Of a stretch of 64,000 bases of DNA, positions 1-64,000 are shown in pieces. The stretch covers positions 21,204,001 through 21,268,000 of the forward strand of contig OX597842.1 of NCBI GenBank assembly GCA_951406725.2, written 5' to 3'. Numbering within the stretch: position 1 is the first letter of the stretch; each line of letters begins with the position of its first letter. The stretch is from Octopus vulgaris (taxonomy: Eukaryota). The notes under the pieces were generated by a model. It had not been told where the DNA came from, did not search any database, and worked only from the letters and a program-made list of their open reading frames with translations. The position numbers and the translations under genes are program-made.

Positions 1-16
1 TCAGGGCAGCAGAGAG

Positions 17-420
17 CATATCTGAGAGGGCCACTATGAAAATCAGTGGCCCTAAGACAGTGCCCTGTGGAACACCACTCACTATTTGTGGTTCCGTTGA
101 GGTGGTGCCACTGGCTACCACTGCCTGACTTCTGTCTTTCAGAAAGTCATGTAACCATTCTCCAAGTTTTCCAGCTTAACAAATAATTTTTTTGAGTTTC
201 CTGTTCATCCTGATGTGGGGGTCATTGTCGAGATGTGCCTTAACTCGTAATCGAATCGCAGCAATGAACTCCTAAAATGGCCATAGGTGTGTTTGACTTG
301 ATTTTGTGGAACTCTTTTTGATCCTGGACTCTAACCTACCATGGTTTTTATGAACTGAACTTTTTTGATGTACTCTTTTGTTTGAGAGGAGTAAGAAAAA
401 ATTTTTTTAGTTGATTGATA
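17..420. repeat. ~400-bp segment (CR1-like RT fragment SGVPQGTVLGP plus adjacent DNA) duplicated at 3386-3786
   Basis: Near-identical direct repeat 3.4 kb apart. Confidence 0.9.
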
Positions 421-766
421 TTTTCTTTTATTTTATTTGGATTTTTAGTAGCATGACATGCTATAGAATTTTTAGCCAATTGTATATACCTTCTTGATAG
501 ACCGTTGTATATACCTGCATTTTTTTTGCATATATATTTTTTACCTTCAAAGTTTTTTTATATATGTATAATTTATATGTTTAAGCACCATGGTAATATT
601 TATATATGATGAAATGTTTTATATATAAAGTCATTGACTCGAATTTGATGTTTGTTGTATGATCAATGTTTCTTTATCTCTGTCTCAATTACATTTGAGC
701 ACTTCTTTTTTGTAGTCCTATAATCCCTTTGTTTCCATAAAAAGGAGACAGAAATTATTTCTTGTC

Positions 767-818
<52 letters not shown>

Positions 819-971
819 TAATGGGGGTGGACTCTAGCTTGAACGTGCCTGAGATTTGAAACAAGATCCATTGGTCCTAGGGGGTGGAGTGTTTCCTCAT
901 CAATCATCTAGTTCCCTTTACGGAATTCCTTGTAACACTAAAGATGAAATGAAAGCAAGGAATATGGCAGC

Positions 972-2000
<1,029 letters not shown>

Positions 2001-2006
<6 letters not shown>

Positions 2007-2577
2007 TAGTAATGCAATACTACAGTATTGCTTTCCAGTAAAGAATAGCCCGTGAGGGAAAAATACACAAAGTAGTAAATATATGGCACAACGAAGTACC
2101 GATATTTACTGGAAATAGCGAACGTAATAATACGACGCTAATGTATAGCTTCACCGCGTATGTATTAGGAAAAATGCGTGTGTGCATCAAACTAGAAAAG
2201 ATTGTCTTACCTCCAGGGAAAACATCTGAAAGATGAAATACCTGGAAAAGGATAACGTGGGACCTGCAGGTTTCAGATTTTACAAGATATGTCTGCCACC
2301 CATAATCTTGTTCTATCTTCATCAGCCAAGCATATACCATGACAAAATCTCAGATGTTACCACATTAAAGCCATTACAATCGACTGAAACGCCGAAACGC
2401 CAACAGCACGAAAACGGTGAAGAAGCTTCAATAAATTAGTAATGCAATACTACAGTATTGCTTTCCAGTAAAGAATAGCCCGTGAGGGAAAAATACACAA
2501 AGTAGTAAATATATGGCACAACGAAGTACCAATATTTACTGGAAATAGCGAACGTAATAATACGACGCTAATGTATA
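2001..2577 (-). mobile_element. Retrozyme/Penelope pLTR-like element: 430-bp unit with 147-bp terminal redundancy and a hammerhead
   Basis: 2001-2147 is repeated almost exactly at 2431-2577; the hammerhead lies between the copies; the element abuts (TA)n. Confidence 0.7.
2258..2328 (-). ncRNA. Type I minimal hammerhead ribozyme (GUC site)
   Basis: Minus strand reads tgg-CTGATGA-agat..acaagat..atcttgt..atct-GAAA-CCTGCAGG-TC-cca: intact core, extended stem II, palindromic stem III. Confidence 0.85.
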
Positions 2578-2623
2578 CTATTACGTATACTATTCCAGTA
2601 AATATATATGTGTTAGTGTATAT

Positions 2624-2888
2624 ATGGCCCAGTGGTTAGGGCAGCAGACTCGCGGTCGTAGGATCGTGGTTTCGATTCACAGACCGGGCGTTGTGAGTGT
2701 TTATTGGGCGAAAACACCTAAAAGCTCCGGCAGGGGGCGTTGATCCCTGCTGTACTCTTTAACCACTCTTTCTTCTGTTGGCCTGCTGGCTTAGCCAGCA
2801 GGGTGGCGTCATTTGAAGGCTAAAACAAAGCGAACGCAATTTGACCAGCAATGTGTAACTACATCTGATGGACTGGTCGGTCACGTGA
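2624..2888 (+). mobile_element. tRNA-derived SINE
   Basis: A box tggcccagtggttagg, B-box-like gtttcgattc, non-tRNA body. Confidence 0.75.
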
Positions 2889-3974
2889 TATATATACACT
2901 TATATACATACATATATATATTTATATACATATATATATATATGTTTGTATGTATATAGTTTATATCCAATTAAAAGAAGAAAAGTAAAGAAGATTGATC
3001 CTCATAACATCCAAAAGAACATGTTTTCACGCTGATAAAATGATACTCATGTCACATAAATGTAAATTTAATGTATAAATTTGTAATAATTTCTTGAAAT
3101 AGCTGTAAGCAGCAAAGATGGCCAATTTGGTAACAAAAAGTATTAAATTCCTTATCTCTAATTTCTTTATTTCTTTTAAATGAATATAAACCATGTGCTT
3201 AATAAGATCTATATATAATATATATGCTTAATATAGATCTAATGTTTTAAGGGATTTTCATTCCCCCAAAATTCTAAGTATTGAATCAGTATTTCCTTGA
3301 ATACATCTATCCCTTCCAAAAGCTAACATATCCCCTAATTATATGCATACATATATTTTTATGTATATATATACATACATACATACATATCTGAGAGGGC
3401 CACTATGAAAATCAGTGGCCCTAAGACAGTGCCCTGTGGAACACCACTCACTATTTGTGGTTCCGTTGAGGTGGTGTCACTGGCTACCACTGCCTGACTT
3501 CTGTCTTTCAGAAAGTCATGTAACCATTCTCCGTTTTCCTGCTGAACAAATAATTTCTTGAGTTTCCTGTTCATCCTGATGTGGGGGTCATTGTCGAGAT
3601 GTGCCTTAACTCGTAATTGAATCGCAGCAATGAACTCCTAAAATGGCCATAGGTGTGTTTGACTTGATTTTGTGGAACTCTTTTTGATCCTGGAGTCTAA
3701 CCTACCATGGTTTTTATGAACTGAACTTTTTTGATGTACTCTTTCATTTGAGAGGAGTAAGAAAAAATTTTTTTAGTTGATTGATAAGTCTTGTCACACT
3801 CTGTGTCATGCTGAATCTCCCTGAGAACTACATTAGGGGTACACGCGTCTGTGGTGTACTAAGCCATTTGCACGTTAATTTCACAAATGAGCTGTTCCGT
3901 CTTCTTTGAATTACTCTTTACCTCATTTTATAAGATTTTAAAAACTATTTTACTTTCCTTTTTATTCAAAAGAC

Positions 3975-4058
3975 ATGGATGTAAATAAGATTATAAACAA
4001 CATTCTGGATGGGGACTTTGAAGATGTCAAACAACTTATCAAAGAAAATCCTGAAACG
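3975..4058 (+). CDS. First identifiable coding exon, MDVNKIINNILDGDFEDVKQLIKENPET (ankyrin N-cap)
   Basis: Pyrimidine tract and AG at 3971-3972, ATG at 3975, donor gtaagt at 4059. GDFEDVKQLI matches an ankyrin-type helix. An upstream exon probably exists. Confidence 0.8.
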
Positions 4059-4209
4059 GTAAGTTTACTTTATATTGCTTCCTCAATGTTGAATGTTTGT
4101 TTATTATTTTATACACAATATTAAATGTTCCTAAATAACCAGATATATTTGTCCATAATATTTCATTTCTTTCTTTACTTCTTTCCTCTAATCCTCATCA
4201 TTGTCACTT

Positions 4210-5000
4210 TTTATAAACATTCAACCAGACAATGAGGTATGCCAGAATTGATGGAATGTGAGTGAGAGAGAAACCCATCCTCACACACTGCAATGGAGTA
4301 TTCTGGCAGGAAATATTCAGTCCAAGAGATGGGGGACAGATTGACCCAATAGATAAATGATGACTTTGTCAAGAAATTCTCTTGCCATACACAGTTGAAG
4401 GTTTTACCGATGTCAAGGGCTACACTATTTCTTTTGCAGAAGTTGCAAACATAACCAAAACACTGGGGAGTCATGTAGGAATCAGATCCCTGCTTGAACC
4501 GGCTTTATGGAACTGTACTGGGGCTCATTGAATAGAGAAAGATACCCAAAGGGACAAATATGATGGTTGTTTATGACTTTTTACTTCATAATTGAAATAT
4601 TGGAAGTTAGAATGACTGGCTGGTAGTCAGCAGATAGGACACTATCAGCAAGAATTATAAAACAGGGCTTCTCTAAGAGAGTAATGCTACCCTTGCGTAG
4701 GGATTGCGAAGAATTTTATAAGGACCAGGGAGCCAAGGCGGCTGTGGTGGTACAAATATATAAAACTCAATGTGTAGTTGAGTTTGGATCAGAGAACCAT
4801 CATGATTAGGGAGTGGTGGGTGGAATGATTCTGTAAAATCTATAGAGATACTCTAGGTAAGAGACCAGAAAATGTGGCTTTTAATTTGGGAGGGAAGACA
4901 GCTGACAAACGGTGAAATGCAGAAAAAACATCCTTTAATTTCTTGATGAACATCATACATGTATTTCAATGGTGGGTGAATATCTGCCAGTTAGTGAGGG
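4210..5000 (-). mobile_element. Old LINE RT remnant
   Basis: VALDIGKTFNCVW and INSGIP remnants. Confidence 0.55.
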
Positions 5001-6536
5001 TAGGTGTTTTCCTCAAGGATAAGTTGATAGTGCTGTAATACAGTTGTGTATGAACCACTCACACCTTTTTAAATATTGTATGGCTACAAACTAATGTAAG
5101 CCCTGATACTGCTGCCGCATTTAGGCTCAAAATTCTGATCACTGCTTTCATAATATTTCTTATTTTCTCCATTGTTTCTTTTCATTTGTGTCTACTTTTC
5201 CATAGTTGCTCATATTTAGTTGTGATTGGTGTCGTTCCAAAGATGTCACAGATGTCTAATTACAAGTAATTACTTTGTAATAGATTCAGTGACTAACATA
5301 AATAGATTTTCAATCTTTTCCTTGAGCTTAAGCATGAACTAAACAGTCTTTATTTACCTGTTACACCTTGATTTACCTATGCTCTACACCTTTCTTGTAG
5401 ATTTGCTTTCATTCTTTTCCAAGTAGATCTCATGTTGCTGTTTCGCCAGACATATGACATCTGAAGATCCATGCTTCATTTCAAACATCCTGTTCTTCTC
5501 TCACCATCATTTAAATCTTCTTCATCATTATAGCATTAAATGAAAGTGCTACTATGCCAGGCATCAGTGATTACACAGTGTAGAATTTCATGAGCTTTAC
5601 CAGGGAATATAAAACTAAAACCCTGTCTGACATATTTAGAATCTACACAATTATTTCTGAGGGTTTTGACCCTTTATAGCTCTTCCCCTGTTCAGTTACT
5701 TTATACACCATCTTATGGTCTAATCTCAGTAGTTGGTTAGTGTAGATGGTTTCTCTTATTTACCTGTGCGTCTCCTATCAGATACCAAGTTTGAAATCTT
5801 GTCAGTGTTCTCTTCAATTCATAATTGATATCATACATACCAGTAATAAACTGGGAGATTTTCTCAACTGATTTTTTCCCCCTAAGACAGACATCTTATG
5901 TTTCATAAGAAAGACCCTTCCATCTACCATGAAATGGTATATTTGTACTGATTTCCTTCGATATTGCTCTGTCCACTTCTATGAAAATACAGAAAGTACA
6001 AGTCATGTAAAGAAAGACACTAATGACCATCTAAAGTGCATGCCATCGTTCACGGGATAGAACACTAAAAGACAGAAAAGGGAGCAGTAAAAGAACCATA
6101 AAAAGGAAAGGGTGTATAGGAACCAGTGTTTCTGAATTACAGAAAGTGTGGTGTTTTTGAAGGATACAGCTAACAACCAATGTAGATAGTTTATTCCGTA
6201 CCCTGACAATTCTGAGCATAAAATATTGTTTTCGATATCATGGAAACTGGAATGATTTTTTTATTTATTTTATAAGCATGTCTGAGAGTGGTAACGATAT
6301 TAAATTCCAGAAGTGGTCAAATTTGTTATTGGAAGATGAGGGATAATCTTGTGGGATCAAGTGAGTTGCTAGAAATGACAAAATTCTGTGTCGATGCATG
6401 GAGAAGCAATACATTTAAGAAATGATAAGTGATTGAGTGAGGCTAATTGTATGGTTGTACATCTATAGACAGCTTCCAGTAGATTGGCATTCTGGACAAA
6501 ATGAGCATACCAGATTGGAGACATAACCTATACATG

Positions 6537-6830
6537 ATGGCTAACCCCCTCGTTATCGAGTATGGCCATTGCACGAAACTTAACTGTTATTGATGCTGTG
6601 ATTGAATGTGACTTTTTAGCCCAGCTAAAGATCTACAATGTCTTGTACAAAATTGGCAACTAAGACCTTTACTGGTAATAGCCGGCTGTAGTTGTAACTG
6701 GGCTTCATGTACCTTTGCATGTCGTTTAAGTCCTCCTGCCGAATTACACTCTCTTCCACATGCCTGACAGATATGATTAGTATGGCACGTTACACCACCA
6801 CCAGTGGCCAGGTTGTCACTCATCTGTCTC
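6537..6830 (-). mobile_element. RTE LINE extreme 3' end with two C2H2-like fingers
   Basis: CQACGRECNSAGGLKRHAKVH and CQFCTRHCRSLAGLKSH, followed by a 3' terminus shared with 7045-7090. Confidence 0.65.
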
Positions 6831-7489
6831 GCTTTATGACTACGAAGATGACTCGTGAGTCATCCTATACATACATGCATACATATCAGCATATATATAA
6901 CAAAGTATGGATATAGTAATCTAATTAGGTAACAATGTCTAAGTTAAATGTTTGTGAGAATTTGAAGTTGTAGCTTTATTGTACTTAGACCAATGGTGGG
7001 ACTTGAATGACTGGAACTATACATACATACATATATATATATGGTGGCTGCCCCCTCGTTATCGAGTATGGTCATTGTATGAAGCTTAATCAATGTTGTT
7101 ATCGTGCAATGCCTGTGCAAGAAGATTTTTTTTAAAGTGAGGAAAGGCTGTGCACTGAGTCAATCCCACTCACTAAGCAACAGCAGCCATAATCCGAAAA
7201 GAAGAACAAGTCAACATCATCGGTAACCACTGAGCTGCAGGTTTTATGCCGGAGTTATCCCAGTTACCTGAGTTACCTTCGCCTAGAAGGATGCCCTAAC
7301 AAAGGCTAGGAGTCCTTCACTCCCAATGGTTTAACCATGCGATCGGGTATTCAGTCCGATTATTTCTATGTTCCCGTGCATGATACAGCCTTAAGACTTT
7401 TATTGACTCTCAAGAGTTCCTCCACCCTTACATACATACATACATACATACATGTGTGTGTGTGTATGTATATGTGTATATGTATATGA

Positions 7490-7610
7490 AGGCGCATGAC
7501 TCAATGGTTAGGGCAACAGGTTCACAATCAGGAGATAGTGAGTTTGATTCCCAGTCTGGGCTGTGTGTTGTATTCTTCAGCAAGACATTTTATTTCATGT
7601 TGCACACTGG
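7490..7610 (+). mobile_element. Truncated tRNA-derived SINE
   Basis: Homologous to the head of 54480-54805. Confidence 0.65.
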
Positions 7611-7780
7611 TATGTGTGTGTGTGTATCTTTCTTTCTTCATCTTTCATATCCCTTTCTTTCACTCCAGCATCTTCTTTACTCTCTCTTCTCTTCTCTCCT
7701 TTCTCTCTCTCTCTATTCTTCCCTCCTCTCTCTCTATCTCCTTTGATATATTTTATATATCTTCTCTTTCTTCTCTTCAG

Positions 7781-7932
7781 GTCAACCAAATAAACTCACA
7801 CAGTAAAACTTTCTTAATGGCAGCTTGTGCACAGGGCAGCACAAGTCTAATAGCCTTCTTGATAGAATCTGGAGCCAATATAGACATGAGTGACAAAGGC
7901 AAGAATACAGCATTGCATTATGCTGTGAAAAG
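7781..7932 (+). CDS. Ankyrin exon VNQINSHSKTFLMAACAQGSTSLIAFLIESGANIDMSDKGKNTALHYAVK
   Basis: ttctcttcag acceptor, gtaagg donor; ankyrin consensus (GANID..D..NTALHYAV). Confidence 0.92.
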
Positions 7933-8991
7933 GTAAGGCTTGAATTAATTAAAATCTTCAGATCTGCTTTTGTTTTGAAATTTTTTGCAATTCCAGACTA
8001 TTTGAATATCCAAAGATACCATAATAGTGGCAGTGTGACACGATAACAACATGATAGTAATAACCAAATAACATCTTTTTCTCATTTTCTCCATGAATCC
8101 TCTTCATTGAATCACAATAATCTTTTTCGTTATTTTTTGTCAAAACAGATATGATTAGTATGGTGCGTTACACCACCACCAGTGGCCAGGTTGTCACTCA
8201 TCTGTCTCGCTTTATGACTACGAAGATGACTCGTGAGTCATCCTATACATACATACATGCATACATATCAGTATATATATAACAAAGTATGGAGATATTC
8301 TTTGAGAGCCAACAGTTCTTAAGATTGACTCATTGTGATTCAGTGTCTTCTCTTCATATGGATTATGGGGAGAGCAATCAATTTTTCTCCAAAGAAAATG
8401 TTATTTGAGATCTAAAGCAACAAGAAAGATTCTCTAGCTTGTTTTGACAGTAAATAATCTGTAAATTTCTTACAGAAATTATTTCTCACCTCCATCTGCA
8501 ACTCACTCAACACATTTTGAGATCTATTATATTTTGAATTGTGCTTCATAAGGTCATCTCTGGACAATAAAACATGTTTTGAAGTTCTTGTTAGTTTCTA
8601 TAGCTTCTGCAGTCACAAATTGTTCCAGAATTTTACACAAACACACACACACCATCATTGTCATCGAATGTTCCTTTTCCATGCTGGCATGGGTAGGAGG
8701 GTTTGATAGGAACAGACAAGTCAGAAGACCACACCAAACACTACTGTCTGTTTAGGTTTGGTTTCTATGGCTGGACGACCTTCCTAACACCAACCACTTT
8801 GCAGAGTGTACTGGATGCCTTTTACATGCCATCCGAACCAGTGAGGTCACCAATTAATTGCGAGACAAAGACCTCTCAACTGGTTGAGGTCGTGAGGTGG
8901 GGGAGCTAATATTGCTGGAGAGAAAGGTGTCTTGCATTAGAAGAGGGACATGGCTCCTTCAGATGGAGAAGACAGAGGAGGGAAACACTAG

Positions 8992-9496
8992 GTTAAAATC
9001 TTGTGTTTGGCCCAAGCAAAGAAAAAAGCGAAAAAATAGTGCAATAGGTGTGAAACAACATGTAGTAAACGAATATGAAAAAAAAAATATGGCGAACGGG
9101 AGACGACTCGGAAAATTAAAATCTCACCACTTCCCCGTTTGTCGGCGAATTTTTTGTTCTTCATTTTCGTTTTTTACATATTATTTTACACCCGGTACTC
9201 CACTTTTGTTCAATTTTTGTGACGGGGCGGCTGGGTGAGGTGCGGACTCGGATGATTCACACGATCTGGTAACCCCACTCGACAACCGGTCCCAAAAATG
9301 AAAACAAGAAGTGTAATAGGTGTAAAACAACATGTAGTTTTCGGATCCTGTGAAATTGATCGTGTGAATTTTCCGAGTCGTCTCCACCACCCCTCGTTCG
9401 CCAGCGTATTTTTTTTTTTTACATATTCGTTTACTACATGTTATTTTACACCTATTGCACAATTTTTTTTGCTCGAGTCAAACACTAGAGTTTAAC
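8992..9496. mobile_element. Palindromic MITE with ~125-bp TIRs, in intron 2
   Basis: gttaaaatcttgtgtttggcccaagc..gagacgactcggaaaatt is mirrored by aattttccgagtcgtctc..gctcgagtcaaacactagagtttaac. Confidence 0.8.
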
Positions 9497-9512
9497 TTAT
9501 ACACACACACAA

Positions 9513-9545
<33 letters not shown>

Positions 9546-10097
9546 TATATAATAAATATTTGTGTGTTTATATATTCATTTATGTGTGTTATATGACCGC
9601 CATACTTTACTGTTTCTTTTGGCGGTAAAAATACGCCTCGTTGCCCTTAACAACAAACTTTCTCTTGCATAGTCTGTTGCTATGACAACATTACATTTGC
9701 AGACGTAGTTTTGCTGCCAATTACGACGTGCTGCTGTTGTTGTTTTAGATTGATGAGAAATCTGCTATCAATTAGTTTGTCTATAATTTTCAGACATTCC
9801 ATCTTTCGCAAAAGGATTACAATATATTTTTCAATGTATACCAAATATGTAGATACTAACAACGGTACTTAATCCTTGTTTTGTATTGTACACTCGCTGG
9901 GATAAAAATATTTATATTTTATACCCTCACCTATTAATATGTGTATACACACACACGTACACATTTGTTTACTGTGTATTAATGATTATACGTATTTCAG
10001 TGGCTCATATTTCTCTGTCTGTCTGTCTCTCTATATACATACATATATATACACATACACATATACACCTATATAATATTATTGACTTTGACATTTC

Positions 10098-10131
<34 letters not shown>

Positions 10132-10135
<4 letters not shown>

Positions 10136-10854
10136 CATACCTCCACAACTGGGCCCCACGACGAATTTGTTTCCTTATAACTTTTAGACAAATGGATATT
10201 TTTTAATGAAATTTCTTTGACAAAAATGCTTCAGATGATGAAGATTCCAATTACATTGGAAATTGTTGTAAAAACAAATTTTCAAACGTTGAGGAGTTGA
10301 CTTTCTCAAAATTCACCCAAATCCGTTTTGTTTTTCTATAACTTTCAGAAAAGTGGATATTTTGTTTCTGTGAAAATTTCTACAAATCCCTTTGAAATGG
10401 TGTAGATTAGGATTATATCAGTATTTAACATGAAAAAACTTTAAAAATTTGATGATTTCGCACAGATACATACTGACACACATCACGGTTATTTTCCCAA
10501 AGTTCATCTTTTTATTTTCTGTTTTGTGTCAGTGTATATCTGTGCGAATCCACCAATTTTTATAATTTTCTTCATTAAATTCCGATATAATCGAAATCTT
10601 CACCATCTGAAACGGTTTTATTGAAAATTTCATTTGAAAATATCTATTTTTTTGGAAAGAAAGCCGACTCGGGTGAACTTTCCTAAATTTCTCTCTCCAC
10701 CCACCGAAAAGTTTTTTCTCACAACAAATTCCGATATAATTGGAATATTTGCCATCTGAATGATATTTGTGAAAGAAATTTCATTGAAAAACATCCATTT
10801 TTCTAGAAGTTACTAGGAAACATTCGTCTGGGGCACATTTGTGTAGGTTTGCCT
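10132..10854. mobile_element. Diverged foldback MITE with internally repeated arms, inserted in (TA)n in intron 2
   Basis: aggcatacctccacaactgggcccc.. is mirrored by ..ggggcacatttgtgtaggtttgcct. Confidence 0.75.
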
Positions 10855-10871
10855 TTACATACATACATATT

Positions 10872-10916
<45 letters not shown>

Positions 10917-11024
10917 GAGGCTGTAGTATACATAGGTTTTTATGCATTTAATGGAACACGAGTGTATATTTAATGTAATTATTAAGTGAATGTGATGTTT
11001 TATGTTTGTTTTTCTTCCTTTCAG

Positions 11025-11181
11025 CCACCGAACTGATGTTGTCGCCTTCTTAGTCTCCAGTGGAGCAAATGTTAATAAGCATAACTCATGGGGCGACACA
11101 CCTCTACATCTGGCTGTGGAGAAGAACTATGAAGATGTAGTCAAAGTCCTGTTAAATAGCAAAGAAAATAACAATTTACAG
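11025..11181 (+). CDS. Ankyrin exon HRTDVVAFLVSSGANVNKHNSWGDTPLHLAVEKNYEDVVKVLLNSKENNNLQ
   Basis: ttcctttcag acceptor, gtcagc donor; GDTPLHLA motif; phase 2 to 0. Confidence 0.93.
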
Positions 11182-11644
11182 GTCAGCGAATATATATATA
11201 TATATATGTGTCTGTGTGTATAATGATATGTATATTGGTTTGTGTTATATGTATATGAAACAGTTTATATTTATATTTTTTTAATTAAAAAATTTTCTTC
11301 AGCTCACACAGACCTGTACATATATACACAAATATACACACACATAAACGCATATATACACAAAAATGCATAAACAAATGATCAGTGAAGATATAAAACA
11401 CGTATGTATATGTAGGTATTTATGTATATATGTATGTGCGAGAGTGTATATATATATATATATATATATATGCATACACATATGTGTGTGTGTATAGATA
11501 CATTATTAATCTCATTTATTTTTCCCTCACCTTCATTCCACCTGTTTAAATTAATCTGATTCTGTTTTTCTGACATTTTTCCTTTTTTACCTTTTTCCCC
11601 CAATAAACACCATCTTTAATGTCTTTATTGTTTATCTTTTTTAG

Positions 11645-11901
11645 GTTAATCTGCGAAATATTTTGGGTTGCATAGCTCTCCATGTTGCCTGTCTCTTTGG
11701 ACACATAAAGGTTGTTGAACTTCTCCTGCAACAGAATGGCACGGATGTTAATGCTGTGCAGGAAGATGGTTGGACAGCTCTCCATGTTGCCTGTCACTTT
11801 GGACACAGAAAGGTTGTTGAACTTCTCCTGCAACAGAATGGCATCGATGCCAATAAGGTGAACCTCAAGGGTGACACTCCTCTACATCAGGCAGTTCGAA
11901 A
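11645..11901 (+). CDS. Ankyrin exon containing a recent 102-nt internal tandem duplication (ALHVACxFGHxKVVELLLQQNG twice)
   Basis: tttttag acceptor, gtaagt donor; GWTALHVA and GDTPLHQA motifs. Confidence 0.93.
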
Positions 11902-12719
11902 GTAAGTCCCCAATGGATTTGGATTATCCAAATCTGTTTCTTTAATGTTTGTTTTCTTGTTTTGAGTCATTCATGTCATAATCCCACCATGGGTCGTCAT
12001 GCTTCACCCCTCTCTCTCTCACACACTCTAATGACACTGTAATCTAACTTCATTAATTAATCATCATAATTATTGTTGTTGTTGTTGTTACCTGACTGGA
12101 TTCTTTACTTCATCTCATCCTTCGTTACCTCAACGTTACAGGTTCAAATCCTCTCCCTTCTTCCTTTCATTCCATGTACCCCCCCTTCTCTTGTAATTTT
12201 CCTCTTTCCTCTGGCCCTGGGCTAAATGCAGAATCATCCCCTTACTTTGACCCGTTTGTGTTCCAAGTTCAACTCCTGGGGTCAAAATCTGTACCAGTAA
12301 TATCCAGGGCTTCATTTAATAAATTGTCCTCCTCTTTACTCCTGTTCTTGTGTCTGATTACTGTTGGAAAATATTCAGATAAAATTTATAAGTGTTGATA
12401 TCTGGACGGTTTCCTAGTCTTCTGATTGTTTATGGAATATGCGGTGTAATTTTTAATTATGTATCTTATGCAAATAACGTACATCTTCTTTACGCTGGTT
12501 ATGGTAAATCTGTGTTTTGAGTTTATACCCTTCTTATAAATTTTATCTGAATATTTTCCAACCTTTGCCTTTTATTAACCCTTACGTCTTTCTACCCTTT
12601 TAGGCCCCTCTTTTTTGTATATTACGAGTTACCCTTCCAACCCCTTTCGTTGTATTAACAATTAATATTATCTTAATTTTAATGATTTTTAATACTATTT
12701 TAGTTAACAGTATGTATGT

Positions 12720-14135
12720 GTATGTTGTTGGCATCGTTTTTGTCTCAGGAGACAATGGAGTTGCGCATAAAATAGTCTAGTCCGGCTTTTACATTTCATG
12801 TCCTGATACATTTCCTGCTGTGGCTGTGTAGTCCTGTCCTGGACAAACACTCCCTCTGGCAGGTACTGCAAATGTAGCGAAGACTGTTCCTGGCTGGTTG
12901 TAGTGTCATAGTTTCTTGTTGACTTCTTTTCTTGTCTTTCCATTTCTCCTCTCTCTCTCTGTCACTCCTTTGTATTCCCTCTTTTACGGTACGTCCCCAA
13001 TCTCCACGGTTGCTGGCAATTGCTTCCCAACTGCTAATATTGATGTTGCAGGCCTTCATGTCCCTTTTGCAAACATCCTTGTAACGTAAGAACAGTCTAC
13101 CCACAGACCTAGTACCCCTAGCAAGCTCTCCGTAGAGTATGTCCTTGGGGATTCTACCATCTTTCATACGGCTAACATGCCCAAGCCATCTCATACGTCT
13201 TTGTGTGAGGAGTGCAAACATGCTTGGTATTCCTGCTTGCTTGAGGACATCTTTGTTGAGGATATGATTCTGCCATTTGATGCGGAGGATTTTCCGGAGG
13301 TAGCGCAGGTGAAAGATGTTTAGGCGACGCTCTTGGCGTGTGTATAGCGTCCAAGTCTCACTTCCATACAGTAGAGTGCTAAGTACACATGCCTGGTAGA
13401 TCTTCATTTTCGTGGTCTTAGTCAGCTTATTGTTGTCCCATGCCCGTTTGGAGAGTTGGGCCATCGCAGCAGCTGCCTTGCCAATGCGTATATTGAGCTC
13501 AACATCAAGGGATAGGTTGTAGGTGACGGTAGAGCCAAGATAGGTAAACTTCTCCACCTCCTGTAATCTGTGGTCTCCAATATGTATGTTTGGGATGTCC
13601 GATATAGCCTGACCCATGATGTTGGCCTTCTTAAGTCTGATAGCTAAGCCAAAGTTGTTACATGCTTGCTCAAAACAGTTAATGAGCCTTTGGAGGGCTT
13701 CTTCTGTGTGTGATACCAGAGTGGCATCATCAGCAAATAGCATCTCCTTGATCAGGACGTTTCTGATTTTGGTCTTGGCACGCAGGCGCGAGAGATTGAA
13801 CAGTTTCCCGTCACTTCTACTGTGCAGAAACACTCCATCATCTGATGTCTGAAAGGCATGTGAGAGCAAGAGCGAGAAGAAAATGCCAAATAATGTAGGA
13901 GTGAGGACACAACCTTGCTTTACCCTGCTTTTCAATTGGAAGGTGGCTGATGTTGAACCATTGTGCTGTATGGTGCCTTGCATATCATCATGGAAAGACT
14001 TGATGATCCTCAGCAGCTTTGGTGGACATCCGATTTTTTGGAGCAGGATGAAGAGGCCTTTTCTACTTACCAAGTCAAAGGCCTTTGTTAGATCAATGAA
14101 GGCCATATATAGTGGCATTTTCTGCTCTCTATGTG
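12720..14135 (-). mobile_element. 5'-truncated RTE (BovB-like) LINE with intact 440-aa RT/C-terminal ORF 12796-14118, antisense in intron 4
   Basis: FIDLTKAFD, VKQGCVL, LFADD, YLGS, LLYGSETW motifs; C-terminal CxxC..HxxxC finger; short 3' UTR. Confidence 0.95.
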
Positions 14136-14334
14136 TATGTATATATATACATATATGTGTGCGTGGTTGTTTTCGGGTATATGTATTTGTTGATATATAT
14201 ATATATATATATATGGATATATACGTATGTAGTTATGTATGTAAGCATGTATGTGTGTATGTAAGCTTGTATTTTCTGTTTTTTGGTTTATCTATGTATA
14301 TATGTGTAAGCGCACATATACGTGTGTATGTAAC

Positions 14335-14658
14335 GAAGACAATTGAAATTCAAATGTTCCAATCAATCCTATTGAGCTTTCAATCTTAAATTATTTCTAA
14401 ACTTACTACTTAATATATATCACCGTCAAAAATCTGACTTGTATGCATGTACACTTCTGGATTTTGCTATGATGTAAATCAATATTTTTCATTTTATATG
14501 TATTTGCTGATCTATAATGTTTTGCATTATACTGTATTATTATTGTTGTTATTGTTATTATGTTGCTATTTCACTATATTATGCTGTTGATTTTTTCCAC
14601 CTAATATGTACTGTGAACCACGTGATGCACATATTGTTTTACTGGTATTATTATTATT

Positions 14659-14689
<31 letters not shown>

Positions 14690-15350
14690 TTAATAGAGAT
14701 AATAGTGATGGTAATAGTAATGATAATAATGGTAATATTAATGGCATTTTGTAACTTAATATAATGAACTCTTGACTTTGTATATGTACATTTGCATATG
14801 GATATGTGTATGTTTGTATATTGTAATATTCTAATATATTGATTTGACTAAATGTAACCTTGTATATATGTATGTATATTATTATGTATATACGTGTATA
14901 TATATATAGGAGCATGGGTATATGCACTTATATGTATGTGTATATTATATATTATGTGTATGTACCCATTCTTGTATGGGTGTACCTTCTCTGATATTCA
15001 TATTTAGATTGTACTTTATAATCTCTGAAGAAGCCTTGGGATATATTTGTATGCGTCTCATTTATAACCACATATTAACTTATCACACCTGGCTAATATG
15101 AGCATAATGAGATACTCATATCTACATGGCTGAAACAGCTGTAAGATGTAGTTTATATTTATATTTATTTAGATTTATTTATACATATTGTACTTATTGT
15201 ATCATATTACTCATTGATGTGCATTGTTTTGTTCTGTACTATTATGTTTGACCTTGATGTTCATATGTGGTGGGTTTATAAATTGTGATTGGGTATTATC
15301 TGGTAGTTGATTATTGATTAAGGTGTATTTCTCCATTTTCTTATTTTGTA
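14335..15350 (+). mobile_element. Non-coding hammerhead-bearing (Penelope-like, non-autonomous) element, copy 1
   Basis: Colinear homology to the reverse complement of 43085-44100; ends ctccattttcttattttgta followed by (TA)n. Confidence 0.65.
15021..15147 (+). ncRNA. Type I minimal hammerhead ribozyme with long stem II (GUA site)
   Basis: atct-CTGAAGA-agcc..(gtctcatt/aatgagat)..ggct-GAAA-CAGCTG-TA-agat. Confidence 0.8.
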
Positions 15351-15398
15351 TACATATATATGTATGTATGTATGTATTTGTGTATGTATGTATGTGTG

Positions 15399-15431
<33 letters not shown>

Positions 15432-15528
15432 GTGTGTGTGTGTATATATATATATTATATTAAATTAGAGACAAAACCACTATTAGGCAAATCTGATTTT
15501 TCCCTGTAAGTTTGGATTTATTCCCTAA

Positions 15529-16130
<602 letters not shown>

Positions 16131-16253
16131 GTATAATATGTATATGTGTGTATGCAATTATTGATGTAATTAGGTTATAATGACTCAATTACATTTGTTT
16201 TAATTAATCTGATTATAATTATTTTTTTCCTTTCCTCTTTCTATAACTTTCAG

Positions 16254-16290
16254 GAGGCACTATGATGTGGTTGCTTCAATGCTGGTCCAG
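16254..16290 (+). CDS. 37-nt exon RHYDVVASMLVQ completing an ankyrin repeat
   Basis: Long pyrimidine tract plus cag, gttagt donor. It supplies the phase 2 to 0 link needed between the flanking exons and fits the ankyrin second helix. Confidence 0.85.
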
Positions 16291-16733
16291 GTTAGTTAAC
16301 AAATACATAATTATATTCTGTCTTTAATATTCGATATTAATATCATCAAAATACTGGTGGGTAGGTTTAATCAACTTCACTGCAGCAGCCTTTAAACGGC
16401 AGGTCTTGGGTCTGTGAAGAATAATTATATTGGTGATAACAATGATGACAGTAGTAGTGGTGTTGACAGTCCAACTGACCACCACTGCTGACAGTACTAT
16501 CTTCAATGGTCAGACAAGACAAGGTCATTATGAATTCAACCCATATATATCAGATTATATATATATCATCATCATCATCATCTTTTAATATCGCTCTGTC
16601 ATGTTGTATGTGTGTGTGATATGTTATATATGTACATTGTTGGTGTCGGCATTTTATCTTGTGTCCAATAATTTATTTGACTTCTTTTGGCTACTTTTTC
16701 CTCTCTGTACATATGTATAAATGTCTATGTATG

Positions 16734-16796
<63 letters not shown>

Positions 16797-17261
16797 CGGG
16801 AAGCTTTATGAAAATAGACAAAAGACGAAGGCATGTGGAAAACAAACAAACAATATATATATATATATGTATGTATATGTTTATGTACATACAGAGTTAT
16901 TCATACCAGACATATTGCATGCTGAGATTATGCAGCAGAGAAAAATTAAAAGTCCTTGTCCCCAGCAACAAAGCTAAATGAGGGTACGCTGCACTCAGTC
17001 CCTATTGCTTCATTAATCCATTACCATCAATACATGATGAATCGACTTCCCTTGTCCTTTCCCTACCTAATTCAACAGATTAACTACCCTTGCTGTATTT
17101 ATCTACCTAACTTATTTACCTCAAGGACATGTATTACGAAGGACGAGATGGACGCTTCATTTTTATGCTGTTGCCGCATTATGTCGTACGCGAATGAGAG
17201 GATTTGCATCCCCAACGTAGAATTTTTGATGTAATACATGTCCTTGAGGTAGTAATTGTGC

Positions 17262-17339
17262 GCGGCTGAAGAAGGCCATAGACACACATTATGCATTGTT
17301 ATAAATCCGTCTAATAAAGGCCCGAAACATATGTACTGC
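17262..17339 (+). ncRNA. Type I minimal hammerhead ribozyme (GUA site)
   Basis: gcgg-CTGAAGA-aggcc..ggccc-GAAA-CATATG-TA-ctgc; A-C mismatch at the base of stem II. Confidence 0.72.
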
Positions 17340-17569
17340 TGAATCCTTGGCATCATGTTTTTATTTTGATTAATTTACTCCACCACCTACACCACCAAAC
17401 GGTATATACAGGTGCTTACAATTATCAAGTACTCACCCTTAATTTCTGTACCCAACTAACTTATTTACCTGTATTTGTATTAACATTGCATTGCATGAAT
17501 GCCAGGATGCGGCACCCTCCACTGCTGGTGGTGACAATACCTGATTAACTCCTATTTACAGGTGTCCAT

Positions 17570-18650
17570 AAACAACCTTTTCAGATGCTGATAGCTGCAG
17601 TCAATGTAGGCACAGCAACAATCATCTCATCCTATGCGCTCCTCCCCCCACACACACAGACAACTGGGTCTGCCAAATGAACTGAAGGGCTACTTCTATG
17701 ACACTCTTCTGCTGGCCACTTCAAAGATAAATGACTGTGACCTTATCTTCGTGGCCAGTGATTTCAATGGATATGTTGGGCAGCACCGAGGTATCTTCCA
17801 TGGGGGACGCAGATTTGGTTCCTGAAATGAGGGGAGTGCAAGGCTACTGGAGTTCTGTGGTGCAAATGACCAAATAATCGCAACACTTGCTTCAGAAAGC
17901 TGGCCAGCCACTTGATAACCTATAAATCCAAGGTACATGCTCACCAAACTGACTACATTCTCACCCAAAAGCAGGATTCATGGCTGCTCATAAATGCAAA
18001 GGCCTTCAATAGAGAAGAATGTAGCCCACAGCATAGGTTACTCATTAGGGAGTTCAAGCTACTGGCTTGAAGGATTCCAAGAAGCAAGCAAGTTTGGAAA
18101 AGAAGAGTATGGAAGCTGAAGGAACCTTCAATTAGTCAGAAATTTAGTGATGTCCTAAATGAAGCATATAATGGGAAGGAGGAGGAATTTCAGACTTGCA
18201 GCATTGAGGATAAGTGGAAGTTCCAATGGGACAACTTGCTGAGAGTTTCAGACCAAATCTGTGGCTGGTGCAATGTCCCAGCCAGGCGTAGGGTGATGTG
18301 GTGGTGAAAAAGGGTAATTGACAGGGACAAGGATGGGAAGGGTGGTGGCAGCTGGGAGTTGTATCAGGCAGTTAGAAAGGAAGCTAGGAAGCAGGTATAC
18401 TCAGCCATGAGTGAAGCAGAAAGGAAGAAGTTTGCCAATGTCTTGCAATGTGAGGAGCAGAGATTTGAAGTGTTTTGGCTTGCCAAGGAAAATTGTGATG
18501 TTGTGAGAGAGAAGTGTGTTCACATGGATGATGGCTCCCTTGCAGTTAGTGACTCTGCAAAGAAATAGGCTTGGAAGTGCCACTATGAAAGGCTCCTAAA
18601 TGTAGAGAACGCGTGAGAGAAGGAGAGGCTGTCTAAAGTGGATCCAAGAG
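17570..18650 (+). mobile_element. Decayed RTE-type LINE endonuclease/linker fragment
   Basis: SYAP-like motif, FVASDFNGYVG, and a linker with AWK.HYERLLN-like sequence; multiple stops. Confidence 0.75.
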
Positions 18651-18799
18651 ATCTGTTTGTTTTTTTTAGTTGTTCGAAGAAAAGTTCATTTCTATGTTTT
18701 CGTTTCTCATTGTGTTCGTTTTTTTTAATGTCTTGTACCCATATATGCATGTATATATATACATATATATATATGTAGGTATGTACATATATTTATATA

Positions 18800-18832
<33 letters not shown>

Positions 18833-19358
18833 TGCAGTGGCAATTTTGATTGTTATATGAATATGTGTGTGTGTATATATATATGTGCGTGTATATATAT
18901 GTGTGTGTGTGTGCGTGTTACATCCATAACGTTAATATATTTATACATCTATATGTACAATGATGTAAGGATGTGGACACTAACCAACTCCCCCGTTTTA
19001 TGGATCCCTTATTAACATAGCAACATCAAAGGTTTACATTAAGTATATAATTCGTCTTTACTAGACTCGATCTGCTAATTATATTTTCACTCTTGTTCTA
19101 GTCCCCTAAAACATACTATATAGTGAGGGTAAATGAAGATGAGGCTGAAACTATCTGTTTATGACATCTTAATAGATTTATCATGTTCCTAACAAATATC
19201 CATAGCGTATTATAGAGGGACCTTACAGAAGGTTGACTACACTAACAAACATCAAATGTACATGATCAGGTTGATCAAGTACCCAGTAGAAGACAGCAAT
19301 GACACATCCACCCTAATTTTCATGTACATTTTCAATTTCTATTTTTACTTCCACAAAG

Positions 19359-19571
19359 GATTCAGTGAAACTGGATATTGAGAACAATCGTAAAAGAACA
19401 CCCTTACTGGACGCCATGTATGCAGCCCACCTCGGAATAGTCCATAAACTTATTATACATGGTGCGAACATGAATGCCGTCGACAATGATGGCAATAATT
19501 GTTTGCACCTTTCCATAATAAAGAAAGGGATGTTTCATTCTGAGGTGGAACACATTTACATTTTAGATAAG
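19359..19571 (+). CDS. Ankyrin exon DSVKLDIENNRKRTPLLDAMYAAHLGIVHKLIIHGANMNAVDNDGNNCLHLSIIKKGMFHSEVEHIYILDK
   Basis: ccacaaag acceptor, gtaagt donor; ankyrin consensus. Confidence 0.92.
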
Positions 19572-21355
19572 GTAAGTTTTTAAAATTGTTTGTGAATGTG
19601 TGTGTGTGGTTGGCATTAGGAAGGGCATCCAACCACAGAAACCATGCCAAAACTGGCAATTGGACCCTGAGCTGCTCTGCAGTTGGCCAGCCCTTGCTGA
19701 ACCATTGAACCCACACCAGCATGGAAAATGGACATTAAATGATGATGAGGAGGATGAGTAGAAGTGTGAGCTTGTGTGTGTGTGTGTGTGTAAGATAAAG
19801 AGAGAGAAATAGAGAAACGGGCAGACATTGCTTGCCATGTCTATTCACTCCCATCCACCTCTCTTCCATTAGTATTAAGTAATCCAGTCAATCCAGATAA
19901 CCCTAGTTATATTATGTAACTAACTATATTCCATCTCCTTTCACCCTCGAAGGCATGCTCTCTCCACTGTAAAGGAGGTAACCCATCTTGTTGGCTATAT
20001 AAACACAGCCATCACAGTGTGAAGGAAAGGTGACCAATGACAAAGAGGAGACATTCCCAAATAACAATGAAACAGGGAGGAGGAGAGGTCTGTGTGACAT
20101 GATAGACGATAACCTTTATAATGCTGGTGCCATGATAAATGCATCCAGACCATTCTGTGAAGAATTCTTCCCGAAACGACTCTTTATCACACATCTTGCA
20201 CACGATGTGTATCCACTGGTTTCCTGTAGACATGTCATCACAATGTTGAATGTTAGAACACTAGAGAATGGATACAATGAAGGAAGGTCCTTGGTGTGTT
20301 TTCCTGTATGTAGGTTGTGTATGTTCAACTACATATTTATCTGTCTCTCTCTCTCTCTCTCTTTCTTTCTGTATATATATATATATATATATATAAACAA
20401 ATGCATCAACATGTATCCATCGGGAGATCTGATGGTATATATTGTCTACTGTTTCAGAATTCAACCAACTCTTTGATTCCCGTATAAATAAAGGTCATTA
20501 CTGATGTGTGACTCTATTTCAAACATTTGATGATCATATGTAAATTGTAGTAATGTCTACTTTGGTGAGAAGAAGCCACTCTTGCAGTCAGCTACCCACC
20601 CAACTGGAATTGTCTAACAGTTTGAGCAGTTTATTAACTATAATGTGTTGGTGTGCTGCCTCAACTGTGACACTAATTCTTACTTCCTTTACTTTACCTT
20701 CATTATCCAAAGATGTTTCTTTATTAATTATGGAAACGTTGTTATTTTTGGATATGTCTGTATGGTGTTGCTTTTGTTGTTGTGTCTGTTCTAAGTATTC
20801 TCAGTTCTCATGTAACTTGTTTGCTGTCATGTTGTTGTGTTATATTTATATATACAATACTCCTCCATATTTCTTGTGTGATGGCCATTTATGGATTCAC
20901 CAAGCTAGTTGAATAGGTTGTTGTTAGTTTGTTGTGTTCTAATATTTGTGATGTTTGTTCCATTATATTCCATATATTTGACTTGATGCTATGATTTGGT
21001 TTTAAATTGTTTTTTATTGAATATCTTGTGATATTTGCAATTGGCAAATGATTATTTACGCATTAATTACCAATAAACTTGATGTTAATCAGTAATGTTT
21101 GTTCTGTTTAATATAATGACCATATATATAAAATATATAAAATATGTCATAATGCTGAGAATTAGACTAAAAACAAATGAAAATGGGAAATGGATTCAAT
21201 TAGAGATGATGTCGGAACTTAATATTGTGCAATCAGTTTAAGCGCTGGAGATACAAACTATTTGTATACGTAGTTGAACTGTTGTGTAATTTGGGTATCT
21301 ACGAAGTATATTTGTGAAATATTGTAATCATCATTTTATACTTTGTCATTTGTAG

Positions 21356-21534
21356 TGCTGTGCTAAGCTTGGGTTGCCGATCAAAAAGAGGCTCTCTGGT
21401 GTAGGAGTCGCTAGCTATCTATCCCACCAGGGGGCCAACTTGTACAGGAAAAATAATAAGAATGTAGCTCCATTGGACCTCATTGGGGATGCAGATTTGA
21501 AAGAAAAATTTAAAGTATTATTCCCCCCACCACA
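21356..21534 (+). CDS. Last ankyrin exon CCAKLGLPIKKRLSGVGVASYLSHQGANLYRKNNKNVAPLDLIGDADLKEKFKVLFPPP
   Basis: tttgtag acceptor, gtaagt donor. A.YL...GA.L..KN....PLDL resembles the terminal ankyrin of Mind bomb proteins. Confidence 0.88.
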
Positions 21535-22243
21535 GTAAGTATTCATTGGCAGTGACAGTTTATTTTCTATTTTGTATATAATCATGTTTATGTTTGTTTA
21601 ATTTTAATTCTACCAATACATTATACTGCCATAGTGTCTTGATCAAAGGCCACACAACAATAGTATGAAGGACAATAAACAAAATGCAGTTGTTATGTGA
21701 TCCACTGAAGAGCACTGTTTTGGTTGGTAGTTGTACCTCACTGTCTACCACCACCCATCTACCTTTCTTAGTTCCCTATTTTAAAGATTTGTGACCAATA
21801 AGAAAATGTAGAACTAAACAGTGAAGTGAATGAACAGATTTTGAAGTTGTTACATAAAAACAAATGGAATTTATCTGTCTACCAACATGTTCCCTCTCTT
21901 CTCTGTTCCAATCAGTTCATTATTATGAAAGGTTTCGTAAGAAAATAAACTACACACCCAAACAGTGTGTGTATATATATCATCAACATCATTATCATCA
22001 TTGCTTAACGTCCATTTCCATCCTGGCATGAATTGGATGGTTTGAAAGGGAGCCCGCCAGAAGTCTACACCAAACTTCTGTCTGTTTTGGCATGCCCAGC
22101 AGAGTGGACTGAGTAACACCAGCGCAGGCAAGGCCAGTTTTGGAATGGTTTTTACAGCTGGATGTCCTTCCAAATGCCAGCCATTTTACAGTGTGGACTG
22201 GATGCTTTTTATGTGGCACCAGCACTGGCATGGTCACCAAGTG

Positions 22244-22275
<32 letters not shown>

Positions 22276-23789
22276 TATTTCTGTTAATATTGCTAGAACA
22301 CTGACACACATCTTCACAGAATAAAATTGCCAGGAAACATAAATCGTTCTGGTAACACCTATACCATTCTTAGTCTTTTAAGCTTCTTGGTCACATTAGA
22401 CTCCTGTATTTCATAAGTTTTAGCTGTTACTTTGCCATATATTTGTTAGCTGCTGATGAACAAGACACATTATTCTCTGTGAGAATATGCATAACTTTCT
22501 TTGTCTGTTGAAATTCAGATATTGTCTTTAGATGTTGATTTCTGAACTGTATAAATATAGCTCTGTTTTATCCGATAGACAAGCATTGGTTGGACTTATT
22601 TATTAGCAAATAATCTTTTATGCAAATATTGTAATAACATAATGCATACAGAGCTGAGGTGTACTACAACTTACTGGGAAAGGGTAAAAGAGGGGATGGA
22701 AAGCAGTGCTTAGTCAAGTAAAGAAATACCGTTATGAAAGCTAGGAGTACATGCACGATACATAGAATAAAACACAAAAAACAGAAAGGCTAACAGTAAA
22801 AGAGGCATAAAAAGGTACATCAGGAGTGTAGTGGTCTATGTAGCTAAATAGTTGAATGATCTCCCTTGCAAGAAAGCATATAGAGTAACCTCCCTTTACA
22901 AAGTTTCTAGCAGCATCTGTGTCATCAGATGTGATTCTTAATTATTCAAGTATCTTAGCATTTCTCTTGGTAGTTTCTAGAATATCTAGCATTCCATTCA
23001 TAAAAACAGCTTGCTAACCCTGCTCTTTGCTTCTTAGTCGATTAGACTTAGAGCCATTCACATCATTGCTATGTCCGTCTGTTTCTCTACGCCACATGGC
23101 TGAAAACCACCACTTGGCTATTATTTCTATATTTTCTATCTCTGAACTTTCTTGTATAGATTATTTCATTCAACTAGATGCTACATATTAATTCTGTGTA
23201 TCGTCATCGACCAGTAAATAAAATATATTTTTCCGTAGTAAATATATAGGTCTTGAATTTATTCTTCATCTCTTTATGAACTCTTGTAAATAACATACAA
23301 GCAGCCACATCAACACCTTGTACTGGCTATATATCCTCGGTAAGAAAAGAATATTTTGAAGGATGCCGTATCCTGACAGCTAACAGCTGACTCAGGTGGT
23401 TTGTTGTGTGCTTAAATAATTCTGAGTGAGATAAAGTATTTTGTAAAGTCATGGGTGCTGCACTGTTTTTTATTTTAATTTTATAAGAATGTCTGCTACT
23501 GGCTGAGATTTTGAATTAAAAAATGTTGCCAAAGTTGTTGTTGGCAAGATTATGTATAAACCTTAGGGATTATACCAGATTAGCTGCTAGACTTCAAAAC
23601 TTTAGTGTGCTAATACCCAGAGAAACAATACATTCAGTATATGGTGACTAACAGAGAGTATTTGCCTGGTTTGGAGATCAGATTGAAGCAAAGGTATATA
23701 GCATCTAATAAGATGTCAATACCCAGAGAAGCAATATATTCAAGATATGGTAACTAACAGAGAGCATTTGCCTTGTTGTTCTTCTCTGA

Positions 23790-25650
23790 ATAGATATTCT
23801 GGACAGGATGGGGATTCCAGATTGGAAATGTAAACTCTAAGTGTAGACGTATGATAGCCAGGCATAATTTTAAACTGATAACTTGACAAATTGACGGGCA
23901 GAGGTTTTTACTGAGCAATACTTTGATATTTCTGATGATTTTTAGAAATGTGGTTCATGCATTACACATCATTGTTGACATTAATGTCACGGTCAAGTTC
24001 ACCTGCAGACTTTTGAAGTTTGCTGTTCTGGAGAGAGTTGGTAAATTTTTGAATTTTCATTCCAAAGTGTATAGTGGTGCACCATTCTATGGCCAGCTTG
24101 AGTTTGCAATCAGCAGTGCATTGCTGCATTGTATCCAGGTCAGATTGAAGAAAGGATCTATAGCAGATAGTTGGCATGTATTTAGCTGATACATAGAAGG
24201 AGCAAGAGAAAACCAAGAGTAGTTCCTTGTAGGTCTTCTGTGTTGGGTGCAGAATGATAGCTTAGTGTTGTGACTCTGTCTTTTCAACTGAGAATGTAAG
24301 TATTTTAAGCAGTTATATAATTTAGTCCTCGCACCCATTCCAGACAGTTGTGCCGTAATTGATCACTGTGGCATGGAATTAAAGACTTTGGTGAAGTTGA
24401 TAGAGATAATATCCACCCATGAACCACCATCTGTGATGAAATTCAATGCAGCAACAGTTAGGGATAAATCGAAATGGTTGGAGTTTGAATAAACTTATGA
24501 GGGTTCCAGATGTTCCAAAATGTCTTCCTGTAGATCCATTAATTCTGTGAGACTGACTGGATGGTAATCAACAGGGGATGTCTGGTCACTCCCTTTTTGA
24601 ACGGGGGAGAATACTGGCAACTTTCCATTAAACTGGGCTAAGTGTGAATTAGAAGAGGACAAAAAGCTGGTGCAGTAGAAAAAGGGTGCACCCTTTGAGA
24701 AGCAGATGAATAACACCACCAAGACAAGAGGAAGCATAATTGCACATATGCTTCAATTAGCATTGCGATATTGCAGAATTCAACAGGTTTTATGGAATTT
24801 GATCTCAGTAGCAGTGAAAACGGTACATTTGTCACTCCTTTAATATGGCAGGGTACCATGTTGCACCTTCTTCTTTTATCCCCTGTTCTTTTATCACGTC
24901 CAGCATCTCATCGATATTTCCTGGCAGTCTCTCACATATTCAGGCTTCTAAAACGTTTGTATGGCACCGACACTTATTCATGAATTAAGGATGGATGTGC
25001 TGAAGGTTAGTCTTGACATCTCCAGAATTGTAAAGTCGAAGCCAGTCAGAGAACTATACCTCAGTACAGTCGGAGTTCCAGGAAAACAAAGCAGTTTGGA
25101 AGTTATGGTGGCTTTTCTTTCTATCCATTAGAAATATTTTTGCAAGATTGGTGTATGATCAGAGTCACCTAAGGGTTCATCACTATTGAGGCTGATAATT
25201 TCAGGAGCAGTGGTAAATAGCAGATCGAAAGTGTTGTTAACTCTTATGGGAGAGAGACTGCTTGGGATTAGTTTGAATCTAACATTAAATGAAGGAAATC
25301 TGTTGTGGCCAGTGGAAGATTTCCTAATCAATATTGGGTAATTGAAATCACAAGTATGAGAACATAGGTAACCATTTTCATAGATGCAGCTCTAAAAAGT
25401 TTTGAGGATGGTAAATGTTGATGTGCTTTTATGTCGCAGAAAAATTCCTCCTGTGACTGGTTTAAATCTTCACAAGCAATTTCTGAAAAGCTTGAGCAAG
25501 CATAGACCATCGCACCACCTCCAAGGTAATGAAAGAGGTCTTTGTGAAAGAAAATGTAGCCAGCCATGCTAAAAACACCATTGCACAGTAAAGAATGTGT
25601 CCAGGTTTAACAAATGAGATTGGAATCAGTACTTTTAACTTAGGAATCAA
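23790..25650 (-). mobile_element. Old CR1/L2-like LINE remnant (endonuclease + RT)
   Basis: FDLLFT, PLGDSDH, YHPVSLT and DFTKVF-like remnants with many disruptions. Confidence 0.65.
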
Positions 25651-26275
25651 AAATAGGGAACTTTATTGCATAAACTGTGGGTATTTTTAAACAATAATTT
25701 GTATCTCGATTTAAATCTGTCATGGTTCATGGAAGAGGATATTCTCAGACCAGTTTGCATCCCTTTTTCATCTGGTATTGAGTCATGATTTAAGGGATCT
25801 ACAATATGTAACTTCAGGTGTGTATCAGGTGGTGAATGACGAAGAGCTCAATTTATCACACCTGTCCTTATAAGAAGCTAAACAGTATGCACATAGCTCA
25901 GTAGAAGGTAAATCTAACTCGTTTGGGTTTTGATCCAATCAACTGAGGCAAATAAAATAGTTTTGGAGAAACACATCTGAAGTTGATAAGATGTAGATCA
26001 ATGAATATGGACTCACCTATAACAAGGGGCAGGTTTGTATGCAGGGCAAACCTAGACTGAAGTGTTTTGCTAAAGAACTTTACACATCGCCTTGTTCAGG
26101 AATTGAAGCCGCAATTTTACTGTGTGAGTCCAAAAGCCTAACAACTTAGCCATGCACCTCACTCTGGTCAGTCTGGTGTTTCATAATATTCTGTACTGTA
26201 AACATTAAACAAACATGTAATATTTGTTAGAAATGAATGTTATAAGGTGGGATGTGTTTTATGTTTTTTCCACAG

Positions 26276-26400
26276 ATGTATGCTTTGTGAAGTGAATAAA
26301 GCCAGCATGGAGTTACAACCCTGTGCACATACTGTTTTATGTGAAGATTGTAGCAAAATTCAACTTAAAACATGTATAGAAAGCAAAAGAAGGAGAGTTG
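26276..26400 (+). CDS. RING-HC (IAP/MIB-type) exon CMLCEVNKASMELQPCAHTVLCEDCSKIQLKTCIESKRRRV; 8th zinc ligand absent
   Basis: ttttttccacag acceptor, gtaaga donor; pattern C-x2-C-x11-C-x-H-x3-C-x2-C-x7-C-x2-S. Confidence 0.88.
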
Positions 26401-27653
26401 GTAAGAATATGATTTGATGATCTGTCTGTTTGTCACATGACATTATGGAATGGAATAATGTTGTATCAACCCAGATCTGTCATAATCTGACAGACGTATG
26501 ATAAAAAATGTCCCAGGTGTCTTTTCTCTTTGATAGTATATCCATGACTACACCCACTGAATATTGTCTTTATCCAAGTAGGAAACCTGTCCCACATCAA
26601 AAGAGTACTGTCTGCAACATAAGACTAATACGTTTTACTGAAATATAAATGAAATATCAATAAATCTCCAAGGTCCCATCAGTAAACATCAACTTTTTAT
26701 ATTCAGTTGTCAGCTTTTATATGAGGTTAATGATTTATAAGTACCTTGGGAAACTGATAATTAAGGACAACAGTACTTCCTACAACATCACAGTCAGCTT
26801 TGTAATGTAAGAATTTCAATGACAAAATCTCAACTGAGAGTTTAAGACTCTTAGCGAGTCTTATATATTCTTGAGAATGAATTCTAGTGTCCCATTTCAG
26901 ATATAACTCCTTTGCAATAATGTGTAGATAAACAGTTTTAAGTTAAGGAGGTTTTATACAAATGTAATGTTTCAGGATACCTCTTATCACTTTCTGCTCC
27001 ACCTGTGTAGAACTAATCATTGCTCACCTGGAAAAAGAAAAAGCTGCTTATTAATGAGGATGAATGACATTGAAATATCTTCAGATCTTTCCTGAATCAG
27101 GTGGTATTCTGGTGAAGTGTGATGTGGGCAGTTAAAATTAAAGATTACCAACTGTAACATATAAAAATGAGGGCTGGGGTATGTTTATCCTTCCTGAACC
27201 AATGTGTCATGCCTTTGTGGCCAGATCTTTGAAGACCAGATTGGTTGACACTGGAATTTAGCAGAAAATGAGAAGAATATTGGTTAGTGAAGGTTCGAGA
27301 TGAGAGGACAATGGCATGTCATATGACCAGCACAGACATAACAAAGGAAAGACAAAATTAAGAGAAAAAGAGTGTTATGAAGGGATAAATAAGTGAGAGA
27401 ATTTCAGAATCCTTAGATTAGTATATAGGATGTCTTAAGAGAAAGATGAGATTTAGAAAGGTTTGCCTATTTTGTTGTGGTTCTAAGTATTGAACTATTA
27501 TATAGTAACAGCTTAGAAAGTGTTGACTGAAAGCATAGTGGTCACCAATTGACTATTGATGATATGAATGCCTTACAAAAATGGAATATAGATTATTAAA
27601 AGAGACAAAGAAATTTTACTATGAAGTATAAAACTTTGAAATGCTTATTTCAG

Positions 27654-27704
27654 TGTGTCCAAAGTGTACAGAAAAAGCAGTCAAGACGGTTGTAGAATCT
27701 GTTG
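27654..27704 (+). CDS. Mini-exon A (51 nt) VCPKCTEKAVKTVVESV
   Basis: ttatttcag / gtgagt; phase 1-1. Confidence 0.82.
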
Positions 27705-27819
27705 GTGAGTATAAAATATCTGTAATTGATTTCTATAAATTTTACCTTCACCTGAGATATATTATTTGTGTGAATGACTGAGAACAGGTTCCATTCTTAA
27801 TTTCCAATTCTTATTTCAG

Positions 27820-27855
27820 AATGTCCAAAGTGTAAAGAAAAAGTAGAATCTTTTG
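27820..27855 (+). CDS. Mini-exon B (36 nt) ECPKCKEKVESF
   Basis: ttatttcag / gtgagt; phase 1-1; in-frame 15-nt deletion relative to A. Confidence 0.78.
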
Positions 27856-27970
27856 GTGAGTATAAAATAACTGTAATTGATTTCTATAAATTTTACCTTC
27901 ACCTGAAATATATTATTTGTGTGAATGTCTGAGTACAGGTTCCATTCTTAATTTCCAATTCTTATTTCAG

Positions 27971-28021
27971 TGTGTCCAAAGTCTGAAGAAAAAGGAGTCC
28001 AGACGGTTGCAGAATCTGTTG
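27971..28021 (+). CDS. Mini-exon C (51 nt) VCPKSEEKGVQTVAESV
   Basis: ttatttcag / gtgagt; phase 1-1. Confidence 0.78.
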
Positions 28022-28136
28022 GTGAGTATAGAATAACTGTAATTGATTTCTATAAATTTTACCTTCACCTGAGATATATTATTTGTGTGAATGACTGAGA
28101 ACATGTTCCATTCTTAATTTCCAATTCTTATTTCAG

Positions 28137-28187
28137 TGTGTCCAAAGTCTGAAGAAAAAGCATTCAAGACGGTTGCAGAATCTGTTG
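28137..28187 (+). CDS. Mini-exon D (51 nt) VCPKSEEKAFKTVAESV
   Basis: ttatttcag / gtgagt; phase 1-1. Confidence 0.78.
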
Positions 28188-28970
28188 GTGAGTATAAAAT
28201 AACTGTAATTGATTTCTATAAATTTTACCTTCACCTGAGATATATTATTTGTGTGAATGACTGAGAACAGGTTCCATTGTTACATTTCTTTCAAATGGTT
28301 AGCGATAAAAGTAATTCTATTCGCTACCTACAAATGCAAGAATATCCAATAAAGGGGTTTTATAGAAATATGGAAACATGAGACACAGGAAAAATGTCTT
28401 TCACGATGAGGCCAAAATACAAAAGATAAAATATAAACCCTGAAGCTGTTCTCTCCCCATAATGAGATACATTCACTTTTCTTTCATCTCATTGTTGTCT
28501 CTCTCTCCTTCCCTGTTTCTTCCTTCATCTCTCTCTCTCTCTCTCTATGCATCTACATGTAGCAGCCTCTGTACTTTCCAGTCGTGTAACAACATGAATT
28601 GTATTTAAAATATTGATATTACAGAAATTTAATAAAATGTCCAGCAGTGTTGGCCCTGTTGCTAAAATGGTTAAATTAGAAAAAACAAACAAACAATAGA
28701 GTTAATATTGTCTTTTGAATGAAGGAAGAAAAACATTTTGTTGTTTAATGGTAAACAGGTGAGTTAATGACAGTGTTTGTTTGTTGTACATTTTCAATAA
28801 GTTTACTGATTATTGTTGTTGATGTTCTTGTTGAACAAGATGGTTAAGTTGAAAGCTTACAAGTGTGATCACCCTGTCTTTTTTTTTTTACTGTTAGTAA
28901 ATCTATCATTACATCCATTAAACGATGTCTTTGTCCAAGTAAGAAGCTTTGGTCTGCTGCTGAGACAATT

Positions 28971-29008
<38 letters not shown>

Positions 29009-30497
29009 TAAGATGGACACTGGTTGCAAGATACAATACAATCGATGTTATTGTCCTCATCATTTACAGTCTGCTCTCCTTGCTTCCATGTAATGGATGG
29101 GTAATCACTGTCCAAGTCAGTTCTTATTCAGAGTTACTGTCCCCCTTGACTGCTTGAGAAACACATCTCCCTTAAACATTCCACCTTTTCTATGGTGGGA
29201 TGCCCTCCCCCCAACACCAACCACTTCATAAAGAGTCCTGAGTACATTTTAATGTGGCACAAGCACTAGAAAGATTTTCATGTGTCCAACATTGAAACTG
29301 GAATAGCTGTAGGTTGCACACTATCAGTCACTTAGTTTGTGCTTGTTATGGGGATCGGCAGATTTATGAGAAGAAATTACTCAGGCGAAATCATCTAAGA
29401 AAACATTCATGGATGACATAAAAATGCTAACAAGAGATCCAAAGTATATGCAATCAGTCCAAGATAGATTGGATGGACTAATTAATTGCTCAAGAATGCT
29501 GTTTGAAACAAATAATGAATGCATTCTGACATTTGTGAAAGGTCAACAGAAGCAAGTGAAGTTCAAAATAGCAGGAGAAATGATGCGAAAGGTTAAAGAG
29601 TAACTTGTAAAACGTTTTGGACTGTGGTAGATGATCTCATTGTCCGATAAGAGTAGAGGCATTGATGTCATTGCAGAAACCGAGGATGGGCAATAAGCAT
29701 TTGCCAAGTCAAAACTTCTGGGCAAAAACAAGATTTGGTGCTTGAAGTTTGATCTATATCACCTTCTTGATAATATATTCTTAAATATCACTTCTTTTGT
29801 ACCATTTCAGATATTTTTTCCTTTGCAATAATCTGTGTATGAACATTTGCATGTTGTTAAAGATGTTTTGTGCAAGTATACAGTGTTTTAGGATACTTGC
29901 TATCACTTTCTGTTTCACCTGTGTAGAACTTATCATTGCTCATCAGGAAAGAAAAGCATTTCATTAAGGAGTCCTTAAATATTTCCTGAATCAGATGAAA
30001 TTCTGGTGAACTGTGAGTTGCATTGTTTAAAATTAAAGATTAAAAGCAGCAACGTTTGACAAAGATAACAGGTGTGACATGAGTTTGTGTCAAGGTCATT
30101 GATGACCAGCTTGGTTGACATCAGAATTAAGCAAAAGAAGAGGGGAATGTTGATTAGTGAAGTCCAGTGGTGAGGGGACAATGCCATGTCATAGGTTTAG
30201 AATGGATACAAGAGATACATGTGATCATTAAATAAGATGATTGCAACGTTGTTAGATTAAGTAGGATGTCTTAATAGAAAAAGGAGGCTTAGGAAGGTCA
30301 GTCTATTTTATTATGGGCCTAAATATTGAGCCATTATATAGGACCACGGTAGAAAGTATAAAACTATCAACCAAACCTATAGTGGTCAGCAGTTGTCCAT
30401 TGATGATAGGAATGTCTTACAATAATAAAATATAAACCATTAACAGAGATCAGGAAATTGTGCTATGAAGTGTAAAATTTGGAAATATTTATTTCAG

Positions 30498-30569
30498 ATT
30501 CTGTAATGGTAGAGGAGATTCATCTTCATAGGGTGTCCCAAAAGTTGGCAGGTAAATGGATGGAACTTG
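30498..30569 (+). CDS. Death domain N-terminal exon DSVMVEEIHLHRVSQKLAGKWMEL
   Basis: ttatttcag / gtgagt. L..V...L...W..L matches death-domain helices 1-2 and joins in frame to GRELGI. Confidence 0.85.
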
Positions 30570-31557
30570 GTGAGTATAAAATACCGAATTTCTATAAATT
30601 TTGCTTTCAGCTAAACTTTTGTTTGTTTGAATGACTGAGAACCGATTCCATTCCTAATTTCCAATTGAAAGTTTAGCTATAAAGTAAAGCTATCACTGAA
30701 ATTTCATAAAATATCTATGGACGTCAGCACGGTTGTAAAATGTATAAATTAGGTCCAGTAGAGTTAATATTATCGTTTGTAAAAGGGGACTCAAAAATAT
30801 TGTTGTTTAAGAGTAAACAGGTGAATTAATGACAATGTTTTTGCTTGTTTACACTTTTAGTAAGTTTACTAGTAGAGTGTTGTTGTTGATGTTTATTTTG
30901 GCAGATATCTGCCTTAATCTGGCAGAATTAAGGGGAAAGGGTTCCAGATGTGCCATCGCTCTTTCTCTTGGGTGAAGAGGACCACATTATCAAATGTAAC
31001 CTTTTTAAAATGAGAGTGTGCATTGTGTGGAACATGTTGTCATCTCTCCCCTGGCCAGTCTGTTTTTCTATATTTATTGTAATTCTTTAGTCCCAGGTCA
31101 ACATATATTTCCTGTCTCTATCGAAGACAGGCCCCATTGTTGATTGTGTTCATGGCTGGATTGAACTCAGCATTGTAAGTTAATGAAACACTCATTTATA
31201 TTAGAAAAAAAGAATCTCAACAGAAAATTCAAACTCAACTTGATCTTGTTTCTCAATTGAAATCATTTCACTCTCCTTTACATTACAAATGTCACGTGGA
31301 AAGGCATGAACATCACAATATCCCATTTCCCTTTCTCCGACAGTTTAACACAACATAAAATATCATTTATACAATGCTCCTATTATTTACAGCAATGTCT
31401 TCTACCTCCCTATGGTACCTATATACATCTAGATAGAATGAAGCATAGAGAAATGTCTTTACCAGGTACATTGAGCGGTGCTGGGGATTAGATTTGAACC
31501 TTTGATCCCTGACTCAAGGGATCATGACAATATCCCTTGAGTCAGCTGATAGAAACC

Positions 31558-32430
31558 ATCATCTTCATCATCATTTGATGTCTGTTTTCCATGCTGGCAT
31601 GGGTTGGACTGTTTGACTGAGGTCTGGAGAGCCAGTGGCTGCACCAGGCTCCAATCTGATCTGGCAGAGTTTCTACAGCTGGATGCCCTTCCTAATGCCA
31701 ACCACTCCGAGAGTGTAGTGGCTGCTTTTTATGTGTCACCAGTATAGGAGCCAGTCAGGTGGACCTAGCATCAGTCATGTTCGGATGGCCTTTTTACGTG
31801 CCACCAACACAAGGAGTCAGTCAGATGACACTGGCATCGACTACATTTGGATGATGCCTTTTATGTGCCACCAGAACGGGGGCTAGTCATGGGGCACTGG
31901 CCACAGCTGCAATTTTGGTTTTACTTGACTCAACAGGTCTTCTCAAGCATATCATGTCACCCGATGCATTAAGGATACTCTTAAATGGGCCGGACATGCA
32001 ACACTGGCATCAGCCATGGCTGCGATCTCACTTTAGTTGCTGGGTCTTCTCAATCACAGCATATTTCCAAAGGTCTCGGTCTCCTGCCATTGCCTCTGTG
32101 AGGCCCAATGTTCAAAGACCATGCTTCACCATCTCATTCCATGTCTTCCTGGGTCTACCTCTTCCACAGCTTCGTTCTACAGTTAGGGAGTGGCACTTCC
32201 TCACACAGATGTCCTAATCCATACATAACACGTGACCATACCAGCACAGTCGTCTCTCTTGCACACCACATTTGATGCTTCTTATGTCCAACTTTCCTCT
32301 CAGGGTGTTTACACTGTGTTGTGTATGCACACAGACATTCCACATCCAGCGGATCATACTACCTTCATTTCTGTCAAGTCTATGCATGTCCTCAGCAGTC
32401 ATGGCCCATGTTTCACTACCATGTAGCATG
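31558..32430 (-). mobile_element. RTE-type LINE 3' fragment, same family, in the last intron
   Basis: MLHGSETW..CWYGHV; same 3' UTR. Confidence 0.88.
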
Positions 32431-34120
32431 GCAGTTCACACTCAGAAATGATTTATCTAAATTAAGAAAGGACATCATCTACAACATTGCCAGCTTGCTA
32501 TACCTCTGGGTGTCATACAAAATATACCAGTCATATACTGGGATAAAATGAATCCACTAACACCAGGTCCGTTATCATCATCACCTTACATCCATTTTTC
32601 TAAGTTTGTAATGGTCAGACGACTTCTCCCAGAGTTGTTGTGGTCCTTTGTCCAGTTTGATCACTTGTTTCTTTCCACTTGAATTCCAGGAACTTCTTTA
32701 CCCAGATTTCATCTGCCATGTCCCTTCTATATCTATACCATTATCTTTTTTCTTGTACACTATCACAGATTCTTCTGAGATCCAGTTATTTGGCTCCAAG
32801 ATTTCAACACATTAACATTACACTTCTAGAGATGTCTGCTCACCTCATTTCCTGGCAGTTTCCATTGTATCTTTCACATTCTATGTAACATTGCATGAGG
32901 TGTATTTGTAAAGTGCAATCTCTCCCCCATATGGAGACAGAATCCCTTAGTTGCCAGTAGACATAACAACTCCCTGTACATTTTTCATCTCATTTTCCTT
33001 CTAACTACTGTGCTTTCAGAATAGTTTCCTCTACTTCTAATTCTGTCCTTTAGGTAACAGAAACTATCAACTATGTCTTTCATACTTGTTCCTATGAACT
33101 ATTCCTGTACACATACAAAGTCCTTCCTCAGCCCTAACCTTAACCTGCCTCCTTGTAAACTTGCTTGTTTGTGAATGCAGTGATTCTATCAGGACCCAAG
33201 TGTTGTAGGTGTATGGTGTAGATGTTGGTAAAACTCTTCTCATTGCTTTATTTACTCTAGGGCCTCTCCTGTATTAGATTCTTTGAAATTGTGGCCTTGA
33301 TCCAGTGAAAGAAGTTCTTGTTATAAGTCATGAATCCAAAAACCTTAAGCCAGTGCCCTCTATAATATGTGATATTTACCTAACAGTATTATATTTTTAC
33401 TTTGGGGTGGTTGAAATCATTCAGGTACACAATCCCCACTTTTGAGATATTTCTGAATGTTGATAATTTTTAAATATTTATTAATCATAGGTGGAAAGAC
33501 ATCGCAAATGACTATTTCAGGCATTGATCACAGGACGTTATCAAACGACTGAGATTGTATTCCTCCAAAGAGTCTCTGGAGTAACGTTACTCAACAAGGT
33601 GTGCAGGCTGGAGATTTGGGGCCTCTCCAGGTCAAGTGACTGCTTCTCTGCATTGAGAATTCACAGCTCCAGTACTCCTGGCATGTGATTAAAATGTCAC
33701 AGGAAAGAACCACAAGAGGGATGAAGGAGGTGCCTGAAGACTCTTCCCCTACAACTCTCCTATGAATAGAGGGCAGAGAAAATGGACGGATGGATGAAAT
33801 TATCTGTTGGTGGTCTTTGTTAATTCTTTAGGCTCTCATACACTGCTACCCACACAAACACTTCTCCTGCCAGTTGTTCACCAGACATTTTCTCATGTGT
33901 AATTTTCAATTCTTTAAAATATTATTCTCCTTCTCCAGCCTTTATTTCAACTTGTTTGATATTTTTGTCAACATCTTTAGAAATAGATGACAATGTCTTC
34001 TAATTTCCCTGTTTCTTAAGTATTTCTCATTCTTCTATTCACATAATTTCTTTGTCCTAATTAATACAGGTTTTATATTATCGTTAATGCTGTTGCAATT
34101 ATTTCTTATTTCTTTTGCAG

Positions 34121-34326
34121 GAAGGGAATTAGGAATTCGACAAAATGACCTGGAAATCATCAGGCATGACTATCCTCAAAGCGTTAGGGAACAAGGCTTC
34201 CAGATGCTGTTCAAATGGCATCAAAGTACTGATCCAGAGAAACGTACACTTCAAATATTAAAAGCAGCTCTTAAGGAAACTGAATGTTATGATGCACTCA
34301 AATGTTTATCATCAGAATTCAATTGA
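34121..34326 (+). CDS. Terminal exon, death domain C-terminal part GRELGIRQNDLEIIRHDYPQSVREQGFQMLFKWHQSTDPEKRTLQILKAALKETECYDALKCLSSEFN*
   Basis: tcttttgcag acceptor; death-domain consensus (W..LGR.LG....L..I....P....EQ...ML..W......T...L..AL); stop TGA 34324-34326. Confidence 0.92.
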
Positions 34327-34504
34327 ATTTCTTTGTAAATTGTTGCTGTTGCTTAGTCGCAAGTCTGTCTTTACCACAGACCTATTATCAAATGCCTTCC
34401 ATCCAGGACCATCATGTCTTTTTCCTAAGTATAGAGAACGTAGAACCACATTGTTTAATGTGTCCTTCTTTAAGGTGATAAGTTATGAATGGAGTAGGAT
34501 TTGG

Positions 34505-35501
34505 GGATCTTTACCTTTCGACCGGCAGATTTAGAAAATAATTTCTTGTAACTAAACACTTTCAAACTTCGTATTCTGGTAGAATGTGTTGTATAAAACA
34601 TCTTTTACTCTTAGCGTTTTGAGAAAAGTTTATATTTACAAAGTTATTTCATGTTAAATTTGTCGTATTTCGGTAATTTCAACCAATCAATGGCGTGTAT
34701 TCATCTGAATAAAATTACTGCTGTTGTTTGTCAACAACAACTTCTGGCAGTGTATATTTCGTTTGTCACTGTTATTTATGATATATTTCATCTCAGTTAT
34801 GTTTGTATAAAAAACGAGTCTATCTGAAACATGTTTACTTCATGGCACCACCATAATCGTTCGTGCATTTCTACTGGTTTTAGTTATGTTTTTTCCTGTT
34901 TTTCAGCTACTATTTTTGGTAAGACTTTTTAACCCTAACCCTAACACCTTAGCCCTAACACTAAAACCCTAACCCTAACCCTAAAACCTTAGCCCTGACA
35001 CTAAAACCCTTGCCCTAACACTAAAACCTTAACTCTAACACTAAAACCCTAACCCTAACCCTAAAACCTTAGCCCTGACACTAAAACCCTAGCCCTAACA
35101 CTAAAACCTTAACTCTAACCCTAAAACCCTAACCCTAACACCTTAAAGCTAAAACCAGTACAAATGCACGAACGATGTCATAAATAACAACAACAAACGA
35201 AATATATACCACCAGTTGTTGTTGACAAACATCATCATCATCATCATCATCCTTTAACGTCCACTTTGCATGCTAGCATGGGTTAGCAGTAATTTTATTC
35301 AGCTGAATACACATCATTGATTGGTTGAAATTACTGAAATACGACAAATTTAACACGAAATAACTTTGTAAATATAAACTTTTCTCAAAAACGCTAAGAG
35401 TAAAAATGTTTTATATGACACATTCTACCAGAATACGAAGTTTGAAAGTGTTTAGTTCCAAAAATTATTTTCTAAATCTGCCGGTCAAAAGGTAAAGATC
35501 T
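34505..35501. mobile_element. Foldback MITE with ~280-bp TIRs, 8-bp TSD (ggatttgg) and internal (CCCTAA)-like repeats
   Basis: Arms 34505-~34790 and ~35177-35501; TSD 34497-34504 and 35502-35509; telomere-like core 34930-35140. Confidence 0.88.
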
Positions 35502-35591
35502 GGATTTGGTTACTAATTCTAGCAGATCTCTCTACCACCTGTAGACCCCTTTACTGGTTTGGTTCCCTTGTTGTTCGAGATTAACTGTGGA

Positions 35592-35597
35592 AATAAA
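35592..35597 (+). promoter_or_regulatory. Candidate polyadenylation signal AATAAA for the ankyrin-RING-DD gene
   Basis: First AATAAA after the MITE, followed by GT/T-rich sequence. An alternative AATAAA lies inside the MITE near 34708. Confidence 0.35.
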
Positions 35598-36589
35598 GAC
35601 AAACTTTGAAATTTCATTTGTTGTTGATGTTGTAAGTCCCAGCATCTCCCTAAACACTTCCATTGTTATATAGTTTAAATATCCTGTGGAATTTTTCAAA
35701 AAACAAAAGTTGTAAATTCCATTTTGTGAAACTTACTTAAAATGCACATTTTGTTTTCAAGTAGAACCTCCTTGTGGACACAATTGTCAGTCAATATACA
35801 GTTTCTATTTCTCTCAGCCAATATTTTTACATTAGCCTTCATCCAAAATCTAGAAAAGGAAACTTACAGCTGACCACGGGAGAAGAATTGCGTTGGAAGA
35901 TATATTCTGCTTGGTTTAAATGTCTGTCCCTGTGCCTTGCTGCATGTCAAGGCAGAGACTGGTTCCACAGGAAATTGTTTATGTGGTAACTGTGAATGGG
36001 AACTCCAGTCATTGAGACCCATGCGGAATCCTTGAGATTACCAGCATTGATCCTGCAGAAGGACCACAAGCAACCTCAGCCACAATAATAAGATTGTGCA
36101 AGCAGATAATAACGTAGCCTGTGTCATTGCAATAGCCTTGTTTAACATCTAAGTTCTTCGAAAACCTAATGCAGCCTCTTGTCTTTGAGGTGAGGATATG
36201 TCCATGGAAAACCTGATGGTAGGAGTTTGTTGATGAATTTGATTAGGTACAGAGCTTCGTTATCAACTGTATCTGAGCTTTCTGTATATCTTTACCTCGC
36301 CAGGGATCCTGGTCAACATGAATTCATTCATAAATTGTGATATTTCATTTGTTGGAGTAATGGTCTATTTGCAAGCCACACGGGGTCTGTGAAGTTATTT
36401 GCAAGGTCAGCCTATACAAAATCACTTGGAATTAAAGACAAAGGTTGTAAGTCAGGTTGATTTTGAATGCACCTAGACTTTGTTTGACAGAAATGTCACT
36501 ATTTCCTACATCTCTCTTTCATCAGAATGATCTTTTGTAAAAAGTCTTAGATTGGTTGTCAACTTCACCACTTGTACCAAATTCTCATA

Positions 36590-37020
36590 TAATAATAATA
36601 ATGAAATTATTGTATACAGTGCTCAGGTGCACCACAACTTGTCAGACAGTGCATATAAAGTATATGCAGTAATGTACAAATGTCTGGAAAGCGAATAATG
36701 TATGAGTCAGATACATGCTTGTGTGTGTATGGAGGGGAGAAAATCAGGTGTAGTGTTGGCAAATCTCAGAAAGCATGGAAGTTTTGAAGGATGCAGTGCT
36801 CCGACAACTAACAACTGATGCCGGCAGTTTGTTCCATGCTTCAGTAACTCTTAGCGTGAAAAAATGTTTCCTAAAGTCATGGGAGCTATGCTGTTTTCTG
36901 ACTTAGCAAACATGTCCACAGGTGGAGTTTGAAAAGGTGCTCAGAGTTATTGTTTGTAAGATGGTTAATAATTTTAGGGGTGTCTGCCAAGTCAGCTGCC
37001 AGACGTCGGAGTTTCAATGT
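36590..37020 (-). mobile_element. CR1-like LINE 3' end with (ATT)n tail
   Basis: LKLRRLAADL, FFTLRV.EAWNKLP on the minus strand. Confidence 0.75.
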
Positions 37021-37137
37021 GTGTATTTGAATTTTTCTTGTTATATATCACATTTAAACACACATTTTTATTCTGATGTTTAATCTTATATCTCACATTC
37101 TGTATTTCTCATATACTTGATTTTACATGATTGATGT

Positions 37138-39480
37138 CATCATCATCATCATCATCATCATTTAGCGTCCGTTTTCCATGCTAGCATGGGTTGGACGGTT
37201 CAACTGGGGTCTGGGGAGCCCGAAGGCTGCACCAGGCCAGTCAGATCTGGCAGTGTTTCTACAGCTGGATGCCCTTCCTAACGCCAACCACTCCGAGAGT
37301 GTAGTGGGTGATTTTATGTGCCACCGACACAGGTGCCAGACGAGGCTGGCGAACGGCCACGCTCGGATGGTGTTTTTATGTGCCACCGACACAGGTGCCA
37401 GACGAGGCTGGCAGACGGCCACGCTCGGATGGTGTTTTTATGTGCCACCGACACAGGTGCCAGATGAGGCTGGCGGACGGCCACGATCGGATGGTGTTTG
37501 TTACGTCCCCAAAGCACGGAGGCCAGTCTATGCGGTACTGGCTACGGCCACGTTCGGATGATTTTCTTGTGTGCCACCGGCACTGGTACCACAAAGATAC
37601 AAATTCCATTGATCTTCATCTATTTTGATTTGTTTTGATTTGATTTTCACTTGCCTCAACAGGTCTTCACAAGTGTCACAAGAAGGAAGGTATGCACAGG
37701 TGGACTGACTACGTCCCAGGTAGGGGCCACGGGTTATGGCCTGACTAGTCTTGCCGGGTCTTCGGATGGTGTTTTTATGTGCCACCGACACAGGTGCCAG
37801 ATGAGGCTGGCGAACGGCCACGATCGGATGGTGTTTGTTGCGTGCCCACAGCACGGAGGCCAGTCGATGCGGTACTGGCTACGGCCACGTTCGGATGGTT
37901 TTCTTGTGTGCCACCGGCACTGGTACCACAAGATACGAATTCCATTGATGTTCATCTATTTGATTTGATTTGATTTGATTTTCACTTGCCTCAACAGGTC
38001 TTCACAGGTCTTCACAAGTGTCACAAGAAGGAAGGAAGGTATGCACAGGTGGACTGACTACGTCCCAAGTAGGGGCCATGGGTTATGGCCTGACTAGTCT
38101 TGCCGGGTCTTCGGTTGGTGTTTTTATGTGCCACCGACACAGGTGCCAGATGAGGCTGGCGGACGGCCACGATCGGATGGTGTTTGTTATGTGCCCACAT
38201 CACAGAGGCCAGTCGATGCGGTACTGGCTACGGCCACGTTCGGATGGTTTTCTTGTGTGCCACCGGTACTGGTACCACAAAGATACAAATTCCATTGATG
38301 TTCATCTATTTTGATTTGATTTGATTTGATTTTCACTTGCCTCAACAGGTCTTCACAGGTCTTCACAGGTCTTCACAAGTGTCACAAGAAGGAAGGAAGG
38401 TATGCACAGGTGGACTGACTACGTCCCAAGTAGGGGCCACGGGTTATGGCCTGACTAGTCTTGCCGGGTCTTCGGTTGGTGTTTTTATGTGCCACCGACA
38501 CAGGTGCCAGATGAGGCTGGCGGACGGCCACGATCGGATGGTGTTTGTTATGTGCCCACATCACAGAGGCCACTCGATGCGGTACTGGCTACGGCCACGT
38601 TCGGATGGTTTTCTTGTGTGCCACCGGCACTGGTACCACAAAGATACAAATTCCATTGATGTTCATCTATTTTGATTTGGTTTGATTTGATTCGATTTGA
38701 TTTTCACTTGCCTCAACAGGTCTACACAAGTGTCACACACTTGCCTCAACAGGTCTTCACAAGTGTCATAAGTAGGATGGTATGCACAGGTGGACTGACT
38801 ACGTCGCCGGGTCTTCGGATGGTGTTTTTATGTGCCACCGACACAGGTGCCAGATGAGGCTGGCGAACGGCCACGATCAGATGGTGTTTGTTGTGCCCAC
38901 AGCACGGAGGCCAGTCGATGCGGTACTGGCTACGGCCACGTTCGGATGGTTTTCTTGTGTGCCACCGGTACTGGAACCACAAAGATACAAATTCCATTGA
39001 TGTTCATCTATTTTGATTTGGTTTGATTTTCACTTGCCTCAACAGGTCTTCACAAGTGTCACACGTGTCACACACTTGCCTCAACAGGTCTCCACAAGTG
39101 TCACACACTTGCCTCTGCCTCAACAGGTCTTCACAAAGTGTCACACACTTGCCTCTGCCTCAACAGGTCTTCACAAGTGTCACACACTTGCCTCAACAGG
39201 TCTTCACAAGTGTCATAAGAGGGAAGGTATGCACAGGTGGACTGACTACGTCGCCGGGTCTTCGGATGGTGTTTTTATGTGCCACCGACACAGGTGCCAG
39301 ATGAGGCTGGCGGACGGCCACGATCAGATGGTGTTTGTTGTGCCCACAGCACGGAGGCCAGTCGATGCGGTACTGGCTACGGCCACGTTCGGATGGTTTT
39401 CTTGTGTGCCACCGGTACTGGAACCACAAAGATACAAATTCCATTGATGTTCATCTATTTTGATTTGGTTTGATTTTCAC
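37138..39480 (-). repeat. Tandem array (6 units, ~336-447 bp) derived from the RTE 3' UTR, with 61-bp and ~27-bp sub-repeats
   Basis: The anchor ccattgat.ttcatctattt recurs at 37606, 37942, 38292, 38653, 38994 and 39441. Confidence 0.9.
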
Positions 39481-39729
39481 TATATATACTAATTCATATT
39501 TATAATGTATAATTTATAAATTTTAATTCTTAATATTTCAAAGTATCATTTTTATTCTTAATTTTTAATCTTTAAAGCTTAATTGTATTGCGTATTTTTA
39601 AAGGGATGTAAAATTAGATATGTAATATTTTCAAATAGAACCTGAAGATGTGTTGGAATAATTGTAAATCTGACAATTGCATATATGTATTTATATATGT
39701 ATATATATGGGTATACAGTTGTGTATACG

Positions 39730-41230
39730 TATATTGCTGAAGACCCTGCTCTAATTGCTGAGTCACTATCAGAACTGGAGGAGAAGTTTCAGGTGTGGAA
39801 ACAAGGATTAGAATCGAAGGGGCCTTAGAATCAACCTAGCTAAAACTGAAGTCCTAATAAGTAGGAAGGTAGACAAATCACAAACGCCTTCAGGTAGATG
39901 GCCCTGCTTGATCTGTAGAAAAGGCGTAGGTAGAAACTCTATAAGATGGACACATAAGAGGTGCAGCAATGTCAAAGGAAGGCTAACTGGGAAGATAATT
40001 TTTGTATGTGGGAGATGCTCAGGAGTAATAAACACTGAAAATGCGCAGAGACCAACTTACGCCACATTCCAGGGAGAAAAACTAGAAGTAGTTGATAGCT
40101 TCCATTACCTAGGTGACCAAGTCAGTAGCGGGGGGCGGGTGTGCTGAAAGTGTAGCTGCTAGAATAAGAATAACCTGGGCAAGGTTCAGAGAGCCTTACC
40201 TCTGCTGGCGATAAAGGGCCTCTCGCTCAGAGTAAAAGGCAGACTGTATGACGCATGTGTACAAACAGCCATGCTACATGGTAGTGAAACTTGGGCTGTG
40301 ACTGCTGAGGATATGCGTAAGCTCACAAGAAATGAAGCCAGTATGCTCCGATGGATGTGTAATGTCAGTGTGCATACTCAACAGAGTGTTAGTGCCCTGA
40401 GAGAAAAGTTGGACCTAAGAAGCATCAGATGTGGTGTGCAAGAGAGATGTTTGCGCTGGTATGGTCATGTGTCAAGAATGGATGAAGATAGTTGTGTGAA
40501 AAAGTGCCACACCCTAGCAGTTGAGGGAACTTGTAAAAGAGGTAGACCCAGGAAGACCTGGGATGATGTGGTGAAGCACGACCTTCAAACATTGGGCCTC
40601 ACTGAGGCAATTACTAATGACTGGGACCTCTGGAAATATGCTGTGCTGCGGAAGACTCGGCAAGCGCAAGTGTGACTATAACCTTGTGGCCTATGCTAGG
40701 GTGTAACCAGTCCACTTATTTGTGCCTTTTCTTCATTGGACACTAAACTCTGCTTGTGAAGACCAGTTGAGGCAAGTGAAATTGAAGTCGAAATAAACTC
40801 GGTGATTGGCATCCGTTGCTAGTGGAGTGCTAAGAGTACTATACGAGTGAGATCGTTGCCTGAGCAACAAGCTGGCCTTCGTGCCGATGGTAAGTTAAAA
40901 ACACCATTCAAGTGTGATTGTCACCTGCGTCGCCTTACTGGCACTTGTGCTGGTGGCACATGAAAAAAACATTCGAGTGAGATCGTTGCCAGTGCCGCTG
41001 GACTGGCTCCTGTGCAGGTGGCACATAAAAAGCACCATGTGAGCATGGCCGTTGCCAGTACCACCAAACTGGCACATAAAAGCACCCACTACACTCTCGG
41101 AGTGGTTGGCGTTAGGAAAGGCATCTAGCTGTAGAAACTCTGCCAGATCAGATTGGAGTCTGGTTCGCCAGACCTCAGTCAAATGGTCCAACCCATGCTA
41201 GCATGGAAAGCGGACGTTAAACGATGATGA
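39730..41230 (+). mobile_element. RTE-type LINE 3' half with long 3' UTR ending in (GAT)n
   Basis: DSFHYLGD, MLHGSETW, LRWYGHV and GRPRKTW motifs; 3' end ccatgctagcatggaaagcggacgttaaacgatgatg. Confidence 0.9.
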
Positions 41231-41563
41231 TATATATATATATATAATAATAATTATTAGGGAGTATAACTCCAAACTTACAGGGGAAAATTCAATTTAG
41301 TATTAAATCAAATTTTACAATATAAATATATAATATCTATAAATTAGAGATAAAACCACTATTATGCAATTCAAACAATGATAGACATAAACCAAATCAT
41401 AAATCAAAAATAAAATATATATTTTTAAAACATATAACTAGATCATAAAAAGTATAAAAATGAATAATCAATATTATTACTAAGTCATGGGGATGTAAAC
41501 ATACTAACATTGGTTGTCAAGCAGTTGAGGGAGACAAGCATAGAAACACACACACACATAGAT

Positions 41564-41620
41564 ATTGCTTCTCTTATGGCTAAGATCAAGGTCTAATATC
41601 TACTCTTAGCAGTTTAATAT
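41564..41620 (+). pseudogene. RNU2: U2 snRNA 5' fragment pseudogene
   Basis: attgcttctc-ttatggctaagatcaag-gtctaatatctactcttagcagtttaatat aligns to U2 ATCGCTTCTCGGCCTTTTGGCTAAGATCAAGTGTAGTATCTGTTCTTATCAGTTTAATAT. It is truncated and the branch-site pairing region is mutated. Confidence 0.8.
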
Positions 41621-41631
41621 ATATATGTATG

Positions 41632-41715
<84 letters not shown>

Positions 41716-41718
<3 letters not shown>

Positions 41719-42127
41719 CTTGCGAAGACCTGTTGGGGCAAGTGAAATCAGAATTGAAATTGAACCAATCCTATGACTGGCACCCGGCAGATGCCAGGAC
41801 CCCTGGACTGGTGGTACGTAAAAAGCACTATCCGAATCGTGGCCGATGCCAGTGCTGCCTCGACTGGATCCTGTGCCAGTGGCACGTAAAATGCACCAAT
41901 CCGACCGTGGCCATTGCCAGCCTCACCTGGCACCTGTGCCAGTGGCACATAAAAAGCACCCACTACACTCACAGAGTGGTTGGCGTTAGGAAGGGCATCC
42001 AGCTGTAGAAACACTGCCAGATAAGACTGGAGCCTGGTGCAACCTTCTGGCTTCCCAGATCCCCGGTCGAACTGTCCAACCCATGCTAGCATGGAGAACC
42101 GACGTTAAACGATGATGATGATGATGA

Positions 42128-42129
<2 letters not shown>
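41716..42129 (+). mobile_element. Isolated 3' UTR of the same RTE family
   Basis: Matches 40755-41230; (GAT)n tail. Confidence 0.8.
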
Positions 42130-42175
<46 letters not shown>

Positions 42176-42176
42176 G

Positions 42177-42245
<69 letters not shown>

Positions 42246-42246
42246 G

Positions 42247-42315
<69 letters not shown>

Positions 42316-42332
42316 GTATATATATATATATG

Positions 42333-42381
<49 letters not shown>

Positions 42382-42406
42382 GTATATATATATATGTATG
42401 TATGTG

Positions 42407-42437
<31 letters not shown>

Positions 42438-42438
42438 G

Positions 42439-42471
<33 letters not shown>

Positions 42472-42472
42472 G

Positions 42473-42541
<69 letters not shown>

Positions 42542-42544
42542 GTG

Positions 42545-42575
<31 letters not shown>

Positions 42576-42600
42576 GTATATATATATATATATATGTATG

Positions 42601-42656
<56 letters not shown>

Positions 42657-42668
42657 TGTATGTATGTG

Positions 42669-42699
<31 letters not shown>

Positions 42700-42718
42700 G
42701 TGTATATATATATATATG

Positions 42719-42749
<31 letters not shown>

Positions 42750-42804
42750 GTATGTATGTGTATATATATATATATGTATATATATATATGTATATATATA
42801 TATG

Positions 42805-42843
<39 letters not shown>

Positions 42844-42862
42844 GTATATATATGTATGTATA

Positions 42863-42904
<42 letters not shown>
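42130..42904. repeat. (TA)n microsatellite with recurring TGTATGTATGTG interruptions
   Basis: Seen directly. Confidence 0.99.
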
Positions 42905-42913
<9 letters not shown>

Positions 42914-43084
42914 AAATTGAGATAGGGGTTGTAAATGCAACCCTCCATGGGGTAACATATATCCAATATACTGCTAGTGAAGTACCCAACAAAGTTAATA
43001 CATAAATGTTAAGAATTGCGATACAATTAATTCATTTATTGTATTATATGGGCAAAGGTAAAATGTTTTACCACAAATTCATAA

Positions 43085-45782
43085 TACAAAATAAGAAAAT
43101 GGAGAAATACATCGAAATCAAATATCAATTACCAGATAATACTCAATCACATACTTTATTAAACCACCACATAAGAAACTATAAGGTTAAACATAATAAT
43201 ACAGGGTAAAACAGTGTACATGAAGGAGTGTACATAAAATAGTAATGTTATACAATAAGTAGAATACGTATAATAGAAAATAAATATAAGTACACATAAA
43301 TATAAATATAGACTACATCTTACAGCTGTTTCGGCCATGTAGATAAGCATGTCTCATTAACTTATATTAGCCATTTATGGTAGGTCAATATGTAGTTATA
43401 AATGAGACATTTACAAAAATATCCTAAGGCCTCTTCGGAGATTACAAATTAGATTACATTCATACTTATATAGGTGTGGGTACATGCCCATAATAAAACA
43501 TATACATATACATATGAGTGCATATACTCATACTCCTATACATATAAATATACATATACATAATGATATAAATAATATAAATTAATAAACATACATATGT
43601 TCCACATTCAATGTTACAGTTTTTCAACTTCAATATTGTGATAATTACAATGTAGAAAAACATACACATATTAATACCTAAATGCAGATATAGAGAGTCA
43701 AGATTACATTCTATTAATTCTTATTAATTTCCAAAATGTCATTAATGTTAGCATCATTAACATTGTCGTTACCACTAATGCTACCAATATCATCATTCAC
43801 ATTATTATTAATAACGCTAATACTAGAGAAACAATACATAGATTCCATTATTAGCAATATAGTCACAATAGTACTACAATACCATGCAAAGTGTTAGATA
43901 TCTGCATATACATACGAAATATGAAGTACCAGCATTCCGTTTACACTACATTAAGATCCACAGGTGCACATATGTAAGTCCGAGTTCAAGTTTATAATTT
44001 TCCTTGTGACATAAATACACTATTATTTCAGAAATAATTACGGATCTAGCGCTAAATTATGATTGGCCTGTGGATTTGAATTTAAATTACCATTGTCTTC
44101 CTTACGGTTGGTTTGAGAGCGTTAGGTTTCTACTACACTAGCGTAGGCATGGGAAAAACTATACCAACATTTGTACACACACACATACATGCGCACATCC
44201 GCACATATACATATACATATATACGCTCATGCACTGTGTCTGCAAACATTCGCATATACTTATATACACATTCAAATATGCATTTGCGTCCTCATACGCA
44301 TAAGAAAAACATATACATATATATCCAACCATGAATATACATATCAATACAAAAACATACATACACATGTATATACATATGAATACATTCCGACATATCC
44401 ACATATATTTACTAAGTTACAAATCATATGTCTGTCATCGAGTGGCTTATAGATAAGCCAGCGCAGGCAGGGAAAGCTATAGCAGCGTTTATACACTCAC
44501 ACACACACTCACACGCACATCCGCACATATGTATAAACATTAATACACTCCCATATACTGTGTCTGCAGACATTCGCATATACATATATACACATTCAAA
44601 TATATACATGCGCACCCATATGTATAAGAAAAAAAAAAAATATATATCCACCCATGAATACACATATACATACAAAAACATACATACACATATATATATA
44701 CACATATGGACACATTTCGACGCATAAACATTAATACATTTTCATGTACTGTGATTGCAAATATTCGCATAAACATATATACATATTCAAATATGTACTT
44801 GCGTACTCATATGCATAGGAACAACATATACCCTTATATCCATTTATGAACATATATATACATGCAAACACATACATACACATACATATATATATATATG
44901 AACACATTTCGACATTTCTACCTATATTTACTAAATTACAAGATATATGACTGTCCATCAAAGGACGTATACATGCATACACAATAAGTAAGCAGAAATT
45001 ACTATTAATTAAGATATGAGTAAATTAATTATAAATTAATAAGTGCCAACAAAAAAAAAGAAGAATGAATGAATAAATAAATAAATGAATAAAAATACAA
45101 ATAAAATAAAAACATAAATAAATAAATAAGTAAATAAATAAATAAATAGAAATATATATGTATATATATATCTATGTATAGATAAATATAATAAAATACA
45201 AATTAAGATGAGTACAAAGATAAACTTAATATATAAGGCTGCCCAACAAATACACGCAAAAAAAAAAACAACCTTATATGCTTATCGACATAAACAACAT
45301 ATACTAATTATAGACTCACATTTGTTAAATATTGGTATAGCAAAAACCCAAACCAGTGCCATTAGATATAATGTGCCTATACACCCTACACCCATAAATA
45401 CTCTGTGGAGATCAGAATATCATGCATATATCAGAATAACTACATATTTCAGTATATTTTCCACTATATTTTTCAAGCCGGAACAAAAACAATCAATATA
45501 GAACATATGTATGGAGATACAAAATTATAAATTATAAATTATATATTATAAATTATGAGGGCCAGTAGTACAGTCCTACATAGAGGAATGTAAAAGGACT
45601 ATTGGTAGAAAAATTAGGTGCTTACTATTTTATGTACACTCCTTCATGTACACTGTTTTACCCTGCATTATTATGTTTAACCTTATAGTTTCTTATGTAG
45701 TGGATTAATAAAGTATGTGACTGAGTATTATCTGGTAATTGATATTTGATTTCGATGTATTTCTCCATTTTCTTATTTTGTA
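43085..45782 (-). mobile_element. Same family, copy 2, bounded by ~160-bp inverted repeats (43086-43245 / 45622-45782)
   Basis: Inverted terminal duplication, hammerhead at 43317-43442, internal degenerate tandem repeats at 44150-44960. Confidence 0.6.
43317..43442 (-). ncRNA. Hammerhead motif homologous to 15021-15147 with a core substitution (CCGAAGA); probably impaired
   Basis: Minus strand reads atct-CCGAAGA-ggcc..atgtctcatt/aatgagacat..ggcc-GAAA-CAGCTG-TA-agat. Confidence 0.75.
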
Positions 45783-45793
45783 CATACATATAT

Positions 45794-45889
<96 letters not shown>

Positions 45890-45942
45890 GTATGTATATA
45901 TGTATATATATATGTATGTATATATGTATATATATATACATG

Positions 45943-46000
<58 letters not shown>

Positions 46001-47124
46001 CATACATACTTATATACATATATATATACAAATATATATAAATATATATATATATGTATGTATGTATATATGTATGTATGTAGATATGTATGTATGTATA
46101 TATGAATGTATATATATATATATGTATATATATACATGTATATATATATATCACACACACACACACTTACGTGCTCAAACACGCGTACGCACACACATGA
46201 ACACATATACACGCGCTCGTAGACACCATGCGCACGCGCACACACACACACACACACACGCACACACACGCACGCACACACATATATTTCCATATCTGTG
46301 ACTTGTGTTTGTCCCAAGTCACCGCTTCATTTTCGGTTTTAATACACTCCCATATACTGTGTCTGCAGACATTCACATATACATATATACACATTCAAAT
46401 ATATACATGCGCACCCATACGTATAAGAAAAAAAAAAAAAATATATATATAATCGACTTAATCCCTTTGTCTGTCTTTGTTTGTCCCCTCTATGTTTAGC
46501 CCGTTGTGGACAATAAAGAAATAAGAAGAGTGAAATGTGTTTCTTTTGACATTCACAATAACAACTAACATATTTTGCATCTGGTTCACCCCTGATATAT
46601 TGGGAACAAATATGCAAATATTTGTAGTGTCTAATTTTACATCCACTACATCGAATGTGTATCATCTACCAAATCCACTCACAAGGCTTTCATGAAACCA
46701 AGACTATAGTGAAAGACACACACCTAAGGTGACATGCAGTGAGATGGAACCCAGAACCATGTGGTTGGGAAGAAAGCTTCTTATGACACAGACTACCTTC
46801 ATTATTCTACAGTTTTGTTACAAGTAATCCCTGAAATCAATGTATGTTCATACCAGAGAGAAGCTGTATCATGTTCAGATCTGTGGTAAATAATTCTGTT
46901 AAAATAGTCACTTGACTAATGGCTTCAGACAAGAGAGAAGCCATAACATTACAATATCTGTTGTAATTTATTTTCTGTAAATGGTGTTTTAATTATACAT
47001 GAATATGTTCATACCAGAGAGAAGCTATGTCACGGTTATATTTGTGGTAAATCATTCTCTCGTAGACCTAACTTAACCGTATGTCAATGCATTCCTTCAA
47101 GAGAGAAGCCATGTCAGTGTGACA

Positions 47125-48835
47125 TCATCATCGTCGTCATCGTTTAACATCCGTTATCCATGTTAACATGGGTTGGACGGTTCGACCGGGGATCTGGGAA
47201 GCCAGAAGGCTGCATCAGGCCCAGTCTGCTCTGGCAGTGTTTCTACAGCTAGATACCCTTCCTAATGCCAACCACTCCATGAGTGTAGTGGGTGCTTTTT
47301 ACGTGCCACCAGCGGAGGAGGCTGGTAATGGCCACAATCGGTTGGTGCTTTTCACTTGCCACTGACACAGAATCCAGTCAAGGCGGTGCTGTCATCAGCC
47401 ACATTCGGATGGTGCTTTTTTATGTGCCACTGGCATGGGTATCACGACTACAATTTCCATTTGATTTTCATTTTGATGTTGATGTACTTGACTCAGTAGG
47501 TCTTCTCAAGCACAGCAGGTTGCCCTACGATCCAAGGTACTTTTGAGTGAGCTGGGGCTGGTTCTGTACAACTGGTGTGAACTCACTTTATTTGCTGGGT
47601 CTTTGCAGTCACAGCATATCTCCAGAGGTCTTGGTCTTTCGTCATTGCCTCTGGGAGGCCCAACATTCGAAGGTCATGCTTGACCACCTCATCTGATATC
47701 TTCCTGGGTCTACCTCTACCCTGGATTCCTTCAGCTGTTTGAGAGTGGCACTTCTTCATACAGCTCTCCTTATCCATCTGTTGTACATGACCATACCAGC
47801 GCAAACGTCTCTTTTGCACGCCACATCCAATGCTTCTTATGTCCAGCATTTCTCTCAGGGCATTTACACTCTGTTGTGTGTGCACACTGACATTACACAT
47901 CCAGCGGATCATGCTAGTTTCATTTCTTTTGAGCCTACGCATGTTCTCAGCAGTCATGGCCCATGTTTCACTGCCGTGAAGCATGGCAGTTCGCACACAT
48001 GCATTGTACAATCTACCTTTCACTCAGAGTGAGAGGCCCTTTGTCACCAGTAGGGATAGAAGCTTTCTGAACTTTGCCTAGGCTATTCTTATTCTAGTGG
48101 TGACACTCTCTGAGCACCCACCTCCACTACTAACTTGGCCACCTAGGTAGCGGAAGCTATCAACTACTACTAGTTTCTTCCCCTGGAGTGTAATGGAATC
48201 TGTTTTCTGAGTATCAATGGTGTCTTTTGCCCCTGTGCATCTGCTGCACATGAAAGCTATCTTCTTGGTTAATTTTCCTTTGATGTTGCTGCACTTCTTA
48301 TGTGTCCATAGCTTACACTGGGTACATTTTATGGAGTTTCTACCTACATCTTTTCTACAGATCGAGCAGGGCCTAAGGGGGTGTGTGATGAGTTCGCCTT
48401 CCTACTTACTAGAACTTTGGTCTTTGCTACATTGACCCTAACACCTTTTGATTCTAAACCTTGCTTCCACACCTGAAATTTCTTCTCTAGTTACGGTAGT
48501 AATTCTGCTATGAGGGCCAGGTCATTAGCATAGAGGAGCTCCCAAGGGCAACCTGTCTTGAATTCCTCTGCTATTACCTGGAGGACTATGATGAATAAAA
48601 GGGGACTGAGGGCTAATCCTTAGTGGACCCCTACTTCTACCCGGAATTCTTCACTATACTCATTGCCAATTCTAACCTTACTAATGACCTCTCTGTATAG
48701 GGCCTGTACAGCCCTTATTAACCATTAGTCAATCCCCAGTTTCTGCATCGCCCACCTGATAAGGGATTGCGGGATCCTGTGAAAGGCTTTCTCCAAGTCC
48801 ACAATAGCTATGTATAGGGGTTTATCTTTGGCTAC
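47125..48835 (-). mobile_element. RTE-type LINE 3' half, same family, decayed
   Basis: VDLEKAF, MLHGSETW and LRWYGHV motifs; same 3' UTR and (GAT)n tail. Confidence 0.9.
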
Positions 48836-49272
48836 ATTAGTGTTGCAGATTTCAACTATATATATATATATATAGTTGAACAGTGCCAGAGACCAGGACC
48901 CACAGCTTAGCTGATATAAATCCAACAATCACAAAAGTTACCAAAATTACGCCAGCAGACGCCGACCAAGAATCATTACTGTTGCTCCCATTGGAACACA
49001 AGGTAAAATCTATAATGAACTCCTCGCCTTTTCAAGAACATGGATTTTTTATATTTGACTCTATTGAATGTGTGTCACAATTATGAACTGTTCCATCATA
49101 CTCTTTAAACATATAGCATGGACTCTCTTTATTATCTAAAAAAATTTTTTTGATAAGTTTCGTTATTTCAAGAACTGAAACATGTAAAATTAAAATTTAT
49201 CTAATATAGCGGCATTTTCAAACTTCATTTTTTACAAATATATATATATATATATATTTATTATATAGAAGG

Positions 49273-49323
49273 AGCTTCTACAGGACTAGAACTGTTTCAT
49301 TCAAGAGAAATCTTCAGGAAGCT
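49273..49323 (-). ncRNA. Inverted identical copy of the hammerhead at 50362-50412
   Basis: Exact reverse complement inside the ~225-bp inverted repeat. Confidence 0.75.
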
Positions 49324-49478
49324 AGTTAACAAGAATTGTATTGGCATTTATACATTTAGGCAGGTTTAAAGGGGTGTTGGTGGGGGACTTTTTGGGGGTA
49401 GGCATAGCGCAAAATATCATACTTGGTGGAGTGGTCAAGGAGTCAGTGTTAAATTAGATAGAAGAATAAATAAAAAAT

Positions 49479-49515
<37 letters not shown>

Positions 49516-50145
49516 AGGGGGATAGAGTTTTAGGTAAATAAGGAGATTCTCACTTATACCTATGCACATATGTATACATATATACACACGCATACAAACA
49601 TATACATATACATACACACATACATACACACACATATATATATATACATATATATACACTTACACATACATATACATATCTACACATACACATATATGTA
49701 TACATACACACACTCACATGCATACACGTATACACACATGTATATATACACACACACGACAACACATACATATACACACAGAAAAATATATATACACATA
49801 CACACACATACTCACATACACGCATACACACACAAATCCACACACACACATGCACACCTAGCACACTAGTCCCTATATACACATATATACACATACACAC
49901 ATATATATATACATATACATACATACACACACATACATATACATACACACACATATATATATAGATACATATATATATATATATATACATACATATATAT
50001 ACATACACATGTGTACCCATGCATATCTACACATACACACATATATATATATATACACATACAAATACAGACCCATTCCCTAATTTTAATTTTATTATCT
50101 TCGTTTATTACTTTTGTTATCTTTGGCCGCTTGGTCACAAACATC

Positions 50146-50191
<46 letters not shown>

Positions 50192-50361
50192 TATTTTTTA
50201 TTTTTTATTTTTTATTTATTCTTCTATCTAATTTAACACTGACTCCTTGACCACTCCACCAAGTATGATATTTTGCGCTATGCCTACCCCCAAAAAGTCC
50301 CCCACCAACACCCCTTTAAACCTGCCTAAATGTATAAATGCCAATACAATTCTTGTTAACT

Positions 50362-50412
50362 AGCTTCCTGAAGATTTCTCTTGAATGAAACAGTTCTAGT
50401 CCTGTAGAAGCT
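50362..50412 (+). ncRNA. Type I hammerhead ribozyme (GUA site)
   Basis: agcttc-CTGAAGA-tttctcttgaat-GAAA-cagttctagtcctg-TA-gaagct: 6-bp stem I and cag/ctg stem III, but a U-U pair at the base of stem II. Confidence 0.75.
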
Positions 50413-50495
50413 CCTTCTATATAATAAATTAATTTTACTCTGCTATGTATTGAGTACCTTATTTACTGTGGTTAACCCCGAATCAACCCGGGACC

Positions 50496-50497
<2 letters not shown>

Positions 50498-50593
<96 letters not shown>

Positions 50594-50631
50594 GTATGTA
50601 TATATATATGTATATATATATATATATATAC

Positions 50632-50669
<38 letters not shown>

Positions 50670-50677
50670 GTATGTAT

Positions 50678-50710
<33 letters not shown>

Positions 50711-50792
50711 ATATATATATATACATATGTATGTATATATATATATATATATATACATATGTATATATATATATATATGTATATGTATATAT

Positions 50793-50876
<84 letters not shown>

Positions 50877-50885
50877 CATGTATAT
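50498..50885. repeat. (TA)n microsatellite
   Basis: Seen directly. Confidence 0.98.
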
Positions 50886-51094
50886 AAATTAGAGAAGGGC
50901 CACCATGTAGCAATTCAACAATGATATACTTAAATCATACCATAGAGAAAAAAATTAAAGATACGATAAAACATTTACCTAGAACTAAATAAAGTACGAA
51001 ATAATTAATAAATAAATAGTATATAATTAGTGAGGATGTGTTTCAGTTTTCATTTGTGAATGTATGTTTATGCACATGTAATATATTATATATA

Positions 51095-52070
51095 TGTAGT
51101 GAATTTGGCAAGCATGAAGTGGATCTGATCCACCACAGCCAAATTTAAATTAACAATGCAACAGAAGATAGAGATATAAGCACAGTTATATGTGCAGCCT
51201 ACTTATTGTCTCTACTTATTCCCGCGCCACTGGCCAAAGCCAACCAATCACGGCCTTTGGTTAAGGTCCCCTTTTCCTAGGATCTGTTGAGCCACCTTAC
51301 TTGTATATAAAGGAGTGTTCTCAGTATACTTGGGTCTTTGGTTCTAGTCCTTCTAAGGACTAACCTCTGACCACAGAGCTACTCAACATGTTCCAGTCAC
51401 AGCGACAGACGATCACCCACGACGACGCTAATGTACATCCGCTACAGAACGCCTTCTATCTCCGCCGCCGTCGTCACCATCTTTGTACCAACTTCAAGTC
51501 GTCTCAACCATCGTCCACTTCAGACATATACACTCCAACTTCACAGATCCGCGCTGTTAGAGTGAATCCCTTCACCAAGTAGAAACAGTCCATCTGAAGA
51601 ATTCTATATTAAGAGAACCAGCTCGGCGATTGAGACCACGACCTCGGCTCGACAATAATTCGCCCAACCGGTCTCCGCCCGAGACACATCTTGATATTGA
51701 ACTCTTACATATCGTGTACCTTATGAACTGTAAACCAATTTCCATCATTAACTCTATGCTCTGTACTTTCTGTGTCACACGCATTCACCCTTATTGTATC
51801 TGTCACACACACACGAACACACAGACACAAACACTTGTTGCATGCACACATACACAACACTTGCTAGCACTCACAACCTTCTAACCTTAACACCATTGTA
51901 AATAAAATCTTATCTTCTCTCAAACAGTGGAACGGCTCGTCGTCTTTCATCTATATTCTGTTGGCACTGCATTGTATAAATTGTATTTATGGCTTATCTT
52001 ATTTCGTTAGGGATGCGACCGTGTGACTTACCTACGTCGCCAACCTCCACATACGGTCGTATTTCCTACA
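51095..52070 (+). mobile_element. Probable solo LTR
   Basis: Starts TGTAG and ends CTACA; CCAAT (~51245), TATATAAA (~51304) and AATAAA (51901) occur in LTR order; no clear TSD. Confidence 0.6.
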
Positions 52071-52432
52071 CATGTATGTATATAAGTATATATGTATGTG
52101 TATGTATTTATATATATATGTATGTACGTGTGTGTGCATGCATGCATGTATATATATATGCATGCATATATGTATGTATGCGTATGCATGTATGCAAATA
52201 TATATGTATCTCTGCATCTATGTATGTTTGTAAGTATATATGTACGTATGCATGTCTGTATGTACGCATATATGTATGTATGTGTGTATGTTTGTATGTA
52301 TACATGTAATTATGTATGTATGCATGCCTGTATGTATACCTGCACGTAGCACGTATGTACGTATGTATTTATATGTGCATTTCTCTGTGTCTATGAATAT
52401 ATATATATACATACATACATATATAAATATAT

Positions 52433-52506
<74 letters not shown>

Positions 52507-52587
52507 TTGAAAGTGAGAGGAAAAGAGAGAAATACGTATGTACATATATATATGTGTGTGTGTATATATATAACTATCTATATATAT

Positions 52588-52652
<65 letters not shown>

Positions 52653-53689
52653 AGGGGAGGGAGAGAGAAGAAGTTAATGATAATGCGTGTTGTGGTTGCG
52701 TACACATGGTGTTCCGAATTTAAGGCAACCAAAGTTAGGACTTTAATAACAATCAATAGATGCGATAAGATATGAAAACCATACATCATTATAAAAGCTT
52801 ATTGTGTCTTGTGTTTGCTTCAGACTAAATAAATTCACATTTATAGATTAGATAATGGTTATAGACCGAAATACAACCATAATACTCCAGAAGGAGGCGA
52901 AAGTAATACAACTATAACCTGTCTATCGCATAAAACTCAAATTTTCCCACATTCCTCACCATGGCAACCAAACGGTAGCCCCGAGCGACTTGCAACCCCC
53001 CTCATACCATTGCCAACCCCCCTCATACCATTGGGGCCAATCTGACTCCATCTAAACAGCTCCCATCCCAAAATGAGACAAATAACCAAGAAATCAAACA
53101 ACTTTTCGCATTTCAGCTTCATAGATATTGATAATGGATATAGACATAAATACAATCATAACAGTCTACAAGGAGGCGAAGGTGTAACACAACTATAGCA
53201 AAAGATTTTTTAGAAGTAACTGAACAACAGTCTAGAAAATTGTCAAAAAATTTTAAGAGATTGATTCCACGGCTGGGCGCCCTGGACGTGGCCAAAAAAG
53301 AAATGTGCGGACCCTTCAGCTTATCAAATGTATCAAAGAGAAGACACGGTGAAATCTTCGTCGTTCCCTCAGAAAACTGGATGCTACAGTAAAAATAAGC
53401 TGAACATCGGTGTATCCAAGCGCTGAAGGAGTGTCTCAGGACCCAACGATAAAAGATGATCCGTTGTCATGAGCTCACACAAGTTTACAAAGCCATGGAA
53501 CTGGAGAGGAATCGTCTTAGCATGCGTGATGAAAAGGAATTTGACACCGAATAGACAGTAAACTAGCAGAATGGCCAGCCTTGGTGTGTATCTGGCTCCG
53601 TCGAGGGTGGATCGATAAATTGACGTCAATATGTGATGTTTGCGTACTACTTCCAACATAAAACCGAGCGACCATATCCATAACAGTGA

Positions 53690-54220
53690 GGTACTATCAA
53701 AATGCAGCATATCAGGTACTAGAGCCATCCTCATCACCATACAGCTGAGATGGTCAGGTCATCTCTCACGTATCGCAAAGCAACTTCTCTTAGGCCAATT
53801 CCTATAAGGAAGGTCAGTTGGAAGGTCACACCTACGCTTCAAAGGCAAACTAAAAAAACAATCTGAAGCGATGCAACATGCCCATTTCTCCCTGGGAAAC
53901 CAAAGGACCGGATCACAGAAGCTAGTACTAGACCTTCTTCTCGTCAGGTTTGAGAATAATCGGCTCCAACAAAGGTAACAACTTCGTGCAAGCATAAAAG
54001 TACGCTGGCAAAACACTGCTCCACTAAATAGAAACCTCGCGTGTCATTGTGGTTTTGGGACACGAAGCAAAGCAGGCTTTATTGTCCGCTGAAGAAAACA
54101 CATGGTAAATGATCCAGAAGCACTGAAACAAAGTGAGCACTCAACTGGTTTGATTTGCCAAAAGATTTTCAAGGCAACAGGGGGCATCAAGAGACACATT
54201 CGCACCGAAAGAACATGGTT
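53690..54220 (+). mobile_element. Decayed RTE (BovB-like) C-terminal fragment
   Basis: QLRWSGHL.R and GR..LRFK..LK remnants plus CxxC..H finger remnants. Confidence 0.6.
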
Positions 54221-54276
54221 AACGCTTTATTTTACTGAACCTCCATTTGTCGTTCACGACAAGATTTCATCTTGTG

Positions 54277-54312
<36 letters not shown>

Positions 54313-54388
54313 TACATATATACATACATATATACATACATATATATATATATATGTATGTATATATATATATATGTATGTATATAAG

Positions 54389-54460
<72 letters not shown>

Positions 54461-54479
54461 CATACATACATATATAAAG

Positions 54480-54805
54480 ACCCCCTTCGTCATGAATGAC
54501 CATGGGATTGCACCTAGAGAGTTACCCTCCTAGACACAAGTCCGGGCAAGGTTGTTTATGGAAGACCAGCAGTCGCCCATGCATACCAGCCTCCCCTCTC
54601 CACGCCACCAGTGTTATCCAAGGGAAAGACAAAGGTCGATACAGCTTGGCACCAGTAACGTCGCAACTCATTTCTACAGCTGAGTGAACTGGAGCAACGT
54701 GAAATAAAGTGCCTTGCTCAAGAACACAACACGCAGCCCGGTCCGGGATTCGAGCTCACAACCTCACGATCGTAAGCTCGACGCTCTAACCACTGAGCCA
54801 TGCGC
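54480..54805 (-). mobile_element. tRNA-derived SINE
   Basis: Minus strand gcatggctcagtggttagagcg..ctcgaatccc..ttgagcaaggcacttt. Confidence 0.85.
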
Positions 54806-54850
54806 ACACACATATATATATATATATATATGCATATATGTATGTATATA

Positions 54851-54896
<46 letters not shown>

Positions 54897-55751
54897 TATA
54901 TACATGTATATATATCACACAGACACACACACTTACGTGCGCAAACACGCGCACGAACACACATGCACACATACACACGCGCTCGAAGACACCAGGCGTG
55001 CGCGCACGCACGTACACACTCGCAGACGCACACACACGTACACACATATATTTCCATATCTGTGACTTGTGTTTGTCCCTGGTCACCGCTTCATTTTCGG
55101 TCTTGGCTGTTCACGTCATCGTAACTTAGCAATTCGACAAAAGGAGAACGAAGGAATGAGTAGCAGTCTGAAGAGAGATAAGCCCAGCCGTCGGTGAGTG
55201 TGAGTAAACACGTTGATGTGGTGCTTCAGCTTGGTGGTTGTCCAAGAATTGAAACATGTAAAGGTCGAACGATAAAATCTATTTTGCAGATAAATTGTGT
55301 CAAGGGAGAGAACTCTCAAATGTAAACCACCTATACTTAAGAGTAGTCTCCCTTAACAGGTTAACTTCAGAAAATGGCAGACAAGCGGTTTCGAGGCATT
55401 GTTCAAGGGATATAACTCTCGTACAATATATTTGTGAGTAGTCTCCCTTAACACCAAACGACACGTCAGCGTTATAGTGCAGAGGGTGAGAGATGGAGAT
55501 GGAGAGAGGCAGACAGACAAACAGCCGGACAGACACGTAAATCGGTGAGTGAAGGATAGACACATATTCTGTGTCATTCCATAAATAATGCGGGTTTTTA
55601 AAAATTTATTTTTCAAAATTAAGATAGGCAGAGTTTTTGTAAAATCTGAAATTTTCTACATATATATATATATGTGTGCGTGTATGTATGTATATCTGTG
55701 TGTGTGTATATATATTTATATATATATGTGTGTGTATATATATTTATATAT

Positions 55752-55793
<42 letters not shown>

Positions 55794-55850
55794 TACACAT
55801 ACACACGCATATATATATATATATATATATGATTAAATATATGTATGTAA

Positions 55851-55935
<85 letters not shown>

Positions 55936-56131
55936 TATATACACATATTTATATATATTTTTTTTCTTCATTTCATTCCATCTAATTTCAGCTCATGAGC
56001 TGTGGCCATGCTGGGGCACCGCCATTTCAAAATTTGTCAACAACCTGCCATGGGACTTGAACCCAGATCCCTTGGAGATGTATATATGTATGTATATATA
56101 TGCATACATACATACATTCATATATACATAC

Positions 56132-56208
<77 letters not shown>

Positions 56209-56312
56209 CAAAACGTACTGGAAAGAGGATGCGTGACGTATGTTGTGTGTGTGTATATATATATATATATGTATGTCTTATGTATGAATGTAGGGAGGTA
56301 GGGAGGTACATA

Positions 56313-56830
56313 CAGTAATGCCTCGATATACAAGTTAATTTCTTCCTAGAGATCGCTCGTAAAGCGAAAACTCGCAAAACGGTGCCATAATTTCCCATAA
56401 TAGCAATGTTATAAGTCGTTCCCAGAAAAATATTTTATCAATAAAATTTATAATACTCGAAAATAAATGACAATGAAACAACAGCAGAATGTAAAGAATA
56501 TTTTATGTAAAGTACTTATAATAATAAGAAGTATTATTATTAGAATAGTTTTCTGAATCACTGTCACTCGCATTAGACTCACGCACACCATCACTTGAAA
56601 ATGTGATCACCGATTCACAAGCACTCGTAGACGGACTTGTAGATTTCTTTTTAAAACACAAGTCTAGAATTGTTTGCTTAGAAGTCTCTTTTTCTTTTCA
56701 CTCTCTATAAATTTCTTGGTAACACACACAAGCATTTGTTACGGTAGAGGTCTCGAAATTTAAGTGCATTTTCAGCAACACATTTTCCTATATATTTCTT
56801 TTCCAGCTTGGAAACACCACTCCCTCTTTT
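56313..56830 (-). mobile_element. pogo/Tigger-like DNA transposon end
   Basis: TA|CAGTAATGCCTCGATATAC terminus typical of Tigger TIRs; the second TIR was not found. Confidence 0.5.
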
Positions 56831-56835
56831 GCTAA

Positions 56836-56870
<35 letters not shown>

Positions 56871-56946
56871 TGTATGTATGTATGTATGTATGTATGTATG
56901 TATGTATGTATGTATGTATGTATGTGAGCGTGTGTGTATGTATGTA

Positions 56947-56982
<36 letters not shown>

Positions 56983-57126
56983 TGTATGTATGTATGTATG
57001 TATGTATGTATGTGTGTATGTATGTATGTATGTATATGTGTATGTATGTATGTGTGTGCGCGTGCGTGTGTGTGTATGTATGTTTGTATGCATGTATGTA
57101 TGTATGTGTGTGTATGTATGTATGTA

Positions 57127-57161
<35 letters not shown>

Positions 57162-57472
57162 GTGTGTGTATGTATGTATGTTTGTATGCATGTATGTATG
57201 TATATATATGTGTGTATATATGTATGTATGTATGTACGTATGTATGTATGTGTGTATATATGTATGTATGTATGTATGTATGCATGCATATGTGTGTATG
57301 TGTGTGTGTATGTCTGTATGTATGTATGTATGTATGTGTGTATGTATGTAAGTATGTGTGTATGTATGTAAATATGTGTGTATGTATGTATGTGTGTATA
57401 TATGTATGTATGTGTGTATTTATGTATGTATGTGTGTATGTATGTGTGTATGTATGTATTTATGTATGTATG

Positions 57473-57500
<28 letters not shown>
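56836..57500. repeat. (TATG)n microsatellite; the CR1 element is inserted into it and the tract resumes near 60578
   Basis: Seen directly on both sides of the LINE. Confidence 0.97.
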
Positions 57501-57503
<3 letters not shown>

Positions 57504-60500
57504 GTTAGTTAGTTAAGTTAGTTAATCTTTTGGCTCATAAGCAAAAAGCAATGCCATGTAGGGGGACATGGAGTTAAGTACAGGATGGTGTTCATGTAAA
57601 GAGTTCAGGCCACTTGAGGTCAAGGGAGACTTTGAACAAAGCGGTCGTCGGCATCTTCACCATCTCGTCTGGCAGCTTTTTCCACGGATCCGCAACCCGG
57701 ACGGAGAAAGCTCCTCTCCTTCGATTGAGATGAAATCGTCGCAGGTAGAGCTTTTCGGAGTGACCCCGCAGCCGACGCTCTGGAGCAGGAGTGAAGAACA
57801 GCTCTTTCGAGAGGTTACACTTTCCACTTATGATGTTGTGAGCGAGAATGAGATCACCACGGCGGCGGCGTTTTTCTAGAGAATAAAGGTCGAGCGTCTT
57901 CAGCCTTTCTTCATAAGTCAAATTCTTGAGACCATGAACCATGCGGGTAGCCAGCTTCTGGACTCTTTCGAGATGCTGTATGTCTTTGAGGAGATAAGGA
58001 GAAGAGGCTTGAATCCCGTACTCCAATATGGGTCTCACCAGTGTGACATAGAGCGGTAGGAATATGGCTGCTGTGAGCATTCCGAATGACCGTCGAATCA
58101 AGAACAGAATTCCGCGTGCTTTGTTGGCAGCATGGACGCACTGGGCCGAAGGCGAAAAGGAGGAATCCACCAAGATACCCAGGTCCTTTACCTGATTGGT
58201 CCTCTCCAGCAGCAGACGACCCGGCTCAAAATCAAGTTGAGTTGCAGGAGGAGAGCCAACAGGCAGATGACAGCACTTTGACACGTTCAGACACAGGTCC
58301 CATTCGTTAGACCACCTCCAAATTTGGTGGAGGCATCGACGAAGATCCTCTATATCACCGCGAGGAGCGACCAGTTTGACATCGTCGGCAAATAGAAGGG
58401 TGTGTTGCGTGAGGTCGTCGGGCAAGTCATTTATGAAGACTAAGAACAATAAGGGCCCATGCACTGAACCTTGAGGCACGCCACTGCTCGCACTGGAGAT
58501 GTCGGGCCGCGAACCATTAACTTGAACTTGGAAGGAGCGATCTGAGAGGAAGGCACCAACCCATCGTACAATATCAGGATGGAAACTATATGCTTGAAGC
58601 TCGACAAGTAATAGGCGGTGGTTTATTGAGTCAAAAGCTTTGGCAAAGACCAATAAAACGATGTCAACAGCATCACTCTCATCGAGGATGCGCATCACCA
58701 ATTCTTACCAGTAAGTTGGTCAAGCATGATCTCTTCGGCACGAAGCCGTGTTGGGAATCAGAGATAGAGGCTGTGTTTTGGAGGTGGAGCATCATACTTT
58801 TCTTAAGGATGGTTTCGAACATCTTGCTGATTATTGATGTAAGGGAAACCGGTCGGTAGTTAAGCGGGTCTTCGCGGCTCCCTTTCTTGAAAATTGGGCA
58901 TATTATCGCTGTTCTCCAGTCCGCAGGTATAACACCCGTCGCCAATGACATATTGAATAGACATGTTAAGGGCTCGCAGATGACTGGAGCCAACGCTTTG
59001 ATAACCCGTGGGTGTATGCCGTCACGGCCGTGACCCTTGTTGACATCGAGGCCTTGAATAACATGTTTGACATCGTCCCGCGTGATGACCAATCGAAGCA
59101 TTGGAGGTACCGATCTATCAAATGGAGGGGGTTCACGACCATCATCTTGTTTGAAAATAGTTGAAAAAGCCTCGGCAAATAAATGACTCTGTTGATAAGG
59201 GCCTCAATCGATACGCCTATTGAGTCTACCAACGTTGCAATTTGGTTGTTCAAGCGGGAATTCCGTTGGACATGGGCAAAGAAGGTTTTTGGATTGCTAC
59301 TGGCGTTTGCCGCGATATTGTATTCATAACTGAAGCGTTCTTCCTTTTCAATTTTCACGGCTCGGTCTCGTTGAGTTTTGTACACCTCAAAAGCTGCAGT
59401 CGAATCCAGATTTTTGAATTCAGCCCAAGCAATATCTCTGAGTCGAAGTTCTCGTTTAACCTTCTTCGTCACCCAGGGCTTGTGTTTCTTCTTCTTGGGA
59501 AGCCCAACGGGAACTTCCTGGTCAGTCAACCAGATTACATATGCTTTGAGGGATGACCATAGTTCGTCAACTGAGGACAACGTCATCAGGGATCGCCAGT
59601 CCAGAAGCGCGGAAGCCTCGGTTAGAATTTCAAGATTAATTGCAGAGAAGACTCTACGTGGCAGCGAAGTAGTCGTGGGCGCAGAAAAAGTTGTGTGCAT
59701 GACGAACTTCAGGACCGCATGATCAGTCTTGGCAAGAGGGGCGCACACAGATACGTCTGACACTGATCTTGGGTAGCGGAGAATAACAGATCCAGCATAG
59801 ATGGCTGATGCCCAGACCGATGCCTTGTCGGATATTCAACATGTTGCGATAGAAAACAATTTTCAGCCACGTCAAGAAAGGCCTGGCCGAACCGGGAAGA
59901 CGATGTACAAATTGATGCGGGCCAATCGATCGTGGGAGCGTTGAAGTCTCTTAATATCAAACAGTCATGAGAAGCTGAAACGAATTTTATCGCTTTGAGT
60001 AAATGAGCATCGTCCTGGGGGTCGGCAAGAGGCGGCCTGTAGACAGCTAACACAGGCAGGCAAAACTCGGATAGGCTCAGCTTGCAATAGACGGCATCGA
60101 ATTTTGTTGTAGGTTGAGCATTAGTGGGTAGAATACCGCTGGACGGTTTGAGATCAGATTTAACATACACAACAACACCTCCACCTCGCCTTTTTTCTCT
60201 GTCACATCTGAAGAGGACGTAGCCCTGTAGGTGGATTTCTGAGTCCTTTACTGCTGGAGTCAGCAGTCTCGGTGATAGCTATCACATCAGGGGAGTCACG
60301 CATGGCCAGTGTAAATAGTTCGCTGAACTTTGGAAATAAGGAGCACGAGTTGGTATAGACGATGCTGAGCTGTGAAGTTTGAGGGGCGGGAGTTGGGGAA
60401 CAAGCAGAATAAGGGGTATCAGAGATGGCATCGTTGACGGGGGTATCTACTTTACTTCGATTTGCCCTCAATTCACTTTCCCTGTCAGCACTACAGCATG

Positions 60501-60560
60501 CGACCAGAGGTAGGACTTGATTATTTGTCCATCTTGGATGCGTAAACCCTTCTCTCCCAT
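57500..60560 (-). mobile_element. CR1-clade LINE ORF2 (APE endonuclease + RT) broken by several frameshifts, with (TAAC)n tail
   Basis: VYTN..SL, DVIAITET, DFNAP, LDLLF, DH, NYRPVSLTS, QHGF, KAFD, SGVPQGSV.GP, LFADD and RRRRGDLI motifs spread over successive ORF fragments. Confidence 0.95.
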
Positions 60561-61102
60561 CTGTTTTCTCATCTTCAGTATGTATGTATGTATGTATGTA
60601 TGTATGTATGTATGTATGTATATTCTTTTATTCTTTTATTTGTTTCAGTCCTTTAATTGCGGCCATGCTGAAGCTTCACCTTTATTCGAACAAATCGACC
60701 CAGGACTTATTCTTTTGCCGAACCGCTAAGTTATGGAGACGTAAACATGCCAACATAGGTGTCAGTTCTCACAGGTTGTATGGTGTACACACATACACAT
60801 ACCACATCCACACACATACACACACACATATATATGTGTGTATGTGTGTGTGTGTATACATATACACACATACACATACATGCCTCTTAACCTTCTGGAT
60901 GCCCTTCCGAATGTCAACCACTTTACAGTGTACTGGGTGCTTTTTACGTAGCACCAGCACCAGTGATTTTTACCTGGTACCAACACTAATGGTTTTTTTT
61001 ATGAGGTACCAAGGTTTTAGGATATTAATTCTATGGTGGTGGGCAGGTCATCTTGACTACAGCAATGTACCACATATTTCAGTTTTTTATTATCTCCTTC
61101 CG

Positions 61103-61339
61103 GAAGGCGGCGAGCTGGCAGAATCGTTAGCACGCTGGGCAAAATGCTTAGCAGTATATTCGTCTGCCGTTATGTTGTGAGTTCAAATTCCGCCGAGGTC
61201 GACGTTGCCTTTCATCCTTTCGGGGTCGATTAAATATGTACCAGTTATGCACTGGAGTCGATATAATCGACTTTATCCGTTTGTCTGTCCTTGTTTGTAC
61301 TCTCTGTGTTTAGCCCCTAGTGGGTAGTAAAGAAATATA
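61103..61339 (+). mobile_element. tRNA-derived SINE with TSD tattatctccttc
   Basis: agctggcagaatcgttag A box, gagttcaaattcc B box; TSD 61088-61100 / 61340-61352. Confidence 0.88.
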
Positions 61340-61548
61340 TATTATCTCCTTCTGAAACCTCAGCGTTGTGAGATCAACCTTCAGTACCTCATCCCAACCG
61401 GGGTTGATTTGTTTGACAAAAAATTCCTCAAGGCTATGCTCCAGCATGGCCACAGTGGTGCTGGGGCAAGTAAGAGATAGAAAATAACATGAAATGTGTA
61501 AATAAAAATTAGCAATAAGCAGGAATCTGCGTAGAGGGTGATCTTTCT

Positions 61549-61785
61549 TATTTCTTTATTGCCTACAAGGGTCTAAACACAGAGGGGACAAACAAGGACA
61601 GGCAAAGGGGTTAAGTCGATTATATCGACCCCAGTGCATAACTGGTACTTAATTTTTATCAACCCTAAAAGGATGAAGGCAAGGTCAACCTTGGCAGAAT
61701 TTGAACTCAGAACGTAATGGCAGATGAAATACCGCTAAGCATTTGGCCCGGCGTGCTACCGTTTCTGCCAGCTTGCCGCCTTCTG
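61549..61785 (-). mobile_element. Same SINE family, inverted, with TSD gagggtgatctttct
   Basis: TSD 61534-61548 / 61786-61800. Confidence 0.88.
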
Positions 61786-62209
61786 GAGGGTGATCTTTCT
61801 GCTAAGATATGAAACACATCGTTCTATGCATGAGGAACAGCAAGAATCAAACTGACTATTTGTTTATATGGATTGTGAGTGGATTTGGAAGATGGAAACT
61901 GTGTCGAAGCCCCTGGTTTAAATATACATGTCTATGTTTTTGTCCCTACCATCACTTGACAACTGATGCTGGTTGGTTTTTACAAGGTCATTTGAAATAA
62001 AGGCAGTGTATTTCAACAGAGGTCATCGTCATCATTATCAGCATCATCATCATAATCACCATCATTATCATCATCATCATTATCATCACTCAAAGTTCGT
62101 TTTCCATGCTGGCATGGATTGGACGGTTTGACAGAATCTGGTCATCCGGGCAACTGTCCCGACTCCAATTGCCTGTTTCTACAACCGGATGCCCTTCCTA
62201 GCACCAACC

Positions 62210-62420
62210 TTCCTACTATAGGTACAAGGCCTGAAATTTGAGGGAGGAGGATAGTCAATTACATCGACCCCAGTGCATAACTGGTACTTATTTCATCGGC
62301 CCCAAAAGGATGAAAGGCAAAGTCGACCACGGCGGAATTTGAACTCAGAACATAGAGGCAGACGAAATACTGCTAAGCATTTCATCCGGCATGCTACCAA
62401 TTCTGCCAGCTCGCCGCCTT
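62210..62420 (-). mobile_element. Third copy of the SINE head with a different tail, nested in an RTE 3' UTR fragment
   Basis: Same A/B boxes; it interrupts the gatgcccttccta..ccaaccactc UTR sequence. Confidence 0.75.
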
Positions 62421-63056
62421 TTCCTATCCCCAACCACTCTACAGAATATGCTGTGTGCTTTTTACGTGCCACCGGCACCCGTAAAGGACAAGTTTATGGT
62501 AACAAAAGGGTTAAAGTGATCAAAATTAAAACCTTCCATTCAAAATTTTATGTTAATTTATGTTTAATATATGTTAATTTATGTTCCAAACACCAGATTG
62601 ATAATGGCAAAGCTATTTTACGAAATTCTTCACCATTTTCAAAACTGATTGAAAAAAAGTACAGTTTTTCAGTTGAAGTCATCATCAATCGCATCATCAT
62701 CATCATCATCAATCATCACCAATCATCATCATCAATCATCAGACATCACCATCAATCATCATTATCTTCAATCATCATCAAACGCATATTATCGTTTTCA
62801 TCATCAACAACAACATTCTAACGTCCACTTTTCCATGCTTGTATTGGACAAGCAAGAGTAAGATGGAGCAGAGTTTTGGAAAAGGTGATGCCAAACCAAC
62901 GATGATGATAATGACGATGTTACATAAAATATGGAGATAGTTTATGCAAAAACCAACTATTCTACCCGGGTCAGTGAAAGTCAGTAATAAGGTTGGCCAA
63001 TATCATTCCTGGCCTTTCTTAATGATAATGATGGCTACAAATACAAATATGAAAAT

Positions 63057-63205
63057 TTAGACATAGGTTGGTAAGCTGTCTTCTGATCCATTAGTTTCAG
63101 CATCTTTTGTTGTTGTTGTTTCAGCATCTTTTGTTGTTGTTGTTTCAGCATCTTTTGTTGTCGTTGTTTCAGCATCTTTTGTTGTCGTTGTTTCTGTTTT
63201 TTCAC
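63057..63205 (-). CDS. Putative terminal exon of a second gene: (G)EKTETTTT(KDAETTTT)x3 KDAETNGSEDSLPTYV*
   Basis: Minus-strand acceptor tttactgttcatcttttgcag. The 24-nt repeat varies at ACG/ACA, which is synonymous in this frame. Stop TAA at 63059-63057. Confidence 0.55.
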
Positions 63206-63623
63206 CTGCAAAAGATGAACAGTAAAACATATACTTTTTAAGCAGTAATAAATCTCAGAGCGAGTTATAAACAGTAGCTGCAACACATTGTGACGTATAT
63301 TTGCCATTTAAATATGGCTAACCCCTAAAAGTGGATGCTACTGTAGTTTGTAGCCCCAGGAGGACACCTTCTCCAGCTGTAGCCAGTGTGTCTATAGCCA
63401 GCTGGAGGAGGTGTCCTCCTGGGGCTACAAACTACAGTAGCATCCACCCTTAGGGTTAGCCATATTTAAATTGCAAATATACGTCACGATGTGTTGCAGC
63501 TACTGTTTATAACTCGCTCTGAGATTTATTACTGCTTAAAAAGTATATGTTTTACTGTTCATCTTTTGCAGGTGAAAAAACAGAAACAACGACAACAAAA
63601 GATGCTGAAACAACGACAACAAA
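63154..63623. repeat. ~470-bp near-perfect palindrome (arms 63154-63379 / 63399-63623)
   Basis: Direct reverse-complement match with a few mismatches and a 19-nt loop. Confidence 0.93.
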
Positions 63624-64000
63624 CGACCCCATATAAACGAACCTTTTGTTTACTAATATTGTGCAGAGTAAGATACACCCTTGTCACCCATAAAGTTAAT
63701 CAAGTTGTACAGAAATTTCTATGCCACTGAAACCAGAAAACTGGCCCTTATGAGCCTGGCATCGCTTGAGAAGGAAATCAAGTTGTAGTCAGATGTTACA
63801 AGCATAAAGAAGAGGCCTTAAAATTGATTGACCAGGTCAAGAAAGTTATAATTAATTAGAAACAGAATTAGACTAGATGAGATGCAGTTTGATTTTCTGC
63901 CAGGAAGAAGGACTACTGCTGCCATCTACTGAGTAAAACAACTGCAAGAGATGTATTTAGCTAAAAGTAAACCATATCACTGCAATATCTGTGGTAAATC

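What the first reader, a model, noticed from the sequence alone, without database searches (positions are those of the whole stretch)
3975..34326. Mind-bomb-like ankyrin-RING module fused to a C-terminal death domain
Seen: a complete 556-aa frame with about 8 ankyrin repeats, a RING and a death domain. No N-terminal Mib-Herc2/ZZ/REP exons are visible in the window. Established: MIB1/MIB2 end in RINGs and have no death domain; death domains recruit partners in TLR/TNFR/IMD signalling. Inference: this is a lineage-specific sensor/adaptor E3 architecture, possibly one of an expanded, fast-evolving immune family, given the internal duplications.
Basis: partly seen in the sequence, partly recalled or inferred. 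Interest (0 to 1): 0.75.

Follow-up and report, generated by a model that had tools for sequence, protein, structure and literature searches.

The report
Octopus hybrid immune-sensor gene family
This octopus gene is one of about 80 copies that join the middle of a Notch-pathway enzyme gene (Mind bomb 2) to a death domain likely taken from an immune signalling gene, and their fast-changing binding surfaces make them a likely undescribed set of infection sensors inside cells.

Summary
Confirmed: a 14-exon, 556-aa ankyrin-RING-death-domain gene whose splice joints link the RING exon to the death-domain exons. It belongs to an octopus family of about 80-85 loci. The ankyrin-RING part descends from MIB2 (7 of 8 introns shared; sister to octopus MIB2 on a tree). 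MIB2's substrate-binding N-terminus is gone, and its catalytic last exon (coiled coil-RING2) is replaced at the same phase-1 intron by two death-domain exons. These resemble those of a kinase-less IMD/RIP-like adaptor, down to the intron flanks. Relatives that keep RING2 exist, so the tail is a swappable cassette. Predicted binding-face codons of the central ankyrin repeats show an excess of amino-acid change (pN/pS about 3-4; framework about 1). The retained RING is MIB2's non-catalytic one, and this copy has lost its last zinc-ligand pair. The internal duplications are skippable copies of the first death-domain exon. Best reading: variable intracellular receptors signalling through death-domain contacts; ligands, partners and immune role are untested. 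The scan noted this family before at another locus (e1-8662395); my paper searches found no description.

The parts
3975..4058 (+). Exon 1 (coding part): start codon and N-terminal ankyrin cap, aa 1-28
   Evidence: Paralogs P0040, P0043, P0046, P0047, P0056, P0175 start with MD(V/I) at the same place. Its donor matches MIB2's intron after aa 452.
7781..7932 (+). Exon 2, ankyrin repeats, aa 29-78
   Evidence: same bounds and phases as MIB2 exon aa 453-502
11025..11181 (+). Exon 3, ankyrin repeat, aa 79-131
   Evidence: matches MIB2 exon aa 503-554
11645..11901 (+). Exon 4, the variable ankyrin array (34-aa units; number differs between paralogs; binding-face codons diversify), aa 132-216
16254..16290 (+). 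Exon 5, 37-nt ankyrin helix exon, aa 217-229
   Evidence: present in P0024 and the O. sinensis models
19359..19571 (+). Exon 6, MIB2-type ankyrin exon, aa 230-300
   Evidence: 46% identical to MIB2 exon aa 649-718, same phases
21356..21534 (+). Exon 7, MIB2-specific degenerate ankyrin end, aa 301-359
   Evidence: 51% identical to the MIB2 exon; 126 matches in the genome
26276..26400 (+). Exon 8, MIB2 RING1 homolog lacking its last Cys-x-x-Cys (18-nt deletion), aa 360-401
   Evidence: the same loss is in the O. sinensis ortholog
27654..28187 (+). Four skippable phase-1 mini-exons 9a-d (27654-27704, 27820-27855, 27971-28021, 28137-28187) in a 166-bp tandem repeat; truncated copies of exon 10; flexible linker aa 402-464
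   Evidence: skipping joints; 21 O. sinensis isoform models; flank likeness to exon 10
30498..30569 (+). Exon 10, death domain helices 1-2, aa 465-488
   Evidence: same phases as the IMD/RIP-like gene's exon, with similar intron flanks
34121..34326 (+). Exon 11, death domain helices 2-6 and stop, aa 489-556
   Evidence: Pfam Death; 135 matches in the genome; joint to exon 10 in 4 of 4 runs

Best explanation
This gene is a spliced member of an octopus family of about 80 genes that join the ankyrin and first-RING exons of MIB2 to two death-domain exons likely taken from an IMD/RIP-like adaptor gene, and the proteins likely act as variable intracellular receptors whose ankyrin face would bind foreign or altered proteins and whose death domain would then recruit FADD or the IMD-like adaptor. 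Shown: the gene, its splicing, descent from MIB2, replacement of the catalytic last exon, family size, and excess amino-acid change on the predicted binding face. Inferred: the direction of the death-domain transfer, ligand binding, clustering of death domains on binding, and signalling to caspase-8 or NF-kB. The RING is most likely structural or restraining rather than catalytic, above all in this copy, where it is truncated. The skippable mini-exons would set the length (0-63 aa) of the tether between sensor and death domain.
For: Origin: 7 of 8 introns from exon 1 to exon 9 match octopus MIB2 in position and phase. On a 39-row tree the 16 family rows form a clade (100/99) sister to two Octopus MIB2 proteins (98/85). 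The best fold match is the MIB1 ankyrin domain 8v0e (Z 33.2, rmsd 2.7, 327 aligned). Donor: with the adaptor's own exon left out of the profile, the kinase-less adaptors score 57-72 bits per domain, against 48 or less for domains outside the octopod group. They share the split of the death domain and its phases, and the exon-10 intron flanks are alike (0 and 15 of 2000 shuffles as high). Family: 85 of 103 exon-7 matches have a same-strand death-domain exon downstream (83 within 30 kb, against 3 upstream), 79 with no stop in either exon. Selection: in 30 disjoint close pairs of repeats, five binding-face positions have pN 0.187 against pS 0.051 at the same sites (Fisher p 0.003). Bootstrapped ratio 2.7 (1.4-7.5) for these five, 3.8 (2.1-9.8) for seven. 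Repeat number and mini-exon number vary, and RING and death-domain types occur in all four combinations among paralogs. Fungal NLRs show the same pattern on their ankyrin face (PMC4986451, passages). Context: only 2 NACHT matches in this genome; a FADD-like gene is present.
Against: No ligand, partner, tissue or infection data. The death domain is not under clear purifying selection among close paralogs (pN/pS 0.95-1.3; 0.46 only at deep distances), which fits a fixed downstream partner poorly. The repeat framework is near neutral at close range (1.0, 0.67-2.1), so relaxed constraint and patchy gene conversion contribute; two of the seven positions were picked after seeing the data. The death-domain tree is unresolved (3 of 36 branches starred), so donor direction rests on architecture. 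The eight RING ligands are kept in 32 of 39 family proteins, many ending in CPxCR, which a dead domain would not need. There is no NACHT-type switch, so how activation is gated is unexplained.
Confidence: 0.55

Rival explanations
1. The proteins are decoys or brakes: their death domains compete for FADD/IMD-type complexes or absorb pathogen effectors aimed at death domains or MIB2, without starting a signal.
For: The death domain diversifies quickly. The basic residue at the start of exon 11 that aligns with RIPK1's conserved Arg is replaced in many members. Catalytic and substrate-binding parts of MIB2 are gone.
Against: The strongest selection is on the ankyrin face, not the death domain; a plain brake would not need about 80 variable copies.
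Confidence: 0.2
2. They are true ubiquitin ligases: the retained RING regained activity, the ankyrins pick variable substrates, and death-domain clustering replaces the lost coiled-coil dimer.
For: Eight ligands kept in 32 of 39 proteins; RING pN/pS 0.6-0.7. Several subfamilies end in CPxCR, a motif I recall from active RINGs. Relatives with the catalytic RING2 tail interleave with death-domain members.
Against: The first RING was not needed in human MIB2 (PMC7815719) and RING1-2 were inactive in human MIB1 (bioRxiv 2024.03.01.582834). This copy lacks two ligands. Completion of the RING by a mini-exon appeared in one model and vanished when the alignment did not impose it.
Confidence: 0.15
3. 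The family is mostly a by-product of unstable, repeat-rich chromosome regions, or serves a non-immune recognition role (neural or reproductive).
For: Near-neutral framework at close range; stop-bearing copies, tandem pseudogene arrays and an exon-derived satellite; zinc-finger genes lie beside the cluster.
Against: 79 of 85 paired loci have no stop in the two exons checked. Purifying selection at depth (0.38-0.55). Change is concentrated on one protein face. Members occur in three Octopus species.
Confidence: 0.1

Closest known systems
MIB2 (Mind bomb 2) E3 ligase; octopus copy P0063, G000:C26:2.514-2.568 Mb
   Same: Ankyrin stack and first RING, 7 shared introns, sister group on the tree. Human MIB2 itself acts on RIPK1 and cFLIP in TNF signalling (PMC7815719, abstract start and section 8).
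   Different: No Mib-Herc2/ZZ/REP substrate-binding region, no coiled coil-RING2; has a variable ankyrin exon and a death domain; about 80 copies instead of one.
IMD / RIPK1-type death-domain adaptors
   Same: The death domain and its two-exon layout match a kinase-less adaptor at G000:C26:12.80-12.84 Mb. The Argonauta homolog's best solved match is the RIPK1 death domain. Drosophila IMD binds FADD through this domain (PMC9496462, passages).
   Different: The family lacks the adaptor's caspase-site/IAP-binding motif and RHIM-like segment; ankyrins and a RING stand in their place.
Fungal NLRs with highly conserved ankyrin repeats (PMC4986451)
   Same: Repeat-number variation, shuffling, and positive selection on the concave ankyrin face.
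   Different: No NACHT/NB-ARC switch; effector domain is C-terminal; unrelated origin.
ANKDD1A/B and other ankyrin-death-domain proteins (ankyrins, DAPK, NF-kB p100/p105; the latter three recalled)
   Same: Ankyrin repeats followed by a death domain (ANKDD1 clusters appear).
   Different: No RING; no evidence of MIB2 descent or of expansion; not compared directly here.

Membership tests
Mind bomb (MIB1/MIB2) | N-terminal Mib-Herc2/ZZ/Mib-Herc2 region | tested here: not met
   No Pfam hit on P0024; no tblastn hit in 100 kb upstream; no Mib-Herc2 match on this contig
Mind bomb (MIB1/MIB2) | REP (Mind bomb SH3) repeats | tested here: not met
Mind bomb (MIB1/MIB2) | Central ankyrin stack of MIB type | tested here: met
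   Shared introns, tree, best fold match 8v0e; exons 6-8 match the C26 MIB2 gene, and no match arose in the 90 kb fetched of the C13 MIB gene, which may not cover it whole
Mind bomb (MIB1/MIB2) | Terminal coiled coil plus catalytic RING | tested here: not met
   Replaced by exons 9-11 at the same phase-1 intron; no RING2 exon downstream in the window
Active RING E3 ligase | Eight zinc ligands in one RING | tested here: not met
   Six in exon 8 of this copy; eight in 32 of 39 family proteins; completion by a mini-exon depends on the alignment
Active RING E3 ligase | E2-dependent ubiquitin transfer | not testable with these tools
   Needs an assay
Death domain (PF00531) | Profile match over the cut-off and six-helix bundle | tested here: met
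   47.8 bits against 22.6; six helices, mean pLDDT about 90
Death domain (PF00531) | Binding to another death domain | not tested
   The complex predictor was not available
NLR / STAND receptors | NACHT or NB-ARC nucleotide switch | tested here: not met
   None in P0024 or P0046; 2 NACHT matches in the genome, on other contigs
NLR / STAND receptors | Variable repeat domain under diversifying selection | tested here: met
   (pairwise counts, no site model)
IMD (for the proposed donor gene) | C-terminal death domain without kinase | tested here: met
   P0189, P0312, P0204: Death is the only Pfam family over its cut-off
IMD (for the proposed donor gene) | N-terminal caspase site exposing an IAP-binding motif | tested here: met
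   As a motif only: Asp then Ala-Val-Pro at P0189 aa 12-15 and again at 90-93; 0 of 97 other profile hits had it in their first 120 aa. Consensus recalled; mechanism in PMC9496462.
IMD (for the proposed donor gene) | Cryptic RHIM | tested here: inconclusive
   RHIM-like stretch found with my own loose pattern; no Pfam RHIM hit

The most novel reading that the evidence does not exclude
Octopuses, which have almost no NACHT-type receptors, built their own repertoire of intracellular immune receptors by grafting the signalling end of IMD onto the inert middle of Mind bomb 2. About 80 genes diversify a DARPin-like binding face, swap their tail between a ubiquitin-ligase cassette and a death-domain cassette at one intron, and tune the tether by combinatorial splicing.
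Probability: 0.4. Interest if true: 0.87.

Novelty: new variant of a known kind. Interest (0 to 1): 0.7.

Why it matters
Cephalopod intracellular immune recognition is poorly known, and this genome shows only two NACHT matches. A large, diversifying ankyrin/death-domain family now mislabelled in databases as 'MIB2-like' or 'ankyrin-3-like' is a concrete candidate for that role. Its origin can be traced exon by exon: the part of Mind bomb found dispensable for Notch signalling in human MIB1 is the part reused, and the catalytic exon is exchanged for a signalling exon. The work also points to an octopus IMD-like adaptor and a FADD-like gene, which makes the pathway testable.

Tried and rejected
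Upstream MIB exons outside the window: none in 100 kb. Death-domain tree to root the donor: unresolved. No run is on record as RNA among those listed (no RNA holder listed); the joints come from short contigs laid at 93% likeness, no record spans RING to death domain, and paralogs may contribute. The 5' exons were not covered by reads. The Foldseek search of solved structures and the complex prediction with FADD were not available, so nothing is known on binding. The fold search covered residues 1-358 only. ESM Atlas gave MIB-like, XBAT-like and ANKDD1-like clusters, none listed with all three domains. Range: all 28 hits are Octopus; of 20 death-domain hits named out of 150, 18 are octopods and 2 are multi-death-domain proteins of Branchiostoma and Patiria; squid and cuttlefish genomes could not be searched. 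Paper searches without a description of the family; passages of PMC10970066, PMC6522055, PMC10844198, PMC9334734 and 10.1101/010942 held nothing on it. Subscription journals and supplements were not seen.
Full report
THE GENE. Fourteen + strand exons (3975-34326) with 13 GT-AG introns give one 556-aa frame. It is identical to public protein P0024, an automated Octopus vulgaris model named 'MIB2-like'. Pfam finds ankyrin repeats, a C3HC4 RING and a death domain. Two AlphaFold2 models (mean pLDDT 87 and 84) show an ankyrin stack at 1-355, a disordered linker and a six-helix domain at about 470-555.

SPLICING. Contigs of four public runs from four studies were laid on 26200-34480. Their type is guessed as RNA, not on record. 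They show joints at the predicted sites: exon 8 to 9a (2 of 4 runs), 9a to 9b, 9c or 9d, 9b and 9c to 9d, 9b, 9c and 9d to 10, and 10 to 11 (4 of 4). No single contig spans RING to death domain, and paralogs may contribute at 93% likeness. Twenty-one NCBI isoform models of the O. sinensis ortholog differ in which of the four mini-exons, and which of two exon-10 acceptors, they use. An intronless stop-bearing copy on contig C1 runs from exon 6 to the death domain. The 5' exons were not checked with reads.

ORIGIN OF THE FRONT HALF. The genome's MIB2 lies on C26. Seven of the eight introns between exons 1 and 9 sit at the same position and phase as MIB2 introns; only the exon 4/5 intron has no counterpart. 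On a tree of the exon 6-8 region (39 of 54 prepared rows, 15 dropped for run time; bootstrap not fully settled) the 16 family rows are a clade (100/99). It is sister to the two Octopus MIB2 proteins (98/85), with unnamed P0074 just outside and other molluscan MIB2 further out. The best fold match is the MIB1 ankyrin domain (Z 33.2). No Mib-Herc2, ZZ or REP sequence lies within 100 kb upstream, and paralogs start at the same Met. None of the 102 hits to the MIB2 exon lists a death domain.

WHAT WAS LOST. After RING1, MIB2 has a phase-1 intron and a last exon with a coiled coil and RING2. In human MIB2 the second RING is required for ubiquitylation, the first is not, and the N-terminal zinc-finger region binds cFLIP (PMC7815719, passages and section 8). 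In human MIB1 only the terminal ccRING3 is active, and ANK-RING1-2 can be deleted without loss of Notch signalling (bioRxiv 2024.03.01.582834, passages). The family therefore kept the part found dispensable and lost both working ends. Eight RING ligands persist in 32 of 39 family proteins, but this copy has an 18-nt deletion that removes the last pair; the O. sinensis ortholog has it too. A mini-exon carrying Cys-Pro-Lys-Cys could in principle complete the site, but model support for that came from the alignment.

ORIGIN OF THE TAIL. A profile of 21 death-domain exons was run over 1.84 billion representatives. The top single-domain hits are family members and a kinase-less adaptor of Octopus and Argonauta (20 of 150 hits named, 18 octopod). 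One adaptor exon was in that profile; without it the adaptors still score 57-72 bits against 48 or less for domains outside the octopod group. The adaptor genes (C26:12.80-12.84 Mb) split the domain at the same Gly-Arg codon in phase 1. Their intron flanks resemble those of exon 10 more than shuffles do, and more than the flanks of exons 1-8 do. They carry an Asp/Ala-Val-Pro motif and an RHIM-like stretch, and the Argonauta protein's best solved match is the RIPK1 death domain. This is the layout of Drosophila IMD, whose death domain binds FADD (PMC9496462, passages). The death-domain tree does not resolve direction; donor status is inferred from IMD being the more widespread architecture. The mini-exons 9a-d are truncated copies of exon 10, flanks included.

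A SWAPPABLE CASSETTE. Several MIB2 duplicates keep the RING2 exon with no Mib-Herc2 match nearby. On a 26-row tree, three of them fall inside the family clade, and starred branches force at least two changes of the death-domain label. The tail was thus gained, lost or exchanged more than once at the same intron.

FAMILY SIZE AND VARIATION. The genome gave 135 matches to exon 11 (150 of 154 candidates scored) and 126 to exon 7. After removing two pseudogene arrays on C1 (23 and 19 matches), 85 of 103 exon-7 matches have a same-strand death-domain exon within 60 kb downstream; 79 have no stop in either exon; 62 of the 85 lie on C29 and C31. These are exon pairs, not verified full genes. Exon 4 varies in length: open frames around its matches run from about 60 to over 1000 aa. 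In 24 genes examined the mini-exons number 0 to 5, and two RING types combine with two death-domain types in all four ways.

SELECTION. From the 30 best exon-4 loci I took 95 repeats; four with a codon deletion were dropped, leaving 89 unique. Diversity peaks at repeat positions 13, 3, 14, 5, 1 and 10. Positions 2, 3, 5, 13 and 14 are those I recall as randomised in DARPin libraries; 1 and 10 were added after seeing the data. In 30 disjoint close pairs, pN is 0.187 at the five positions against pS 0.051 at the same sites and 0.025 overall; the framework has pN 0.024 (Fisher p 0.003). Bootstraps over 40 pairs give 2.7 (1.4-7.5) for five positions, 3.8 (2.1-9.8) for seven, and 1.0 (0.67-2.1) for the framework; with single-base codon changes only, the ratios are 2.0, 2.7 and 1.3. 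Exon 6 and the RING are under mild purifying selection (0.4-0.8). Exon 7 gives 1.0-2.3 and the death domain 0.95-1.3 among close copies, both about 0.45 at depth. These are pairwise counts, and gene conversion is not modelled.

MECHANISM. Shown: a variable ankyrin face, a probably non-catalytic RING, a tether of spliceable length and an IMD/RIP-type death domain. Inferred: the ankyrin face binds foreign or altered proteins, clustering assembles death domains, and these recruit FADD (present) or the adaptor, leading to caspase-8 or NF-kB activation. The genome has only 2 NACHT matches among 25 candidates (a lower bound), so such a family could fill the NLR role. I put this at 0.55, a decoy role at 0.2, an active ligase at 0.15 and a non-immune or neutral expansion at 0.1.

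NOVELTY. It is not a MIB family member by defining features, though it descends from MIB2. Six paper searches found no description; subscription journals and supplements were not seen. The scan had already noted the family at another locus (e1-8662395); my reading was recorded before seeing it, and that note is not independent support. Added here: an intact spliced copy, both parental genes, the cassette swap, the family count and the case against ligase activity. Verdict: real; new variant of a known kind (variable repeat receptor with a death-fold output); interest 0.7.

Noticed in passing
G000:C26:12.798-12.836 Mb (L083-L087): Two tandem kinase-less genes with a caspase-site/IAP-binding-like motif, an RHIM-like stretch and a C-terminal death domain; homologs are named 'RIPK1' in O. 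bimaculoides. They look like octopus IMD. PMC9835746 (passages) says IMD had not been found in molluscs; I recall IMD-like reports from mussels.
   Followed up: partly
G000:C26:2.42 Mb (L162:1489-2046): Intronless DED plus death-domain gene (FADD-like, 185 aa), about 90 kb from MIB2 and on the same contig as the IMD-like genes.
   Followed up: partly
G000:C20:45.04, C27:36.36, C30:3.17, C29:22.41, C26:0.92-1.34 Mb: MIB2 duplicates that keep the RING2 exon; no Mib-Herc2 match lies at these places. The C26:1.3 Mb copy keeps REP exons; the C29 copy has stops.
   Followed up: partly
P0199 / P0308 (O. bimaculoides): An LRR adhesion GPCR ends in this family's type of death domain and linker. PMC6408891 (passages) lists a Death domain in one such receptor without comment; real fusion or merged gene model is untested.
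   Followed up: partly
G000:C1:216.93-216.97 Mb (L089) and C1:102.71-102.73 Mb: Tandem arrays of stop-bearing copies. In L089 the exon 6-to-death-domain stretch is intronless, as in a processed pseudogene, which is separate evidence of a spliced family transcript. The second array was not fetched.
   Followed up: partly
G000:C9:9.565-9.586 Mb (L164): A 262-bp tandem repeat whose unit carries most of exon 6 of a family gene.
   Followed up: partly
window 12799-14232 (- strand): 478-aa frame that reads by eye as a LINE-type reverse transcriptase, inside intron 4; shorter similar pieces near 32217-32435, 47586-48401 and 59712-60278.
   Followed up: no
window 17-420 and 3386-3786; 37304-39481; 34929-35156: A 400-bp direct duplication (97%) just upstream of exon 1, a 361-bp tandem repeat, and a telomere-like repeat inside an inverted pair.
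   Followed up: no
G000:C29:21.13-21.145 Mb and 21.10-21.16 Mb (L005-L010): Another family member ends about 63 kb upstream of this gene's start, on the same strand, flanked by C2H2 zinc-finger sequence.
   Followed up: partly

Follow-up and report, generated by a model that had tools for sequence, protein, structure and literature searches.

A spliced array of linker mini-exons behind a deleted RING in an Octopus vulgaris ankyrin-RING-death-domain gene: likely LC8 docking and a predicted replacement for the lost zinc ligands

The window, a stretch of 64,000 nucleotides of the Octopus vulgaris genome (contig OX597842.1, positions 21,204,001 to 21,268,000), carries on its forward strand one complete gene of 14 exons (3975-34326) with an open reading frame of 556 residues. 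The exon model is identical to the annotated protein P0026 (CAI9743652.1), which has a MIB2-like database name, and the predicted domain order is ankyrin repeats, a RING, four mini-exons (termed cassettes) and a death domain (Table 1). As in the Mind bomb proteins, ankyrin repeats are followed by a MIB-type RING1, matching the zf-C3HC4_3 family as in MIB2, and the RING exon with its flanks matches the first RING exon of the two-RING Mind bomb-like octopus genes (E 6e-13). The differences from MIB2 are also clear: the N-terminal MZM and REP domains gave no Pfam match in P0026 over the exons of the model, the C-terminal catalytic RING2 is absent and the linker and death domain stand in its place, and the octopus family comprises dozens of paralogs. 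The window gene is an intact member of a large, MIB2-derived Octopus family of ankyrin-RING-death-domain proteins. The literature listings searched, which cover few subscription journals, showed no description of this family or of its linker; supplements of cephalopod genome papers may list the family. In the ankyrin repeats of the window gene (11645-11901) and of the paralogs P0005-P0047, the frameworks are near-constant while surface positions vary, in the manner of a binding library.

Table 1. Exons and repeat features of the window gene (positions within the window)
Feature	Position	Strand	Description
Exons 1-4	3975-4058, 7781-7932, 11025-11181, 11645-11901	+	Exons 1-7: ankyrin repeats and MIB-type pre-RING region, from the exon model matching P0026
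Exons 5-7	16254-16290, 19359-19571, 21356-21534	+	As above
RING exon	26276-26400	+	125 nt, ends in phase 1; zf-C3HC4_3, MIB2 RING1 homolog
Duplicated segment	26863-27809	+	Upstream intron, exon and downstream intron; homology with 29773-30666 (death-domain exon 1 and its surroundings)
Cassette 1	27654-27704	+	51 nt, phase 1-1; CPKC at 27656-27667 (C403, C406), candidate replacement ligands
Tandem array	27694-28288	+	Exon plus intron, 166-bp unit, three 115-nt introns; TRF, 3.7 copies
Cassette 2	27820-27855	+	36 nt, phase 1-1; CPKC
Cassette 3	27971-28021	+	51 nt, phase 1-1; CPKS; LC8-type EEKGVQTV, anchor Q441 at 28000-28002
Cassette 4	28137-28187	+	51 nt, phase 1-1; CPKS; LC8 anchor lost (KAFKT)
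Death-domain exon 1	30498-30569	+	72 nt, phase 1-1; member of the exon class from which the cassettes derive
Death-domain exon 2	34121-34326	+	Carries the stop codon; PF00531, E 4.9e-9

Relative to intact paralogs, the RING exon has an 18-nt in-frame deletion (near 26365) and a 3-nt insertion (near 26387). The deletion took the whole fourth Cys pair, ligands 7 and 8, so that six native C3HC4 ligands remain in the exon. The Cys of TCIES, which intact paralogs also carry in their tail, has slid into the ligand-7 register. The initial annotation had counted seven of eight ligands, which is correct by position and incorrect by descent. Comparison with the paralogs indicates that the damage is a deletion and not the wear of point mutations. 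A search of the same genome returned 14 matches. Among the nine closest paralogs the RING is intact in five, ending in RCPKC within the same exon, while one is frameshifted, one has Cys7 changed to Phe and two are degenerate; damaged RINGs in 5/10 closest copies mean that decay is common. In one copy with ligand 7 changed to Phe (L097, G000:C29, RING exon near 28040900, minus strand), a C-K-T-C lies three residues downstream, a possible second route by which a fourth pair might be rebuilt from the tail Cys. Two annotated loci of O. sinensis share the deletion and also have these four cassettes, in unchanged order. The two species diverged about 2.5 My ago (10.1101/2023.05.16.540928), which is too short a time for a shared deletion to prove selection. 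It had been proposed that intact RINGs in paralogs would make this copy simply a decayed one. Such paralogs exist (5/9), but the window copy keeps an intact reading frame, is spliced and is shared with O. sinensis.

The anatomy of the cassettes was confirmed as first described, including their lengths (51, 36, 51 and 51 nt), phases, splice sites, two CPKC and two CPKS motifs, and three 115-nt introns. The AG/GT splice sites are kept at all four, and all 16 cassette combinations translate without a premature stop; these are symmetric in-frame exons, as expected of a combinatorial array. The array unit containing cassette 2 is 151 bp long, and this cassette arose from the 51-nt CxxC type by loss of 15 nt. 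As to their source, a segment of 950 nt around cassette 1 aligns with the region of death-domain exon 1 at 67% over 984 columns (E 5e-83), and intermediates are kept in the paralogs as 72-nt linker exons and as ETPK-type death-domain exons, the latter aligning to cassette 3 with a single 21-nt gap. When only the exons were aligned, cassette 3 scored higher against ETPK-type death-domain exons (z 4.8-5.7) than against four RING2 starts (2.1-2.8), while cassette 1 gave conflicting scores (z 5.0 for one RING2 start, at most 2.9 for death-domain exons, 7.7 for a 72-nt linker exon). The homology of the flanks decides in favor of death-domain exon 1, and by these alignments the cassettes are its shortened duplicates. 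The proposal that they derive from the start of RING2 was abandoned, as the cassette unit had no blastn match (E <0.01) in four Mind bomb-like loci that include RING2 exons. Derivation from the RING's own CPKC end was likewise rejected, the flanks being dissimilar (best E 0.94) and the exon alignments scoring z 3.0-3.5.

Splicing of the array was assessed in contigs assembled from sequencing runs, including X1, X3, X15 and X16, which are not recorded as RNA and whose RNA nature was guessed. GT-AG joints across the array were present in four small RNA-like runs from four studies, with the cassettes joined in series. In X1 and X3, from two studies, contigs are identical to the deleted allele over 26341-26400 and then continue into cassette 1, which carries one base change giving Lys after CPKC, as in O. 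sinensis; the X1 contig extends only 25 letters to the left of the deletion point, short of the 31 letters required by the search tool. No paralog stretch checked contains the 31-mer spanning the deletion junction. To our analysis this is the new observation: RNA-like contigs splice the deleted RING directly to the CPKC-bearing cassette 1. Cassette 1 was the sole continuation of the deleted allele in 2/2 RNA-like runs, bearing in mind that contigs lose rare forms. The depth of the deleted-allele contigs at the joint (296 vs 481 and 292 vs 622) amounts to a sizeable share, depth being a poor measure of abundance. The large runs X15 and X16 yielded an intact-RING contig only, which is no evidence of absence because contigs drop rare copies. 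In the O. sinensis annotation, an alternative acceptor 15 nt within death-domain exon 1 creates additional in-frame length variants.

To place the cassettes within the family, we surveyed linker exons in 66 ten-kb stretches including the window. Exons were called from splice-context patterns, duplicates were removed by coordinate, and false calls, recognised by a list of 12 initial peptides or by membership of a 22-nt class, were dropped. In 62 of the stretches the survey identified 173 linker exons together with 41 first exons of the death domain; in three cases two stretches fall on a single gene, and long arrays could be truncated. In all, 164 of the 173 linker exons are in frame; 159 of these have the AG and none contains a stop, a state above chance. 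Every length class that descends from the 72-nt exon and has several copies (36, 48, 51, 57 and 78 nt) is a multiple of three. Each stretch has from 0 to 8 linker exons, and in P0064 and P0066 the RING is joined to the death domain with no linker. Across the family, the cassettes form a linker whose copy number varies from one paralogous protein to another. CxxC occurs in 34 exons, every one on contigs C29 and C27, and CxxC cassettes are present in 13/34 loci scored as having an intact RING (one of them the Cys7-to-Phe copy), so their presence does not mark out the broken copy. As the first cassette, CxxC is found in 1/34 intact-RING loci and in 0/8 closest paralogs. In the C29-type cassettes pN/pS is 1.15, arguing that there is no overall purifying selection. 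Three further arrangements were seen: L085 (G000:C29:21134985-21144984), a neighbouring paralog lying some 60-70 kb upstream of the window, combines four CxxC cassettes with an intact RING; in L078 (G000:C29:30212922-30222921) the cassette block is duplicated whole as a 3.5-kb unit, resulting in at least eight linker exons; and on C31 the 78-nt linker exons of L110-L113, L129 and L133 carry RCVQTE anchors along with two or three Cys apiece and make up a second class of Cys-rich linker.

We then considered if cassette 1 could complete the RING. RING-HC domains allow 4-48 residues before the last ligand pair, and joining the RING to cassette 1 gives the eight-ligand pattern with a spacing of 17 between CEDC and CPKC. 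This spacer is longer than the 6-14 residues found in 29/29 parsed octopus RINGs (1/30 was unparsed). In a MAFFT alignment with 21 other octopus RINGs, their last pair falls on C403/C406, and with that alignment AlphaFold predicted residues 361-410 at pLDDT 86-95, with a helix at 383-395. An alignment with close paralogs instead takes the deletion register, and the cassette of an O. sinensis isoform is then at pLDDT <50. In these models, a confident RING arises from the RING-cassette 1 join only if the alignment prompts it. Against a PF13920 cut-off of 27 bits, the RING-to-cassette-1 isoforms reached 23.5 and 26.3, a RING-to-cassette-2 form 29.8, a CPKS-first form 24.6 and an intact paralog 30.3, and Pfam coverage runs through the CPKC in CPKC-first isoforms only. 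In fold searches with both models the matches were all ankyrin proteins, and the RING was not reached. The closest solved sequences to the intact paralog RING are RING-HC domains of the IAP/MYLIP type (cIAP, XIAP). IAP-type RINGs dimerise through a tail beyond the last Cys pair (PMC5655547), and the window copy differs from them in having no native fourth pair; it would use a 17-residue spacer and a tail from another exon. Repair of the RING by cassette 1 is thus feasible on modelling grounds, and the suggestion in the initial annotation that a CPKC cassette could complete the RING is plausible for this cassette, which is the one spliced to the deleted RING. That its CPKC does fill zinc site 2, mostly as a fixed repair and not as a switch, is a prediction to which we give about even weight.

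A switch had been the original proposal: alternative inclusion of CPKC or CPKS cassettes, in up to 16 combinations, would toggle the RING between complete and incomplete states and hence its E3 activity. The in-frame combinations and the restriction of Pfam coverage to CPKC-first isoforms agree with this, as do skip-type joints in the contigs and the RefSeq annotation of one O. sinensis locus, where 22 isoforms (21 examined) include the RING joined to each cassette. However, 5/5 skip-type joints tested can be accounted for, within 1-5 mismatches, by exons that are constitutively adjacent in paralogs or by window exons that are nearly identical to each other, and such joints cannot be assigned to this copy; no tested joint calls for 16-way combinatorial splicing. 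The 22-isoform locus is without the 3-nt insertion and therefore has the RING end seen in intact paralogs (first cassette CPKS); mis-mapped paralog reads could have produced its models. At the O. sinensis locus with the insertion, and thus a distinctive RING end, 5/5 isoforms examined start with cassette 1, of at least 15 that exist; the exclusive continuation of the deleted allele into cassette 1 in O. vulgaris, subject to the loss of rare forms noted above, also speaks against a switch. The E3 activity of RING1 is itself doubtful. In human MIB2, RING1 is dispensable and RING2 is required for cFLIP ubiquitylation (PMC7815719), so E3 activity cannot be taken for granted in intact family members either; the accessible part of PMC5912950 holds nothing further on RING1. 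Since CxxC is also present in intact-RING paralogs, the idea of toggled E3 activity is weakened, and we regard the switch as very unlikely. The octopus array resembles Dscam1-type arrays, which consist of tandem symmetric alternative exons arisen by local duplication. It differs in that its cassettes are joined serially with no sign of mutual exclusion, and its diversity lies mainly between paralogs.

Another account is that the RING is decaying and the adjoining CPKC is a coincidence; the protein, if functional, would serve as an ankyrin-death-domain adaptor, while the cassettes of C29 would be drifting tandem copies in which the ancestral LC8 site discussed below is mostly lost. The frequency of damaged RINGs among the closest copies, the CxxC cassettes at intact-RING loci, the pN/pS value, the low pLDDT of the cassette in the deletion-register model, the dispensable human RING1 and the short time since the species split all fit this account. 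It is harder to reconcile with the rarity of CxxC in first position at intact loci, with the splicing of the deleted allele to a CPKC cassette in two studies at a sizeable share of depth, and with the open frame kept in both species. We consider it rather unlikely. In the reading that we prefer, the protein would sense through its ankyrin repeats and serve as an adaptor through its death domain, with a RING that is perhaps structural and not catalytic.

A second property of the linker concerns LC8 (DYNLL), a hub protein that dimerises its partners. The motif [TVIS]-Q-T stands at one fixed register in 62/159 in-frame linker exons, comprising 38/56 outside contigs C29 and C27 and 24/103 inside, and in none of the 34 CxxC exons or the 41 death-domain exons. 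Outside C29/C27 the anchor Q is the least-changed position: it is kept in 34/36 distinct exons, with 2 changes on a flanking-intron tree vs 4-11 elsewhere. A shuffle test by class found the anchor in 5/10 classes against a mean of 0.32, a result biased by the choice of anchor-bearing representatives and by the relatedness of the sequences. Three divergent KxVQTV units occur in P0051 of O. bimaculoides, a species about 34 My distant (10.1101/2023.05.16.540928). According to published rules, LC8 motifs have the anchor [TVI]-Q-T, a polar residue at -4 and a large or basic one at -3, with P, D or E at +2 and Val disfavoured there (PMC6607443). Cassette 3 (E-K-G-V-Q-T) fits these rules from -4 to +1 but has the disfavoured Val at +2, where E is present in 21/36 distinct exons outside C29/C27, and it resembles the LC8 site of gephyrin, EDKGVQCE (PMC12057147). 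Cassettes 1, 2 and 4 fail the rules; the anchor was lost from cassette 1 by a Q to K change and from cassette 2 with its 15-nt deletion. Overall, the anchor is missing from 97/159 linker exons, including three of the four in the window. Linker residues 426-478 have pLDDT <50 and are disorder-like, which is a weak indication because no alignment rows covered this stretch.

To assess docking, a complex of octopus LC8 (L115) with two copies of residues 428-464 was modelled. The LC8-cassette 3 model scored 0.75 vs 0.32 for the best control, with at least 86% of contacts agreeing across runs and a partner pLDDT of 51. The modelled interface comprises residues 433-442 and 444 and would place Q441 against LC8 residue 63 in the canonical register, while cassette 4 on the same chain is unbound. 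The score mark was calibrated on microbial pairs, where it was passed by 51/78 solved and 2/108 mismatched pairs, and peptides fall outside that calibration; the pass may also reflect likeness to solved LC8-peptide complexes. Taken with the motif, the model suggests that the cassette linker likely docks LC8. Known multivalent LC8 clients (ASCIZ, KANK1 L2, gephyrin) similarly repeat short K-x-[VTI]-Q-T motifs in a low-confidence linker, and in KANK1 many weak LC8 sites stiffen linker L2 into a rod (PMC12803091). The octopus candidate sites differ from these in being separate phase 1-1 exons, derived from a death-domain helix exon, whose number varies among paralogs. It is probable that each intact exon supplies one LC8 site, with exon number setting how tightly two chains are zipped together between RING and death domain, and that in the window gene only cassette 3 retains such a site.

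The strict separation of CxxC and LC8 anchor (0/34 CxxC exons) could alternatively mean that in the C29 subfamily the CxxC cassettes have replaced LC8 sites as inter-chain zinc hooks, two CxxC motifs on two chains sharing one Zn, and the presence and multiplication of CxxC exons in intact-RING paralogs would suit that role. The exclusion may nevertheless trace to a single ancestral exon, and 17 linker exons belong to the 36-nt class, in which the motif is deleted. In Rad50 the zinc hook motif is flanked by coiled coil, and here no coiled coil flanks it. We judge this explanation highly improbable.

Our preferred reading, which we hold as evenly poised between right and wrong, is a spliced linker of variable copy number that likely docks LC8, together with a cassette 1 predicted to replace the deleted Cys pair. 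LC8 dimers would bind linker sites on two chains and so hold the RING and death domains in pairs, and unequal crossover would alter the number of sites among paralogs. Many exons of the C29 subfamily would have lost the anchor and some acquired CxxC; in the window gene a CxxC exon would have come to lie in first position, where it may restore zinc site 2. A stronger version, in which a copy of the death-domain exon became an LC8 module, gained CxxC and rebuilt the RING, and splicing now sets both RING integrity and LC8 valency, appears decidedly unlikely. If the preferred reading is true, the locus would illustrate stepwise exon co-option, from death-domain helix exon to LC8 docking module to replacement zinc ligands, with intermediates persisting in paralogs. 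It would also offer a small testable system for the tolerance of the RING fold to rewiring and for the tuning of LC8 valency by exon number, and would add a mechanism to the octopus ankyrin-RING-death-domain family.

Other elements were also observed in the window. An element of about 1 kb (34506-35500) consists of inverted arms (34506-34722 and 35285-35500, about 95% identical) around telomere-like TAACCC repeats, and the same element lies 3' of the gene in several C29 paralogs. Open reverse-transcriptase-like LINE frames, named by eye, are present on the minus strand at 12796-14232 and 57592-60278, one of them inside intron 4 and open for 478 codons.

Follow-up and report, generated by a model that had tools for sequence, protein, structure and literature searches.

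Mini-exons between the RING and death domain of an Octopus gene family as probable copies of the first death-domain exon and predicted LC8 docks

How can two exons that hardly resemble each other lie within introns that clearly do? In the window (the whole 64,000-nt stretch of Octopus vulgaris DNA analyzed here), a 51-nt exon encoding CPKC and the 72-nt exon that opens a death domain occupy such a position. The sequence-only reading had proposed the duplication of an exon along with its long flanks, the coding part then diverging faster than the introns, being replaced within them, or being reciprocally lost from a longer ancestral exon, perhaps recording the fusion of RING and death domain. 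Our analysis suggests instead that the mini-exons probably arose by tandem duplication of death-domain exon 1, in frame and together with some 1 kb of intron, that they were then shortened by 21 bases, and that they likely serve as LC8 docks. The argument refers to the following features.

7760..19580, + strand: at least four ankyrin-repeat exons, likely of the same gene, with frames near 7.8, 11.0, 11.7 and 19.4 kb (Pfam ankyrin matches; bounds approximate)
26276..26400, + strand: RING exon, lacking 18 nt (6 codons including the last CxxC) relative to close paralogs
26888..27653, + strand: acceptor-side flank, upstream copy of the duplicated module (self-BLAST, shuffle-tested alignment)
27654..27704, + strand: mini-exon 1, 51 nt, CPKC type, LC8-motif Q changed to K; apparently derived from death-domain exon 1
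27694..28288, + strand: 166-bp units in tandem, each an exon with a 115-nt intron (TRF, 3.7 copies, 88% matches)
27820..27855, + strand: mini-exon 2, 36 nt, CPKC type, motif deleted, skippable
27971..28021, + strand: mini-exon 3, 51 nt, core KGVQT kept, predicted LC8 site, skippable
28137..28187, + strand: mini-exon 4, 51 nt, motif no longer present (position 0 is K)
28606..28833, + strand: far donor-side flank, upstream copy (self-BLAST, shuffle-tested alignment)
29798..30497, + strand: acceptor-side flank, downstream copy (self-BLAST, shuffle-tested alignment)
30498..30569, + strand: death-domain exon 1, 72 nt, intact copy (start of the Pfam Death match at 433-512 in P0286; splice joints)
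30570..30900, + strand: donor-side flank, downstream copy (self-BLAST, shuffle-tested alignment)
34121..34326, + strand: death-domain exon 2 through the stop codon (Pfam Death, E 1.7e-9)

The flanks of the two exons are homologous, as had been claimed. Self-BLAST of the window paired 26888-27785 with 29798-30642 (66% identity, E 8e-100) and 28606-28833 with 30680-30900 (71% identity, E 1e-29), and global alignment, with 60 shuffles for each comparison, gave scores of 594 for the acceptor-side flanks (shuffles -17 ± 15), 119 for the near donor side (-7 ± 6) and 197 for the far donor side (-5 ± 13). The 487 bases upstream of the flank scored 9.5 (shuffles -26 ± 12), so clear homology begins near 26888. 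The alignment runs to the AG and GT of both exons, hence to both splice sites, and the exons have the sizes reported earlier and are both phase 1-1, confirming that an exon was duplicated together with long flanks. Because percent identity over aligned columns overstates the similarity of deeply diverged sequences, with shuffles too giving 0.70, the flank identities and deep bins were not used as rates, which were taken from close pairs only. The coding DNA has diverged faster than the introns, as the sequence-only reading had also supposed, and it is because the exons of this family evolve faster than its introns that dissimilar exons now sit in homologous flanks.

Many family members have repeated copies of the module (flank, phase 1-1 exon, flank) after the RING exon and before the final, intact death-domain copy; in the window, the upstream copy itself comprises four exons in an array (3.7 units of 166 bp), and their 115-nt introns, a length read from splice joints, are built from the two ends of the module, donor-side and acceptor-side. 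The flanks have 67 and 129 matches in the genome, numbers that could suggest a dispersed repeat inserted twice. We give that explanation practically no chance: 54 of the 60 main flank matches are followed on their own strand, at no more than 16 kb, by death-domain exon 2, two of the remaining six also show it and a third (L028) holds a death-domain exon 1, while the matches stop at the splice sites and enclose a homologous exon. The flanks are almost confined to the Octopus ankyrin-RING-death-domain family and are therefore not the high-copy repeat that had been named as an alternative. Their tree is star-like, with good support for 16 of 55 branches.

Read directly, the window pair shares just 17-19 of 51 bases, and the earlier statement that the exons lack similarity holds for that pair. 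It does not hold for the profile of 25 death-domain exons, which is matched by mini-exon 1 (z 2.3-2.5, p 0.006-0.018) and mini-exons 3 and 4 (z 3.5-4.3, p 0.001), mini-exon 2 being non-significant (z 1.4). All 19 lineages of 51-nt exons beat shuffles against the same profile (p ≤0.011 in the lineage rows), and their consensus is identical to the death-domain consensus at 33-34 of 51 positions. From end to end, the mini-exon aligns in frame with the death-domain exon, interrupted by a single 21-nt gap, which gives no support to replacement of the exon within its introns. Intermediates of 72 nt exist: L069 contains four copies that form a decay series, and motif-bearing copies occur in L062, L134, L138 and L140. 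Judged from these alignments, the 51-nt exon is not foreign but an in-frame copy of death-domain exon 1 minus 21 nt. A frame-shifted origin of CPKC from the VSQK codons of the death domain was also considered and dropped, as the in-frame alignment fits and intermediates exist. In assembling these sets, we dropped 4 of 258 slots as mis-called, found 5 of 81 stretches to be without the module, left 5 decayed death-domain-like copies out of the linker set, removed 10 of 32 close relatives to obtain 22 lineages and removed 4 of 58 rows in the clade test.

Reciprocal loss from a longer exon that held both CxxC and the start of the death domain would account for the low similarity of the window pair, and CPKC does resemble the end of a RING. 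We consider it very improbable, given the full-length, colinear and in-frame alignment and given that none of the 72 death-domain slots contains CxxC or joins it with death-domain helices, the longest slot exon being 78 nt. CxxC occurs only in the young clade, and in O. bimaculoides P0030 an intact RING precedes CPKL and DKGVQT, so that the idea is contradicted already within Octopus. Nor does the duplication record the RING-death-domain fusion, since some paralogs run from a complete RING straight to the death domain. This direct arrangement, with a single death-domain slot, was found in 5 of the 33 stretches that include a RING (L070, L071, L119, L122 and L095); in L095 it looks like a later deletion, and the single-slot genes may be secondary losses.

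Splicing joins the mini-exons one after another and can leave copies out, but they do not replace each other in the mRNA. The RING exon is joined to 27654 in three of four read runs, as are death-domain exons 1 and 2 (30569-34121), and further joints connect mini-exon 1 with 2, 3 with 4, and 4 with death-domain exon 1; these runs are presumed to be RNA, none being on record as such, and paralogs at 96% identity or more can supply joints. Annotated proteins contain all mini-exon copies, and the splicing of older motif exons in paralogs is database annotation. The death domain (Pfam PF00531) spans exons 1 and 2, at 433-512 of P0286 (model 3-83 of 86, E 4e-12).

The spare copies likely dock LC8, a reading that draws on their sequence. 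The published consensus is [D/S]K.[TVI]Q[TV][D/E], located in a disordered segment with no proline at -4 to 0 (PMC3078936). The core K-x-[TVI]-Q-[TV] is present in 58 of 182 non-death-domain slots versus 0 of 72 death-domain slots; 124 of the 182 copies lack even the core, and 7 match the full consensus. In the window, the core (K at -3, T/V/I at -1, Q at 0, T/V at +1) is found in mini-exon 3 and is absent from mini-exons 1, 2 and 4. At -4 and +2, where the full consensus has D/S and D/E, mini-exon 3 carries E and V; among 62 measured binders in PMC12057147 supplement 1, E at -4 occurs in four and V at +2 in none. It has no proline at -4 to 0, the nearest noted being at -8, and the linker is predicted to be disordered (pLDDT <50 at 318-393 in the AlphaFold2 model of the O. 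sinensis ortholog). Measured binders close to its core include ZFPM1 SDKGVQTP (1.6), Bmf EDKATQTL (0.7) and SLC9A2 REKGTQTS (2.2), values from the same supplement of PMC12057147 that we read as micromolar via the Bmf value. A canonical LC8 is encoded in the genome (L141). The linker is flanked by the RING and the death domain. Neither the LC8-type motif nor the 18-nt RING deletion figured in the sequence-only reading, and literature searches found no published account of the LC8 reading for this family.

The same copies could be tolerated spacers of identical origin, with K-V-Q-T having arisen once by chance and persisted by descent or gene conversion without LC8 binding. Linker codons outside the motif have pN close to pS (0.44 and 0.43), most copies lack the core, copies are gained and lost quickly, and a single origin of the motif is neither shown nor rejected by the flank tree (p-AU 0.36), all of which would suit spacers. 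Conservation points the other way: among 13 columns it is highest at K-3, Q0 and T+1, with free variation at -2, which is the pattern of LC8 clients, and of 715 four-column sets the one made up of the motif columns comes 2nd and 4th, for a motif that was first spotted by eye in the data later tested. The core is kept in 12 of 22 lineages, compared with 5-24% in a neutral-decay simulation that presumes a motif-bearing common ancestor (binomial p 0.002 at the cautious rate). Motif codons have pN 0.30 and pS 0.71, from non-independent pairs and with a pS near saturation over few sites. The motif is also retained in O. bimaculoides (P0015, P0021 and P0030). We therefore regard mere spacers as unlikely, if the strongest of the alternatives.

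The cysteine pairs raise a separate matter. The 18-nt deletion removes the closing CxxC, itself CPKC in paralog DNA, from the RING of the window gene, which likely lacks a normal RING for this reason: Pfam zf-C3HC4_3 spans model positions 5-39 of 49 in the RING exon and 4-39 of 49 in P0286, with 26.6 bits against a cut-off of 27. The CPKC of mini-exon 1 might supply the lost zinc pair, or mini-exons 1 and 2 might form a new C-x2-C-x13-C-x2-C site. The deletion is unique to the window gene among 10 genes of its RING subfamily, the gene is one of two in the young clade of 27 with CxxC in the first slot, the same pairing of deletion and CxxC recurs in O. sinensis, mini-exon 1 is kept in 16 of 16 proteins examined in its cluster, and 15 of the 27 genes have some CxxC copy. 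Against this, the other first-slot gene, L113, has an intact RING, the decayed RINGs of L095, L103 and L104 come without any CxxC exon, no zinc-ribbon family matches the linker in Pfam searches of P0286, and the AlphaFold2 model of the O. sinensis ortholog, built on 24 sequences and containing no zinc, gives pLDDT 50-59 for the deleted RING (301-320) and <30 over the CPKC exons versus 74-80 for the intact RING of a control paralog. A zinc role is in our view doubtful. Foldseek with the control model returned only ankyrin proteins among the matches listed. CPKC is a late point-mutation variant; CxxC is confined to the young clade, and in older copies S, R, N, G or T stands in place of the first cysteine and F or S in place of the second. 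Copying from the RING exon, where the last RING CxxC of paralogs sits, was rejected because its synonymous codons differ from those of the mini-exon. In the window gene, two of the copies have drifted into such cysteine pairs, any use of which is conjectural.

For the LC8 docks, we propose that spare copies of the exon stayed in frame because it is symmetric, losing the helix-2 signature, and that a handful of substitutions next to a lysine that death-domain exons often carried already would have produced K-x-V-Q-T, presumably then retained by selection. LC8 dimers would fasten two chains to each other within the disordered linker, and copy number and exon skipping would set the strength. In the young clade, single-base changes would have produced the CxxC variants, mostly without the glutamine, leaving the window gene with one predicted site, in mini-exon 3.

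Parts of this arrangement are familiar from known systems. Multivalent LC8/DYNLL clients such as ASCIZ/ATMIN, Nup159, 53BP1, Bmf and ZFPM1 have several copies of a K-x-[TVI]-Q-T core (PMC3078936, PMC12057147, PMC5963919), and the predicted disorder of the linker is likewise shared (PMC3078936); in the octopus, however, each predicted site is its own symmetric, skippable exon descended from a folded-domain exon, flanking positions are often off consensus and binding is a prediction. Tandem duplicated exon substitutions also involve an exon duplicated within one gene and alternatively spliced (PMC9741552), but unlike mutually exclusive exons the octopus copies are serial rather than substitutes and have left the parent fold behind. 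In NCoR co-repressors, alternative splicing also sets the number of short linear motifs, there from one large exon split by introns (PMC4554918), whereas the octopus motif exons come from copying a domain exon.

The family has at least 135 death-domain matches in the genome, some broken, and is labeled 'MIB2-like' in the database; literature searches found no description of it. Mind bomb 1/2 E3 ligases carry N-terminal MZM and REP, ankyrin repeats and then C3HC4-type RING. The octopus family shares the ankyrin repeats followed by a C3HC4-type RING, and differs in that the gene has one RING (here without the last CxxC) and a C-terminal death domain; MZM and REP are absent from the 12 Pfam families listed for P0286, whose annotated N-terminus may be incomplete. 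A broader and rather speculative idea makes the 72-nt exon a motif factory, yielding spliceable LC8 modules that would tune the oligomer state and later, in the young clade, zinc-binding CxxC modules that in the window gene would replace the pair lost from the RING; it sees the family as large and fast-evolving. If LC8 binding is true, one could trace at the level of single codons how a folded domain gave rise to a short linear motif, since one genome contains the intermediates, and the origin of such motifs would be directly testable with natural peptides, giving a concrete handle on an octopus family of more than 100 death-domain loci labeled only 'MIB2-like'.

The gene in the window encodes ankyrin repeats, a RING, a linker and a death domain, in that order. 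AG/GT borders stand at every exon edge from the RING through the stop, and these exons translate into the final 196 residues of three annotated Octopus vulgaris MIB2-like proteins (196/196). The upstream copy of the module, a phase 1-1 exon slot between its acceptor-side and donor-side flanks, consists of four mini-exons (51, 36, 51 and 51 nt) in tandem, with a repeat unit of 166 bp. Among the joints listed for contigs of four runs guessed to be RNA, to which close paralogs can contribute, GT-AG joints were found from the RING to mini-exon 1 in three runs, between mini-exons 1 and 2 in all four, between death-domain exons 1 and 2 in three, and for mini-exons 1-3, 2-4, 3-4 and mini-exon 4 to death-domain exon 1 in one each. 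Annotated isoforms of O. sinensis variably include mini-exons 2 and 3.

Comparison of the window with itself bore out the flank homology proposed in the sequence-only reading, with both pairs scoring far above shuffled sequence:
26888-27785 and 29798-30642, flank pair, 66% identity
28606-28833 and 30680-30900, flank pair, 71% identity

Homology runs up to the AG and onward from the GT of both exons, and upstream of 26888 little or no match was found between the two copies. The flanks have 67 and 129 genome matches, as could be expected of the dispersed repeat that the same reading had named as its own alternative; death-domain exon 2 itself has at least 135. We ruled out such a repeat, inserted independently, because 54 of the 60 main flank matches have a death-domain exon 2 within the next 16 kb downstream. 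Other repeats and features lie elsewhere in the window:
34506-34722 and 35285-35500, inverted repeat, 94% over 218 bases, just 3′ of the stop codon
34426-34700, deep cover in the runs mapped, overlapping the inverted repeat downstream of the stop
37300-39480, tandem array of ~350-bp units akin to a dispersed repeat at 31552-32444, 40264-41230 and 47121-47999
17-420 and 3386-3786, direct repeat, 97% over 404 bases
12796-14232 and 57592-60278, both reverse strand, frames resembling LINE reverse transcriptase and endonuclease (judged by eye)

The survey covered 81 stretches, namely 80 of 10 kb each and the window; flank profiles identified 258 exon slots in 76 of them, of which 254 were kept after removing 4 mis-calls. 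Most genes have an intact 72-nt death-domain exon in their last slot, preceded by slots with relatives of 26-78 nt. The mini-exon and death-domain exon of the window had been described as dissimilar, which stands for that pair (17-19 of 51 bases) but not for the family, as 33-34 of 51 bases agree between the consensus of 19 51-nt lineages and the one built from 25 death-domain exons, and the alignment needs just one 21-nt gap, around codons 13-19, in the region of the LG..W signature. All 19 lineages score above shuffles against death-domain exons, and the window pair looks unrelated because of drift. Intermediates also exist: one stretch (L069) carries four 72-nt copies in graded decay, and four others (L062, L134, L138 and L140) have 72-nt copies already bearing a K-x-[TVI]-Q-[TV]-type motif. 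Taken together, we are highly confident that the mini-exons originate from death-domain exon 1. The death domain is an old domain, and its age and the exon colinearity suggest the direction from death domain to linker, which the flank tree leaves unrooted.

The RING leads directly to a single death-domain slot in 5 of 33 stretches with the RING in view and in the O. bimaculoides protein P0016, and CxxC occurs in 0 of 72 death-domain slots, so that the search among paralogs for one ancestral exon with both CxxC and the death-domain start came back empty. With the suggested direction, these results indicate that the duplication postdates the RING-death domain fusion, rather than recording how it arose. 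Other members show further changes. In L095 (3673-3677; G000:C29, near 28205672), a deletion fuses the upstream and downstream acceptor flanks and removes the whole mini-exon array, and the RING is also decayed; L094 and L117 have a 57-nt death-domain exon 1 lacking the first five codons. Tandem runs of death-domain exon 2 with stop codons lie at G000:C1:216930658-216965049 and C1:102723613-102732821. In O. bimaculoides P0058 and P0284, the family death domain ends a protein labelled adhesion-type GPCR, after an STSQQ-repeat linker; this could reflect a genuine fusion or two gene models run together.

The coding part had been proposed to diverge faster than its introns, and death-domain modules agree: in the 111 pairs whose flanks are at least 97% alike, p was 0.015 in the intron, with pS 0.019 and pN 0.075, and in the 89 pairs at 92-97%, the three values were 0.047, 0.055 and 0.143. 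The 25 modules near the window copy have 33 non-synonymous alleles over 55 sites, as compared with 4 over 14 synonymous sites and 100 over 469 flank columns, a non-synonymous excess with p 8e-9 relative to flanks and p 0.07 relative to synonymous sites. These figures suggest that the exon is under diversifying selection or undergoes patchy gene conversion; the pairs are not independent, and one member carries a stop. Multi-base patches recur at the 3′ end of death-domain exon 1 (30498-30569) and its paralogs, and may likewise represent diversifying selection or micro-conversion.

CxxC is present in 36 of 182 mini-exon copies, and among the stretches surveyed its carriers all belong to the young clade. 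A single base separates the first cysteine codon from the codons for S, R or G found in older copies, and the second is TGT in 18, TCT in 42 and TTT in 13 of 76 young 51-nt copies. Glutamine is absent from 14 of 17 distinct CxxC sequences versus 11 of 32 in the compared set, a contrast inflated by shared descent. In the window RING, 18 nt are missing between two short near-repeats; this deletion takes out the closing CxxC, and O. sinensis shows it too, together with a first-slot CPKC. Zinc ligands in RING domains follow a consensus spacing, on which it is possible that CPKC rescues the deleted RING. However, neither predicted structures nor paralogs gave support for this: predicted pLDDT was 50-59 at 301-320 of the deleted RING and <30 over the CPKC exons, versus 74-80 in an intact control RING, and L113 has an intact RING alongside a first-slot CxxC. 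We therefore consider a zinc role for CPKC improbable.

The core K-x-[TVI]-Q-[TV] was found in 58 of 182 non-death-domain slots versus 0 of 72 death-domain slots, and matches the LC8/DYNLL motif, given as [D/S]-K-X-[T/V/I]-Q-[T/V]-[D/E] in PMC3078936; counting against an LC8 role, the full consensus is present in only 7 of 182 copies. K (26), Q (25) and T (25) are the three most conserved columns in 32 linker representatives, whereas the free position that they enclose varies, and the motif columns rank 4 (32 rows) and 2 (22 rows) among 715 four-column sets. The core is kept in 12 of 22 lineages, versus 5-24% expected under neutral decay of a consensus ancestor. In the death-domain exon, K is already the commonest residue at the lysine place (15/25) and Q occurs at the glutamine place (4/25), so the motif is a few substitutions away. 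In PMC12057147 supplement 1, measured LC8 binders close to the family motif include ZFPM1 SDKGVQTP (1.6), Bmf EDKATQTL (0.7) and Pac11 YDKGIQTD (0.62); across its 62 measured rows, position 0 is Q in 56 and K in none. V at +2, the residue of the window, is found in none of these rows, which also counts against LC8 binding. O. bimaculoides P0030 carries SDKGVQTV directly after an intact RING that resembles that of the window. In proteins P0001-P0052, most of which belong to the family, 18 cores occur in 21,710 residues, as compared with 3 in the 44,626 residues of P0053-P0156. Motif-bearing 51-nt copies with an open frame and no GT donor (L073, L083, L084, L125, L138, L140 and L063) are perhaps silent, or spliced from a different donor.

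In the literature covered, thin for subscription journals, no paper was found on this octopus family or on an LC8 motif arising from a death-domain exon. Exon duplication in tandem is of a known kind, and so are multivalent LC8 clients. The genome encodes a canonical LC8, and, judging by their motif, the mini-exon copies of this family probably serve as LC8 sites.
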